In this document: one piece after another, positions 1-61,350 of the stretch
How the letters are laid out: every line of letters starts with the position of its first letter
Position numbering within the stretch: the first letter of the stretch is position 1
Source: Chiloscyllium plagiosum
Taxonomy: Eukaryota
Length of the DNA: 61,350 nt
Assembly (NCBI RefSeq): GCF_004010195.1
Contig: NC_057752.1
Coordinates: forward strand, 13,294,007-13,355,356
Reading direction: 5' to 3'
The notes under the pieces: generated by a model
Seen by the model: the letters and a program-made list of their open reading frames with translations, nothing else
What the model was told of the DNA's origin: nothing
Databases searched by the model: none
Made by a program: the position numbers and the translations under genes

Positions 1-1658
1 AAGAACATGGCGTAGTTTTTCAGCTCCTGGGAAATACTGACCAACGAAGGGTACCCTGTCGGTTGCAGCACGTGTCTGTCTCCTGAGGAGGTCATTATGG
101 TTTCTCGCTGTGGCACGTCGGAATTGGCGGTCGATGAATTGAGCATCGTACCCCGTTCTTATGAGGGCATCCCTGAGTACTTCCAGGTGCCCGTCACATT
201 CCTCCACATTTGAGCAGATCCGGTGTACGCGTAGGGCTTGTCCAGAGGGGACGGCTGTTTTAATATGTTTCGAATGGAAGCTGGAGAAGTGTAGCATTGT
301 GAGGTTATCCATGGGTTTGCGGTAGAGTGTGGTGCTGAGGTGCCAGTCCTTGATGGAGATACATGTGTCCAAGAATGAGACAGATGGTAGAGAGTAGTCC
401 GTGGTGAGTTTGATGGTGGGATGAAACATGTTGATATCACTGTAGTTGTTTCTCCTTGCCATGCGTCCAGAGGAAGAAACTGTTGTCAATATGTACGGTG
501 TATAGTGTTGGTTGGTGTATAGTGTTGCGCAGAGAAGAAGTCTTGTTAAAACCTGTGCATGAAAATGGTGGCATATTGTGGGTACAAATTTCATCCCCAT
601 GGCTGTTCCATGTGTCTGGATGAAGAACTGGTTGTCAAAGGTGAAAACGTTGTGATCAAGGATAAAGCAGATGAGTTGTAGGATGGTGTTTGGAGATTGG
701 CAGTTGTTGGTGTTGAGTACTGAGGCTGTTGCCGCGATGCCATCATTGTGGGGGATGCTGAGGAATGTTCCCGGTTTGACTAGTCCGTGGGTGCTGAGTT
801 TCTGTAAGAAATCTGTAGTGTCGCGACAGAAGCTGGAGATTCCCTGTACAATAGGTTTCAAGATGCCTTCCACATAGCTGGAGAGATTCTCACACAGGGT
901 CCCATTGCCCGATACGATGGGACGTCCTGATGTGTTGGCTTTGTGTACCTTTGGAAGGCAGTAGAAGTTGCCTACGCGAGAAGTACGTGGGATGAAGGTG
1001 CGTAGGGAACTCTGAAGGACTGGATCCAAAGTCCTGATGAATGTTTTTAGTTCACTGGTGTGCTGTTTGGTCGGATCAGCCGGTAGTTGCCTGTAGTGTT
1101 CCCGGTTATTCAGTTGTCGGTACACTTCCTTGCAGTAGTCCGTTCCATTCTGAATGACAATGGCTCTTCCTTTTTCTGCTGGTTAGATGACAATGTTGCG
1201 ATTTGGTTTTGAGAGCATGGATGGCGTTGCGTTGTGATCAAGCGATATTCTGCTCTACTTTGTGGGTACAGCTGACGAATCTGGCATTTATATATTTCCT
1301 GACGGTTTGAGCATACATAGGCAAAAGTGAGGACTGCAGATGCTGGAGATCAGAGTCTAGATTAGAGTAGTGCTGGAAAAGCACAGCAGGTCAGGCAGCA
1401 TCCATGGAGTAGGAAAATCGACATTTTGGGCAAAAGCCCCTGAATGAAAGGTTTGAGCATACGTGTCAAGCCCAGGGCAACAGCCCTCCGGTGGGGTCCA
1501 AGTTGCCCCTCTACAGATCTCTTTGATGACTGACTGTGTTCCAGTTTGTCAGTGGGCTCATTGGGATCACTGCTGGCATCTTGAAAAAATTCCGAGTGTC
1601 TCATCCGTGTGATGAATTCCTCCATGTCCATAGGGTCCGTTTTGGTGGTGGCAGAATC
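1..1658 (-). mobile_element. Penelope-like element (PLE) reverse transcriptase region, degenerate, runs off window start
   Basis: Minus-strand translation gives PLE-type motifs across frameshifts: DMEEFITRM..EFF, TWTPPEG..PGLDTYAQ, QTHGTAMG (RT motif B), YIDNSFFLWTHG (degenerate YIDD motif), GQALRVHRICS...DRVPFVGQYFPGAEKLRHVL. Interrupted at 1317-1449. Confidence 0.85.
1317..1449 (-). mobile_element. Short PLE-terminal element, family A (degenerate hammerhead)
   Basis: Matches AAAGTGAGGACTGCAGATGCTGGAG... family; 13-bp TSD GGTTTGAGCATAC at 1304-1316 and 1450-1462. Confidence 0.85.
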
Positions 1659-1660
1659 CT

Positions 1661-1967
1661 AGTATCCCTACAGTGTGGAAGCAGGGATACACACCAAATC
1701 TCCGAAGAGCATCCTGCACTGACCCACCCCACCTTACCCAACCCTGCAACCCTCATGGCCAATCCATCAACCTTCACCTCCCTGAACATTATTAGTATTT
1801 AGCATAGCTAATCCAACTTAACCTGCACATCTTTGGACTGTGGGAGGAAACCAGAGCACCCAGACACAGGGAGAATGTGCAAACTCCACACAGACAGTCA
1901 ACAGAGGGTGGAATCGGACCCGGGTCCCTGGCGCCGTGAGGCAGTAGTGCTAACCACTGAGCCACCG
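1661..1967 (-). mobile_element. HE1-type tRNA-derived SINE
   Basis: tRNA-like head (GGTGGCTCAGTGGTTAGCACT...GGGTCCGATTCC on minus), HE1 body, CR1-like tail. Confidence 0.9.
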
Positions 1968-2319
1968 TTTTGAAAAGTCGGTTTTTGTTGATGTTTGTCC
2001 TGAGCAGCCCCATGATGCAGAATTCTGGGCTTCTAGAGACACACACACGCGCACACACACACCAGGACAAACACCAACTGAAGGACCGTGAAACACACTT
2101 CTTGTTCGATATGAAACTTGTCAGTCTTCCAAAGCAAGGAGCTGTACACTAGAGCATGCAGATCAGCAGACTCTAAATACAAGGTTCTATACTGAGGGAG
2201 CTCAATGAGAAAAGACCGCAATCGAGGACCCTCCAACCATGGTGTACTGAGGGACTTCCAGCCACCAAAAATGCCCCTGGGCAATATGAATATGGAATGT
2301 ATTTAATGTAATGGAAATT

Positions 2320-2735
2320 CTTACATGCAGCCTGTACTGTAAGTGGAATGTGGCACCCTGGAGTGCCATGTAAATCTAGGATGCGGGTGCAAAACTAATG
2401 AAGGAAGGTGAGTGGGATTTTGGCCTTGATCCAAGTGGATTTGAGTACAGGAGGAAAGCTCTGAGAAAGTGAGGACTGCAGATGTTGGAGATCAGAGTTG
2501 AAGAGTGTGGTGCTGGAAAAGCACAGCCGGTCAGGCAGCATCCGAGGGGCAGGAGAATCGACGTTTCAGGCATAAGCCAAAGCTGCCTTGCTGAAATCGT
2601 ATCGAACTTTGGTGAGACTGCACCTGGAGTTTGTGTACAGTTTTGGTTTCCTCATCAAAACTGAGTTTGATGGATTTTTGGAAACTAGTGACTTCAAAGG
2701 ATAAAGAAATATCAAGGTAAAATGGATTTGAGGTT
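2320..2735 (+). mobile_element. Old CR1 ORF2 3' fragment
   Basis: EYRRKA.LLKSYRTLVRLHLEFCVQFW motif after removing the 2461-2578 insertion. Confidence 0.7.
2461..2578 (-). mobile_element. Short PLE-terminal element, family A (truncated within HHR stem II)
   Basis: Family A sequence; flanked by AAAGCT at 2455-2460 and 2579-2584. Confidence 0.85.
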
Positions 2736-3029
2736 AGCTTCCTTACAGTGTGGAAACAGGCTCTTCAGCCCAACATGTACACACCAAATGCTTTGAAGAG
2801 CAACCTACCCAGACCCATTCACCCCTGACTAATGTACCTAACACTATGGGCAATTTAGCATCACCAATTCACCCACCCTGCACATCTTTGGGTTGTGGAA
2901 GGAAACCCACGCAGATATGGGGAGAATGTGCAAACTCCACACAGACAGACAGTCACCCAAGGTGGGAAGTGAACCCAGATCCTGGTGCTGTGAGGCAGCA
3001 GTGCTAACCGCTGAGCTACCGTGCCACCC
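2734..3029 (-). mobile_element. HE1-type SINE
   Basis: Same head/body/tail as other copies. Confidence 0.9.
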
Positions 3030-3899
3030 AAATGGTAAAACAGTTTCAAAATACCAAACAGTCCAACCCTACTCCTATTTCCTGTGTTCATAAATAGTAC
3101 TTTGCTTGGCTTAACGGTCATTTAAAATTTGACTAGACCTCTGTGGAGTATCTTGGGACGGTTTCAACAGTAAAGGTACTATATCAATGTAATTTTTGTT
3201 TGTGCAAAAGATGAACCCAGAGCATGTGAGCCTTGCTGTTTTTGCCCTGTCTCCAATTTCCCTTGAGAAGGTGATGGTGAGCTGCCTTGTTAAAGCACTG
3301 CAGGCCATTTGATGTCGAGGCACACACACAACACCATTAGGGACGGAATTCAAGGATTTTGACCCAGCGACTCTGAAATGTAGACCATGTTTGAGTTCTC
3401 TTTCTGGCTCAGCGAGTAAAAGCACAGCCTGGTGATCCACAAAACGACATCATTCATCAGCTTCTGTTTGAGCCGAAGGAGAGCTAGCAGCCCTCAGCTG
3501 AATTGTCAGAGAACCGAAGATATCATGCGGTGTTTCTTTGACCACCTCCCACCCCTGCCGTTGAACGCAAAGTGATCAATTATTCCTGAGAATGAGAGTC
3601 TGTGTTGAGCATGTTGAAAGGGTTAATACTGATTGAGTGCCATAAGCACCAGCCACTGTCATGACAATGGGAGAGGAGGATAGCTGAAGATCTTGAAAGT
3701 GTCAAACCTAAGACCAATTCCTCCTAAATACCGTAAGCCATATCCGTGTAACCTGTAAACAGTGATAAAGGTGAGTAAACTATATCCCAGTTACTACACA
3801 AGGCTCTTCTATTTAGACCAGAGAATGGCTATCCTCATCCAGACTAGACCACGTGGCCTGTAGAGAAACATTCCTAAAAGGTACAGCTGCTGGTACGTA

Positions 3900-4190
3900 C
3901 AACGTGGGCACCGTGTTCTCGACTCCACAGCCAGGGGGCACCACCTCTCAGTACGGACCCTGTCAAAACCCTTTGGAATCGAGTCTGTCTCAATAAGATT
4001 TCTGCTCAACTCCAAAGACCATCAACCCAGTTTACTCAGATTCTCATCATCGGATAACCCTGTTATCTTGAGGAGCAATCGCGTGAACCTTCGCTGCCCC
4101 ACCTCCGAGTGCCACATTCTCAAAATATGGACACTAAAACTGCACACTGGAATCCAGATGTGGGAGACTTGCGCCAAAAAAAAGAAAACG
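3900..4190 (-). mobile_element. Old CR1 3' fragment
   Basis: Degenerate QRRFTRLL..GLS..E.LSKLG / KGFDRV..ER..PL..ESRTR motifs. Confidence 0.65.
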
Positions 4191-4212
4191 TAGGATCTCT
4201 TTCTTTCTAACA

Positions 4213-4517
4213 AGATTAGATTCCCTACAGTGTGGAGACAGGCCCTTTGGCCCAATCAGTCCACACTGACCCTCCGAAGAGTAACCCACCCAGACCCATT
4301 TCCCTCTGATTAATGCACCTAGCACTATGGGCAATGTAGCATGGCCAATTCACCAAACCTGCACATCTTTGGACTGTGGGAAGAAACCGGAGCAAACCCA
4401 CACAGACACGAGGAGAATGTGCAAACTCCACACAGACAGTCACCCAAGGCTAGAACTGAACCTGGGACCCTGGTGCTGTGAAGCAGTAGTGCTAACCACT
4501 GAGCCACCATGCCACCC
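4213..4517 (-). mobile_element. HE1-type SINE, near full length
   Basis: tRNA head at 4517 end, (AATCT)n tail at 4213. Confidence 0.92.
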
Positions 4518-4944
4518 ATTGGTGGCAGAGTAGTGACACTGTATTTGAGCTCCTTGCCCGGGTCTTCTGTTTTCTCTGCTTTCTTCCTTTTCTTTGCTCC
4601 TTTTTGTTTCTCTTTAAAAGCTGTTCTTGGCATCGACCACAGGGCGAGAATGGGCCCAGCCTCCTGAGTAGCAGTAGCAACAGAGCCGGCTCCTCCTGGT
4701 GACTGGTGGAGCATGTGCCAGGAAGATACTCACCAAAGCTCCAGGGACAGGGCTAAGCTCAAAGCAATAAGAGTTCATGAGCTGGACTTTCCCCCTTTTA
4801 TGGCTCTGTCCTTTTGTTTTCTTGTCTTTTTTAAAAAAAAAAATTCCGGCTTTGTATTTCAAGATGGTGCTGAGGAATTTGTATGCTTTCCAATGTATCC
4901 TTGTATTCCTTGAGTACACGTGACAATCCGATTGAATTCTAATT

Positions 4945-5032
4945 CCCTCCGCAGAGGCTGCCAGACTTGCTGAGTTTCTCCAGCATTCTCTGGCTTTATT
5001 TCCGATTTTCAGCATCCGCAGAATTTTGCAGT
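4945..5032 (+). mobile_element. Diverged relative of PLE terminal family A (no intact HHR)
   Basis: GCTGCCAGACTTGCTGAGTTTCTCCAGCA...TTTCAGCATCCGCAG resembles GCTGCCTGACCTGCTGTGCTTTTCCAGCA...TCCAGCATCTGCAG. Confidence 0.55.
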
Positions 5033-5651
5033 TCTGGGTAAAAGCAAGTCCTTGATGTCGGTTGTTCCTGGCGGAGAGTAACTGATTCAATCGCCTATCC
5101 ATTTGTTTCCGTGGATCTTCCCCTGTCCCCAGCATCCTGACATCTTCTCCTCCCCCTGTTCCCCCGAGCTCCCAGCTCCTTAGCTGACCGCCAGCCTGGA
5201 GTTGTTACACTTCACCAAAATGCAGCCAGCTGCCTTCACCATCTGTTTAAGGAGGTACACGCTCGCAGGCTTGTCTCGTCCATTCAGGCTAATGAAAATG
5301 TTATGCTCTGTCTAGTCAAGCAACAGCCTTTGTCCGATCGTTAAATGCTCTCCCTCTCCCAGCATCCCCTCAAATTGTGCCCTTAAGAAGACAAGATTGG
5401 CTTCTCCAGCCTTCATTGACGAAACCATATCCAGGGAGTGAGGGGGCGGAGGGGTGAGGTGGTTCATCGTGGTGAGCAATATTAATTTGGTTTAGATGCA
5501 ATGCTGGGTCCTGAATATGTTTTGAAACTGGGAAAATGCAGTCACATTGTAATGTTTGCTGTTTTTATTCTGAGGAGGATTTGTGTTTGTAAAACTAAAC
5601 AATGGCCTTCCCTTACCAATAACGACTTGCATTTATCAGGCATGGTTAACA

Positions 5652-5936
5652 TAATAGAATTCCAACCATGTGTAAGAAGGAGGCCATTTGGCCCATCAAG
5701 TCCACACTAATCCTCTGAAGAGCACCACCTCCCCCTTCAAATCCTATATTTCCTATGGCTAACCCACCCAACGACATTATGGGCAATTTAGCATTGGCAA
5801 TCTACTTAACCTGCACATCTTTGGACTGTGGGAGGAAACCCATGCAGACACCGTGCAGTCACCTGAGGCTGGAATTGAACCCAAGTCCCTGACGTTGTGA
5901 GGTAGCAGTGCCAACCACTAAGCCATCGTGTTGCCA
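5652..5936 (-). mobile_element. HE1-type SINE, diverged
   Basis: HE1 body CTGCACATCTTTGGACTGTGGGAGGAAACC and tRNA head. Confidence 0.85.
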
Positions 5937-6060
5937 AATACTTAGCCAATATAATTTGACACTGAACCACCTAGGGAGATATTAGGACTGGTGACCAAAC
6001 ATTTGAGATGGAGAGCCTTTACGGAGGCCACTTCAGAGCTTAATGCTGGGACAACCAATC

Positions 6061-6300
6061 GGGCAGGTCAGTGGTTAGCACTGCTGCCTCACAGCGCCAG
6101 GGACCCGGGTTCGTGTCTGTGTGGGTTTCCTCCAGGTGCTCTGGTTTCCTCCCACAGTCCAAAGCTGTGCAGGTTAGGGTGGATTAGCCCAAGGGAAATG
6201 CAGAGATAGGGTCAGGGGATGGGCTGCTTGGGGTGCTCTTTGGAGGCTCAGTATGGACTTGATGGACCAAATGGTCTGCTTCCACACTGGAGGGATTCTG
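6061..6300 (+). mobile_element. HE1-type SINE, internally deleted
   Basis: CAGTGGTTAGCACTGCTGCCTCACAGCGCCAGGGACCCGGGTTCG head. Confidence 0.85.
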
Positions 6301-6499
6301 TGAATTGGTTGTCAGTGGCAGAATGATTAAAATTGGGGGGTGCTCAAGAGGCCAGAATGAGAGGGATTCAGAGATCTGAGTGTTGTGGGATTAGAGGTTC
6401 GAGAGAGAGGGAGAAGTGAGATCAAAGTTTGCAGAGGGGTTTGAAAAAAAGGATGAGAATTTTAAAATTGAGCCGTGGTTGAGGTAGATCTGGGTGCAT

Positions 6500-7780
6500 A
6501 TTTACTGCAGACAATAAGAGGTGGTGATGGAGGGAGGTAACATATTTGTATGAACAGAGGATTGGTCAGCTAAAAGGACAAAGCACAAATTGGTCATTCT
6601 TAGGTTGGCAAGATGTTCCAAGTGAAGAGCCACAGAAAGCAGCGCTGGGACATAACTTGTTGCAAACTATATCAGTGACCTGGATAAAGGGACCAGATAT
6701 ATGGTTGCTCATGTTGCTAATTACTTGGATAGTTAGGGAAGTTAATCTTGAAGGGGATGCAAGAGTCTGCAAAGGAATATTGATGGGTTAAGTGAGTGGG
6801 CAAAAATCTGGCAAATCGAGTAATAAGGTCGGTGTGGACTTGTTGGGCCGAAGGACCTGTTTCCACACTGTAAGTAATCTAATCTACCCACTTTGATAGG
6901 AAGGATAGAAAAACAGCTCATTTATAAATGGAGAGAGGTTGCAGAACTCTGAGATCCCGAGGGATCTAGGTGTCCTGGTAAGTGAATCACAAAGTTAGTT
7001 TCTTGGTCCAGCAAGTGATTCGAAAGCAAACGTGATGTCATTTATGGCGAGAATATAGAAAGCGTTGATGATTGGCTGTAGATGTACAAAATATTGTTGA
7101 GACTACCTTGGAGTACTGGTCTCCCTGGATAAGAAAGGACAGGAGAAAGGATAGATTGAAGAGGTTGGGAGAGAAGAAGGCTAAGGGAAGATCTGAGAGA
7201 GGTTTTTGATATTATGAGGGGGCTGGATGAAGTAGTTAGGGAGAAGCTACTCCTTCCCGTAAAAAGGACAAGAACAAGAGGCACAGGTTTCAAGTGATTT
7301 GCATAAGAAGTAAATGCATGGTCAGAAAACAACTTTTTCATCCAGTCGTTAGGGGCTGGAATGCGCTGACAGGAAGTACAATGAAGGGAGGTTCAACTGA
7401 CGGATTCAAGAGGGCATTGGATGGTTACTTAGATCGAGAGAATGTGTCAGGTATGGAGAGAAAGCAGGAGTTTGGTACTAGGTAATAGTGCTGGTTTGAA
7501 GAGCCAGCGCAGAGACGATGGGCCAAAAGGCCTCTTTCTGTGTGGTAACAATTCCGTGATCCAGTAATTGCACTGGAAGCAGTTCACCCGACTGATTCCT
7601 GGGATGGGTGAGGCTATTATTGAGGAAAAGATGGACAGCTGTGTCTACCTATTGGAGTTTCGAAGATTGAAAGGCGAGCTTATTGAAAGGTAGAGCCAGA
7701 ATAATGCCGAAAGGATGTTTCTTCTTGTGTGAGAGACTAGAACTAGGCAACACAGTTTAAAAATCAGGGCTTAAACATGA
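6500..7780 (+). mobile_element. Old CR1 ORF2/3'UTR fragments with an inserted HE1 tail (about 6826-6886)
   Basis: Degenerate RT C-terminal motifs (RDLGVLV, RRLREDL.EVF.IMRGLD, FKRALDGYL). Confidence 0.75.
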
Positions 7781-8234
7781 AAAGCCAGTTCATCCAGTGC
7801 AATATATATGGCGGCCAGGTTATTATGCACATTGACTATATGAGACAGTGGCGTCATGTGCCTCTTCCACTTTTTTAGGGCAACATTTTAGCATCTACCT
7901 GTCAAGCCCACTTGGATCAAAGGATCTGAAATCAAAGGCATTTTTGTGTTTCAATGAGACCCTCTCTCATTCTTCTAAACTCCAGCAAATATAAGCCTGT
8001 TTGACTCAATCACTCCTTACAGGATAACCCCATCAATCTGTTTTATGTTTCCCTGCTGTTTTGCAATTGCATCCAGGTCAGGATTTCTCACCTTCAAACC
8101 CTGCAGGTAGCTCTATGACAAAGCACCTTTGCAATGTGCTCCCTTACGGTGATTTTCTTTCACCCAATATATAGCCTGGCTGCCCTTTCCCAGAGAGCTG
8201 AACGGCTGAAGAGCCATCAGATAGTCACAAGTCA

Positions 8235-8800
8235 GTTATACAGTCATACAGCACAGAAAAAGACCCTTTGGCCCACCCAGTCCACGCCGACCATAATCCC
8301 CAAACTAAACTAGTCCCACCTGCCTGCTCCTGGTCTATATCCCTCCAAACATTTCTTATTCATGTCCTTATCCAAATGTCTTTTAAACATTGTAACTGTA
8401 CCCATATCTACCACTTCCTCAGGAAGTTCATCCCAACTCTGTATAAAAGAGTTGCCCCTCATGTCCTTTTTAAATCTTTCTCCTCTCACCTTAAAAATGT
8501 GTCCCTTAGTCTCAAAATCCAACCCCCAGGGAAAAGACACCTGCTATTCACCCTATCCACGCCCCTCATGATTTTATAAACCTCAAGGTCGCCCCTCAAC
8601 CTTCTACGCTCCAGTGAAAAACGTCCCAGCCAATCCAGCCTCTCCCCTTAACCCAAGCCCTCCAATCCCGGCAACATCCTGGTAAATCTCTTCTGAACCC
8701 TCTCCAGCTTAATAATATCCTTCCTGTAACAGGGAGAGCAGAACTGGGCACAGTCCTCCAGATGAGACCTCACCAATGTCCTGTACAACCTCAACATAAT
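8235..8800 (-). mobile_element. CR1 LINE 3' end
   Basis: MLRLYRTLVRSHLE...LERVQKRFTRMLPGL; CR1 tail. Confidence 0.9.
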
Positions 8801-8899
8801 TTCAATCAGCAATACAGGATAATTGTCTTTGACCAAAGAATTAGAGTTGTTCAGTATGATGTAGATAAATGGAAGCCAGATATGCAATGAAAGATGATC

Positions 8900-9235
8900 A
8901 CCTTTTACACCCTCAAGATATTGCAAAGTGTGTAGCAAGCAATTCAATACTGTTGAAGTGTACTCTCTTTTGTAATGTCGAAACACAACGACCGATTTCT
9001 ACACAGCAAGGTTCCATAAACAGCAAGGTGATAATAACCGGATAGCTTGGGTTTAGCAGTGGAGCTTGAGAGATGAACATTGGCTGGGGGAGATCTCCAC
9101 TGGTCATCTTAGAAATAATGCCATCCACAGCTCTCACCTACATCTGCCTGAAAGGGCGGACACGCCCTCAGATTAACATTGATTGATGTTGATACGGTGA
9201 GATGAAGCTCATGCGGAGAGCACTGTTTGTTGCGC
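8900..9235 (-). mobile_element. DeuSINE/SacSINE1-like ancient SINE relic
   Basis: Reverse complement resembles the copy at 16925-17975 (GATGGCATTATTT..AAGA, GCTGTGT..AAAT.GGT.GTTGTGTTTC). Family assignment from memory of the consensus. Confidence 0.55.
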
Positions 9236-9419
9236 TGTAGGGTTTGAGGTGATTCATGGCCTTCGTGGAGCTGTCTGCCTTGCATTAGAATCTGATCCAT
9301 CATTACCTCTTGCATCTAGTTTTCTACTGGTACATGGAGCCACTTCATAGAATCCCTTCAGTGTGAGAGCAGGCCATTCAGCCCATTGAGTCCAAACCAA
9401 CAATCAACCTAATGTAAAC

Positions 9420-9965
9420 CAATTCTTTTCCCACTGGCGGGTGAGTTCAAAACTAGAGGGGGCGGGGGGCATAGGTTTAAGGTGAGAAGGAAAAGATTTA
9501 AAACGGATCTGACTTTTTCACACAGAGGGTAGTGCGTGTGTGAACTGCCAGAGGAAGTGGTGAATGGGAGTACAGCTACAACATTTAAAAGACATTTGGA
9601 GAAGTACATGAATAGGAAAGGTTTGGAGGGATATGAACCAAACACAGGCAGGTGGGACTAGTTTAGATTATCTACAGTATGGAAACAGGCCCATCGGCCC
9701 ACATCGACCCTCCAAAGAGTAACCCACCCAGACCCATTCCCCCTGAATGATGCACCAATTTTGGATTGTGGGAGGAAACCGGAGCACTTGGAGGAAACCC
9801 ACGCAGACACAGGGAAAACATACAAACTCCACACACACCGTCATCTGAGGTGGGGATTGAACCTAGGTCCCTGCTGCTGTAAGACAGCAGGGCTAACCAC
9901 TGAGCCACCATACTGCCCAGGCATTTAGTTTGGGGAAACCTGGTTGGTGTGGATGAATTAGACCG
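9420..9965 (+). mobile_element. CR1 3' end interrupted by minus-strand HE1 SINE (9664-9918)
   Basis: CR1 tail resumes TTTAGTTTGGGGAAACCTGGTTGG after the SINE. Confidence 0.85.
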
Positions 9966-10139
9966 GAGATCTCCTTTAGTCCCAAAACTGCTGAGATCTT
10001 TGCACTCCCCTAATTCTGGCCTGAGTGTTGCTAGAGAAAGAGACATTCCACTGAAGGTTTGCATCTTGCACTCGTGAGAACAGACACAAGGGAATAACAA
10101 TTTATACTGTATGAGGAAAGGATGCTGATTGGTTGACAC

Positions 10140-11138
10140 GTCATAAAGATGTACAGCACAGAAACAGACCCTTTGGTCCAACTCGTCCATGCCAACCAGG
10201 TATCCTAAATTAGTCCAATCCGATTTCCCTGCACTTGGTCCGTATCCCTCTAACCCTTTCCTATTGATATACCGTTCCTTTTAAATGTTGTAATTGTACC
10301 AGCCTCCACCACCTCCTCTGGCAGCTCATTCCATTCCCTCTGTGTGAAGAAGTTGCCCCTTAGGTCCATTTTAAATCTTTCCCGTCTCACCCTAAACTTA
10401 TGCCCTCTCATCTGGACTCTCCCACCCCAGGGAAAAGATCTTGTCTACTTACCCTCATGCCCCTCATGATTTTATAAACCTCTGTAAGGTCACCCCTCAG
10501 CCTCCGACGCTCCAGGGAAAACAGCCCCAGCCTGTTCAGCCTCTCCCTGTAGCTCAAACCCTCCAATCCTGGCAACATCCTTGTAAATCTTTTCTGCACC
10601 CTTTCAAGTTTCACAACATCCTTCCTATAGCAAGGAGACCAGAACTGAACTCCGTATTCCAAATGTGGCCTAACCAATGCCCTATACAGCCGCAACATGA
10701 CCTCCCAACTCCTGTACTCAATACTCTGACCAATTAAGGAAAGCATACCAAATACCTTCTTCATTTTCCTATCTACCTGCGACTCCACTTTTAAGGAACT
10801 ATGAACCTGCACTCCAAGGTCTCTTTGTTGAGCAACATTCCCTAGGACCTTACCTTTAAGTGTATAAGTCCTGCTAAGATTTGCTTTCCAAAAATGCAGT
10901 ACCTCGCATTTATCTGAATTAAACTCCATCTGCCATTTCTCAGCCCATTGGCCCATCTGATCCAGATCCTGTGGTAATCTGAGGTAACCTTCTTCGCTGT
11001 CCACTACACCTCCAATTTTGGTGTAATCTATAAACTTACTAACTTCTATGTTCACATCCGAACTATTTATATAAATAATGAAAAGCAGTGGATCCAACAC
11101 CGATCTTTGTGGCACACTGCTGGTCACAGGCCTCCAGT
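10140..11138 (-). mobile_element. CR1 LINE, 5'-truncated (RT C-terminal half and 3'UTR)
   Basis: ORF 10408-11127: VPQRSVLDPLLF, degenerate FADDTK, WQMEFNSDKC, YRALVRPHLEY. Confidence 0.95.
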
Positions 11139-11419
11139 CAGATCTGATTGCTCAAGGTGTTACCATGGGAAATGATTATCCCCTATACTTTTAACTTTGG
11201 TAGGGTGCAAAGCATGGATGTATTCCTTTCTCCTCCGAAAGATAATTGCCCACATCTGAATATATTTACTTTCTAACAATTGTAAGTGCAACTGATGACC
11301 TTAGATTGGTGCATTACCAAGCAATAGTGTGGCTTTTGAATATCCCCCATTTTAATGGCTACACCAAGCCTTCATCTGACCAGGCCCTACACTCTGGATT
11401 TCCCTCTCTATCTTTCTCA

Positions 11420-11942
11420 TCATAGAATCCCTGCAGTGTGGAAACAGGCCATTTGGCTCAACAAGTCCCCATTGACCCTCTGTAGAGCGTCACACCCACA
11501 CCCATTCCCCTACTCTATTACTCTACTTTTCCCTTGACTAATGCACCTAACCTGCACATCCCTGAACACTGTGGGCAATTTAGCATGGCCAATCCATCCT
11601 AACCTACACATCCTTGAATACTATGGGACAATTTAGTACAGCCAATTCACCCAAACCTGCACACCTTTGGACTGTGGGAGGAAACCAGAGCACCCAGGGG
11701 CAATTTAGCATGGCCAATCCATCCTAACCTACACATCCTTTGAATACTATGGGACAATTTAGTACAGCCAATTCACCCAAACCTGCACACCTTTGGACTG
11801 TGGGAGGAAACCAGAGCACCCAGAGGAAACCCACGCAGGCACAGGGAGAACGTGCAAACTCCACACAGACAGTCCCCGAGGTTGGAATTGAACCCGGGTC
11901 CCTGGTGCTGTGAGGCAGCAGTGTTAACCATTGAGCCACCGT
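11420..11942 (-). mobile_element. HE1-type SINE with internal tandem duplication
   Basis: About 125-bp segment repeated (about 11573-11697 and 11698-11822). Confidence 0.9.
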
Positions 11943-13309
11943 GTTAAAGCTCTGCCTCGCTGACTAATTTTCAGTTGTCTAATCTTCTTCCTTACACGAC
12001 TTAGTTTCAAACATTCTGAATGAAAATTCTGATAACTCTTCTGTGGTCGACTTCAAGGGGGTCTGGCACTGTGGAGGCACCTGATGTCTTTTTGCTGTAG
12101 TTCAGGTAGGGTCACTCATGATAATGTTAGAGCTTGGAGAAGGATACAACAGAGTTTCATTCTTTCACGTACATTGACAGGATTGAACAAGTTTGACTGA
12201 AGGTCAAGCAAGCTGTCAATCCAAAGCCTTCTGCCGCATCTCTATTTAACAGCACGTTGCATAATAATTCTTGTTCTCACATGAATCAGTCACATCCCCT
12301 GTTTTATTCAGAATAGTGCACAGGTGTTCAGCTAAAGGCATTGGTCATGCACTGTGCCAGCTGAAGTGGAAATATGAAGAAGAATAGGAATTTATTGCTT
12401 TCAGAACCCAAGGCACTCGTTTAATTTGTGTCGGCAAGTGCAGGCTGGACCTCAGACATTGAACAACTTCTGAAGTCTGATCAGGAGCTTTTTTGATCAA
12501 AGGACCTTCATGTGAGATAACATTAGACTAGAACCACAGCCATCTTTAATTGTCGACATCAATACTTCACTTCAACAGCCTCCTGACACGCCAACTGAAA
12601 AGCAGACCTGGAGAAAAGCTTTTTCTGATATAAAAGGAGCGTCAGAATATTTAAAATGGGTAATCTTCCCTGATTACCTCAAGGCATTTTGAGAGCTTTG
12701 AACTCCCGTGTGTACATTTACTTGTGATGTCTTCAGCGCAGTTAAATTCATCTCCACTTTTGATCAAACTTGCAGGCAATATGAAGTTTGTTTCTGAGCA
12801 CCGTGCAGTGATGAAACAAAAAGCATACCTCAGTCCATGTTCCTTCTTCACAAACACCTTGATCCCTGTTCTTGGTGCATTATCAGTGCTCTGCCCCACT
12901 TCATTGGTCCGCCCCACCAGCTGCTAGAGCCATGTCAGTCCTCAAGGGGTCGTTGAAGAGTTGTATACAGTCAAGTGTCGTTGACTCGACATCGTAGCTC
13001 AGCCCCACTCAGTGCAGGCTGGAAAGAGTGAGATGAGAGAAGCGGTCTGAGGAATGTCGTGAGATGGTGAAACCTACCTGCGAGGATGAGTTGAATCCGA
13101 AAACCATGTGTAACTCTGCCATTCCTCCATCATCCCTGTGCTCATTGACCTTTATTGGAGAAAACTGCACCACACTGGCTGAAAACTCCTTCATTTTAAA
13201 ATTCCTGATCTCTTTGGTTTCAACATCTCTTATCCCTCCCTACGTCTGTAATTGGCTTCAGCAGCTCAAATCTCTGAGAGCTCTTCACTGGAATTATGGA
13301 GTTTATTTT

Positions 13310-13610
13310 TCCTTTACTCATTCATGGGATGAGGGCGTTGCTGGCTAGGCCCAGCATTTATTGCCCATCGCTAATTGCCCTGAGGGCAGTTGAGAACCAA
13401 CCCCATTGCTGTGGGTCTGGAGTCACATGTTGGGCCAGACCAAGTAAGGATGGCAGTTTCCTTCCCTAAAGGACATGAGTGAACCCGATGGGGCTTTTCC
13501 GACAAATTTCACCATTGGCTGTGGCGGGATTCAAGCCCGTGTCCCCAGGATGAACTGAGGAGTGCAGATGAGTATTCCAGCGATAATTTCACTAGGCCAT
13601 CGCCTCCCTG
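13310..13610 (-). mobile_element. Non-LTR retroposon 3' end (CR1/L2 group)
   Basis: Tail ...GGGCAATTAGCGATGGGCAATAAATGCTGGGCCTAGCCAGC on minus, shared with the 50790 copy and 59150-59215. Confidence 0.6.
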
Positions 13611-15287
13611 TTTGATTATGTCATGCTTGTGTCAGTGTGGGCTGTAGCCATCGTCATTGGCTGTCTGTCAATTTCCAGATGACAGGATTGTTGAGTTTCT
13701 GTTGTGGATTTTCATGTGAGTGAGCAGGCTCGTTCTCGAGGCCCTGGGTCTTAGGGCACCTGGGGGCAGGATGTAGTCCCGTGAGGTCGTGGGATCCGCA
13801 AGGCAGGATTTGCTCCCTCTCCCTTCCTTCTCTGTAGCTCCTTTGCCTCATCTTGAAGACTCAGCGTGATATAGTTCAATGGACAAGTTGTTGCCATTTC
13901 AAACAATTGGGAGCGAGCCCCCCCCCCCCCCGCCCCAATCATTAACGTCAAGAGCATCTTTGAAGTGTTTGACTTTGTCCTCTCCTGGAACACTGGCTCT
14001 TTGAGAATTGGAAGGACAAGATCTAGCAGAGATGGCAGGGAAGAGAGGTTTGGGGGGTGGGGGGGGAGTGGATGCTTTTCAGATGTTGCCTGAATGCTTC
14101 AAGATAAGCACAGACATTGTTTGATGACAGGAAAGCTGTGACAGAGCTAGAAAACAGCACACATTTAGTGTCATGAGTCACAGAGATGTACAGCATGGAA
14201 ATGGATCCTACGATCCAACTCGTCCATGCCGACCGGATATCAGAAATTAATTTAGTCCCATTTGCCAGCATTTGGCCCATATCCCTCCAAACCCTTCATA
14301 TAACCACCCAGATGCCTTTTAAATGTTGTCATTGTACCAGCCTCCACCACTTCCTCTGGCAGCTCATTCCATACACGTACCACCCTCTGTGTGAAAAAGT
14401 TACTCCTAAGTTCCCTTTTATATCTTTCCCCACTCACTTTAAACCTATGCCCTCTAGTTTTGGACTTCCCCACCCCAAGGAAAAAACCTTGTCTATTTAT
14501 CCTATCTATGCCCCTCATGATTTTATAAACCTCTATGAGGTCACCCCTCAGCCTCCGACGCTCCAGGGAAAACAGCCCCAGCCTGTTCAGCCTCTCCCTA
14601 TAGCTCAAATCCTCCAACCCTGGCAACATCCTTGTAAATCTTTTCTGCACCCTTTCAGGTTTCACAACATCCTTCCTATAGCAAGGAGACCAGAATTGCA
14701 TGCAGTATTCCAAAAGTGGCCTAACCAATGTCCTGTACATCCACAACATGACGACCCAACTCCTATACTCAGTGCATTGACCAATAAAGGAAAGCATACC
14801 AAACGCCTTCTTCACTATCCTATCTACCTGCGACTCCACCTTAAAGGAGCTATGAACCTGCACTCCAAGGTCTCTTTGTTCAGCAACACTCCCTAGGACC
14901 TTACCATTAAGATAAGTCCTGCTAAGATTTGCTTTCCCAAAATGCAGCACCTCACATTTATCTAAATTTAACTCCATCTGCCACTTCTCAGCCCATTGGC
15001 CCATCTGATCAAGATCCCATTGTAATCTGAGGTAACCCTCTTCGCTGTCCACTACACCTCCAATTTTGGTGTCATCTGAAAACTTACGAACCAGACCTCC
15101 TCTGTTCACATCCAAATTATTTATATAAATGAGGAAAAGTAGTGGACCCAGCACCGATCCTTGTGGCACACCATTGGTCACAGTCCTCCGGTCTGAAAAA
15201 CAATCCTCCACCACCACCCTCTGTCTTCTACCTTTGAGCCAGTTCTGTATCCAAATGGCCAGTTCTTCCTGTATTCCATGAGATCTA

Positions 15288-15412
15288 CCACCTGATGAAG
15301 GAGCGTCGCTCCGAAAGCTAGTGTGCTTCCAATTAAACCTGTTGGACTATAACCTGGTGTTGTGTGATTTTTAACTTTGTACACCCCAGTCCAACACCGG
15401 TATCTCCAAATC
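15288..15412 (+). mobile_element. 125-bp hammerhead-containing insertion, family B (probable PLE terminal repeat)
   Basis: 15-bp TSD ATTCCATGAGATCTA (15273-15287, 15413-15427); the paralogous CR1 near 38490 shows the empty site. Confidence 0.92.
15289..15323 (+). ncRNA. Minimal type-I hammerhead ribozyme motif
   Basis: CAC-CTGATGA-A-GGAGC(GTC)GCTCC-GAA-AGCT-A-GTG: 3-bp helix I, 5-bp helix II, palindromic AGCT helix III, predicted cleavage after CUA (15320). Confidence 0.8.
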
Positions 15413-16543
15413 ATTCCATGAGATCTAACTTTGCTAATCAGTCTCCTATGAGAAACCCTGTCGAATGCCTTACTGAAATCCATATAGATCACATCTACCG
15501 CTCTGCCCTCATCAATCCTCTTTGTTGCTTCTTCAAAAAACTAAATCAAGTTTGTGAGACATGCTTTCCCACGCACAAAGCCATGTTGACTATCCCGAAT
15601 CAGTCCTTCCCTTTCCAAATACGTGTAAATCCTATCCCTCAGTTTTCCCTCCAACAACTTGCCCACCACTGAGGTCAGGCTCATTGGTCTATAGTTCCCT
15701 GGCTTGTCCTTACCACCCTTTTTAAACAGTGGCACCACGTTAGCCAACCTCCAGTCTTCAGGCATCTCACCTGTGACTATCGATGATACAAATATTTCAG
15801 CAAGAGGCCCAGGGTACTAGGCCTCTAGGGTACACCTGATCAGGTCCTGGGGATTTATCCACCTTTAACCGTTTCAAGACATCCAGCACTTCCTCCTCTG
15901 TAATATAGACATTTTTCAAGAGGTCACTATTTATTTCCACAAATTTCCACTCATCTTCCATATTCTTCTCTCCAGTAAACTCTGATGCAAAATACTCGTT
16001 TAGTATATCTCCCCGATCTCTTCTGGTTCCACACATAGCTGGCCTTGCTGATCTTTAAGGGGCCCTATTCTGTCCCTAGTTACCCTTTCGTCTTTAATGT
16101 ATTTGTAGAATCCCTTTGGATTCTCCTTAACCCTGTTTGCCAAAGGTTGAGTTCTCAGTGAATATTTTATTCACTAATTTGCTTTTCTATTGGATGTTGT
16201 CTTCTGAGATGCTGGGAGAAAGTCTTCCAGTCCTCACTTATAAATGTTTTTTCTTCCTCTCTGCTCTGCTCAAAGGCAGCTGTCGAAATATAGTTCAGTG
16301 TGCATTCCTGAGTCTGGCTGCATTGTCTTTCCAAGCTGGCTAACTAGCAGGCATGCCTTTCATCCCCAAGACGTGAAACTACCACACACATGAATGAAAA
16401 TAGGCGGTGCAAATTTCTTGGCACTGACTCAGTTGCCTCATGGTGACATCTTTAAATACAATTGGGAATGTCAGTGCAGTCATTTTGTTGATTGCATATG
16501 GGTCTCACGAAGCTTACCTCAATCTGTGGTTAGCTGAATTAGC

Positions 16544-16812
16544 TGGCACGGTAGCTCAGTGGTAGGCACCACTACCTCGTGGTGCCAAGGACCTGGGTTT
16601 GATTCCAGCCTCAGGCTACTGTCTGTATGGAGTTTGCATGTTCTCCCTGTGTGCAGGTTTCCTCCCACAGTCCAAAGGTGTGCAAGTTAGGTGGATTGGC
16701 CTTGGGGAATGCAGGGTTTTTGGGTAGGATGGGTTAGGATTGGATGCTTGTTCAGAGGATCTATGTGTACTTGATGGGCTGAATGGTCTGCTTCCAACTG
16801 TAGAGACTCTAT
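16544..16812 (+). mobile_element. HE1-type SINE, diverged
   Basis: tRNA head GGCACGGTAGCTCAGTGG...GGGTTTGATTCC. Confidence 0.85.
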
Positions 16813-16924
16813 GTGCATTCAAGTGTGTTCCTTCCTTTATACAAAAACATCTTATTCCATCAAAGCCCTCAGGTATAACAATCAGATGATGGAAGTTGAA
16901 TTCAATGTTTGATATTTACTGTTA

Positions 16925-17975
16925 TTATAACAGAAGATTGTGGGTTTAAGTCCCATTCCAGAGATCTTTGCACAATATCTAGGCTGACATTCTCAGTGCA
17001 GCATTGAAGGAGTGTTCTACTGTTGGAAATGTCATCTTTCATTTCCGATTTCAGACTGAGCCCTTAGTGAGAGTCTTGTTGAGGCTTTAGGGGTTGGGGG
17101 TGTGTGTCTCACCTGCTGGCTGGATACACTGCCTCTTCCAAGGAAAGCCCGCCAAATGATAAGCCAGCCAGACAAATCGGTTGCTAGCCTGTGACGAGCC
17201 CAGTAAAGGTTGCTGGCTCGTCACAGGCTAGCAACCCATGTGCTCAGCAGCGTCACAGACCAGGTCAAGGCTGCTGCTGGAATTGCACCTCCAAACTTCC
17301 AGGAATGCAGAGCAGCCTGGGGTGAAATTATTTGTGGTGGAATGAGTAGGGGGTGGGGAACATGTGGAGAGGGGACAGGTGACTGGAAGCAGGGGCAAGA
17401 TAGGGGGGAGTGAGACCCAATAGGCACCCCCTGGTCTGTGTCCAATTGCTCAATGAGGTACTGATTGCCTTTGATTAAGGCTTGTCTTGGAGGTGATGAG
17501 CTCGTTGAGCTCTCAGGTAGGTTACGTGGCAACTGACCTGACTGCAGCTGGGCAAAAGCCCGGAAGTAGTCATCAGTTGGCCGATTAAAGGCCTCAAATT
17601 AGCAGAGGGTGAGGAAGTTTGATCGAGGGCCTTCCCACCCAGACTATTTCCAGGCAGGTGGCAGAGTTTGGCTCCGGCACCAACCGCACCTATTTAAGTG
17701 CCCATCCCGAGCTCCGAGAGAGCAGAAGATACCAGCCTTATCATGCCTTCCCAGCTGGGTGGATCGATGGCACTATTTTAAAAAGAGCAGGGCAGCTTTC
17801 CCGAGTGTCCAGGTCAACATTCATCCCTTTGTCTCTGTTAATCACCACACTGCTGTGTATGAGAGCTTGCTGTGCAGACATTAGCTGCTGCATTTCCTGC
17901 ACTTACAACAGTGCTTTATTAGCTGTAACGTCTTTTGGGTCATCCTGAGGTGCTATATGAATGCACGTCTTTCTT
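16925..17975 (+). mobile_element. DeuSINE/SacSINE1-like relic split by an insertion of about 670 bp
   Basis: 5' half GTGGGTTTAAGTCCCATTCCAG..CTAGGCTGACA..CAGTGCAG (16925-17068); 3' half ATGGCACTATTTT..AAGAGCAGGG...GCTATATGAATGCACGTCTTTC (17740-17975). Collinear with copies near 50700-51380 and 54040-54230. Confidence 0.6.
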
Positions 17976-18254
17976 TACAGATCCACTTTCAACAACTTGT
18001 ACGAGTGGCCCTTCTTCCACAGGTATGACAAGGGGGCAGCAGTATATTGAAGTACCCATTCCCGGCTATGTGTTACAAGAGTTCTGTAGTCAGGATCTTG
18101 AATCCTGCCTGAATTATCCCCTCCAATAGCCCTACTGTGCAGAGCCAATTGTAGAGTTCCTTTACACACCTCTCAGCTACAGAACAACACTCAGGAACTA
18201 CCTGAGTTGTTAGGGTCATCAGTAACCACACTATCCAATTGGATTATAGTTATC

Positions 18255-18557
18255 ATCAAATCCTTACAGTGTGGAAGCAGGCCATTCAGCCCATTGTGTC
18301 CACACCAACCCTCTGAGGAGGAGTATCCCACCCAGACTCACCTCCCTACCCTATCCCTGTAACCCTGCATTTCCCATGGCTAACCAAACTAGCCTACACA
18401 CTCCTGGACACAATGGCATAGCCAATTCAGCTAATCTTCAGACTGTGGGAGGAAACACACAGAATGTGCAAACTCCACATAAACAGTCACCAAAGGCTGG
18501 AATCGAACCCAGGTCCCTGGCCCTGTGTGACAGCAGCGCTAACCACTGAGCCACCGT
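18255..18557 (-). mobile_element. HE1-type SINE
   Basis: Head/body/tail match. Confidence 0.88.
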
Positions 18558-19178
18558 CATAAAGTGCTTCATCTCTGAACACTGACCTGTGCTATACGCC
18601 TGAAGTACAAGGCTTCCATTGGGTTGGAGACTTGCTTGGAGCAAGCTAAGCTTGGAGAACTGGGTCTTAATGTTACAGCTGTACCTCCAGCCTGAGCATA
18701 TGTAATGAGATCCAAATCTCCTCTTTTACTGAAACTTCTTTCAATAAACAGGAGAATGGGGTTGAGAAACATATCAACTGTGATTGAATGAGACTCACTG
18801 GGCCAAATGGCTGAATTCTGCTATTAGATCTGATGGTATGTTTAGTCTTATGGTCTAACAGCACAGAACTCCACAGGATTGATATTAGCCAGTGTGATCG
18901 GAGCCATTTGAGGACAAAAGACAGAAGCAAGAAGGTTAACAAAATGGCATGAGAAAGCAGTGGGGGCATGTTTGTTGTGTTGCCAGTGGCATGTCAATTT
19001 TCCAACAGTGGGAAAGCTGGTGAATCTTCTGCTCGAACCACTGAAATGTAATGGTTTCAATGAAATGCTGCAGGACAGTGTAATGTCAACCACATTGGGG
19101 TGTTGGTCATATATAGGCCAGACTGGGTAAGGGCGGCCACCCTGTTTCCCACACTACAGCAGTGACTCCATTCCCGAA

Positions 19179-19503
19179 GGATGGCACAGTGGCTCAGTGG
19201 GTAGCACTGCTGCCTCACAGCACCAGGGACCTGGGTTTGATTCTAGCCTCGGGCGACTGTGTGGAGTTTGTACACTCTCCCCGTGTCTGCATGGGTTTCC
19301 TTTGGGTGCTCCGGTTTCCTCCCACAGTCCAAAGATGTGCAGGTTCGGTGAATTGACCACACTAAATTGCTCATAGTGTTCAGGGCTATGTAGGTTAGGT
19401 ACCTTAATCAGGAGTAAATGTAGAGGAATGGAATGGGTCTGGGTGGGTTTTCGGAGGGTTGGTGTGGACTTGTTGGGCCGAATGGCCTGTTTCCACACAG
19501 TGG
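19179..19503 (+). mobile_element. HE1-type SINE, near full length
   Basis: Head/body/tail match. Confidence 0.92.
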
Positions 19504-19639
19504 GGCAGCCTGAAAGTCACAAAAGATGCAAAGAAAATGCAAGGTTGGATATTGGACCAGTTGCATTTGTGCAACGATCTGACAGCTTTCTGGTCACTTT
19601 AGCTATCTTTCAATTCTCAAATTATTTTAACACTGAATT

Positions 19640-20570
19640 TAAATTCAGAAGTCAGGGACAACATAAAAGCAAAAGGAAAACGCATACAGTGTGGTGAAGA
19701 TTAGTGGGAAGCCAGAGGATTGGGAAGACTTTAAAAACCAGCAGAGAATAACTAAAAAAAAACAGCAATAAGGGGGAAGAAGATGAAATTTAAGAGTAAG
19801 CTAGCTCATAATATAACGGAAGATTGCAAGAGTATTTTTCGATACCTAAAGGGTAAGAGAGAGGCAAGAGTGGATGTTGGACCCCTGGAGAATGAGGCTG
19901 GAGACGTAGCACTGGGGAACAAAGAGGAACTGAACAGGAATTTTGTATCAGGTTACACAGTGGGAGACACCAGCAGCATACCAGAGCTTCAAGAGAGTCA
20001 GGGGACAGAGGTTAGTGCAGTGGCCATCATTAAGGAGAAGGTGCTGGGGAGGCTGAAGGTGGATAAATCACTCAGACCTGATGGACTACACCCCAGAGTT
20101 CTGAAGGAGAGAGCTGAGGAGATTGTGGAGGCATTGGTGGTGATCTTCCAGGAATCACTGGGGTCAGGGAGGGTCCCAGAGGACTGGAAAATGGCTAATG
20201 TAAATTCCTCCATTTAAGAAGGGAGCAAGGCAGAAGACAGGAAATTGTAGGTCAGTTAGCCTAACCTTGGGTATTGTTAAGATGTTAGAGTCTATTATTA
20301 AGGATGAGATTGTGGAGTAATTGGAAGTGTATGGTAAAATAGGGCTGAGTCAGCATGGCTTCATCAAGGGGAGGTCATGCCTGACAAATCTGTTAGAATT
20401 CTTTGAGGAGGTAATGAGCAAGTTAGACAAAGGAAAGCTAGTACACGTGCACTATTTGGATTTCCAGTTGTTCAGAGTGTCAGGCGAAATGGAGCCCAAA
20501 GGCAGGTAAATGGAACTGTGGGTCGAATCAGTCGTGATCTGATTGAGTGGGGGAGCAAGGTGGGGTGAAC
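19640..20570 (+). mobile_element. CR1 ORF2 middle fragment (tether and RT N-terminus), internally deleted
   Basis: LKVDKS..PDGLHPRVLKE, VPEDWKMANV, SQHGFIKGRSCLTNLLEFFEEV, YLDFQ. Confidence 0.9.
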
Positions 20571-21025
20571 TGCTGCAGTCCATGTGCTGTGGGTAGACCC
20601 ACAATCCCCTGAGGGAGGGAATTCCAGGATTTTGACCCAGCGACACTGAACAAACAGCGATATATTTCCAAGTCAGGATGGTGAGGGGCTCAGAGGGGAA
20701 CTTGAAGGGGCTGGTGTTCCCATGTATCTGCTGCCCTTGTCCTTCTAGATGGAAGTGGCCGTGGGTCGGGAAGGTGCTGTCTGAGGATCTTTGGTGAATT
20801 TCTGCAGCGCATCTTGTAGATGGTACACACTGCTGCTACTGAGCGTCGGAGCGAGTGGATGTTTGTGGATGTGGGGCCAATCAAGCGGCTGCTTTGTCCT
20901 GGATGGTGTCGAGCTTCTTGAGTGTTGTTGGAGCTGCCCCCATCCAGGACAAGTGGGGAGTATTCCCTCACACTCCTGACTTGTGAGTTGGAGATGGTGG
21001 GACAGGCTTCGGGGAGTCAGGAGGT
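20565..21025 (-). mobile_element. Non-LTR retrotransposon 3' fragment (CR1/L2 group)
   Basis: REYSPL..., RLIG.TSTNIHSL.RRSVAAVCTIYKMRC; related copies at about 3230-3380 and 50790-51105. Confidence 0.75.
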
Positions 21026-22164
21026 GTGTTATGTTTTCTAAGCTGATGAAATTGGCAAAGGAATCCATTCAAACTTCTTACAATGTTGTGACCGTGTCCA
21101 GACACACCAACTCAGATGCCTTGCGTAGATTTGCAGTTACCAATCTTTCTTGTTGGCATTAGTCTGAGATATTGGTACCAAGTGGCAAGGGATGTTTCTC
21201 ACAAAGTCCTCAGCAGAAGACTGGCTCAGTCTTGATAAAGAGTAGACGCTTATTCCACAATATTTTATAGCTGGTTACATTACATTTGAGATACAAGAAT
21301 CCATCATACTGCGACATAATACAAGCTGTCCTTAAGGGGAGGGTCACATTCCTGTGGCTGAAATGGTCTCACCCAGAACTGGTACTGAAGACCGGTTAGC
21401 TTTTTCCCTGGAACAGTCCTTTATACCCTGATAGGGGGAGAGTATTGCTATCGCCACTCCGATGGGAGTGCAGCAAGAACCATTTGCATCTGTCAACTGA
21501 AACTTGTTTGGCATTCTGATTGTCAACTCCCTGATGCCCTTGTTAAATTGATGTGGTGCTGTCTCACACTAACCATGAGGCCTCAGGTTCTGTTTCTGGC
21601 CTGTACAATTCAACTAATTTCTGTCTGGGCAGTAGGAGGGATGTTACAATGAGCCTCAGTAGATCCCGGAGCTGCAGAACAGAGATAGACAAATCTCCCA
21701 TTGAGCTTGCTAGGAAGTCTGGATGTTGAATAAGGATTGGATTGGGTTTAGGGAGAACTCTTGAGGATCAAACAAAAAACTCCCCATTCTCCACCCCGTG
21801 TTCCCTCTCCTCATGTCCTTCCCGTGTTCACTCCCCAAAACATCCCAACACCCATGACCTCCATGTTGCCTCATGTTCCCCTCACATTACATCCCATATG
21901 CCCTCCTTCTCGTGTCACCTTTCTCCCATTTACCCTCCATATTCCACCCCCCCTAAGTTATCCACATCTCCCCCACCCCACTTTGTGCCAGAGCATGAGA
22001 TGTACTTAGAATAACAGACATTATGGACCCCTCTTGATCATCAGTATAAGCTATGAATCATGCATTCATTTTGTACAGCATTTATTGGTGAGAATCCCTT
22101 TCTTCCTTGACTCTTTCATCTGTATCCATAATCAAACTCAAAGACTAAAACTGAATTTTTAACG

Positions 22165-22710
22165 ATAGATTGTCACCAGGGAAAATAGCCCTGGCCTATT
22201 CAGCCTCTTCCTATTGCTCAAACCTATGCCCTCTCGTTCTGGACTCGCCCACCCCAGGAGAACACCTTGTCTATTTACCCTATCTATGCCCCTCATGATT
22301 TTATAAACCTCTATAAGGTCACCCCTCAGCCTCCAACACTCCAGGGAAAACAGCCCCAGCCTATTCAGCCTCTCCCTATAACTCAGATCCTCCAACCCTG
22401 GCAACATCCTTGTAAATCTTTTCTGCACCCTTTCAAATTTCACAACATTCTTCCTGTAGAAGGGAGACCAGAATTGCACGCAATATTCCAACAGTGGCCT
22501 AATCAATGTCCTGTACAGCCGCAACATGACCTCCCAACTCAATGCCCTTCTCTGCATTAAGTTTCGTCTGTCACTTGTCTCCCCACAAGCCTGTCCATGC
22601 CTCTTGAAATCTTACACCACCATTCTAATGGTTCACAAAACTTCCAAGTTTTGTATCTTCTGCAAAGTTTGAAATTGTGCCCCGTGCAATCAAGCCAAAG
22701 TCATTAACGT
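22165..22710 (-). mobile_element. CR1 fragments
   Basis: SWEVMLRLYRTLIRPLLEYCVQFWSP...RFTRMLPGL. Confidence 0.9.
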
Positions 22711-22716
22711 AGAGTC

Positions 22717-23266
22717 TCAGGTTCAATTCTAGCCGCAGACGACTGTCTGTGTGGAGACGGCACATTTTGTTTTAGATTAGATTACTTACAGTGTGGAAAC
22801 GGGCCCTTCGGCCCTACAAATCCAAACCGACCCTCCAAAGGGCAACCCACCCTCGACCTATTCCCCTATATTTACCCCTTCACCTAACACTACGGGCAAT
22901 TTAGCATGGCCAATTCATCTGACCTGCACATTTTTGGACTGTGGAAGGAAACCGGAGTACCCGGAGGAAACCCACGCAGACACGGGGAGAATGTGCAAAC
23001 TCCAGTCAGTGGCCTGAGGCGGGAATTGAACGCGGGTCTCCGGCGCTGTGAGGCAACAGTGCTAACCACTGTGCCACCGTGCTGCACATTCTCCCTGTGT
23101 CTGCGTGGGTTTCCTCCGGGTACCCCGGTTTCCTCCCACTGTCCAAAGATGTGCAGGTCAGGTGAATTGCCCATAGTGTTAGGTGCATTAGTCTGAGTGG
23201 GTTACTCTTCGGAGGGTCAATGTTGGGCCGAAGGGCCTGTTTCCACACTGGAGGGAATCTAATCTA
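22717..23266. mobile_element. Nested HE1 SINEs: minus-strand copy (22767-23083) inside plus-strand copy
   Basis: TSD GCACATT at 22760-22766 and 23084-23090. Confidence 0.9.
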
Positions 23267-23727
23267 GATCAAGAAAAGCAGAGGTTCTCTAGTCAACTCA
23301 TGAAGGAATGGGAAACCTTCCTTCAGTCCGAAAAGCAGCGTCCTTGGCTCCCATGAATTCCCACTCCGCTGGTGTGAAACTTTGCTTGATATCAAAATGA
23401 CTTTTCGAATTTAGCCTCTGGAAACCCCTAACTGAATCTCGATAAGACGAAAGCCACATTCTGCTGGACGTGAAATTATTGTGCAAGAGTGTAAGGGTCT
23501 GAAAGCATTGAAGTTGGGGTGTGCTTTAAGCCCTGGCAAATGGTGATGATCTCTCCTGGACTGGGAAGATCACCAAGACAAAGCACCTAACACTGAGATC
23601 TCCCTTAGCGTCAGGTTACAACCAGGCCCCTGGGCAAAGTTCCCCAATTCATTCTGGTTCCAGAAGAGATCATCCAAAGCCAGGGAAGGATGAAATGGCT
23701 CCACTTCTTTATTCACCCGCTCCCTTG

Positions 23728-23742
23728 GTTGCCCATGGCAAC
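23728..23742. promoter_or_regulatory. Candidate RFX X-box
   Basis: GTTGCC-CAT-GGCAAC fits the X-box consensus GTNRCC(N0-3)RGYAAC in apparently unique sequence. Confidence 0.45.
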
Positions 23743-24473
23743 TCAGTTTAAAAAGAAACTCTTTCTCCCAGACATGGGTGATGTTTAAAATGGAGCCAAG
23801 AGTGAACAGAAAGAGTGCGATTATTAATTACTGCATGCACAAAGAAATAACAACGCAACACGCAAAGGCCGGAAGTACAAGGTGAGTCCAAAAAGATAAA
23901 AGCAAATTCAAGAAGAGCAGATAGCTGCTGCAGCAGATGCAACTGGTCGTGTTGACATTGGCAATTGAACAGACAATATTTGAAAACTCTGGGTTTTGTG
24001 TGCTGATTGAAGTTCCCTTTCTTTGATTAGTGTTTAAACTGGCTTGCAGTGCCTGAAGTAAGAGAGGATTTTTTTTTCCCTGCAACACATCAGTAACTCA
24101 GGGGATACTTGTCTGACTGTCACCTTTATAGAACTTTTACCACCCAAACCAAGCCAGGTACACACAAGAGCATCCAGTCCCACTAGCCCCCTCCAGTACG
24201 GTTGAAATTACCCTGTCCGTGTGTGTATTCTTCGAAGGGAAATACATAATCTGAGGGGAAAGGGTGAGGAGGGGTTGGCTTCCAGTTGAGTAGGGGGTGG
24301 TCAGCTCCTCTTTATCTGTGTAGACAGGGCAGACCACAGCTGAAGTTTCTTTGATACTGCAGACGTCTCATTCCATCAATCTCACTGCTCCTCAACAGAC
24401 AGTGACTGAATTTAAATCCGCAAATTTTCCGTCGCAATTTTCCTTTCAAAAACAACGCATAGCATTATAAAGT

Positions 24474-25363
24474 TGTAGTGATTGGAACCTGGTGGATCTT
24501 ATTGACTATGAGGTCTTTGATTGGGGTTGTTAACCTGGAGAAAGTGAGGACTGCAGATGCTGGAGGTATCCGAATTGAAAAGTGTGGTGCTGGAAAAGCA
24601 CGGCAGGTCAGGCAGCATCCGAGGAGCAGGAGAATCAAGACAGGTAGGACAGGTCATGAGAGCGGTGCCGAGTTGAAGGACTGGATCTGGGAGAACCTGG
24701 GGAGAGGGGTGATGAGGAAACTGGTGAAATCAACATTGATGCTGTGTCGTTGGAGGGTCCCAAGGCGGAAGATGAGGCATTCTTCCTCCAGGCATCAGGT
24801 GGTAAGGGTTTGGTTGTGGTGGAGGCCCAGGACCTGCATGTCCTTGACGGAATGGGAGGGAGAGTTGAAGTATTCAGCCACGGGGCGGTGGGGTGGTTAG
24901 TGCGGATGTCACAGAGATATTCCCTGAAACGTTCCACAGGTTGGCGTCCTGTCTCCCCAACGTAGAGGAGACCACATCGAGAGCAACGGACACAGTAGAT
25001 GAGGTGTTAGGAGGTGCAGGAAAATCTCTGTTATAGGTGGAAGGATCCTTTAGGGCCTTGAATGGAGGTGAGGGAGGAGGTTTGGGCACAGGTTTTGCAC
25101 CTCTCGTGGCGGCAAGGGAAGGTGCCAGAAGTGGAGGGTGGGTTGGTGGGGGGTGTGGACCTAACGCTGGAGTCACAGAGGGAATGGAATGTTATTAACC
25201 TGGGTCAATCAGGGAGCTCTGGCTGACAGATGCAAACAGATGATTGAAAATCTCCGCATTTCAGGAACTGACTCTGAGCTGGCTGACCACAGCCAGTATA
25301 CTGTGCACATGTGAATAAAGGGTGACTTGGTGACAGGATACCAGCCTCTGTGCAGTTATTTCA
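24474..25363 (+). mobile_element. Solo LTR (TG...CA) interrupted by a PLE
   Basis: TGTAGTGA...TTAACCTGG / TCAATCAGGGAG...AATAAAGGGTGACTTGG...GTTATTTCA; collinear with 47330-47549. Confidence 0.7.
24539..25190 (-). mobile_element. PLE 3' end: GIY-YIG endonuclease remnant plus family A terminal sequence
   Basis: CKTC..., LIYCVRCSRCGLLYVGETGR..VERFREYL, INVDF; TSD GTT(G/A)TTAACCTGG (24526-24538, 25191-25203). Confidence 0.9.
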
Positions 25364-25790
25364 AGAGTCATAGAGTCATACAGCACGGAAACAGGCCCTT
25401 TGGCCCAACGTCCATGCCGACCCTAATCCCAAACTAAACTAGTCCCACCTGCCTGATCCTGGCCCATCTCCCTCCAACCCTTTCCTAGTCATGTCCTGAT
25501 CCAAATGTCTTTTAACATTGTAACTGTACCCACATCCACCACTTCCTCAGGAAGTTCATTCCACACATGAACTACCTTCGGGTGTAAGTAATTTACCCCT
25601 CGTGTCTTTTTTAAATCTCTCTCCTCTCACCTTAAAGATATGACCCCTAGTCTTGAAATCCCCCAACCGAGAGAAAATCCCTCATGGTTTTATAAACCTC
25701 TATCAGGTCAATTCTCAATCTCCTACACTCCAGTGAAAAAAGTCCCAGTGTGTCCTGAAAACTCAAACCCTCCACTCCCGGCATTTTGGA
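25364..25790 (-). mobile_element. CR1 3' end
   Basis: AGAGTCATAGAGTCAT tail repeat on plus; LFSLECRRLR motif on minus. Confidence 0.9.
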
Positions 25791-26649
25791 ATTAAAACTT
25801 AAAAACTGTCCATAACTACTTGGAGGTTCTGATACAGTGTCATAACACTCAGTCCCAATGTCTATTGTGGCAATGCATCTGGACCTAGTTGCTAACACGT
25901 AATAAATGGCATCTCCATTATGACAAATGCTTCTTCTCGTTAGACTAATGGTACTTTTCCTCTCCCAGTTTCAACCAACCAGGCCTGATAGATCCTGTTT
26001 CAGACCTCCGCAGTGAGTGTGAACTTGGAATTCCATGGATCTGGGACACTAGCCACAGTTTGAGATTGTATTGGGTGCCAGTGGTCTGTCGAAATGGATC
26101 CAATTGAGATTGGGCTAGAGACCAAATGGGCATCAGAGACTCCGTGAATAGAGTTGAAATTCCTGGTGGGTGAGGGGAAAGCATTTATTGTTTTAAAAAT
26201 GATGCCGGGAAGGCTAGAAGAGAGCTAAAGTACGTGCCCTGGCATTGCCGCCATAGAGACCAGACAGCATGAGGCATGGCGACAGGAAGGGGAAATTGTG
26301 AGCCACAGAAAGCAATTTAAAACGAAGTCGCAGACCCAGGAATGCCCCAAAGCCAGAATTCAAGTGGTAAAGGGGCAAATTAGAAACCTAAGCTGATAAA
26401 GTCAGGAGAAAAGGTAGGAGACTGTTAATGATGCAGAAAGGGAAGAGGTTCATTGCTTTTTAAATTGCGGTCAAGAAGAGAAGCATTCACTCAAACTGCA
26501 GACTGTGGGACTTATGTAGGAAAAGAAGCATGAAGCAATGGGAATCATTAGTAGCATTGCTGACAGAGAGAAGTCTGCAAAGTGCAGGATTTGCTCACTA
26601 AAGCTGCTCAGGAAATGGCAACAGTTCATTAAGACCAAAGTTGGAAGAA

Positions 26650-28042
26650 TTCATAGAGTCATACAGTATGGAAACAGATCTTTCGGCCCAACCAGTCCAT
26701 GCTGACCCTAATCTCAAACTAAACTAGTCCCACCTGCCTGCTCCTGGCCCATGTCCCTCCAAACCTTCTGTATTCCTGTCCTTATCCAAATGCCTTTTAA
26801 ACGTAACTGTCCCCACATCCACCACTTCCTCAGGAAGTTCATTCCACACACGAACTACTCCTTATGTAAAAAAAATTGCCTCTTCTGTATTTTTAAATCT
26901 CTCTTAAAAATGTGCCCCCAGTCTTGAAATCCCCCATTCTAGGGAAAAGACAACCACCATTAACATTATCTATACCTCTCATTATTTGATAAACTTCTAT
27001 AAGGTCGCTTCTCAACCTCTTACGCTCCAGTGGGAAAAGTCCCAGCCTATCTGGCCTTGCTTTATAACTCAAACCTTCCATACAAAGATCAAAGACAATT
27101 CCAGCACAGGAAAAGGCCCTTCGGCCCTCCAAGCCTGCACTGATCCAGATCCTCTATCTATACCTGTCGCCTATTTTCTAAGGGTCTGTATCCCTCTGCT
27201 CCCTGCCCAATCATGTATCTGCTAGATACATCTTAAATGACGCGATCGTGCCCACCTCTACCGGCAACACATTCCAGGCACCCACCACCCTGTGCGTAAA
27301 GAACTTTCCACGCATATCTCCCTTAAACTTTTCCCCTCTCACCTTGAGCTCGTGACCCCTAGTAATTGAATCTCTTACTCTGGGGAAAAGCTTCTTGCTA
27401 TCCACCCTGTCTGGACCTCTCATGATTTTGTAGACCTCAATCAGGTCCCCCTTCAACCTCCTTATTTCTAATGAAAATTATCCTAATCTACTCAACCTCT
27501 CTTCATAGCCAGCACCCTCCATACCAGGCAACATCCTGGTGACCCTCCTCTGCTCCCTCTCCAAAGCATCCACATCCTTTTGGTAATGTGGCGACCAGAA
27601 CTGTACGCAGTATTCCAAATGTGGCCGAACCAAAGTCCTATACAACTGTAACATGACCTGCCAACCCTTGTACTCAATACCCCGTCCGATGAAGGCAAGC
27701 ATGCCTTCTTGACCACTCTATCGACCTGCATTGCCACCTTCAGGGAACAATGGGCCTGAAAACCCAGGTCTCTCTGTACATCAATTTTCCCCAGGGCTTT
27801 TCCATTTACTGTATAGTTCGCTCTTGAATTGGATCTTCTAAAATGCATCACGTCACATTGTCCGGATTGAACTCCATCTGTCATTTCTCTGCTCAACTCT
27901 CCAATCTATCTATTTTCTGCTGTATTCTCCAACAGTCCCCTTCACTATCTGCTACTCCACCAAACCACCAGTCCATACCCGGCAACATCCTGGTAAATCT
28001 CTTCTGAACCCTCTCCAGCTTAATAATATCCTTCCCATAACT
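26650..28042 (-). mobile_element. CR1 3' end with a second CR1 subfamily nested at 27084-27971
   Basis: TCCATAC duplicated at 27077-27083 and 27972-27978; both parts encode RT C-terminal motifs. Confidence 0.88.
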
Positions 28043-28209
28043 TCTAGAAAAGCAGCAAAAATGATGGCAATCATTCATTTTACTTGCAAAAGGTAGAATT
28101 CCTCCACTTGGTTGAAAAACAGAGGAATCTTCCAATTTGACTGCGCAAACATCGGAAAATCTCCCAGTACAGCAGTAGCATTGTTATGCTGCAGAATTAA
28201 ATACCTTTA

Positions 28210-28764
28210 GGGTGGGTTGGCCGTGCTAAATTGTCCCATAGTGCCCAGGGATGTGCAGGTTAGGGTGGATTGGCCGTGCTAAATTGTCCCATAGTGCCCA
28301 GGGATGTGTAGGTTAGGGTGGGACTGGCCATGCAAAATTGTCCCATAGTGCCCAGGGATGTGCAGGTTAGGGTGGATTGGCCATGCTAAATTGTCTCATA
28401 GTGTCCAGGGATGGGCAGGTTAGGGTGGATTGGCCATGCTAAATTGTCCCATAGTGCCCAGGGATGTGCAGGTTAGGGTGGATTGGCCATGCTAAATTGT
28501 CCCATAGTGCCCAGGGATGTGCAGGTTAGGGTGGATTGGCCATGCTAAATTGTCCCATAGTGCCCAGGGATGTGCAGGTTAGGGTGGATTGGCCATGCTA
28601 AATTGTCCCATAGTGCCCAGGGATGTGCAGGTTAGGGTGGATTGGCCATGCTAAATTGTCCCATAGTGCCCAGGGATGTGCAGGTTAGGGTGGATTGGCC
28701 ATGCTAAATTGTCCCATAGTGCCCAGGGATGTGCAGGTTAGGGTGGATTGGCCATGCTAAATTG
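28210..28764 (+). repeat. 53-bp tandem array (about 10.5 units) derived from the HE1 SINE body
   Basis: Unit GGGTGGATTGGCCATGCTAAATTGTCCCATAGTGCCCAGGGATGTGCAGGTTA; SINE sequence resumes at 28904-29020. Confidence 0.97.
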
Positions 28765-28903
28765 GCACAGCCCCTTCTTCATGAAGAAGGGCCTGTGCCC
28801 GAAACGTCGAATCTCCTGTTCCCTGGATGCTGCCTGACCTGCTGTGCTGTTCCAGCAATAAAGTTTCAACTTTGATCTCCAGCATCTGCAGACCTCACTT
28901 TCT
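28765..28903 (+). mobile_element. Family A short element with 5' fold-back
   Basis: TSD CCATGCTAAATTG (28752-28764, 28904-28916); TGAAGAAGGGC(CTGT)GCCCGAAACGTC. Confidence 0.88.
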
Positions 28904-29059
28904 CCATGCTAAATTGTCCCATAGTTCCCAGGGATGTGTAGGCTAAGTGCATTAGTCAGGGGTAAATGCAGAGTAATGGGGTAGCGGAATGCGTCTGGCT
29001 GGGTTACTCTTCAGAGGGATATTCAGATACTCTTCAGAAGGATTTTTTTTCTATTATTA

Positions 29060-29785
29060 TTTTTAAATTCTTTATTTTTCTACAGTTTCTTCAGGAATTT
29101 AGAATAGTGGGAATGGAGTTTAGGGCAGTTGAATGTTGCTCTTGCAGAATGTGGGAGGTAAAGGTCACCACTAATGTCCCTGCTGACTACATCTGCGGGA
29201 AGTGCACCCAACCCCAGCTCCTCGGAAACCATGTTAGGGAACTGGAGCTGGAGTTGGATGAACTTCGGATCATTCGGGAGGCAGAGGGGGTTATTGAGAG
29301 GAGTTACAGGGAAGTAGTCATACCTCAGGTACAAGAAAAAGGCAAATGGGTTACAGTCAGGGGATGGAAAGGGAACCGGCAAGCAGTGCAGGGATCCCCT
29401 GTGGCCATTCCCCACAATACCAAGTATACTGTTTTCGGTACTGTTGGTGGGGACGACTTACTAGGGGTAAGCCATGGGTATAGGTCTCTGGTACAGAGTC
29501 TGTCCCTGCTGCTCAGAAGGGAAGGGGGGAGAGGAGCAGAGCATCAGTCATTGGGTACTCCATAGTTAGGGGGACAGACAGGAGGTTCTGTGGGAATGAG
29601 AGAGACTCACAGTTGGTGTGTTGCCTCCCAGGTGCCATGATGTCTCTGATCGTGTTTTCAGGATCCTTAAGGGGGAGGGGGAGCAGCCCCAAGTCGTGGT
29701 CCACATAGGCACTAACGACATGGGTAGGAAAAGGGATGGGGATTTAAGGCAGAATGTCAGGGAGCTGGGGTGGAAGCTTAGAGCT
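29060..29785 (+). mobile_element. CR1 ORF1 (Cys finger, coiled coil, SGNH-esterase-like), frameshifted and truncated
   Basis: MEFRAVECCSCRMW..YICGKC..RELELELDEL; VIGYSIVRG (GDS-like block), PQVVVHIGTND. Confidence 0.88.
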
Positions 29786-29789
29786 CTTT

Positions 29790-30439
29790 TATTGAGGTAT
29801 TTTAGGTATTGGAAGTGATTTCCTTGAATTCCAGGAGCACCAATTCCTGTTTTATATGCTGTTGCATTGTTTTGGAACTTTGGAAAAAAAGAAGTCAAAA
29901 CAACAGCAGTTTTAAAAGGCAGAGGAACAGACAAAGGAAGCACGTGGTGAGGCCAGTGCAGGAGAGAGAGAGAGAAAGAAACTGACACCACAGTGAACCT
30001 GCACAGTTCCTGCCTTTGCTGTTTGAATTCATGTATCACTGGACATTGGAATGCGTTTAGGAAAATTAACAAACAGTGAAATTCACAAGTGATCTTGGAG
30101 GAACTGTTTGGGCAAAGTGCACAGCACAGAAGCAGATAATGTATTGTTTTTTAGTGTGACCTACAGAAAGTCTGCAGTAGTGAGTAGAGTGGGTTCTTTC
30201 TTGATTATATGTTTTTTGAGATATGTCTCTTGATTAAACTTAAAATATAAGCCACAACTATTAATTTAACCGGGGTAGTGTTTTGTCGAGGAACAAGATG
30301 GTGTTATGTTCTCGGTCTGTAGATTGTGAAGGAGCAAAAATGGCCTTTAGTAGAGTGATATGTACTTCTTATCAGATGTGTGAGTTTAACGAGAGTTTAA
30401 GGGTTGCAGCAGATTATATCTGTAATAAATGCTGTTGGT
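29790..30439 (+). mobile_element. 5'UTR and ORF1 start of a second CR1 subfamily, cut by the gap
   Basis: ATG 30340: MAFSRVICTSYQM.E......ADYICNKC parallels the ORF1 start at 29113. Confidence 0.7.
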
Positions 30440-30939
30440 NNNNNNNNNNNNNNNNNNNNNNNNNNNNNNNNNNNNNNNNNNNNNNNNNNNNNNNNNNNNN
30501 NNNNNNNNNNNNNNNNNNNNNNNNNNNNNNNNNNNNNNNNNNNNNNNNNNNNNNNNNNNNNNNNNNNNNNNNNNNNNNNNNNNNNNNNNNNNNNNNNNNN
30601 NNNNNNNNNNNNNNNNNNNNNNNNNNNNNNNNNNNNNNNNNNNNNNNNNNNNNNNNNNNNNNNNNNNNNNNNNNNNNNNNNNNNNNNNNNNNNNNNNNNN
30701 NNNNNNNNNNNNNNNNNNNNNNNNNNNNNNNNNNNNNNNNNNNNNNNNNNNNNNNNNNNNNNNNNNNNNNNNNNNNNNNNNNNNNNNNNNNNNNNNNNNN
30801 NNNNNNNNNNNNNNNNNNNNNNNNNNNNNNNNNNNNNNNNNNNNNNNNNNNNNNNNNNNNNNNNNNNNNNNNNNNNNNNNNNNNNNNNNNNNNNNNNNNN
30901 NNNNNNNNNNNNNNNNNNNNNNNNNNNNNNNNNNNNNNN
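30440..30939. other. Assembly gap (500 N)
   Basis: Run of N. Confidence 1.
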
Positions 30940-31364
30940 TTTTACTAAGGAGGGGAATGGGGAAAGGGCAGGAGAGTGGAGTTGGGGATTATCGGATTAG
31001 CCATGATGTCATTGAATGGTGGAGCAGAATTGATGGGCTGAATGGCCTCCTGCTGCTCCTATGGACTGTGTGGCATTGTCAGATTGGGTGCAGCTAATGA
31101 AACGGAACTCATAACTCAATTATCTCTTTCAGAGCCTTATATCACTCCCATTTCACCTCCTAACTCAGGCCCATAATCATCATTGAGTCTCTGATCACTC
31201 TTGGCTCTGACACACAGGAGGTCTCCCTTACTTCACAGCCACCATGCTGGGACAGACACCATACGCAAGCTGCCATCTCAGTTGAATGTGAATCCCACTG
31301 GTCTGGAACCCTTACCCGTGCTTTCTATTGTCTGGAGGAGCTGGGTGGAGGTGGCAGGGAGGGG

Positions 31365-31564
31365 TTGAAGAAAGCCGATGAAAACATGCAGAGCAAATGC
31401 AATAGCGCGCAAGGCACTTTGAGATGGTTTTAGGATTTTTTTTTAGATTAGATTAGATTACAATGTGGAAACAGGCCCTTCGGCCCAACTTGAAGAAAGC
31501 CGATGAAAACATGCAGAGCAAATGCAATAGCGCGCAAGGCACTTTGAGATGGTTTTAGGATTTT
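31365..31564. repeat. 75-bp direct duplication flanking a 50-bp HE1/CR1 tail
   Basis: Identical copies at 31365-31439 and 31490-31564. Confidence 0.95.
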
Positions 31565-31919
31565 AAGAGCTCTCCAATGTTTTTTCCACATTGTTTCAGC
31601 AAATTCAATACCTCAGCCTTTGGAACAACACCAGAAAAGAATTCCATGCTCAATGTCAAGTTCTCTTTTTGGCTTCCTCTCACTTCACCCAGCCTGTCTA
31701 AATTTCTCAGGACCTTCAACCCGAGACTTGCTTCGCAAGCAAAGAACTTGCATTTATGTAGCACCGTTCACGTCCCTGGGAAGCCCCAAAGCATTTTTCA
31801 GCCGATTAAGTAGCTTGGAAATGTGGCGGTTGTTAGGACCCAGAGAAGTGCAAATTTGTGCACAGCAAGCTCCCGTGGACAGCATAGTGAAGAAGGCATT
31901 TGGCAGACTTGCTCCTCCC

Positions 31920-32200
31920 TGCATCTAGTCTGTCCAGCCCTGACAAAAAACGGACATGTTTTCATCAGATTCCCTCTCCCCCTATGCTCTAGAGAATACA
32001 GGTTCAGTTGAACAAATTGCTTCCCCGCCATCCCCAGTACCAGTCTGGTGACTGTCCCCTGCACTCCCTCCAATGGCAAAGATATCCTTTCTTTGGTAGG
32101 GAGACCAGAATTGTACAGAATATTCCAAGTCTGGTCTCACCAACGCTCTGTATCAGTGCAGTAAGATATCCTGGCTCCTGGACTCAAATCCTCGAATGGT
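31920..32200 (-). mobile_element. CR1 fragment
   Basis: YRALVRPDLEYSVQFWSP..LEGVQ motif. Confidence 0.75.
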
Positions 32201-32214
32201 CAATATACCATTTG

Positions 32215-33470
32215 TCTTTTGATTTGATTTGGTTTATGATTAGACTAGATTAGATCAGATTCCCTACAGTGTGGAAACAGGCCCTTCAGCCCAACAAGTC
32301 CACACCAACTCCCCGAAGAGTAACCCACCCAGACCCATTCCCATACCCTATATTTACCCCTGACTAATGTACCTAACGCTACCTCAGTACAGTGAAAAGT
32401 TGTGTTTTGCACACAGTACAGGCAGATCATCCCATACAAAGTGTATTAGGGGAATAGGACAGAGCAAGGAATGCAAAGTTACAGCTGCAGAGAAGTTGCA
32501 CAAAAAGCAAATTCAACATTAGATTTGAAATTTGAGAGGGCCATTCAGAAATCTAATAGTAGCCGGGAAGAAGCTGTTCCTGAATCTGTTGGGGCCTGTA
32601 TTCAAACTTTTGTACCTTCTGCCCGATGGAAGAGGGTGGATGCGAGTGTATCCAGGGTGGGAGGGGTCTTTGCTGATGTTGGCTGCCTTCCCGAGGCAGT
32701 GGCAAGTGTAGACGGAGCCAGTGGATGGAAGGTTGGGTTGGGTGAGGGACTGGGCTGTGCTCACAGCTCCCTGTAGTTTGTTACAGTCCTGGGCAGAGCA
32801 GTTGCTGTACCAAGCCGTGATGCATCCGGATCTATGGTGCATCTGTAAAAGTTGATGAGGATCCATATGGACATGCTGCATTTCCTGAAGAAGGGCTTAT
32901 GCCTGAAACGTCGATTCTCCTGTTCCCTGGATGCTGCCTGACCTGCTGCGCTTTTTCAGCAACACATTTTCAGCTGCATTTCCTTAGCCCCCTGAGGAAG
33001 AAGAGGCTTTGCTGTGCCTTCTTGGCTAACACATCAATGTCGGAGGTCCAGGACACATTGGTGATCGTCACTCCGAGGAACCTGATGCTCTCGACCTCAG
33101 CTGCATTGATGTAGACAGGGGCGTGCCCTCCTCCTTACTTCCTGAAGTCGATGATCAGTTCTTCAGTTTGGCTGACGTTGAGGGAGAGCTTATCTTTCCA
33201 CCAAACATTCTATCTCCTTCCTGTATTCTGTCTCGTCACTGTTTGATACCCAGCCCACAGTGGTGATGTTATCAGCGAACATGGAGATGGAGCTGGGACG
33301 AAATGCGTCCACACAGACATGAGTGCATAGGGCGTACAGTAAGGGGCTGAGTCAGCATCCCTGTGGGGCACCAGTATTGAGGAGCTAGTTGCAGAGGGTG
33401 CAGCATTGACTTCGATCTTGGAATATGGAAATTAGTTTGGTTGGGATGATACTGTCGAAGGCGGAGCTTA
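32215..33470 (-). mobile_element. Rex1/Babar LINE 3' part, with HE1 tail (32238-32380) and family A insertion
   Basis: KELIIDFRK, SGCITAWYSNCSAQD..KLQ, LPSGRRYKS...RFRNSFFPA; (TCAAA)n tail; GAPQGC motif near 33355. Confidence 0.88.
32881..32972 (+). mobile_element. Family A short element with hammerhead motif (3'-truncated)
   Basis: CTGAAGAAGGGC(TTAT)GCCTGAAACGTC; GCTGCATTTCCT duplicated at 32875-32886 and 32973-32984. Confidence 0.88.
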
Positions 33471-33679
33471 TAGTCTAAAAGTAGAATTTCTGATTGCTTG
33501 CTGCCCCTGCTTGTCGAGTTTCATTGGCTGGTGTACCCAGATCCCTTTGGGCATTCACACTACCCCAACAGATCACCATTTAAGTAATCCTCTTCCATGC
33601 TGGTTTTCACACCAAAGTGTCGAAATTCACATTTATCCACTGCACTGGCCACGCGCTTGCTCAACTTGTAATGGAAGGG

Positions 33680-35910
33680 TCTGTAAAATGCTCAGTGTAA
33701 CTGCTGTACTCGAGAAAAGGGAGATAGAAGACAGGAAAGTACAGCCTCACCTCTGTTAGATGTTCGAAACTATTATGAAAGAGGTGAGAACGAGGCAGTG
33801 TTGGAAATTCTCGGTAATCAGGTCGAGTCGATACGGTTGTGTGAAAGGGAAATCAGGTTGAAGGAATTTACTGGAGTTTTTGAGGAAGTAGGCTGCTCAA
33901 GCTGGTGAATGCATTGCGCTTTGATTTCCAGTCGGCATTTGATAAGGTGGAAATCAAAGGTTACTGAAGGAAATACAAGCCCATGGTATAGGTGATAACA
34001 TCTTAGCAAGCAGAGAGCAGATTGGCTGGATAACAGCAAGCAGGGGGGGGAGGAGGAACAAATGGGTCATAGAGTCTTATGGTCAAACAGCACAGAAAAT
34101 AGACCCTTTGGTCTGACCAATCCGTGCTGAACATAATCCCAAACTAAACTAGTCCCACTTGCTTGCATAATCCCTCCAACCCTTTCCTATTCATGTCCTT
34201 ATCCAAATGTCTTTTAAACATTGTAACTGTCCCCACGTCCACCACTTCCTCAGGAAGTTCATTTCACACATGAACCACTCTCTGTGTAAAAAACAACCCT
34301 CGTGTCCTTTTTAAATCTTTCTCCTCTCACCTTAAAAATATCCTCCCCAGTCTTGAAATCCCCCATTCTAGGGGAAAACACCCTTATCATTCCCCTTATC
34401 TATATCCCTCATGATTTTATGAACCTTTATATTGACTTCAGGAAGGGAGGAGGAGAACACCCCCCCATCTACACCAACGGAATGGAGGCTGAGAGGGAGG
34501 ACAGCGACAAGTTCCTCGGAGTGACAATAACTGACAGTCTGTCCTGGTCTTCCCACGTATAGTCGATGTGACAGTCAAGGAGGTGTAATAATGTCTCCCC
34601 TTCCTCAGGCAGCTCAGGAAATTCAGCGTGTCCACAAGGACCCTCACCAACATCTCCAGATGCTCCACAGAAAGCAGACTGTCCAGGTACATAACGGCCT
34701 GGTACGGCAACTGCTCTGCCCAGGACCGTAACAAACTACAGAGGGTGGTGTGCACAGCCCAGACCATCACGAAAGCCAACCTCCCCTCCATGGACTCCAT
34801 TTACATGTGGTGGAAAGGCTGCCAACCTCATCAAAGACCCCTCCCACCCCGAGAATGCTCTCTGCAACCCCTTCCATCAGGCTGAAGAGACAGAAGCTTG
34901 AACACACTCCAGTAGGTTCGGGAACAGCTTCTTCCCGGCTGTTATTAGGCTACTGAATGGGCCTCTCTAACTTCAAATAATGTTGATCATTCCTAGCTCA
35001 CACCCTGTGCAGTGTAACTCTGTATGCTTCTCTCTGTCCATGCACCCTGTGATCTGTAAGTCCTTGCTTACCATGATCTGCCTGTACTGCTGACAAAACA
35101 AAGCTTTTCACTGTACTTAGGTACACGTGACTATTATAAATCAAATCAAATCAAATGGATATCAATAGGTTACTTGAGCGGGCAAAGACTTGACAAGTTG
35201 ACTATAACGTGAGATAGTGTGAGAAGGTGTCAATTTTGATAACAAGAACAAAAACAAAACCGCACAGTACCTTAAATACTGAGAGGTTGCAGAGCTCTGA
35301 GATGCGCAGAGAGATCAGTGCGTGGATCACAGAAGGTTAGGCTGCAGGTACAGCATGTAATCGGGAAAGCCAATAGATTGTGATGGTTTCTTGCGAGGGG
35401 AATTGAATACAAGAGTAGGGAGGTTATATTTCAGCTATACAGAGCAATGATGGGACCACATCTGGAGCACAGTGTACAGGACTGCATTTAAGGAAGGATC
35501 TAAATTCATTGGATGCAAATCCAAGAGGAGTTAGAACAATCTCGACGTGCAATTGCGAGGGTTTGGAAGAATAGGAGGCGATTTGATTGAAACATGTAAG
35601 ACTCTGATGGGCCTTGCCGAGGTGGATTTGGGAAAGATGCTACATGTGCGAATCTAGAATGAAGGGTTACTGTTTCAAATGCAGGGGTTAAAACAGGGGT
35701 GAGGGGAATTGATCTGTCAGGGGGTCAAGAGTCTGCCTCAAAGGTGATGGAAGCAAAGTCCTTGAATCTTTTTAATACAAAGACAGGTAGCTGGGTGAAA
35801 GATGATCAGGGATAGGTGGGAATGTGGAGTAATCAGCACAGCCATGATCTTATTGAATGGTAGAGCAACTTCAAGGGGCTAATTTCTAATTCTGTATGTT
35901 TCCATGTTTG
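33680..35910 (+). mobile_element. Old CR1 with younger CR1 3' end (34066-34427, minus) and Rex1/Babar 3' end (34428-35155, plus) inside
   Basis: Rex1 motifs IDFRK, KFLGVTI, ITAWYGNCSAQDRNKLQRVV; CR1 motifs on both flanks. Confidence 0.8.
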
Positions 35911-36075
35911 TTTAAGACCCCAGTGAATGCCAAATCGTTTCCTTACATTTCAGAGCTCTGACACAAGGAATGGTCCTTTGTGCATTTTCTTTGTTTTGTG
36001 AGAGTCTCAAACCCATTCCGGGTGAATGAGTCGAGATGATGACTTGAAGGAGCACATTGACACAACACTGACAAG

Positions 36076-36077
<2 letters not shown>

Positions 36078-36150
<73 letters not shown>

Positions 36151-36845
36151 NNNNNNNNNNNNNNNNNNNNNNNNNNNNNNNNNNNNNNNNNNNNNNNNNN
36201 NNNNNNNNNNNNNNNNNNNNNNNNNNNNNNNNNNNNNNNNNNNNNNNNNNNNNNNNNNNNNNNNNNNNNNNNNNNNNNNNNNNNNNNNNNNNNNNNNNNN
36301 NNNNNNNNNNNNNNNNNNNNNNNNNNNNNNNNNNNNNNNNNNNNNNNNNNNNNNNNNNNNNNNNNNNNNNNNNNNNNNNNNNNNNNNNNNNNNNNNNNNN
36401 NNNNNNNNNNNNNNNNNNNNNNNNNNNNNNNNNNNNNNNNNNNNNNNNNNNNNNNNNNNNNNNNNNNNNNNNNNNNNNNNNNNNNNNNNNNNNNNNNNNN
36501 NNNNNNNNNNNNNNNNNNNNNNNNNNNNNNNNNNNNNNNNNNNNNNNNNNNNNNNNNNNNNNNNNNNNNNNNNNNNNNNNNNNNNNNNNNNNNNNNNNNN
36601 NNNNNNNNNNNNNNNNNNNNNNNNNNNNNNNNNNNNNNNNNNNNNNNNNNNNNNNNNNNNNNNNNNNNNNNNNNNNNNNNNNNNNNNNNNNNNNNNNNNN
36701 NNNNNNNNNNNNNNNNNNNNNNNNNNNNNNNNNNNNNNNNNNNNNNNNNNNNNNNNNNNNNNNNNNNNATGTGAGTGTATGTGTGTATATGTGAGTGTGT
36801 GAGTGTGTGTATATGTGAGTGTGTGAGTGTGAGTGTGTGTGTGTA
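36078..36845. repeat. (TG)n microsatellite spanning a 618-N gap (36151-36768)
   Basis: Pure TG on the left, degenerate TG on the right. Confidence 0.97.
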
Positions 36846-37378
36846 TAGAAAAGGATAAATGATACTGCCACCCAGTTTGGTCCTTTCAGATAATATTGCA
36901 GGCTTGCTGCTTGCAGTTGAAGTGTCGTTTTGTTTTGGTTAGAAGGTTGGAGAGTTGAGTTCAGCACTTGCAATGGTTTCTGTAGCCGTATAGTTACTGT
37001 TTGTCTTTGTAGTTGGATCCAGGAGGTACAGCAGCTTCAAGGAGTGATTGAGGGACCTTTCTCTTTCATGGCTCTGCCGGATTGAGACTGAGAACTGCCT
37101 GGATTTCTCTTCAGCAGAACAGGTACGATTGCTGGGCACCTCCTCTGTAACGCTCAGAGAATACCCAATGTGCTGTTCACACTTATATCGATTGAGGGCA
37201 GTTTCTGGACCTGTCTTCACAAGTTCTCCTGTGATTTCAGCACAGAATGGCTGATTCCTGTCAGGCCATTCAAAACTCAAAATGGCTGTTGTTCCCAATC
37301 CGTCAAATTATGTTCAGTATGGGTTTGCCCAGATCTGGAACATTGTCTTATCCATTGCCCTGTCATTCAAGGTAATTT

Positions 37379-37498
37379 GAGGAGAAAGTGAGGTCTGCAG
37401 ATGCTGGAGATCAGAGCTGGAAATGTGTTGCTGGAAAAGCGCAGCAGGTCGCAACAGGAGAATCGACGTTTCGGGCATAAGCCCTTCTTCAGGAATCC
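37379..37498 (-). mobile_element. Family A short element with complete hammerhead motif
   Basis: Minus: GATTC-CTGAAGA-A-GGGC(TTAT)GCCC-GAA-ACGT-C-GATTC (37460-37497); CATTCAAGGTAATTT duplicated at 37364-37378 and 37543-37557. Confidence 0.9.
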
Positions 37499-37564
37499 AA
37501 GGTATTCCTGGTAATTTACGGTAATTTACTGACCATAGAGTCCATTCAAGGTAATTTACTGACC

Positions 37565-39155
37565 ATAGAGTCATTGAGATGTACAGCACGGAAACAGACC
37601 CTTCGGTCCAACTTGTCCATGCCGACCAGATAAGCCAACCTAATCTAGTCTCACTTGCCAGCACTTGGTCCATATCCCTCTAAACTCTTTCTATTCATAT
37701 ACTCATCCAGATGCCTTTTAAATGTTGCAATTGTACCAGCCTCCACCACTTCCTCTGGCAGCTCATTCCATACACGTACCACCCTCTGCGGGAAAGGTTG
37801 CCCCTTAGGTCCCTTTTATATCTTTCCCCTCTCACCCTAAACCTATGCCCTCTAGTTCTGGAGTCCCCCACCCCAGGGAGAAGACTTTGTCTATTTACCC
37901 TATCCAAGCCCCTCATGATTTTATAAACCTCTATAAGGACACCCCTCACCAATGTCCTGTACAACCGCAACATGACCTCCCAACTCCTGTACTCAATACT
38001 CTGACCAATAAAGGAAAGCATACCAAACGCCTTCTTCACTATCCTATCTACCTGCGACTCCACTTTCAAGGAGCTATGAAACTGCACTCCCAGGTCTCTT
38101 TGTTCAGCAACACTCCCTGGGACCTTACCATTAAAATAAGTCCTGCTCAGATTTGCTTTCCCAAAATGCAGCACCTCGCATTTATCTGAATTAAACTCCA
38201 TCTGCCACTTCTCAGCCCATTGGCCCATCTGGTCAAGATCCCGTTGTAATCTGAGGTAACCTTCTTCGCTGTCCACTACACCTCCAATTTTGGTGTCATC
38301 TGCAAACTTACTAACCATACCTCTTAAGCTCACATCGAAATCATTTATATAAATGACGAAACATAGTGGACCCAGATCCTTGTGGCACATCACTGGTCAC
38401 AGGCCTCCAGTCTGAAAAACAACCCTCCACTATTACCTTCTGTCTTCTACCTTTGAGCCAGTTCTGTATCCAAATGGCTAGTTCTCCCTGTATTCCATGA
38501 GATCTAATCTTGCTAATCAGTCTCCCATGATGAACTTTGTCAAACGCCTTACTGAAGTCCATGTAGATCACATCTACCGTTCTGCCCTCATCAATCCTCT
38601 TTGTTACTTCTTCAAAAAACTCAATCAAGTTGTGAGACATCATTTCCCACGCACAAAGCCATGTTGACTATCCCGAATCAGTCCTTGCCTTTCCAAATAC
38701 ATGTACATCCTGTCCCCCAGGATTCCCTCCAACAACTTGCCCACCACTGATGTCAGGCTCACTGGTCTATAGTTCCCTGGTTTGTCCTTATCATCCTTCT
38801 TAAACAGTGGTACCACGTTTGCCAGCCTCCAGTCTTCTGGCACCTTACCTGTGACTATCGGTGATATAAATATCTCAGCAAGAGGGAGGTCACCATCTAT
38901 TTCCCTACAGTCTATATGTTCCATATCCTTTTCCACAGTAAATACTGATGCAAAACACTCATTTAGTATCTCCCCCATTTTCTATGGCTCCACACAAAGG
39001 CCGCCTTGCTGATCTTTGAGGGGCCTTATTCTCTCCCTAGATACCCTTTTGTCCTTAATGTATTTGTAAAAACCCTTTGGATTCTCCTTAATTCTATTTG
39101 CCAAAGCTATCTCATGTCCTCTTTTTGCCCTCCTGATTTCCCTCTAAAGTATACT
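37565..39155 (-). mobile_element. CR1 LINE, 5'-truncated, with two internal deletions
   Basis: FADDTK, DFSKAFDKV, PGNYRPVSLTS; close paralogue of 14170-16145. Confidence 0.96.
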
Positions 39156-39262
39156 CATTCTTTAAGGGTTGATGAGATAGAAAAGAGCTTTTCAAACCTC
39201 CAAAAATGCAATTGTCAATTGAATTTCTGTTGAAAATAGTCATTGAATTTCAATGTCATATG

Positions 39263-39563
39263 TCATAGAATCTCGACAATGTGGAAACAGGCCCTTCGGC
39301 CCAACAAGTCCACACCAACCCTCTGAATAGTAACCCACACAGACCCATTCCCCTACCCTAATAGTCTACATTTACCCCTGACTAATGCACCTAACCTACA
39401 CATCCATGAGCACAATGGGCAATTTAACATGGCCAATCCACTTAACCTACACATCTTTGGATCCTGGGAGGAAACCAGAGCACCCGGAGAAAACCCACAC
39501 AAGACACAAGAAGAATGTGCAAACTCCATACAGTCACCCAAGATTGGAATCGAACCAGGAACC
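39263..39563 (-). mobile_element. HE1-type SINE
   Basis: Body/tail match. Confidence 0.88.
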
Positions 39564-39574
39564 TTGTCAGCTAG

Positions 39575-40095
39575 CTAGAGTCCTACAGCATGGAGACATG
39601 CCCTTTGCCCCAAACTAGTCCATGCCGACCAAAATGTCCATCCACACTAACCCCATTTCCCCTGCACTTGGCCCATATCCTTCTCAACCTTTCCTGCCCA
39701 TGTATCATGTACTCATCTCAACCACTTCTGCTGGCAGCTCATTCCACCGTGTACCACCCTCTGTGTAAAAATGTTGACCCTCAGGTTCCCTTTTATTCTT
39801 TCCCCTCTAACCTTAAACTGATGCCCTCTCGTCCTCGATTCCCCGGCCCTGGGAAAACGACTGAGTGCATTCACCCTGTCAATGCATCTCATGATCTTTT
39901 ATGCCTCTATAAGGTCCCCCCTCAGTCTCCTACGCTCTAAAGATAAAAGTCTGAGCTTGTCTAACCTCTCTCCCTGTAACTCAGACCATTGAGTCCTGGC
40001 AACATCCTTGTAACTTTCTTCTGCACTCTTTCCAGTTTAAGAACATCCTTCCTACAGCAAGGTGACTAGAAATGAACACAATCCTCCAAGTACTA
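39575..40095 (-). mobile_element. CR1 3' end
   Basis: LERVQK.VTRMLPGL and CR1 tail. Confidence 0.85.
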
Positions 40096-40208
40096 CTCAC
40101 AGTTGAATCCACACGAGAAACCAGGTGACTTTTCAAAGCCATGCTTAAATATCTGTTTTAAATGGAGATTACAGTTTGTTACAGAAATTTGTAATATGAT
40201 TCTCTACA

Positions 40209-40508
40209 CACGGTGGCTCAGTGGTTAGCACTGCTGCCTCACAGCACCAGAGACCTGGGTTCAATTCCCGCCTCAGGCGACTGACTGTGTGGAGTTTGCA
40301 CATTCTCCCCGTGTCTGCGTGGATTTCCTCCGGGTGCTCCGGTTTCCTCCCACAGTCCAAGGATGTGCAGGTCAGGGTGAATTGGCCATAGTGTTAGGTG
40401 AAGGGGTAAATGTAGAGGAATGGGTATGGGTGGGTTGCGCTTCGGCGGGTCGGTGTGGACTTGTTGGGCCGAAGGGCCTGTTTCCACACTGTAAGTAATC
40501 TAATCTAA
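40209..40508 (+). mobile_element. HE1-type SINE, young
   Basis: Intact A/B-box-like head, TAATCTAATCTA tail. Confidence 0.93.
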
Positions 40509-41515
40509 AATCCTCAGCTATACACTTGTGACAACATTCTCAGGGTGGGAAATGGGGGGGAGACGTGTAAAGTAGGGGTTCAATCTCATCCCAGGGAAGC
40601 CAATTCATTTAAAATGATCCCAAAATGTTGACTCCAAGAGCCCAAGTTTGAAGCTAAAGGGAAGGTTGAGGTATATCAGGACAGAAAGCCGCCTTTACAT
40701 TGCTTGGCTCTCTGTGGCATTTCAGATGAGTGCATTTCCTCTTCAAAATTAGGGAAAGGGTCAGTTCTGGGTAACAGGAGGCGGCCTTACTTGCTTTGGG
40801 GCTGTAGACAGCAGGAGATGGGGTGGGGAGGAAGTGTAGCAGAGACAGAGACAGGGAGGAGAGGCAGAGGCTTCTGTTGGTCATGCAAGGCTATCCACAA
40901 CATCGTTTATAAAGCAGGCATCCAACTTCCTGAGGATCATCTGTACAACTGTGAACTATTGACCAACTAAACACACAAATTTAACCCTTTATAAGGGGAG
41001 CAGTGATGTTTAAGAATTAGGTTTATTTCTGGCATGCAGTACCTTGCAACAAATGACACCAGTTGCTTTTCCCAAAAATATGTGTCACATGACAGAGCTT
41101 CATGTTTCCAAAAACTGAGGGTGATGACTATCTGTTTCACAGAGAGTTGAAGGAAGTCATTCCACTTTGAAGCTGCCGCTGCCTCCCCAGTGTTGCTAAT
41201 TCATTCAGTGTAAGGAGAGACTTACACTGCAGACTTCCTGCACACTCAACAGCCTGCTCTGGTGCCCTCTCATGTAAGGCCTTCTGCCAGACAATGGGAA
41301 GTCTGGCTGGCTCCTTTGGAACAGTCCCAGCCCCTGTTCTTTCTTCGAACATTGCCACCAAATGTTTCTTTCCTCTCCTTTTCAGAAATATCGAATTTCT
41401 ACCCAGATCGAGAGGAACAAATGTTTTCTCATTCTTCAGGACATTTCACATACTGTAAATGAAAGCACTTTACAGAGCATTCCTGTGCTGGCTAATTAAC
41501 TGTACTATCAACATT

Positions 41516-41824
41516 TAATCCCACTGCCCTACTCTCTCCCCATAGCCCTGTATCGATCCCCAAACTAATCCCACTGCCCTACTTCTCCCCATAGCCCTGT
41601 ATCGATCCCCAAACTAATCCCACTGCCCTACTCTCTCACCATAGCCCTGTATCGATTCCCAAACTAATCCCACTGCCCTACTCTCTCACCATCGCCCTGT
41701 ATCGATCCCCAAACTAATCCCACTGCCCTACTCTCTCCCCATAGCCCTGTATCGATCCCCAAACTAATCCCACTGATCCGCTCTCTCCCCATAGCCCTGT
41801 ATCAGTCCCCAAACTAATCCCACC
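41516..41824. repeat. 50-bp tandem array (about 6 units)
   Basis: Unit TAATCCCACTGCCCTACTCTCTCCCCATAGCCCTGTATCGATCCCCAAAC. Confidence 0.95.
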
Positions 41825-42249
41825 TCCTAACTACACACAGAACTAAAATGGAAACTCATCCAATTAAATCCAAAGAACGTTGTCGGGGGAGATGATGATG
41901 TTTTACGCAGTGGGCTCTGAAAGCCTCAGCTGTACCAGTAAAAACCATGTATTCCCTCTCGCTGAGTAGCTGAACAGTCCTCCTTCCTATAATGGCTGCA
42001 CTGCGTTAACAGTGGGAGAGCGTGAGCATGAATCTAAACAAGAGGATGCCCTGTCATAACAAGTTGCAGTTGATAACATCTTCACAATAGGCACAGGATA
42101 CATTGGCAAGCTCGACTAAATAATGAAGACGATCTGAAGACACCAATGAGGTATCTGTCTCCATGAGGAGACTCTTCTTTCCCCCATCCAAGACTGTTTG
42201 CCCCCATCAGATTGAACGAAGCTGAATGTAGTCTCCAAAACGTTAGCTA

Positions 42250-42801
42250 AGATTAGAACGGCATCTTGGTCAATTGGGCCAACAGGCTGAGGAATGGCAG
42301 ATAGAATTTAATTTTGGTAAATGAAAGGTGTTGCATTTTGGTAAGACAGACAAGGGTGGGACTTACACAGTTAATGATAGGGCCCTGGGGAGTGCTGTAG
42401 AACAGTTCAGGTGGATAGTTCATTGAAAGCAGTGTCACAGGCAGACAGAGTGGTAAAGAAAGTGGTAAGTGCTTGCCTTCATTGCTCAGACCATTGAGAA
42501 TAGGAGTTGGGACATCATGTTGCAGTTGTACAAGATGCTGGTGAGGCCACTTTTGGAGTACTATGTGCAGTTTGTCACGCAGAGAGTGGTTCATGTGTAG
42601 AATGAGCTGCCTGAGGAAGTGGTGGATGCAGGTACAGTTACAGCATTTGAAAGACATTTGGATAAGGACATGAATAGGAAAGGTTTAGAGGGATATGGGC
42701 CAAATGCAGGCACATGAGACTAGTTTAGCTTGGGAAAACCTGGTTGGTATGGACAAGTTGGACTGAAGGGTCTGTTTTCACTTTGTATGGTTCTATGACT
42801 C
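42250..42801 (+). mobile_element. CR1 3' part, internally deleted
   Basis: WQIEFN..K..VLHFG, LYKMLVRPLLEY, CR1 tail. Confidence 0.88.
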
Positions 42802-43199
42802 ATGGAGCTATTATTTTATACATTATCTCACCCACAGCTAAATTTTCTTCCTAAAATGTGTACATTCATTTATTTAACGACATTTGAATTTACCACTCTC
42901 TCAAAGTCTCAGGCTTCACAAATTCAGGCAATTTCAGAATTATTTCAAAATGTTGGAGTTGGAAGATGGGTAAGTATTCAGCTTGAGGACTGTTGAGCCT
43001 GGGAAGATGGCTAATAAATTCCAGTCTGGCCATCCCCCGAGCAAGTAATACGAAAAGGTGATTGAAGCTCCTTGAGTGACTCTACCATTCCTACTAGGCC
43101 CCTTATCAATACCCATTACTCTTGGCCCCATTGTGGTAACCATCATATACAGTGGCATCTATTACAGTGAGCAGCTGCTCCAATAAGACTGTTCCATCA

Positions 43200-43920
43200 T
43201 ACAAACAGCTTTGTAACTGTGGAGTCAGTTGGATAAAGAACTCAGTCTTCAGTACTCTCCCTGTCGACAATTCTGACGGTGATAAGCCACACTGGGGTGG
43301 AGCAGGCTGGTAATTTAACACGGCAGCACCAAAGCCAGCATTCTGCTTCAGAAGGGGCTTAACCATCCCATCATCGTTCAGCCCTCCCATTCAGCTGTGG
43401 GTATTTCGGCAGGATGGTTACACGTTCAAATCCAGCACTGGCTGAAAGCCTCCTGAGCAAGTTGTGATCCATTGTCTGAGTCAACATATCAGGGAGTCCA
43501 CGTGGATCACATTGGTCATTCAAGACCTTGGCAACTGCTGCTGTGGCCAAATGTTGTTCACAGTGCAAAAAGAGTCGACAGCCATGAAGTAAGACCGTTT
43601 GTCAAACATGAACAGGTCTGCTCCCACTCAGTCCCATAATCAGTAGAGCACATCTGAGACATCAGTGACTCTATCTGTCCAGGCCTGTGAATAGCATACG
43701 CTTCCCAGGCAGCTACGTGGTCCTTCAATCCTTTTTTGTGAGATTCCTGGCTACTTGACTGATGTCTCAGCCTTGGCTCAGTCCTTGGAATTGGCCGAAA
43801 AGTCGCTGTTATATTTTGTCTCATTTATCTTCCGGGAATGAGTCGTTCATCAAACACCAGCTAGTGGTACACAGCAGTGCAAAGTTGTCAATACTCAAAA
43901 TTGACTTCATGGCCTAACCA
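43200..43920 (-). mobile_element. Decayed Ty3/Gypsy LTR-retrotransposon pol (integrase core)
   Basis: VGADLFMFDKRSYFMAVDSF, RGLPDML, GFERVTILPKYPQLNGRAER, LNY..APPQCGLSPSELSTGRVLKT match the Gypsy integrase pattern across frameshifts. Confidence 0.8.
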
Positions 43921-44330
43921 GTGGGCTTTAGGCCTTGCCAATCTTTGTCACAATACCCACAACTGGCAATATATTCTTGGATCGACTTTTGTTTATCATA
44001 TTTGGTTGAGTCTGGCTTGTTGTGTATGACTGAGGCAATAAATTAACACGTCTGATATTAATTCTTTGTGACAGTGTTATTTCTCCTGTCACATCTTCCA
44101 AGTGTGATTGTTTGTTCTTTTTCCTTTCAAATGGTCTTAAATTCTGCAGTACCTAAATGCTGTGATATTCTTGGCTTTAAAGTCCTTTTAATCTTGCATT
44201 AAATCAGCATTGTTTTATTCTCTTTCACTGTGTCTGGAAATAGCAATGCTGTTTCCATTTTCTGTCTGTTGCAAAACTATTACACAATGCAAACAGTGCT
44301 ACTTTTCCTATAAGCTTTAAGTGTGCATAT

Positions 44331-45399
44331 TATAGAATGCCCACAGTGTGGAAGCAGGCCATTCAGCCCATCGAGTCTACATCACCCCCTCCAAAGAGTA
44401 TCCCACCCTATCTCTATAATCCCACATTTCCCCTGACCAATCCACCCTAACCTGCACATCCCTGGGCACTATGGGACAATTTAGCACGGCCAATCCACCC
44501 TAACCTACACATCCCTGGGCACTATGGGACAATTTAGCACGGACAATCCACCCTAACCTGCACATCCCTGGACACTATGGGACAATTTAGCATGGCCACT
44601 CCACCCTAACCTGCACATCCCTGTGCACTATGCGACAATTTAGCATGGCCAATCCACCCTAACCTACACATCTCTCGGCACTATGAGACAATTTAGCATG
44701 GCCAATCCACCCTAACCAGCACATCCCTGGGCACTATGGGTAATTTAGCATGGCCAATCCAAAATAACCTGTACACCCCTGGGCACTATGGGTAATTTAA
44801 CATGGCTAATCCACCCTAACGTGCACATCCCTGGGCACTATGGGACAATTTAGCATGGCCAATCCACCCTAACCTGCACATCCCTGGACACTATGGGACA
44901 ATTTACCATGACCAATCCACCCAAGCCTGCACACCCCTTGACACTACGGGGCAATTTAGCATGGCCAATCCACCCGAACCTGCACATCCCTGGACACTAT
45001 GGGACAATTTAGCATGGCCAATCCACCCTAACCTGCACGTCCTTGGGCACTATGGGTAATTTAGCACGGCCAATCAACTCTAACCGACACATCCCTGGAC
45101 TCTACAAGACACTTTAGCATGGCCAATCCACCCTAACCTGCACATCCCTGGACACTATGGGACAATTTAGCATGGCCGATCCATCCTAACCTACACATCC
45201 CTGGACACTATGGGGCAATTTAGCATGGCCATCCACCCTAACCTAAACATCCCTGGACACTACGGGACAATTTAGCATGGCCAATCCACCCTATCCTGCA
45301 CATCCCTGGACACTATGGGACAATTTAGCAATGCCAATCCATCCTAACCTACACATCCCTGGACACTATGGGACAATTTAGCACGGCCAATCCACCCTA
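44331..45399 (-). repeat. HE1 SINE tail followed by 53-bp tandem array (about 18 units, 44437-45399)
   Basis: Reverse complement of the 28210 unit, more diverged. Confidence 0.96.
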
Positions 45400-45610
45400 G
45401 AATCACAAAGTGTCACAGAGTGTGTAAGAGAATCACAGAGATTCACAGAATGTGTAACAGAATCACAGAGATTCACAGAGTAAGAGTATCACAGAGTGTG
45501 TAAGGGCATCACAGATATTCACAGAAAGGGTAAGGAAATCACAGAGTGTCACAGAGTGTGTACGAGAATCACAGTGATTCACAGAGTCTGTAAGGGAATC
45601 ACAAAGTGCC
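45400..45610. repeat. Minisatellite of about 30 bp built from TCACAGAG subunits
   Basis: GAATCACAGAG(AT/TG)TCACAGAGTGTGTAAG-like units. Confidence 0.85.
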
Positions 45611-45705
45611 ACTGATGTTAGTAGTAGTGCTATAATTGCGACAATTATAACTGATACTGTGAATAGTACCATTGGGAACAGCATCATTACATTGGTATAA
45701 TCCTA

Positions 45706-46000
45706 GAATGGAATCCATAGGGTCTGGACACAGGCCCTTTGACCCAACAATTCCACACTGACCCGCTAAATGTCCTAACCAGCCCCATTTCCCTACCCTA
45801 TTATTATACATTTATCCCTGGCCAATCCACCCTAACCTGCACATCCCTAGGCACTATGGGACAATTTAGCATGGCCAATCCACCCTAACCTGCACGTCCT
45901 TGGACTGTGGGAGGAAACCCACGCAGACACAGGGAGAATGTGCAAACTCCATACAGGCAGTCGCCCGAGGTTGGAATCGAACCCGGGTTCCCAGTGCTGC
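45706..46000 (-). mobile_element. HE1-type SINE
   Basis: Body/tail match. Confidence 0.88.
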
Positions 46001-47329
46001 AATAACACCTGTGAATGGGCTAACAAAACAAATAGGTTGAATTTATTAAAAATTGGCAGTTGCTGGCCAAGAAACCTGTGTTCAAGTCCCACCTACTCTG
46101 AACAGATTGATCAAAAAACATTTTTAAAAAGGGCAGCAGCTAGTGACTTCACAAAAAGAGGAGTTTCCCAATGTCCCAGAAAAGTGTTCAAAGTGCTGAG
46201 CCGTAAATTGTCCCGTAGCTTCGAAGACAAAAGAGAGTTGGGGTCAGGGTTAGCTAATCACCTTTTTCCACCTGGTCACTCAGCTAACATGTTTCACGTT
46301 AACATGAGGAAGGATGCTGAAGATGTCGTTTTTGCCATCAGGTTACAGGCTTCCCTATAGATCATTGAATATTGCAAACAGACTGTTTTTTTTTATGATT
46401 AGCAGAGAAGAAGACATTTGGCTTTGTGGACTACAACAGCCAGATGCAGTTGGGAAATGGTCTCTAGATGTAAAGATACATCCTGAGCCATCTAAGCATT
46501 ACAGGGGATTTGTTCTGGCCTGGCCAAATGGGCAGAATTATTGGGACAGGCTTTGCTGATAGTGATTTACTGTAAGCTGTGAAACAGGGAATTGCAAATC
46601 CATTGGAAGGTGGATGGATCATTCAGCAAAACAGCTATCATTCCATAGAGAATGAGGCAAGGGATAAGTCTGAAAGAGAAATTTCCTTTCTGGAGTGTGA
46701 AATATAAGCTGCTTCCAAAACAAAAGTAGCGTTTAGTCCACAGTGCCTTTCGTCATTTGTTACAGTAAAAGTTCTAAAATCTGAACTCTGGTCATGTCTT
46801 TCTTTCAGCTATTAACTCGAAATTCGAATCTTGTTTTAAAGTTATCATCCTCAACGGAGATAGGAACAACTTCTTGTGGGAAGAGGTATAAAACTCACCA
46901 GTCACTTTCAGGGGTGGCTGTCACCATGACCACAGGAGACTGTCTTGCCCCAGTGGAGGCGCGGCCAAGTTAAAAGCCAAGGGAGGTGTCAGTATTAGGA
47001 AGATCACGGGGAGAAAAGTCTCATGCAGTTGGCCTACTGCTTGTGGTGAACTTCGGGCTTTACTGGGTGAGGGATGTTAATGTTGGTAGATTGCACACTG
47101 TCACTTCGAGGCAATGCCCATTCAAAATGGCTGTGAATGGTCAATACCTCCTAATCATACGCCGCCATCTGAATAGCTGTTTACTTGGATTGGCTCAGCG
47201 AAGACACAAGTGGAATGAGAGAATTATTTCTAAACTGAGATGGAAACAATTCACATCTCCCAATGACATTGGCTCAGCATTCTTTGGGAAGGTGACGTCC
47301 ACTTACTCTAAGGCTAATGAATGCCATGG

Positions 47330-47549
47330 TGTAGTGACTGTAATAGGGTCAGTTGGGTGGATGTCGTAGAATGTGAGTTCCCTGATTGGGGCTGTTAACC
47401 TGGTCCAATCAGGGAGCCCTGGCTGACAGATATTAACAGGAGTGTCAGGGCATTTGGTTCACTCTGAGGGAACTGGATCAGTATCAGGGACTCTCCACAT
47501 GTAAAGGGTGACTTGGCGATGGGATGCCAGTCTTCATGGAGTTATTTCA
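47330..47549 (+). mobile_element. Solo LTR
   Basis: TG...CA termini, similarity to 24474-25363; no clear TSD. Confidence 0.65.
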
Positions 47550-48119
47550 GCCAACTTGGCACATCCCAGGGTATGAGCACAAGTTGGCATGGAATGCCCA
47601 CCCTGCTCGGCTTTCCCGGTCATTGTGGATTCCCGTTGGCAAACTCCCAGGTGTCAGTGCGACGTTGGCAATTCCTATGAAATCAAATAAGTGGGCAGTG
47701 GAGTTAGGGGGGAGGGGCATAAAAGTCGACTAAAATGTGTGACTTGCTGACTCACAACATTATCGTCTCCCTATCACCCACCTATTGGCAGTCTTGGTCA
47801 AATCAGTCAATTAAATTGACCCCTGGAGAGCCCCTAGAGTAGGCTGCCCGAGAGGATGTAGGACAAAAGGCCAGGGACACAGTGGATAACAGGGTTTGCC
47901 GGCAGGAGCTGGTGATTCAGGCCTCGTCTCCTGGCCTATCCTCTAGTCTTTCGAATTTACAAAAGGGACAATCAAAATAAGAGATAATCCATTAACATAT
48001 GGGATCATTGGTCATCCCCCTCCGCCCACTGAGAAACGATACCAACACGTGCCCATGAATCGACATAGCACCAGCCAAGAGATAGTAAAATCAGAAATTC
48101 ACAGTCCCTTCCTCTGTGT

Positions 48120-48682
48120 GCATTGAGTGTAGGGGTTAGGACGTCATGTTGAGGCTGTACAAGACGTTGGTGAGGCCACTTCTAGAGGACTGCGTCCAGT
48201 TTGGGCCGCCCTGTTACAGGATATTATTATTAAACTGGAGAGGGTTCGGAAAAGATTTATCAGGATGTGGCTGGGGCTAGGGGGAGTTTGGGTTACAAGG
48301 AGAGGCGAGGACCCTTTTCACTGGAGGCTGAGGGGTAACTTTACTGAAGTTTGTAAAATCATGAGGGGCATAGATAAGGGGAATAGTAAAGGTCCTTTTT
48401 CCTGGGGTGGGGGAGTTCAAAACTAGGGGACATATTTTTATGGTGAGAGGAGAAAGATTTTAAAGGGGCCTGAGGGGCAACTTTTTCCACACAGAGGGTA
48501 GCTCGTGCCTGGAACAAACCATTAAAGGAAGATACAGTTGCAACTTTGAAAAGACATTTGGACAGGTACATGGAGAGGAAAGGTTTAGAGAATATCTGGA
48601 TCATATGCAGGCAGTCGGGCCTAGTACAGATTGGGAGAGTTGGTTGGACCGAAGGGTCTGTTTCCGTGCTGTATGGCTCTAC
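48120..48682 (+). mobile_element. CR1 3' end
   Basis: MLRLYKTLVRPLLE...; CR1 tail. Confidence 0.88.
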
Positions 48683-49419
48683 ATCAAAAAGAGGCCTCGG
48701 GAAAACAACCTGGAGACGGGATTCCTGAAATCCGGAATGCTCATTTCCCAAGATCACCTGACAACCACAAACCTGGAAAGGACTCAGAGTAACTTTGGTA
48801 CAACGGAGCCTGGGGGAAAGAAAGTAGCTTACAAACAATTTCCCCCTCCGATGTAGTGTTATTAATTTGAATGCCAGACAACAAAATACTTCATCACCCT
48901 CACTGCATTCCACTGTGTGCCAAGTGGCAACTGGCCAGAGTAAATCCGTTAAGGGGAGAGTGAATGCAGAGATTCTTCATTCAGGGAACAATGAAGCTTC
49001 TATGTATAACTGCGCAGTGTGGCCTCCCCGAGGTAGGATTAAACCTTGAAGACGTGCAAGCAATACCGGCCCAAGCAGGCCGCACCATCAGATAAGAAGC
49101 ATAGGGAACAATACCAGGAAAGAGAGGAGTGCATAGCTCGCAGCTGAACCACCCTGGCTTTAAAGAGTCGGCGACAGTTTTAGAGGACCTTGTCTGGAGC
49201 TGCACACCACTTTGTATCTGAGAGAGATGAGCTCACCGTGAGGGGCACCAGAAAACTCTCCCGACTGGGAGGGAGGGAGGGGAGCTTTTGAGTACTCCAC
49301 TACAAGAGGTGCACTGCAAATCCAGACTAAGGGACGTTTGCATTGTCTGAGGTACCCCTCTTCAGGTGGGGAAACTAAACCTGATTCTCTCTGGCTGCAG
49401 AATCAGTCAAACTGGATAG

Positions 49420-49990
49420 AGGGACATAGAAATGTAGAATATAGGTACAGGAGAAGGCCCTTCAGCATGTCAAGGCAGAAGTGGGTACTGCAGATGCTGG
49501 AGATTAGAGTCAAGAGCAAAGTGGTGCTGGAAGAGCACAGCAGGTCAGGCAGCAGCCAAGGAGCAGCAAAATCGACGTTTCGGGCAAAAGCCCTTCATCA
49601 GGCTTTTGCCCGAAACGTCGATTTTCCTGCTCCTCGGATGCTGCCTGACCTGCTGTGCTCTTCCAGCACCACTTTGCTCTTGACCCTTCAGCACATCGAG
49701 CCTGCTGATCATGGATCTCAGTCCCCTGTTCCCGCTTTCGCCCCCATACACTTTCATCCCTTTATTCCCTACAAACGATCCCTAACTCCCACTTGAAATG
49801 CTTCGGCCTCAACTGCTTGTTGTGGCAGAGGATTCCAAGGGTTTCCCCACTCTCTGGTTTTGCTGTACTCCCTCCATCACCAGAACACCCTTCCTCAGAT
49901 AAGGAGACCCAAACTGCACACAATACTCCAGGTGTAGTCTCACCAAGGCCCTGTCCAACTGCAGCAAGACATCCCTGCTCCTGTACTCTT
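49420..49990 (-). mobile_element. Old CR1 3' end hosting a family A insertion
   Basis: CATAGAAA..AGAATATAGG..CAGGAG tail; LVRLHLEYCVQFG motif. Confidence 0.75.
49468..49683 (-). mobile_element. Family A element with long inverted duplication (hammerhead at the axis)
   Basis: Arms 49509-49592 and 49601-49684; TSD CCCTTCAGCA (49458-49467, 49684-49693); minus CTGATGA-A-GGGC(TTTT)GCCC-GAAACGTC. Confidence 0.92.
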
Positions 49991-50699
49991 TTTATTACTT
50001 TTTGTTCCCTTTTGTCCCCCTCTGGGTGATGTGGGTATTTATTAAAGATCTCACAGATTCATTCGTAGATAAGTCAGAGAGCTCTTCTGGGAGTCCTGGT
50101 CAACTTAGCCCCTGACACCAATATCACCTAAAATCAATTCCTTGGCCCCTTATCTCATCTTCCATTACCACGAGTGAGGGCAAAATGGCTGCCATTTCTG
50201 CCTCAATAACAGCAGCCATTGCAGTTTGGCAAGTGGAACTAGTTTAGTTTGGGGTTATGTTCAGCATGAACTGTTTGGACTAAAGGGTCTGTCTCCATGC
50301 TGTATGATTCTACAATAGAGCGAGTCATCTTTTCACCCAAATTGGATGAGGTTCCATTGAAATGGGTCTGAGATGTGGCAGGTTTGTCGGCATCATATGA
50401 GGAAATAAGATGGCACTGAACATGGAGAGGCCATTTGTCCCATTCCTTCCACAACCCATGCACCATCCACTCGATCTTGGACTCTACATGACTTATTTAA
50501 TTTCCTGAACAAAGGTTGCAAGTGAATCTTGCCCCGTCAAAGGTAAGAATGCTTCAGCAGTAATCTCCAACTATTTTACACATTGGATCATCTGGAACAG
50601 TCACCTTCCTTGTTATGATAGCTCCATGGTCTCAGAAATTCAGGAATGATTGGTTTTCCATGTATCATTCAATCAGTTATCTTCATGCTTGACTGTGTC

Positions 50700-51380
50700 C
50701 TAGTTGGTAACACACTGAGTTGGAAATGTTGCTTAAATCCCACTCTTCGACCTGAGTACACACGATCTAAGTCGCTTTTGAAAAAATTCAATTGTGGGAT
50801 GTGGGTGTCACTGGCATTTATTGCCAGTCCCTAGTTGCCCCTTGAGAAGGTGGGGGTGAGTTGCCATCTTGAACCGCTGCAGTCCATGTGCTGTGGGTAG
50901 ACCCACAATGCCCTTAGGCAGGGAATTCCAGGATTTTGACCCAATGACACTGAAGGAACGGCGATATATTTCCAAGTCAGGATGGTGAGTGGCTTGGAGG
51001 GGAACTTGGTGGTGTTCCCATGTAGCTGCTGCCTCTTGTCCTCCTGGATGGAAGTGGTGGTGGGTTTGGAAGGTGCTGTCTGAGGATCTTTGGTGAATTC
51101 CTTTGGTGAATTAAAGGAGTGATGCATTGTCAGAGGTGCTCTCTTCCAGATAAGATCTTAAACCAATGCCCATGTGTTCAGGCAAATGTAAACCATCCCA
51201 TGGCACTATATCCAGGAAGAACAGGGACAATTCTCTCTGATGACCTGGTGTAAGACCACTCAGCCTCACTAAAGTAGAGTATCCGTTCACCGTCACAATG
51301 CCCCATGAGGGGCTTTGCTGCTGCAAGACTGTCATGGTGTGAGGTTGCGAGAGGCGCTATATAAGTGCACATCCAATATT
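50700..51380 (+). mobile_element. DeuSINE-like relic interrupted by a minus-strand LINE 3' end (about 50790-51105)
   Basis: CCCATGGCACTATATCCAGGAAGAACAGGG..., GGCGCTATATAAGTGCA tail. Confidence 0.55.
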
Positions 51381-51909
51381 CCCATGGAAACAGGCTTGTA
51401 ATAGCAATGTGAGCAGGAAACAAAATGGCATTTAGTGGGTAGCAATGGAGAGCAGTCTTAGTCAGAATATGTTCAGGAATGTGGGAGCCACTCCCAGTTT
51501 CTTGGTCAGAGCCTGACAGGATGAGTCTGAAGATGGTCCACTGGAGAAACCCTTATCCTGATAATAATGATGGTGATGTTTCCTGTCTTGTCATTTTGAG
51601 GCAAGGAGAAGTTTGACAATTGGAACAAAGTCCAGCATTGCTATCAATGATCCTTGATGCTTCTTTAACCATTGACTAAGCTATAATTCTTTAACTCAAG
51701 GCCCTCCGGTAAACTTTCCAATCGACGTCGCATTCCCATGGATTTGCATCAATTCCACAGCTCAGAAACAGTTCATTCAGTTCATCTGGTTTCAAATCCT
51801 TGTGACCCTTTGTTCAGTCAAATCTCCCCTCTCAATCACTGCCGCATTTCCCTTTCTTACTGTCTCCTGTGCTACAACTGAACCCCGCCCCCCCACAAAT
51901 GCTTGAGTT

Positions 51910-52740
51910 ATCAGTGGAACAGAGGTAGGCCATTCAGCCCATCAGGTCTCCTCTGCCATTCAATGAAACAGACTCATAGAGTCATACAGCACGGGAATGA
52001 GACCTTTCAGTCCAACCAGTCCATGCCGACTACAATCCCAAACTAAACTAGTCCTCCCTGCCTGCACTTGGCCCATATTCCTCCAAACATCTCGTATTCA
52101 TGTATTCAAATATCTTTTAAATGTTGTAATTGTACCTGCATCCACCACTTCCTCTGGAAGTTCTGGAAGTTCAGTCCATAATCCCAAACTAAACTAGTCC
52201 CACCTTGCCTGCGTTTGGCCCAAATCCCTCCAAATCTTAATCATGTACTTCGCAAAATATCTTTTACATGTTGTAACTGTACCCACATCCACCACTTCCT
52301 CTGGAAGTTCATTCCACACATGAACCACCCTCTGTGTAAAAAAAAGGCCCCTCATGCCATTTTTAAATCTTTCTCCTCTCACCTTAAAAATATACCCCCT
52401 CGTCTTGAAATTCCCCCAGCCAAGGTAAAAGACACCTGCCATTCATCTAATCTATATCCCTCATTATTGTGTAAGCCTCTATAAGGTCACCCCTCAACCT
52501 CCTGTGCTCCAGTGAAATAATTCCCAGCCTATCCTTATAACTTAGAGCCTCCATTCCCTTCAACACCCTCTCCAGCTTAATAATATCCTTCCTATAACAG
52601 GGTGACCAGAACTGGACACAGTTCTCCAGAAGAGGTCATGGCTGATCTGATAATCCTCAACTCCACTTTCCTGACTTTTCTCCAGAACCTTCGATTCCCT
52701 TCCTGATTAAAAATCTCTCTGTCCAGCCATTAAGTATATT
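51910..52740 (-). mobile_element. Stacked CR1 3' ends
   Basis: Two successive tails (51975, 52178) inside an older CR1 tail. Confidence 0.85.
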
Positions 52741-54879
52741 CCCTTTCCAACTTCAGGACCCTCATGAAAGAGGCCTCCATCTCATAATTTTGCTAACACA
52801 GCATCATTTGGTGCCAGCTTTCCAGTCAGGGTGACTTTGCACTCACATTCCTGCTGGCCCTCACGGAGTTGGTGGCAGGTTGCCTGTCGCTGTCTTCAGA
52901 GTTGCCTACACTAGTTCCTACTGATACCTAGGAGCAATGGCAGAAGCTCATTGAGTACGTGCTCCACCCATTGCCATTAAGTACGAATCATGTTCCTCTA
53001 TCTTCCTAAAACGCGTTTGAATGATGAGGCTAGAAGCTCAACTCGAGAGCTGCTCAAAAAACAGGCAGCTATCAGGCAGCCCGAGTGGTGGGTCTTTAAC
53101 ACACAAGTTGCAGGCGCCATTTTCTTCAGTGAGAGCAGAGCAGTGAGAATAAGCATTGGGCCACCAGTAATTGTACAGCTGGTAGGTTTGTGCATTTACT
53201 GACTGTTAATGGTCTGAACGGCTAATTAAAGTTGCCTGAAGGTCAGATCGGAGGCTTCCACTCATTCCAATGATAATATAATGCAATGGATGCAATAGGT
53301 TACCGATGACACTGGGTACAGTCATTTTCATTGCATTGTTATCCTCCACTTTGATACTCCCATTCGGTGCTATTGGTTTGTACAGAGACAACAAGGCAGG
53401 AAACGTTTGTATCGTAATTCACGTTTGTATTATTTTAAAGATGGAATTGGATACCTTTTTGTTAGGCAGGAGAATCAAAGGTTAGCAGGTGTAGGTGTGA
53501 ATGTGGAATTTGGAACCCAAACTGATCAGCCATGAGCTTATTGAATGGGAGGACAGGCTTGAGGGCCCAAATATCCTAATTTCTACACCTAATTCCTGTG
53601 TTTGCGAGTAAACTCCTGGATTCTCTGACCTTGGTACTGATGTTGGGTTGATGCCAATGTCTCAGACAGTTTGTCCCTCCCTACCTTTGTTTTCGGTTTG
53701 ATTTGTGGGTATCATTTTTGATTTGTGGTGTTCGTGCACCAGCCCCAGAAAGTACAGGCCCAATAAATGAGACGTATCCATAGTTTGGCAAGTGGCATCA
53801 CTTTTATCACTTCACAGCTCAGAGTCCTTATCGTGCCAATCCTGAATGGGCACGTGGTGTCACTTGGCACTCCATTTGGCTGCAGCTGAGATTTTCATCA
53901 AGAGACGAAGGATCAAAGCTGCTGTTCTTAATGATGGGATTTTTGAAACATGGTAGACGGAAATCTGTGGGCTTGCATCCTGGAAGCTGTGGGCCCGGTG
54001 TTGGGATCCAGTTACCAGACTCACTTCCTGCCACCTCCCTCATCAGTTCGTTGTAGTTCAGTTTGGTCTTCAGGTGGCACACTGGAGACTCGAGCACGTA
54101 GTCTGGGACTGGCACGGCTGAATGAAGCCATGCTGGTTGAGGTGCCATCTTTCAGCTGAGATGCTAAGAGGCTCTGCTTGCCTTCTGTTGTTGATGTGAA
54201 AGATCCCATAAATCCATTGGAAGGTAATATTTCAGATGGCAGCTCTTCGGAGCAGAGGCAGACGCTACTAATGATGGTTTATAAAATCATAGGACAGTGC
54301 AGCAAAGAAGGAAGCCACTTGACCGATCAATTTGATTCTGGACTTCTCAAAAATCTTTCAGATTAGTCCTATTTCCCCCAATCTTTCGCCATATTCCAGC
54401 AACATTTCTCTCCTTCAAGCGTCTATCCAGTACCCTTTTGAAAGCTCCACTACATAGCTTCCCAGCTTGGAACCTCAATACTTCCATAAATAGATGCCTT
54501 GTCCAAACAGATAATTGCCCTTAACCTCAAGTCTTAACACGGACATGGAACATCACAAGGTGTTTGCCCTATTTAAGGACATCAACTGTGAATATCACTC
54601 TTTATGTCCGGATGAGGGGCTATTGGATATCATGGAGAGCATCACCATTGAGCCTGCAGTGCTCTGTAACAGCTGACACAGTGGCATGGCCCAGCACCAT
54701 ACAGTGCAACATGCTTGGTGGGACAGAGGCTCTAAACTCCATGACACCATGGTCCTGATCTCAATGTGCCAAAATCTAGGCAGTATCCTCTAATGGGGCC
54801 GGGAAGTTAAAGTGGGGAACATGCAAGATCATTGCTCGGTTCCTCTTACACATGTTATATAAGGATCCAGAGGAATCCC

Positions 54880-55177
54880 CACTAGAGGGCATTGGTTTAG
54901 GGTGAGAGGGGAAAGATATAAAAGAGACCTGAGGGGCAACTTTTTCACACAGAGGGTGGTGCGTGTATGGAATGAGCTGCCAGAGGAAGTGGTGGAGGCT
55001 GGTACAGTTACAACATTTAAAAGGCATCTAGATGGGTATATGGGTTTGGAGGGATATGGGCCGGGTGCTGGCAGGTGGGGCTAGATTGGGTTGGGATATC
55101 TGGTCAGCATGGATGGGTTGGACCAAAGGGTCTGTTTCTGTGCTGTACATCTCTATGACTCTATGATTCTATGACTC
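54880..55177 (+). mobile_element. CR1 3' end
   Basis: RGERYKRDLRGNFFTQRVVRVWNELPEEVV; CTATGACT tail. Confidence 0.93.
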
Positions 55178-55406
55178 AGTAACAGCGTCTATCAGATTAA
55201 TGTCTTTTGAGCCAGATTACTACCCTGCAGTAGGCCACACCTAAAGCCTCTTCTTAGAGTAGCAAGTGGTTTTCCTCTATCACTTTAGACCAAGTAAGCC
55301 CCATAGGCCCAGTGAGAGAAAGGAATGGTGGCATCTGTCCACTCCAACCACATGTTGCCACTGGTTGGCATCTTATGCTCATATTACAGCATAATAGAAC
55401 TGGAGT

Positions 55407-56158
55407 ATTTGATTTGATTTGATTTATTGTTATCATGTACCTAAGTACAGTGAAACGTTGTTTTGTGAGCAGCACAGGCAGCTCATAACATACAAGGACA
55501 TACCAATCATAGGGTGTTTAGACAGAGCAAGGCACACAAGGTTACGAGTGCACAGGAGGTGTGCAAAAAGCAAGATCAGCATTCGATTTGAAATTTGAGC
55601 AGTCCATTCAGCAGTCTAATAACAGCAGAGAAGAAACTATTCTTGAACCTGTTGGCATGTATGTTTAGGCTTTTATATCTTCTGCCTGATGGAAGCTGTT
55701 GTAGGAGAGCATTATCAGGGTAGGAGGGGTCTTTGATGACATTGGCCACCTTTCCGCAGCAACAAGAAATGTAAATGGAGTCCATGGAGGGGAGGTTGGC
55801 TTTCGTTATGGTCTGGGCTGTGCACACCACCTTCTGCAGTTTCTTATGGTCCTGGGAAGAGAAGTTGTTGTGATGTATCCAGATAGAATGCTTTCTGTGG
55901 TGCAGCTATAAATATTGGTGAGGGTTCTGATGGACATGCCAGATCTCCTGAGGAAGAAGAGGTGGTGTTGTGCCTTCTTGACCGTCGCAGCTATGTGGGA
56001 AGTCCATTGTTGGCGATCGTTACTCCTAGGAACTTGATGTTCTCGACCCTCCCCACCTCAGCTCCATTGATGGAGTCAGGGGTGTATCCTCCTCCTTGCT
56101 TTCTGAAGTCAATGATCAGCTCTTTAGTTTTGCTGGCGTTGAGGGAGAGATCGTTGCA
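55407..56158 (-). mobile_element. Rex1/Babar LINE 3' part
   Basis: LSLNASKTKELIIDFRK, KFLGVTI, LPSGRRYKS..RFKNSFF; (TCAAA)n tail. Confidence 0.9.
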
Positions 56159-56164
56159 GAGTCT

Positions 56165-56361
56165 TCCAAATGGAAACAAACCATTTATTCTGAACTCGTC
56201 CATTCCGACCAGACATCCCAATCAGTCCTCATCCCATTTGCTAGCATTCAGCCCATATCCTTCCAATTCATATACCCATCCAAATGCCTCTTAAATGTTG
56301 CAATTGTACCAGCCTCCACCACTTCCTCTGGCAGCTCATTCCACACACGCACCACCCTCTG
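56165..56361 (-). mobile_element. CR1 3' end
   Basis: QRVVRVWNELPEEVVEAGT. Confidence 0.85.
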
Positions 56362-57181
56362 CAACATAACAGAATGCTCTTCCATCTTTCCTAGAATAGG
56401 GAGTAGGCCACAGGGGGTTAAAAAATGGTTCACTGTGTCCAACAAAAGGTGAGCTTTATTTTCCCCTCAATTCTTTTACAGTTGCCCATCACTAAATTGT
56501 TTGCTCAGCCATTTCAGAGGGCATTTCCTGTAGTTCTGGAGTCTGATGCAGATCCTCTCCGAAAGGCTATGAGCAAGCCAGATAGGTTTCTGCAGTTACC
56601 ATGGCTACTGTTATTGAAGTTAACTTGGTCATCCACCAGTAGGATGTGAACCTATATGCCGGAGCCTGGGCCGTCTAGGATTACTAGGCCCCTGACATTG
56701 CCACAACACCATCATCTCTCCTTAACCTCTCTGGCAAGTGGATGGTAAAACACAGTCATGCTTCCAAGAGCATTTTCTAAGAGGTCAGGTCATGTAAACT
56801 ACGAAACTATGGCATCATCTTTCCAGGCAGCACTGAAACCAACTACCGATACTTTTCAGACCGGCAGCCTCAGGTACATTGTGCACATCTGTCAATGTCC
56901 CATAGCAATGTCAAATGAAACAGAGGGAAACCAGCAGCTAAAGATCATTAGACTAATATAATGGGTCATTTAGAATAGCAATCCCGGGTACAAAGGTGAA
57001 CACATTTGACTTATGGCACAGCGGTATTATGAAACTGCCAACTTGTGAGTGATCTTGTTTATTATGTTCGAAACCAAACAGGAGCTAAGATGGCAATAGT
57101 CATTCAGCAATCTTGATTGCTTTGTTCAGGTCCACTTGAGAGACGCTGGCACACTTTGCCCCTCAGGTGGGGCATATTTGG

Positions 57182-57399
57182 GGTGAAAATGTGTTGCTGG
57201 AAAAGCGCAGCAGGTCAGGCAGCATCCAAGGAACAGGAGAATCGACGTTTCGGGCATAAGCACTTCCTGAAGAAGGGCTTATGCCCGAAACGTCGATTCT
57301 CCTGTTCCCTTGGATGCTGCCTGACCTGCTGCGCTTTTCCAGCAACACATTTTCAGCTCTGATCTCCAGCATCTGCAGCCCTCACTTTCTCCCTGAGGG
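57182..57399 (+). mobile_element. Family A element with inverted duplication and complete hammerhead motif (57264-57297)
   Basis: Arms 57184-57261 and 57277-57355; CTGAAGA 57267-57273, GAAA 57287-57290, CGTC 57291-57294; ATATTTGG duplicated (57174-57181, 57400-57407). Confidence 0.92.
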
Positions 57400-57880
57400 A
57401 TATTTGGCCCAGGAATTGCCTCCTGCCAACTTCTTCCAGACATCCCCATAAGGTTAGTGTGGAGCCTCTTTAACGGACGGGATGGGAAATCAGGAGCAGC
57501 TTGTGCACAGTTTGGTGATAAGGATTCTGCCCCTTCAAACTCTTACTCTCCTGCTGGTGCTCAGAGAAGGTCTTTTTTTACCCCAAATGCTGTATTTTTG
57601 TGGAGGGTGGTGGGCATTAGCTGTAGGGCACGGAGCACTTTCCTGTTTCGAGCATTCTCGAGTCAGGCTAACCTTTTATTCCATTCTATCTCATGTGTTT
57701 ATCGTTTATCGGGTTCTCTTTGAAATGCATCTCTGCTATTCGCCTCCACGACTGCCTGCTGTCATAAATTCCACATCCTCCCCACTCTCTGGGTAAAGAC
57801 CTTTCTTTTGAGTTGCCAATTGCATTTATTGACCTTATTGCCAGCTTCTCATTTTAGAGGAGTCAAACATTTCGAATTAA

Positions 57881-58170
57881 AGAATCCCCACAGTGGGGAA
57901 GGAGGCCATTCGGCCCATCCCAACCTTCCAAAGGAGCATCCCATTCACACCATCCCTCTATTTCCCGCAGCTAATCCACTTAGCCTGCACAGTATGGGAG
58001 ACTTAGCATGGCCAACACATCTAACCCTGCACGTCCTTGGACTGTGGGAGGAAACCCACACAGACACGGGGAGAATGTGTAAACTCCACACGGACAGTTA
58101 CCTGAGGCTGGAATTGAACCCAGGTCCCTGGCGCTGTGAGGCAGCAGTGCTAACCCCTGGGCTGCCACGC
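57881..58170 (-). mobile_element. HE1-type SINE
   Basis: Body/head match. Confidence 0.87.
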
Positions 58171-58419
58171 ATTGAATGAATCTGAAACTCCACCTTTGGT
58201 AATCCCTCCTCATCTCTTCCTTGTGGAACATTCTGTATCTCTTCTTATTCCTAGCTGTATGTCTTCTGTGAAACACCTTGGAAAACCTTGTTCAAGATGC
58301 TATATCAAAGTAAAGTGTTCGTGAAGTGTTTAATTTGGAGTAGGCGTGTGCTTTTGTTCCAAACACCACAAACAGCTTGGTGTGAAAGCTTTATAGTTTG
58401 GGGTTCAAGTCACTTGAGT

Positions 58420-59125
58420 AGAGTAGCTTTTATTTGTCATTTCTCCCATATACAACTGATCCAGTAAAAATGAGGCATGGTTCCTACATGGACAGCATAA
58501 ACCACATGATCAGACATAGAGTGGCATAAAGTGCACAAGATTTGCAATACCTGCAAGTTACAGTGTAACGGAAGCAAGATGAATGATAGACATTTTTCTA
58601 GCAGCAATATAAAAGAATTTCATATCGAATAGAGTCTGATCATACTGTATTAAGGAGCCTGATGGCTTGGGGGAAGAAACTGTTGCACAGTCTGGCTGTG
58701 AGAGACCAAACACTCCGGTATCTTCTGCCAGATGGCAGGAGGGAGAAGAGTTTGAGTGAGGAGTGTGTGGGGTCTTCCACAAAGCTCTTAGCCTTTCGGA
58801 TGCAGCGTGTGGTCTAAGTGTCTGTAATGGAGGGAAGAGGGACCCCGATGGTCCTCTCAGCTGTCTTCCCTATCCAATGTAGGGAATTACAATCCAAGAC
58901 AGTGCAATTCCAAAACCAGGCAGAGATGCTGCAGCTCAGGGTACTCTCAATAAACCCTCTGTAGAATGTGGTGAGGATGGGGGTGGGAGCTGGGCTTTCC
59001 TCAACCTACACAGAAAGTAGAGACGCTGCTGGGCTTTCTTGGCTATGGAGCTGGTGTTGAGGGTCCAGATGAGATTCTCCGCCAGGTGGATGCCAAGAAA
59101 TTTGGTGCTCTTCACAATCTCCATG
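58420..59125 (-). mobile_element. Rex1/Babar LINE 3' part (different subfamily)
   Basis: VKSTKFLGIHLAENL.W..NT..IAKKAQQRLYFL.RLRK; LPSGRRYR. Confidence 0.88.
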
Positions 59126-59339
59126 AGTAGCAGCAAGCCTCGCAGTTCAAGGGTAATTAGGGCTGGGCAACAAATATTGGCCTTACCAGTGATGCCCACA
59201 TCCTATGAAAAAAGAAGAACCAAGATTTTGGGGTGACATAGGTAGGGGAACAGATCATAGATCCTAGAAAGTCCATCAGGTTAGTACAGAGGATTAGTTG
59301 AACTCCAGCCTGAAGGGGGACATCTTTGAGGATGTTTCT

Positions 59340-59634
59340 TGAATCCCTACAGTGTGGAAGCAGGCCATTTGTCCCATTGAACCAATACTGACCCTCCAAA
59401 GAGCATCACATCCCATCCCATCCCTGGACACTTTGGGCAATTTAGCATGGCCAATTTACCTGACCTGCACATCTTTGGACTGTGGGAGGAAACTGGAGCA
59501 CCCAGAGGAAACCCACGCAGACACGGGGAGGATGTGCAAACTCCACACAGGCAGTTACCTGAGCCCCTGGAATCAAACCCAGCTCCCTGGCATTGTGAGG
59601 CAGCAGTGCCAACCACTGAGCCACCATGCCACCC
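59340..59634 (-). mobile_element. HE1-type SINE
   Basis: Head/body/tail match. Confidence 0.9.
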
Positions 59635-59759
59635 TGCCTTTGTTGCTCCTGATACCGAATGTAACTTTTTACCCAACCTTCCACGCCAGAGGACTGTGGC
59701 CGATTGCAGTCACTATCTTGTAATGAGGATATTTTGACTTTGGAGAAGGGAAGGCAAGT

Positions 59760-60050
59760 GTAATTAAATTAACAACTGGACTGAAGCATACATGATGAAC
59801 GATAGAAGGACCTTGGTGCATGTCCAATAGTCCCTTAGGTGTCAGGACAGGTGAATAAAGTGGTAACAAAGACATCTGGGATACTTGTGTTTATTAGCTG
59901 AGGCAGAGAGTTTAAGAGCAGGAAGGTGATGCTGGAACTGGACAAAACATTGCTTACTCCAACAGCTCGGGTATAGTGTAGAGTTGTGGAGTCCACATTA
60001 TAGGAGGGATGTGACTACACTGGAGAGGGTGCAGGGGAGATTTACCAGGA
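59760..60050 (+). mobile_element. CR1 ORF2 fragment leading into a minisatellite
   Basis: DLGA.V..SL, LERVQGRFTR. Confidence 0.8.
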
Positions 60051-61350
60051 ATTGTCTGGTCTGAAGCAGGGGGGATTTACCAGGATGTTGCCTGGTCTGG
60101 GGCAGGGGGGATTTACCAGGATGTTGTCTGTTCTGGGGCAGGTGACATTTACCAGGATGTTGCCTGGTCTGGGGCAGGGGGAGATTTACCAGGATGTTGC
60201 CTGGTCTGGTGAAGGGGACATTTACCAAGATGTTGCCTGGTCAGGAGGAGGGGAGATTAACCAGGATGTTGCCTGGTCTGGAGCAGGGGAGATTAACCAG
60301 GATGTTGCCTGGTCTGGGGCAGTGGAAATTTACCAGGATGTTACCTGGTCTGGGGCAGGGTAGATTTACCAGGATGTTGCCTGGTCTGGAGCAGGGGAGA
60401 TTTACCAAGATGTTGCTTGGTCTGGGGCAGTGGGGATTTACCAGGATGTTGTCTGGTCTGGGGCAGTGGTGATTTACCAGGCTGTTGCCTGGTCTGGGGC
60501 AGTGGGGATTTACCAGGATGTTGTCTGGTCTGGGGCAGTGGAAATTTACCAGGATGTTACCTGGTCTGGGGCAGTGGGGATTTACCAGGATGTTGCCTGG
60601 TCTGGAGCAGGGGAGATTTACCAAGATGTTGCCTGGTCTGGGGCAGTGGGGATTTACCAGGATGTTGCCTGGTCTGCGGCAGTGGGGATTTACCAGGATG
60701 TTGCCTGGTCTGGGGCAGTGGGGATTTACCAGGATGTTGCCTGGTCTGGAACAGGGAAGATTTACCAGGATGTTGTCCATTCTGGAGCAGAGGAGATTAA
60801 CTAGGATGTTGTCCGGTTTGGTGCAGGGAAGATTTACCAGGATGTTGCCTGGTCTGGAGCAGGGGAGATTTACCAGGATGTTGCCTAGTCTGGAGCAGTG
60901 GGGATTTACCAGGATGTTGTCCATTGGGGAGCAGAGGAGATTTACCAGGATGTTGCCTGGTCTAGAGCGGAGGAGATTTACCAGGATGTTGTCCAATCTG
61001 GAGCAGTGGGGATTTACCCGGATGTTTCCCGGTCTGGAGCAGTGGGAGATTTACCATGATGTTGTCTGGTCTAGAGCAGGGGAGATTTACCAGGATGTTG
61101 CCTGGTCTGGAGCAGTGGGGATTTACCAGGATGTTGTCTGGTCTGGAGCAGTGGGGATTTACCAGGATGTTGCCTGGTCTAGAGCAGGGTAGATTTACCA
61201 GGATGTTGCCTGGTCTGGAGCAGTGGGAGATTTATCAGGATATTGTCCAGTCTGCAGCAGAGGAGATTTCCCAGGGTGTTGCATGGTCTGTAGCAGGGGA
61301 GATTTACCAGGATGGTGCCTGGTCTGGAGCAGGGGAGATTTACCAGGATG
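60035..61350 (+). repeat. 36-bp tandem array (about 36 units, runs off window end) derived from CR1 ORF2
   Basis: Unit GATTTACCAGGATGTTGCCTGGTCTGG(A/G)GCAG(G/T)GG(A/G) encodes RFTRMLPGLEQG. Confidence 0.97.

Follow-up and report, generated by a model that had tools for sequence, protein, structure and literature searches.

Penelope-like elements that carry an endonuclease (EN+ PLEs) leave insertions of a characteristic form: a pLTR, an adjacent inverted copy truncated at its 5' end, and a tail of 30-40 bp on one side only (PMC8557442; PMC3846280; PMC2377424). Head-to-head repeats have been attributed to self-priming on antisense RNA, and solo pLTRs, which lack target site duplications (TSDs), to recombination or deletion (PMC3846280). 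How the pLTR is regenerated has been called unexplained (PMC2377424). A CX2-5CxxC motif between the reverse transcriptase (RT) and the endonuclease (EN) defines the Neptune/Nematis type (PMC8557442).

The pLTRs of metazoan PLEs also harbor minimal hammerhead ribozymes (Cervera and de la Pena 2014, PMC4209133). In the available portions of that study, the motifs have an unpaired base between positions 9 and 10.1, a G10.1-C11.1 pair, a palindromic 15.2-16.2 and a short helix I. They number thousands per genome (4,000-9,000 in coelacanth and frog), mostly as single motifs "probably related to truncated PLEs" and also as opposite-strand pairs, and a circular-template model is proposed; the same portions make no mention of cartilaginous fishes and map no 5' ends. 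For PAc, a Poseidon element of Anolis carolinensis (Frangieh et al. 2024, PMC11167929), the accessible part of the paper describes two internal RT starts ~90-130 nt past the hammerhead, whose spacing equals the tail, priming of both target strands, an uncut RNA template with no RNA ends at the cut site, a requirement for RNA beyond the RT start, and an ORF that begins in helix II; transcription start and short run-off insertions are not discussed in that part. Non-LTR retrozymes (bioRxiv 10.64898/2026.07.22.740005) are non-coding and pLTR-related, carry type I hammerheads in tandem head-to-tail units with at least two of them, and are known in a cartilaginous fish.

The DNA considered here is a stretch of 61,350 nucleotides of the Chiloscyllium plagiosum genome (NC_057752.1, 13,294,007 to 13,355,356; hereafter the window). 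Its eight short repeats are very probably pLTR stubs of an abundant PLE and not a separate parasite. As a catalogue item this has little importance: the literature already describes minimal pLTR hammerheads, inverted pairs, solo motifs and the optional tail, and copies are about as frequent in the window as in the genome at large. The mechanistic aspect is of more interest. A spike of 5' ends four nucleotides ahead of the hammerhead core, accompanied by an extra G and without a counterpart at the cut site, bears on pLTR rebuilding and on the role of the hammerhead in vivo.

Insertions in the window and across the genome

Unit coordinates are counted from C3 of the CUGANGA core (position 0), with the cut site between +27 and +28. 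A BLAST search with the window copies as query matched exactly eight insertions with ten arms, the number of copies given by the first-pass annotation, and the flanking duplications that it reported are present at all eight (13, 6, 13 with one mismatch, 13, 12, 7, 10 and 8 bp, in order of copies). Two short minus-strand insertions, at 1317-1449 (unit +8 to ~+130, the long "tail" end; a few filler bases mark the 5' junction) and 2461-2578 (+9 to ~+125), begin within helix II and lack CUGANGA. On the plus strand, 28765-28903 belongs to the CTGT-loop subfamily and reaches the long end; its 5' end folds back over a short stretch (28765-28798), at whose junction C3 is lost. The plus-strand copy at 32881-32972 runs from -3 to +90 without a tail and has an intact core with a G-U pair in helix II, and its 12-bp TSD partly overlaps the unit, sharing bases with the unit's 5' end. 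The minus-strand copy at 37379-37497, with an intact core, an internal deletion, the long end and local repair repeats at its TSD, has -4 as its exact first position, preceded by a single extra G.

The third copy extends over 24539-25190 on the minus strand instead of stopping at 24636, since the insertion delimited by its TSD (24526-24538 and 25191-25203) includes 3' UTR and GIY-YIG coding DNA. This 5'-truncated long copy has a short inverted piece at its 5' end and a degenerate GIY-YIG frame (24638-25006, minus strand; Pfam PF01541, E 2.5e-4), whose 21.7 bits fall just below the curated cut-off of 22.6; in a genome-wide GIY-YIG search, 87,999 candidates yielded 150 scored matches. After the frame comes a portion of the 3' UTR, and ~-148 is joined straight to +28, without a hammerhead core, and then to the tail. 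The last two insertions are head-to-head pairs, a state absent from the earlier annotation. At 49468-49683 (TTTT-loop subfamily, arms 95% alike), the minus arm reaches +133 with an intact core (C3 at 49601) and the plus arm runs from +9 to ~+91; at 57182-57399 (arms 96% alike; TSD 8 bp, or 11 with one mismatch), the plus arm reaches +132 with an intact core (C3 at 57267) and the minus arm +87. An 86-nt stretch of this second pair matches a long copy elsewhere (L008) without a difference. Scanning 130 of the window's 258 non-repeat frames gave no host coding domain, save one match read as LINE-derived.

An unbiased sample of 60 x 10 kb (0.6 Mb) holds 69 insertions with 94 arms, of which ~7 insertions may belong to sister families. 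The sampled density, 105-118 per Mb, therefore makes the window average for its genome, and extrapolates to a notable ~400,000 insertions genome-wide, about a third of them with an intact core. A 33-nt pattern is matched exactly at 32,220 genomic sites and its reversed control at none, which excludes chance; the coelacanth and frog figures above are far smaller. Only 11 of the 69 sampled insertions extend beyond -60. The 3' ends of the sampled arms cluster at +82-91 and +124-130, ~40 nt apart, resembling the two RT starts of PAc, and 26 of the 69 insertions are head-to-head, in 25 of which a long end is paired with a shorter one. The optional one-arm tail of 30-40 bp and the adjacent inverted copy are those of EN+ PLEs. 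TSDs of at least 11 bp flank 30 sampled insertions, with a mode of 14-15, unlike the solo pLTRs explained by recombination or deletion. Tandem arrays, or tandem units with two or more hammerheads, are absent from the window and from the 69 sampled insertions, which are dispersed and single or head-to-head, in contrast to retrozymes.

The parent element

What is the unit part of? Spanning -4 to ~+88 or ~+128, it is the pLTR end of a longer element. In long copies it lies 160-190 nt downstream of a GIY-YIG frame (L051, L052, L055, L056, L060 and L062), and in 10 of 20 loci picked by N-terminal DNA it lies directly ahead of the ORF N-terminus in the same orientation; these two placements come from separate copies and not from a single gap-free one. 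The layout is that of an EN+ PLE, in which one ORF encodes RT and then a GIY-YIG endonuclease, and the 5' truncation, head-to-head repeats and TSDs are likewise those of the group. L056 has both RVT_1 (E 0.005) and GIY-YIG (E 0.002) under their cut-offs, and L060 has GIY-YIG above it. No intact full-length copy or full ORF was seen among the long copies, because assembly gaps split them. A CX4CxxC motif ahead of GIY-YIG in L056, L060 and L062 points, at the level of sequence, to the Neptune/Nematis type. Copies of the TTTT-loop subfamily that reach the N-terminus have their start codon at +164, beyond the tail, so that the unit does not encode the N-terminus there as it does in PAc.

The first-pass annotation linked the repeats to PLEs, which the long copies support, and proposed an independent SINE-like parasite, which they do not, because the whole unit aligns to the parent element's own pLTR end. 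Its alternative, that these might be ordinary solo PLE terminal repeats, describes in kind what was found. A tree of short and long copies (86 columns, low resolution) has no short-only clade, with 36 short/long label changes against 39.1 when shuffled (66 of 500 shuffles as low), and five sets of identical sequences contain both short and long copies. No Rfam family reached its gathering score, and no head of tRNA, 5S or 7SL type was found. What sets these insertions apart from canonical EN+ PLEs is that most comprise only the last 90-130 nt and have a common 5' end.

The 5' end at -4

Among the 94 sampled arms, 43 begin between -8 and +7 and 30 are scattered from +8 to +60. Over the 32,220 exact arms, at least 17% begin 4 nt ahead of the core, against ~2% at the cut site. 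The base at -5 is a purine in 5,456 of these arms and a pyrimidine in 18 of 18 distinct long-copy upstream sequences. G:A at -5 is 3,599:1,857 (1.94) against a genomic 0.71, a two-fold excess of G that is not element-encoded; at +28 it is 49:51 among the first 100 boundaries listed, counted by eye (Fisher p 6e-4 versus -5). None of 40 G-preceded loci checked runs on into upstream pLTR, and ~29 of them are inverted pairs; among 11 distinct single insertions read by eye, the G belongs equally to the TSD end in 8, is extra in 2 and is ambiguous in 1. Unselected single copies in the sample have six G and three A at -5, few cases for a G excess.

The end at -4 is common to stubs and parent element: an N-terminal locus (L163) also has its first base exactly there, preceded by G. 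It is not an absolute end, as about half to two thirds of the exact arms reaching -4 continue past -8 (21,005 matches to a pattern 2 nt shorter). The sequence at -4 fits the initiator consensus, YYANWYY. A splice acceptor at this position is ruled out by the lack of AG at -6/-5. Reads from a poly(A) single-cell library have no place, at -4 or at the cut site, where many molecules begin or end, a weak test given that 94% of these reads continue into unrelated sequence. Reads on one copy, L180, do have loose ends at place 509 (= -4) in X19, X3 and X1; depth also steps 6-8-fold there, and joints lead into 505-510. These signs count for little, since other subfamilies part from L180 immediately upstream of -4, which would yield the same picture; the loose letters agree at 0.34-0.53, showing that part of them is unrelated flank and no more, and the two strands are about equal, as expected for copies inside host transcripts.

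The spike and the G excess are a detail worth following, and they fit run-off at a capped RNA 5' end; untemplated 5' G has been taken as a cap signature for L1 (PMC9341517). Other conceivable sources of the G are non-templated addition, which may occur at any RNA end, and partner arms rich in G. Run-off of internally primed cDNA at such an end is a reasonably probable explanation for most stubs. In this scheme the element protein would nick both target strands ~14 bp apart, and reverse transcription would start inside the element RNA at ~+128 or ~+88, the spacing of these starts making up the 40-nt tail, as demonstrated in vitro with the anole element. With RNA beginning at -4, cDNA would run off after 90-130 nt and be sealed by microhomology, leaving a stub; where both nicks were primed, two cDNAs would join head to head. 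Longer copies would arise when cDNA moved to the repeat at the RNA 3' end or the template started further upstream, and the hammerhead would be a passenger, copied uncut. PAc is alike in priming both strands and in its template, although it belongs to the Poseidon clade and not to Neptune, so its biochemistry serves here as analogy. Taken whole, with this mechanism, the stubs are probably abortive insertions of an autonomous, endonuclease-bearing Neptune-type PLE.

A stricter version, for which we would put the chances a little short of even, treats the stubs as "strong-stop" products: RT would start 90-130 nt inside a capped mRNA beginning at -4, run-off would leave the G, and long copies would need transfer to the 3' repeat. 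If this were true, PLEs would have a retrovirus-like first-strand transfer and pLTR regeneration would be explained. Each head-to-head pair would then combine two strong-stop cDNAs, one from each nicked strand and each start site, and this genome would preserve the step in hundreds of thousands of junctions. No literature on capped run-off copies was found in a search of partial coverage, which leaves prior publication conceivable.

Could the stubs instead be ordinary truncations, in which RT on a long or tandem RNA drops off near the hammerhead, through its structure or because the short palindromes there are where inverted arms join most readily? Truncation with inverted copies is standard for PLEs (PMC8557442), microhomology around the core is used at junctions, and many arms begin inside the hammerhead. 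Yet an RT travelling 3' to 5' would be expected to stall where it enters the structure (~+30), not once it has left it, and the fold is no stronger than shuffles. The spike falls on a single base and is present both in single insertions and in a copy that includes the start of the ORF; the G excess accompanying it is not seen at +28. We regard truncation as rather unlikely.

A SINE-like or retrozyme-like non-autonomous family, with an internal promoter driving transcription of its stubs or palindromes and PLE proteins copying them anew, would suit the defined 5' end, the very high copy number and the preponderance of short copies (58 of 69 sampled do not reach -60), and non-autonomous PLE derivatives have been described (bioRxiv 10.64898/2026.07.22.740005; PMC8557442). 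It is made improbable by the mixing of short and long copies, including identical ones, and by the lack of tandem units; 58 of 60 head-to-head spans differ, which counts point mutations and is hence weak. By analogy with the anole protein, which needs RNA further on, stubs ending at the presumed RT start would also be poor templates. Still less likely is descent from hammerhead-cut or circularised RNA, which a few arms beginning at +28 to +31 (the third window copy and L106 among them) and the published circular-template model would favor. It is disfavoured for most copies: the core upstream of the cut is present in most arms, and the genome-wide search found no spike of 5' ends at +27/+28. 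Boundaries at +28 (922 matches, ~2,600 once the pattern's base filter is corrected) are no commoner than at +32 (1,593, ~3,200 corrected), each ~2% of arms by sample-based denominators, although the +32 control is raised by small internal deletions and a weak excess at +28 may exist.

The hammerhead motif

The first-pass annotation described the motif correctly in its consensus core, its GUC triplet, its ACGT palindrome and a helix II of 4 bp whose loop varies, and the minimal type I architecture is that of PMC4209133. "Hammerhead-bearing" holds for only four of the eight insertions, those at 32882, 37379, 49468 and 57184, the cores of the others being partial or lost. The core bases, the extra base after A9, G10.1-C11.1 and the palindromic loop 3 occur together in these four and in 24 of the 69 sampled insertions, in which core and helix II are both intact; the predicted seeding of very many motifs through the genome is thereby borne out. 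The best motif, at 57263-57298 on the plus strand, has a helix I of 2-4 bp, CUGAAGA, one unpaired A, the 4-bp helix II, GAAA, palindromic ACGU and GUC, with a predicted cut after 57294.

The proposed downstream stem appears in the predicted fold of this copy, but none of six stretches is more stable than its shuffles (z -0.91 to +0.53). Rfam returned no hammerhead among six matches at E<=1, only hairpin look-alikes far below gathering scores. Across 24 hand-picked copies, helix II is 99% paired, with both-side changes in three pairs and four cells (9-14 of 500 shuffles equally high), values that related copies may yield, and one helix I position is unpaired in 20 of 24. Indirect tests for self-cleavage by the dispersed copies are negative and lend it no support. 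The loop of helix II contains an ATG in the TTAT-loop subfamily.

The family A repeats and their parent element

The family A repeats are real, abundant and mostly ordinary. The unit, a 90-130-nt repeat with a hammerhead motif, occurs at eight window loci (copies 1 to 8: 1317-1449, 2461-2578, 24539-25190, 28765-28903, 32881-32972, 37379-37498, 49468-49683 and 57182-57399), and BLAST with these copies found no ninth in the window. The first-pass annotation had reported eight loci with flanking duplications, and a target-site duplication (TSD) is indeed present at all of them; its description of the loci as hammerhead-bearing holds for four, which have an intact core and a paired helix II, and fails for the other four. 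Copy 3 is a 650-bp insertion that carries GIY-YIG endonuclease (EN) coding DNA and is missing the hammerhead, and copies 7 and 8 each consist of two arms joined head to head. An Rfam scan of the window returned no model matching the unit, and the fold of the unit was no more stable than that of shuffled sequences.

The window density, 8 in 60 kb, is typical of the genome. We sampled sixty 10-kb stretches at round coordinates, 584 kb once N is excluded, and counted 69 insertions (about 7 may be sister families) comprising 94 arms, an arm being one unit copy within an insertion; the density, about 118 per Mb, extrapolates from this sample to some 400,000 insertions per genome. TSDs of at least 11 bp flank 30 of the 69 (mode 14-15), and 11 take in UTR or coding DNA beyond -60, counting from C3 of the CUGANGA core as position 0, with cleavage predicted between +27 and +28. 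Sampled arms have two 3' ends, at +82-91 and +124-130; 26 insertions are head-to-head, 25 of them joining a long end to a shorter one, and arm likeness averages 0.93 within these 26 pairs versus 0.87 between pairs. Window 4954-4985 and three loci elsewhere in the genome (L084, L098 and L122) weakly match a sister family of PLE (Penelope-like element) ends whose tail is related; two further loci, L188 and L189, carry the same insertion with identical flanks at a distance of 3.7 kb, the product of a local segmental duplication.

A genome search with the best copy as query found a pyrimidine-rich 3' UTR continuing upstream of the unit in 8 of 30 loci. Loci retrieved with an endonuclease remnant have the order reverse transcriptase (RT), GIY-YIG, 160-190 nt of UTR, hammerhead and tail, while the unit lies directly 5' of the ORF in 10 of 20 loci retrieved with N-terminal DNA, the start codon falling at +164 in the four loci measured. 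Since the unit follows EN in some loci and precedes the ORF in others, it is the terminal-repeat (pLTR) end of an endonuclease-bearing Penelope-like element (PLE). Between its RT and EN, a CX4CxxC motif suggests that the element is of the Neptune/Nematis type as defined in PMC8557442. No intact full-length element was seen among the long copies, because assembly gaps interrupt them. Long copies L007 and L180 have a splice-acceptor-like polypyrimidine tract whose terminal AG lies about 19-27 nt before the core; an intron of Penelope is described as ending near its hammerhead (PMC4209133).

The annotation had also proposed a separate, SINE-like parasite. In a weakly resolved tree built from 86 columns, 104 short arms intermix with 47 long ones (36 label changes versus 39.1 when shuffled), and five groups of identical rows include short and long arms alike; the data thus lend no support to a separate SINE lineage.

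A preferred 5' end at -4

Starts cluster near the core, 43 of the 94 sampled arms beginning within -8 to +7. Genome-wide, a 33-nt pattern starting at -4 matches 32,220 arms exactly; the base at -5 is G in 3,599 and A in 1,857 of these, and is C or T in all 18 distinct long-copy upstream sequences. In the first 40 G-preceded loci listed on one contig, no copy continues upstream as pLTR, so these loci mark boundaries rather than point changes. Of the arms reaching -4, 17% or more end there; by a slightly looser pattern, about half to two thirds pass -8. G outnumbers A at -5 by 1.94 to 1, whereas the corresponding genomic ratio is 0.71 and that at the +28 boundary 0.96 (first 100 boundaries listed). 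Among 11 distinct single insertions within those 40 loci, the G is common to the TSD end in eight, extra in two and unclear in one; such sharing would be expected if a cDNA with an added C paired with a target G. A copy carrying the ORF start (L163) likewise begins at -4 preceded by G. The sequence at -4 resembles an initiator. Six loci (L020, L093, L101, L046, L053 and L140) have a second copy of a short hammerhead piece (about +6 to +11) immediately before position 0, as though RT had arrived at the end of the RNA and primed on it again.

No such spike marks the predicted cut. Genome-wide, boundaries at +28 involve about 2% of arms and show no excess over a +32 control; these figures are rough, being based on denominators extrapolated from 20 and 26 matches in the sample. 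Upstream element DNA joins +28 directly in two long copies, from -148 at 24636/24637 (copy 3) and from -189 at L106 4204-4575, each suggestive singly.

Possible origin of the short copies

Could the short copies of the pLTR end (stubs) be strong-stop products, internally primed cDNAs running off a capped RNA 5' end at -4? We hold this possible, at slightly under even odds. In PAc, the Poseidon element of Anolis carolinensis, two internal sites serve as starts for reverse transcription, and the spacing between them equals the tail; both DNA strands undergo cleavage and extension, and the template is uncut RNA, with RNA beyond the start site needed (PMC11167929). For L1, an untemplated 5' G has been taken as a cap signature (PMC9341517). 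By analogy, the mRNA would start at -4 and priming at +128 or +88 would give a 90-130-nt run-off cDNA, the stub, presumably not recopiable; priming at both nicks would yield a head-to-head pair with a single tail, and long copies would need strand transfer to the 3' repeat or a template initiated upstream. Against the strong-stop mechanism we count a published alternative that ascribes head-to-head repeats to self-priming on antisense RNA (PMC3846280), and also the RNA data: among 1,404 reads from the single informative library, 94% of them running into unrelated sequence, no RNA start was seen. Earlier papers already describe solo motifs derived from truncated PLEs, as well as opposite-strand pairs, inverted pLTRs and tails; the run-off reading was not found stated in the literature searched, which left out most subscription papers.

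Ribozyme activity and neighbouring repeats

The family A motif shares all features of the PLE minimal hammerhead given in PMC4209133, and covariation within the family is thin. In the same paper a single minimal motif did not cleave and dimers cleaved at a low level; the PAc motif required its protein (PMC11167929), and one of nine frog dimers cut (bioRxiv 10.64898/2026.07.22.740005). Because head-to-head pairs place their two motifs on opposite strands, no cis dimer is possible, and together with poor cleavage in these systems this makes it unlikely that dispersed stubs cut host RNA efficiently. Family B supplies a second minimal hammerhead of PLE type, with a helix II of 5 bp, a loop of 3 nt and the palindrome AGCT; it interrupts a LINE fragment at 15292-15417 (plus strand), and a 14-bp TSD appears to flank it.

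N and matches to repeats in the genomic loci compared make up at least 48% of the window. LINE reverse-transcriptase 3' fragments, presumably CR1/L2-like, are many (8350-15540, 22159-22611, 27492-27905 and 37695-38396). Two 53-bp tandem arrays built from part of a SINE-like repeat lie in opposite orientations at 28108-28850 and 44319-45515, and copy 4 is placed at the end of the former. Minisatellites occupy 41485-41833 (50-bp unit) and 60034-61342 (36-bp unit); the translated 36-bp unit resembles what we take to be a CR1-type LINE coding piece. A Pfam ALKBH8_N match at 58939-59202 on the minus strand (E 1.7e-15) is probably not a host exon, because this model often matches LINE remnants.

What the first reader, a model, noticed from the sequence alone, without database searches (positions are those of the whole stretch)
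15288..15412. 125-bp mobile unit that is little more than a hammerhead ribozyme plus a hairpin (family B)
Seen: a clean insertion into a young CR1 with a 15-bp TSD; the paralogous CR1 near 38490 has the empty site. It starts 4 nt before CTGATGA and has helix II GGAGC/GCTCC, GAAA, palindromic AGCT, a CUA triplet and helix I CAC/GTG. A 9-bp stem follows (TGTTGGACT 15340-15348 / AGTCCAACA 15388-15396). Known: PLE terminal repeats carry minimal type-I hammerheads with palindromic helix III that are thought to work as dimers. Inference: this ORF-less unit moved by itself as a non-autonomous, retrozyme-like element using PLE proteins.
Basis: partly seen in the sequence, partly recalled or inferred. 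Interest (0 to 1): 0.75.

Follow-up and report, generated by a model that had tools for sequence, protein, structure and literature searches.

The report
Jumping gene's capped RNA front end
This 125-base insert is real but shows no sign of being a separate self-spreading ribozyme element: it is one of thousands of short copies of a Penelope-like jumping gene, likely made when the enzyme copied only the capped front end of the element's own messenger RNA, which would help explain how this poorly understood class inserts.

Summary
Observation confirmed: 125-bp insert (15288-15412), perfect 15-bp TSD, empty paralogous site, minimal hammerhead motif. The 'retrozyme-like element' reading is not supported. 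The insert is the last 125 bp of the pLTR of a Neptune-type Penelope-like element (PLE); a full RT-endonuclease copy was recovered. Short and long copies share one consensus and mix on a tree; only 2 head-to-tail monomer junctions were found genome-wide; copy ends avoid the ribozyme cut site. Yet truncation is not smooth: 3,482 of 10,965 arms lose the template match 9-10 nt before the hammerhead core, 30 nt below a TATA box, and 1,693 of 2,144 non-template bases there are G, as expected from copying an mRNA cap. Best reading (0.7): reverse transcription starts internally at the ORF's ATG and runs off the capped 5' end of the element's mRNA, leaving a promoterless stub. Ribozyme activity and the start site are untested. 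PLE hammerheads, tails and internal starts are published; the cap-G cliff was not found in six literature searches. This scan already noted the leader-copy reading on other shark DNA.

The parts
15273..15287 (+). Left copy of 15-bp target-site duplication; its last 3 bases (15285-15287) also match the element's upstream sequence (microhomology)
15288..15412 (+). Insert: last 125 bp of the pLTR of a Neptune-type PLE (q-4 to q+120, where q0 = C of CTGATGA at 15292), equal to the predicted mRNA 5' leader less 1-4 nt
15289..15323 (+). Minimal type-I hammerhead motif (core 15292-15298, helix II 15300-15312, GAAA, palindromic AGCT, predicted cut after 15320, 3-bp helix I); activity untested
   Evidence: PMC4209133
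15332..15352 (+). Polyadenylation signal ATTAAA (15332-15337) and the positions equivalent to poly(A) sites seen in family RNA reads (15349 and 15352)
   Evidence: 358 and 446 reads with poly(A) loose ends at L061:2092 and 2095, run X21 (possibly a related species)
15340..15396 (+). 9-bp stem 15340-15348/15388-15396; the second family 3' end (q+82 to +89, 15374-15381) lies in its loop
15377..15412 (+). PLE 'tail' (about 32-38 nt) between the two family 3' ends; 15412 is the base before the ORF's ATG in full copies
   Evidence: PMC11167929
15413..15427 (+). Right copy of the TSD; first 2 bases also fit the ORF's ATG
14380..16150 (-). Host: decayed LINE reverse-transcriptase region (CR1-type by recall), interrupted by the insert; limits approximate
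38492..38506 (+). Empty site in the paralogous LINE copy

Best explanation
The insert is the last 125 bp of the terminal repeat of a Neptune-type Penelope-like retrotransposon, and it likely arose when the element's reverse transcriptase started internally just before the ORF's ATG and ran off the capped 5' end of the element's own mRNA, leaving a likely dead-end stub without its TATA box. Shown: family, fixed 3' ends at q+120 and q+82..89, a sharp 5' cliff at q-8 with G excess at q-9, TATA at q-38, no separate short lineage. Inferred: q-8 is the Pol II start; the G is the copied cap; the endonuclease made staggered nicks about 15 bp apart; here one cDNA was joined to the other target end by a 3-nt microhomology, whereas in most short insertions two such cDNAs (one from each start) were joined head to head. 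The hammerhead is carried along because it lies 8 nt inside the leader; it does not set either end. Short copies would be common because the main poly(A) site (q+57..60) lies before both RT start sites, so a normally ended 3' repeat lacks them while the 5' leader always has them.
For: Full partial-tandem copy L061 with ATG directly after q+120, RT (Pfam RVT_1, E 6e-8) and C-terminal endonuclease-like region. Genome-wide exact counts extending the motif leftward: loss 1,201 of 12,166 at q-8, 2,144 of 10,965 at q-9, 1,338 of 8,821 at q-10, 288 of 7,483 at q-11. G is 1,693 of 2,144 non-template bases at q-9, against 26, 12 and 36 of the first 100 listed at q-8, q-10, q-11 (hand counts). 29 of 30 G loci stop at q-8. 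TATA at q-38, 30 nt above q-8. In a 3'-anchored sample 32 of 76 arms start at q-9..+2, 23 are spread over q-15..-900. Short/long arms not separable. Two genomic dimers (L140, L141) show short arms continuing about 90 nt into the ORF, so their template was the mRNA front end. Poly(A) at q+57/+60 in RNA reads. Two internal RT starts making the tail are shown in vitro for an anole PLE (PMC11167929); extra G from the cap is described for full-length L1 (PMC11702581).
Against: The start site was not seen in RNA: two read lays showed no pile-up of ends (a single-cell poly(A) library, possibly another species, so weak). In only 5 of the 29 G loci read by eye (L082, L084, L089, L090, L091; two are the arms of one locus) is the G clearly untemplated; in most it can also be read as the last base of the partner arm or of the TSD. 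The window copy itself has no G and stops 1-4 nt short of q-8. 7,195 of 10,965 arms run past the cliff, so longer read-through templates are also much used. A second small cluster at q+12..20 (8 of 76 arms) is unexplained by this model. Samples are the best-scoring or first-listed hits, not random. An internal promoter inside the stub is not excluded (D. virilis Penelope has one in its 5' UTR, PMC8557442).
Confidence: 0.7

Rival explanations
1. One reading: an ORF-less, retrozyme-like element that is transcribed and amplified as its own unit using PLE proteins.
For: Discrete length class exists; 13 solo short copies among 121 distinct insertions, 8 with a TSD of 8 bp or more; retrozymes are proposed to derive from pLTRs (bioRxiv 10.64898/2026.07.22.740005); rare tandem joints in the genome (2, 3) and in RNA (ORF back to q-8: one joint each in X21, X1, X3).
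Against: No separate lineage; no arrays; ends not at the ribozyme cut (1 of 76 and 3 of 244 arms in q+27..31); the stub lacks the TATA box; in the anole PLE the first 172 nt of the ORF are needed for insertion and ribozyme cleavage is not.
Confidence: 0.07
2. Reverse transcriptase copying long read-through RNA stalls at the hammerhead fold, so the cliff is structural rather than an RNA end.
For: The cliff lies within 8 nt of the motif; 22 of 76 arms start at q-6..+2 and 8 at q+12..20, inside the fold.
Against: A stall is expected on the 3' side of a fold, not after it has been copied; it explains neither the single-position G excess nor the 30-nt spacing from TATA.
Confidence: 0.12
3. This particular copy is an ordinary random 5' truncation of a long PLE cDNA that happened to stop near the hammerhead.
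For: 5' truncation is usual in PLEs (PMC8557442); long arms end anywhere from q-15 to q-900; this copy has no G.
Against: End density is 2.4-3.3 per nt at q-9..+2 against 0.01-0.08 per nt upstream of q-15, so a copy ending here far more likely belongs to the cliff class.
Confidence: 0.11

Closest known systems
Endonuclease-bearing Penelope-like elements, Neptune/Nematis type (PMC8557442; PMC3846280)
   Same: pLTR-ORF-pLTR partial tandem, 5'-truncated and inverted copies, 30-40-bp tail, TSDs, TATA/Inr-like motifs in the pLTR, CX2-5CxxC linker, solo pLTRs
   Different: The passages seen explain head-to-head palindromes by self-priming on an antisense template and TSD-less solo pLTRs by recombination or deletion; here solo stubs have TSDs and arms pile up at a predicted capped sense start with an extra G
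Anolis Poseidon element PAc (PMC11167929)
   Same: Two internal RT start sites that make the tail; hammerhead near the ORF start; cleavage not needed for insertion; ATT at the target (the window TSD starts ATT)
   Different: PAc starts lie 111-118 nt inside the ORF and its hammerhead overlaps the start codon; here the starts lie at and about 35 nt before the ATG and the hammerhead is wholly in the leader
Minimal hammerheads of metazoan PLEs (PMC4209133)
   Same: Conserved core, extra base before helix II, G-C closing pair, palindromic 15.2-16.2, mostly single motifs ascribed to truncated PLEs
   Different: Helix I only 3 bp and helix II 5 bp; no activity data for this family
Non-LTR retrozymes (PMC7229834; bioRxiv 10.64898/2026.07.22.740005)
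   Same: ORF-less, pLTR-related, type-I hammerhead
   Different: Those are tandem repeats processed hammerhead-to-hammerhead into circular RNAs; this family is not tandem and its ends are not at the cut site
Extra G at 5' junctions of full-length LINE-1 insertions (PMC11702581); retroviral strong-stop DNA (recalled)
   Same: cDNA runs off a capped RNA 5' end
   Different: For L1 this marks the longest copies; here, because RT starts internally near the 5' end, it marks the shortest

Membership tests
EN+ Penelope-like element (Neptune type) | Single ORF with RT | tested here: met
   L061:2806-4437 hits Pfam RVT_1, E 6.4e-8; ORF has one stop and frameshifts
EN+ Penelope-like element (Neptune type) | C-terminal GIY-YIG endonuclease | tested here: inconclusive
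   VY...YIG motif seen by eye in L061:4326-4814; Pfam gave 0 families
EN+ Penelope-like element (Neptune type) | CX2-5CxxC linker between RT and EN (Neptune/Nematis) | tested here: met
   C-X4-C-X2-C in L061; definition in PMC8557442
EN+ Penelope-like element (Neptune type) | Partial tandem pLTRs, inverted 5'-truncated copies, 30-40-bp tail, TSD | tested here: met
EN+ Penelope-like element (Neptune type) | RT phylogeny placing it in Neptune rather than Nematis | not tested
   no tree with reference PLEs was built
Minimal type-I hammerhead | CUGANGA/GAAA/NUH core, extra base before helix II, G10.1-C11.1, palindromic 15.2-16.2 | tested here: met
   sequence against PMC4209133; Rfam models do not match
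Minimal type-I hammerhead | Self-cleavage as a dimer | not testable with these tools
   co-folding two copies did not give the hammerhead dimer; no pile of read ends at the cut, weak test
Non-LTR retrozyme | Head-to-tail tandem repeats with a hammerhead per unit | tested here: not met
   2 exact monomer junctions genome-wide against 10,965 arms reaching q-8
Non-LTR retrozyme | Unit RNA bounded by ribozyme cuts | tested here: not met
   1 of 76 and 3 of 244 arms start at q+27..31
Non-LTR retrozyme | Circular monomer RNA | tested here: inconclusive
   a few backward joints in RNA have genomic counterparts; poly(A) library unsuited
Non-autonomous SINE-like PLE derivative | Own lineage with diagnostic variants | tested here: not met
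   identical consensus, shared variants; 25 changes vs 26.7 +/- 2.2, 161 of 500 shuffles as low

The most novel reading that the evidence does not exclude
Shark PLEs make a strong-stop-like product: RT starts internally and runs off the capped sense mRNA leader, and these cDNAs integrate singly (this insert) or as head-to-head pairs primed from both target nicks. The extra G then maps the start site from the genome alone, settles the template as sense RNA, and the poly(A) site placed before the RT starts explains why ribozyme-bearing stubs reach thousands of copies without any retrozyme cycle.
Probability: 0.6. Interest if true: 0.55.

Novelty: new variant of a known kind. Interest (0 to 1): 0.36.

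Why it matters
How PLEs make their inverted ends and why genomes hold thousands of lone minimal hammerheads is open. A cliff at a predicted capped start with an extra G gives a concrete, testable template (sense mRNA leader) against the published antisense self-priming idea, and warns that dispersed 'monomeric retrozymes' may be by-products of autonomous PLEs. As a single insertion the finding is ordinary.

Tried and rejected
Rfam scan of the window: no hammerhead match. Pfam on the endonuclease region and ORF N-terminus: 0 families. Sequencing-run search: no RNA holder on record; raw runs came only by species label; X22 laid 0 reads. Two read lays showed no pile-up at q-8 or at the ribozyme cut; the second reference had three private differences, lowering sensitivity. 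Idea that the host LINE carried the insert to other sites: 1 match genome-wide, the window itself. Idea that the 9-bp stem marks an intron: no splice joint over it in the reads. Co-folding gave a helix-II duplex, not the hammerhead dimer. G count for the second family mixed several subfamilies and is not usable. Automated TSD search is crude: 62 of 121 insertions gave 8 bp or more, many long ones missed. Earlier-findings look-up by sequence returned nothing.

Full report
Numbering: q0 is the C of CTGATGA (window 15292); an 'arm' is one collinear piece of the family.

Observation. The insert is 125 bp (15288-15412) between exact copies of a 15-mer, which occurs once at the paralogous LINE site; flanks align at 91% and 90%. 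Rfam found no hammerhead; the motif agrees with the minimal PLE hammerhead described in PMC4209133 (parts 1-2 of 4 read). The LINE-plus-insert junction is unique in the genome (1 match). The genome is 3.56 Gb; its repeats look like those of a shark (recalled, not tested).

What it belongs to. A search of the own genome with the insert gave 1,310 candidates, 40 scored, all 98-100% identical. Locus L061 holds a whole partial tandem: truncated endonuclease end and 3' UTR, hammerhead, the 125 bp, then directly ATG, an RT (Pfam RVT_1, E 6.4e-8), a C-X4-C-X2-C linker, a GIY-YIG-like region (by eye; Pfam 0 families), 3' UTR and a second repeat ending at q+120. By PMC8557442 (passages) this is the Neptune/Nematis type; no RT tree was built. 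So the insert is the end of the pLTR and, in a tandem, the stretch just before the ORF.

3' ends. Among 244 arms in all fetched loci, 103 end at q+120 and 92 at q+82..89. The roughly 35 nt between them is the PLE tail, which in the anole element lies between two internal RT start sites (PMC11167929, parts 1-2 of 4 read). That paper also reports that the first 172 nt of the ORF are needed and that ribozyme cleavage is not.

5' ends. In a sample anchored on the last 63 bp (40 hits of 1,289 candidates; 76 arms in those loci), 32 arms start at q-9..+2, 2 at q-14..-10, 23 between q-15 and q-900, 8 at q+12..20, 1 at q+27..31, 10 elsewhere downstream. Whole-genome exact counts give the same cliff: extending the motif leftward loses 1,201 of 12,166 at q-8, 2,144 of 10,965 at q-9, 1,338 of 8,821 at q-10 and 288 of 7,483 at q-11. 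At q-9 the template has C; the other bases are G 1,693 and A+T 451. At neighbouring positions G is 26, 12 and 36 of the first 100 listed (hand counts). Of 30 G loci, 29 stop at q-8 and one is a long copy with a substitution; of 30 C loci 28 run on beyond q-40. Long copies have TATA at q-38, 30 nt above the A at q-8, in an initiator-like context (consensus recalled). An extra G from the mRNA cap is described at full-length L1 junctions (PMC11702581, one passage). Against over-reading: by eye the G is clearly untemplated in only 5 of 29 loci; in most it doubles as the last base of the partner arm or TSD, which still needs a cDNA ending in C to be so enriched. The window copy has no G; its left border can be read as q-4 or, through 3 shared bases, q-7.

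Is there a separate short element? 107 short and 70 long arms (4 intermediate left out) have the same consensus and carry the same variants; two positions just inside the 5' end differ in frequency (p 0.009 and 0.025, uncorrected, 11 variable positions) but are not private. On a tree of 49 short and 36 long arms that reach q+118, labels change 25 times against 26.7 +/- 2.2 (161 of 500 shuffles as low); 119 columns give limited power. One long copy is identical to the window copy over those columns. Exact head-to-tail monomer junctions number 2, both parts of complex insertions. Of 121 distinct insertions, 82 have several arms, mostly head to head, and 13 are solo short copies like this one, 8 with a TSD of 8 bp or more. 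Three junctions join ORF sequence to a q-9/-8 start; in L140 and L141 an arm runs from about q-3 to 90 nt inside the ORF and is followed by a second arm from q-9/-8, showing that cliff-class arms were copied from RNA continuing into the ORF. Retrozymes are defined as tandem units with hammerheads and circular RNAs (PMC7229834, passages; bioRxiv 10.64898/2026.07.22.740005, parts 1-3 of 5, supplements not seen); those features are not met or untested here.

RNA. In raw single-cell poly(A) reads of run X21 (added by species label, possibly another species; about 2 in 100 of the run read) 358 and 446 reads carry poly(A) at q+57 and q+60, 12-15 nt after ATTAAA. Reads come from any family copy, host UTRs included. 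No pile-up of ends appeared at q-8 or at the ribozyme cut; the library is poorly suited, so neither start nor cleavage was tested.

Mechanism. Inferred: the pLTR promoter starts a capped mRNA at q-8; its first 129 nt hold the hammerhead, a poly(A) signal and both RT start sites. The protein nicks both target strands about 11-15 bp apart and primes internally. On the leader the RT runs off after about 129 or 93 nt; one product is joined to the far target end (this insert) or two are joined head to head. Long copies (7,195 of 10,965 arms pass the cliff) need read-through RNA of tandem copies. The stub has lost the TATA box and the downstream ORF, so it is probably not remobilised; an internal promoter is not excluded. 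PMC3846280 (passages) explains the palindromes by antisense self-priming while leaving a sense template open; G on both arms (L089/L090) favours sense run-off.

Novelty. Hammerheads in pLTRs, lone motifs from truncated PLEs, tails, inverted copies and internal starts are published. Six searches found no report of a cap-G cliff or leader run-off copies in PLEs; subscription papers, including the 2017 dimer-cleavage paper (recalled, not seen), are outside the library. My reading was noted before consulting earlier scan findings; the scan has 66 findings on this theme, several with the same leader or twin-priming reading, unchecked and not independent support. Verdict: real, a known class, with a moderately interesting mechanistic signature; interest 0.36.

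Noticed in passing
window 32885 (+), 37492 (-), 57267 (+; palindrome 57220-57319), 49601 (-; palindrome 49554-49639): A second PLE-terminus family with a minimal hammerhead (different helix II, ACGT in place of AGCT); 31,178 exact matches of a 29-nt core genome-wide. Same layout in 30 loci: many copies start about 4 nt before the core, palindromes, two 3' ends about 35 nt apart. Its palindromes give weak Rfam miRNA hits below gathering score.
   Followed up: partly
L061:2092 and 2095 (window equivalents 15349, 15352): The family's repeat acts as a poly(A) site in RNA reads; one abundant read class has a non-family flank joined 3 nt before the core, suggesting a short copy ends a host transcript.
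   Followed up: partly
L140:1300-1651, L141:481-817, L139:1380-1606: Rare arms end about 90 nt inside the ORF and are joined to a q-8 start: a possible third RT start or template jump; similar backward joints occur in RNA runs.
   Followed up: partly
family arms, q+12 to q+20: Secondary cluster of 5' ends inside helix II (8 of 76 arms), usually paired with a partner arm that reaches q-3..-8; unexplained.
   Followed up: no
family arms, q+32 to q+33: A 2-nt deletion just after helix I is shared by 17-18 of 107 short and 9-12 of 70 long arms and by 267 of 1,318 reads.
   Followed up: no
window 37920-37950 versus 14550-14720: The paralogous LINE lacks about 170 bp present in the copy that hosts the insert.
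   Followed up: no
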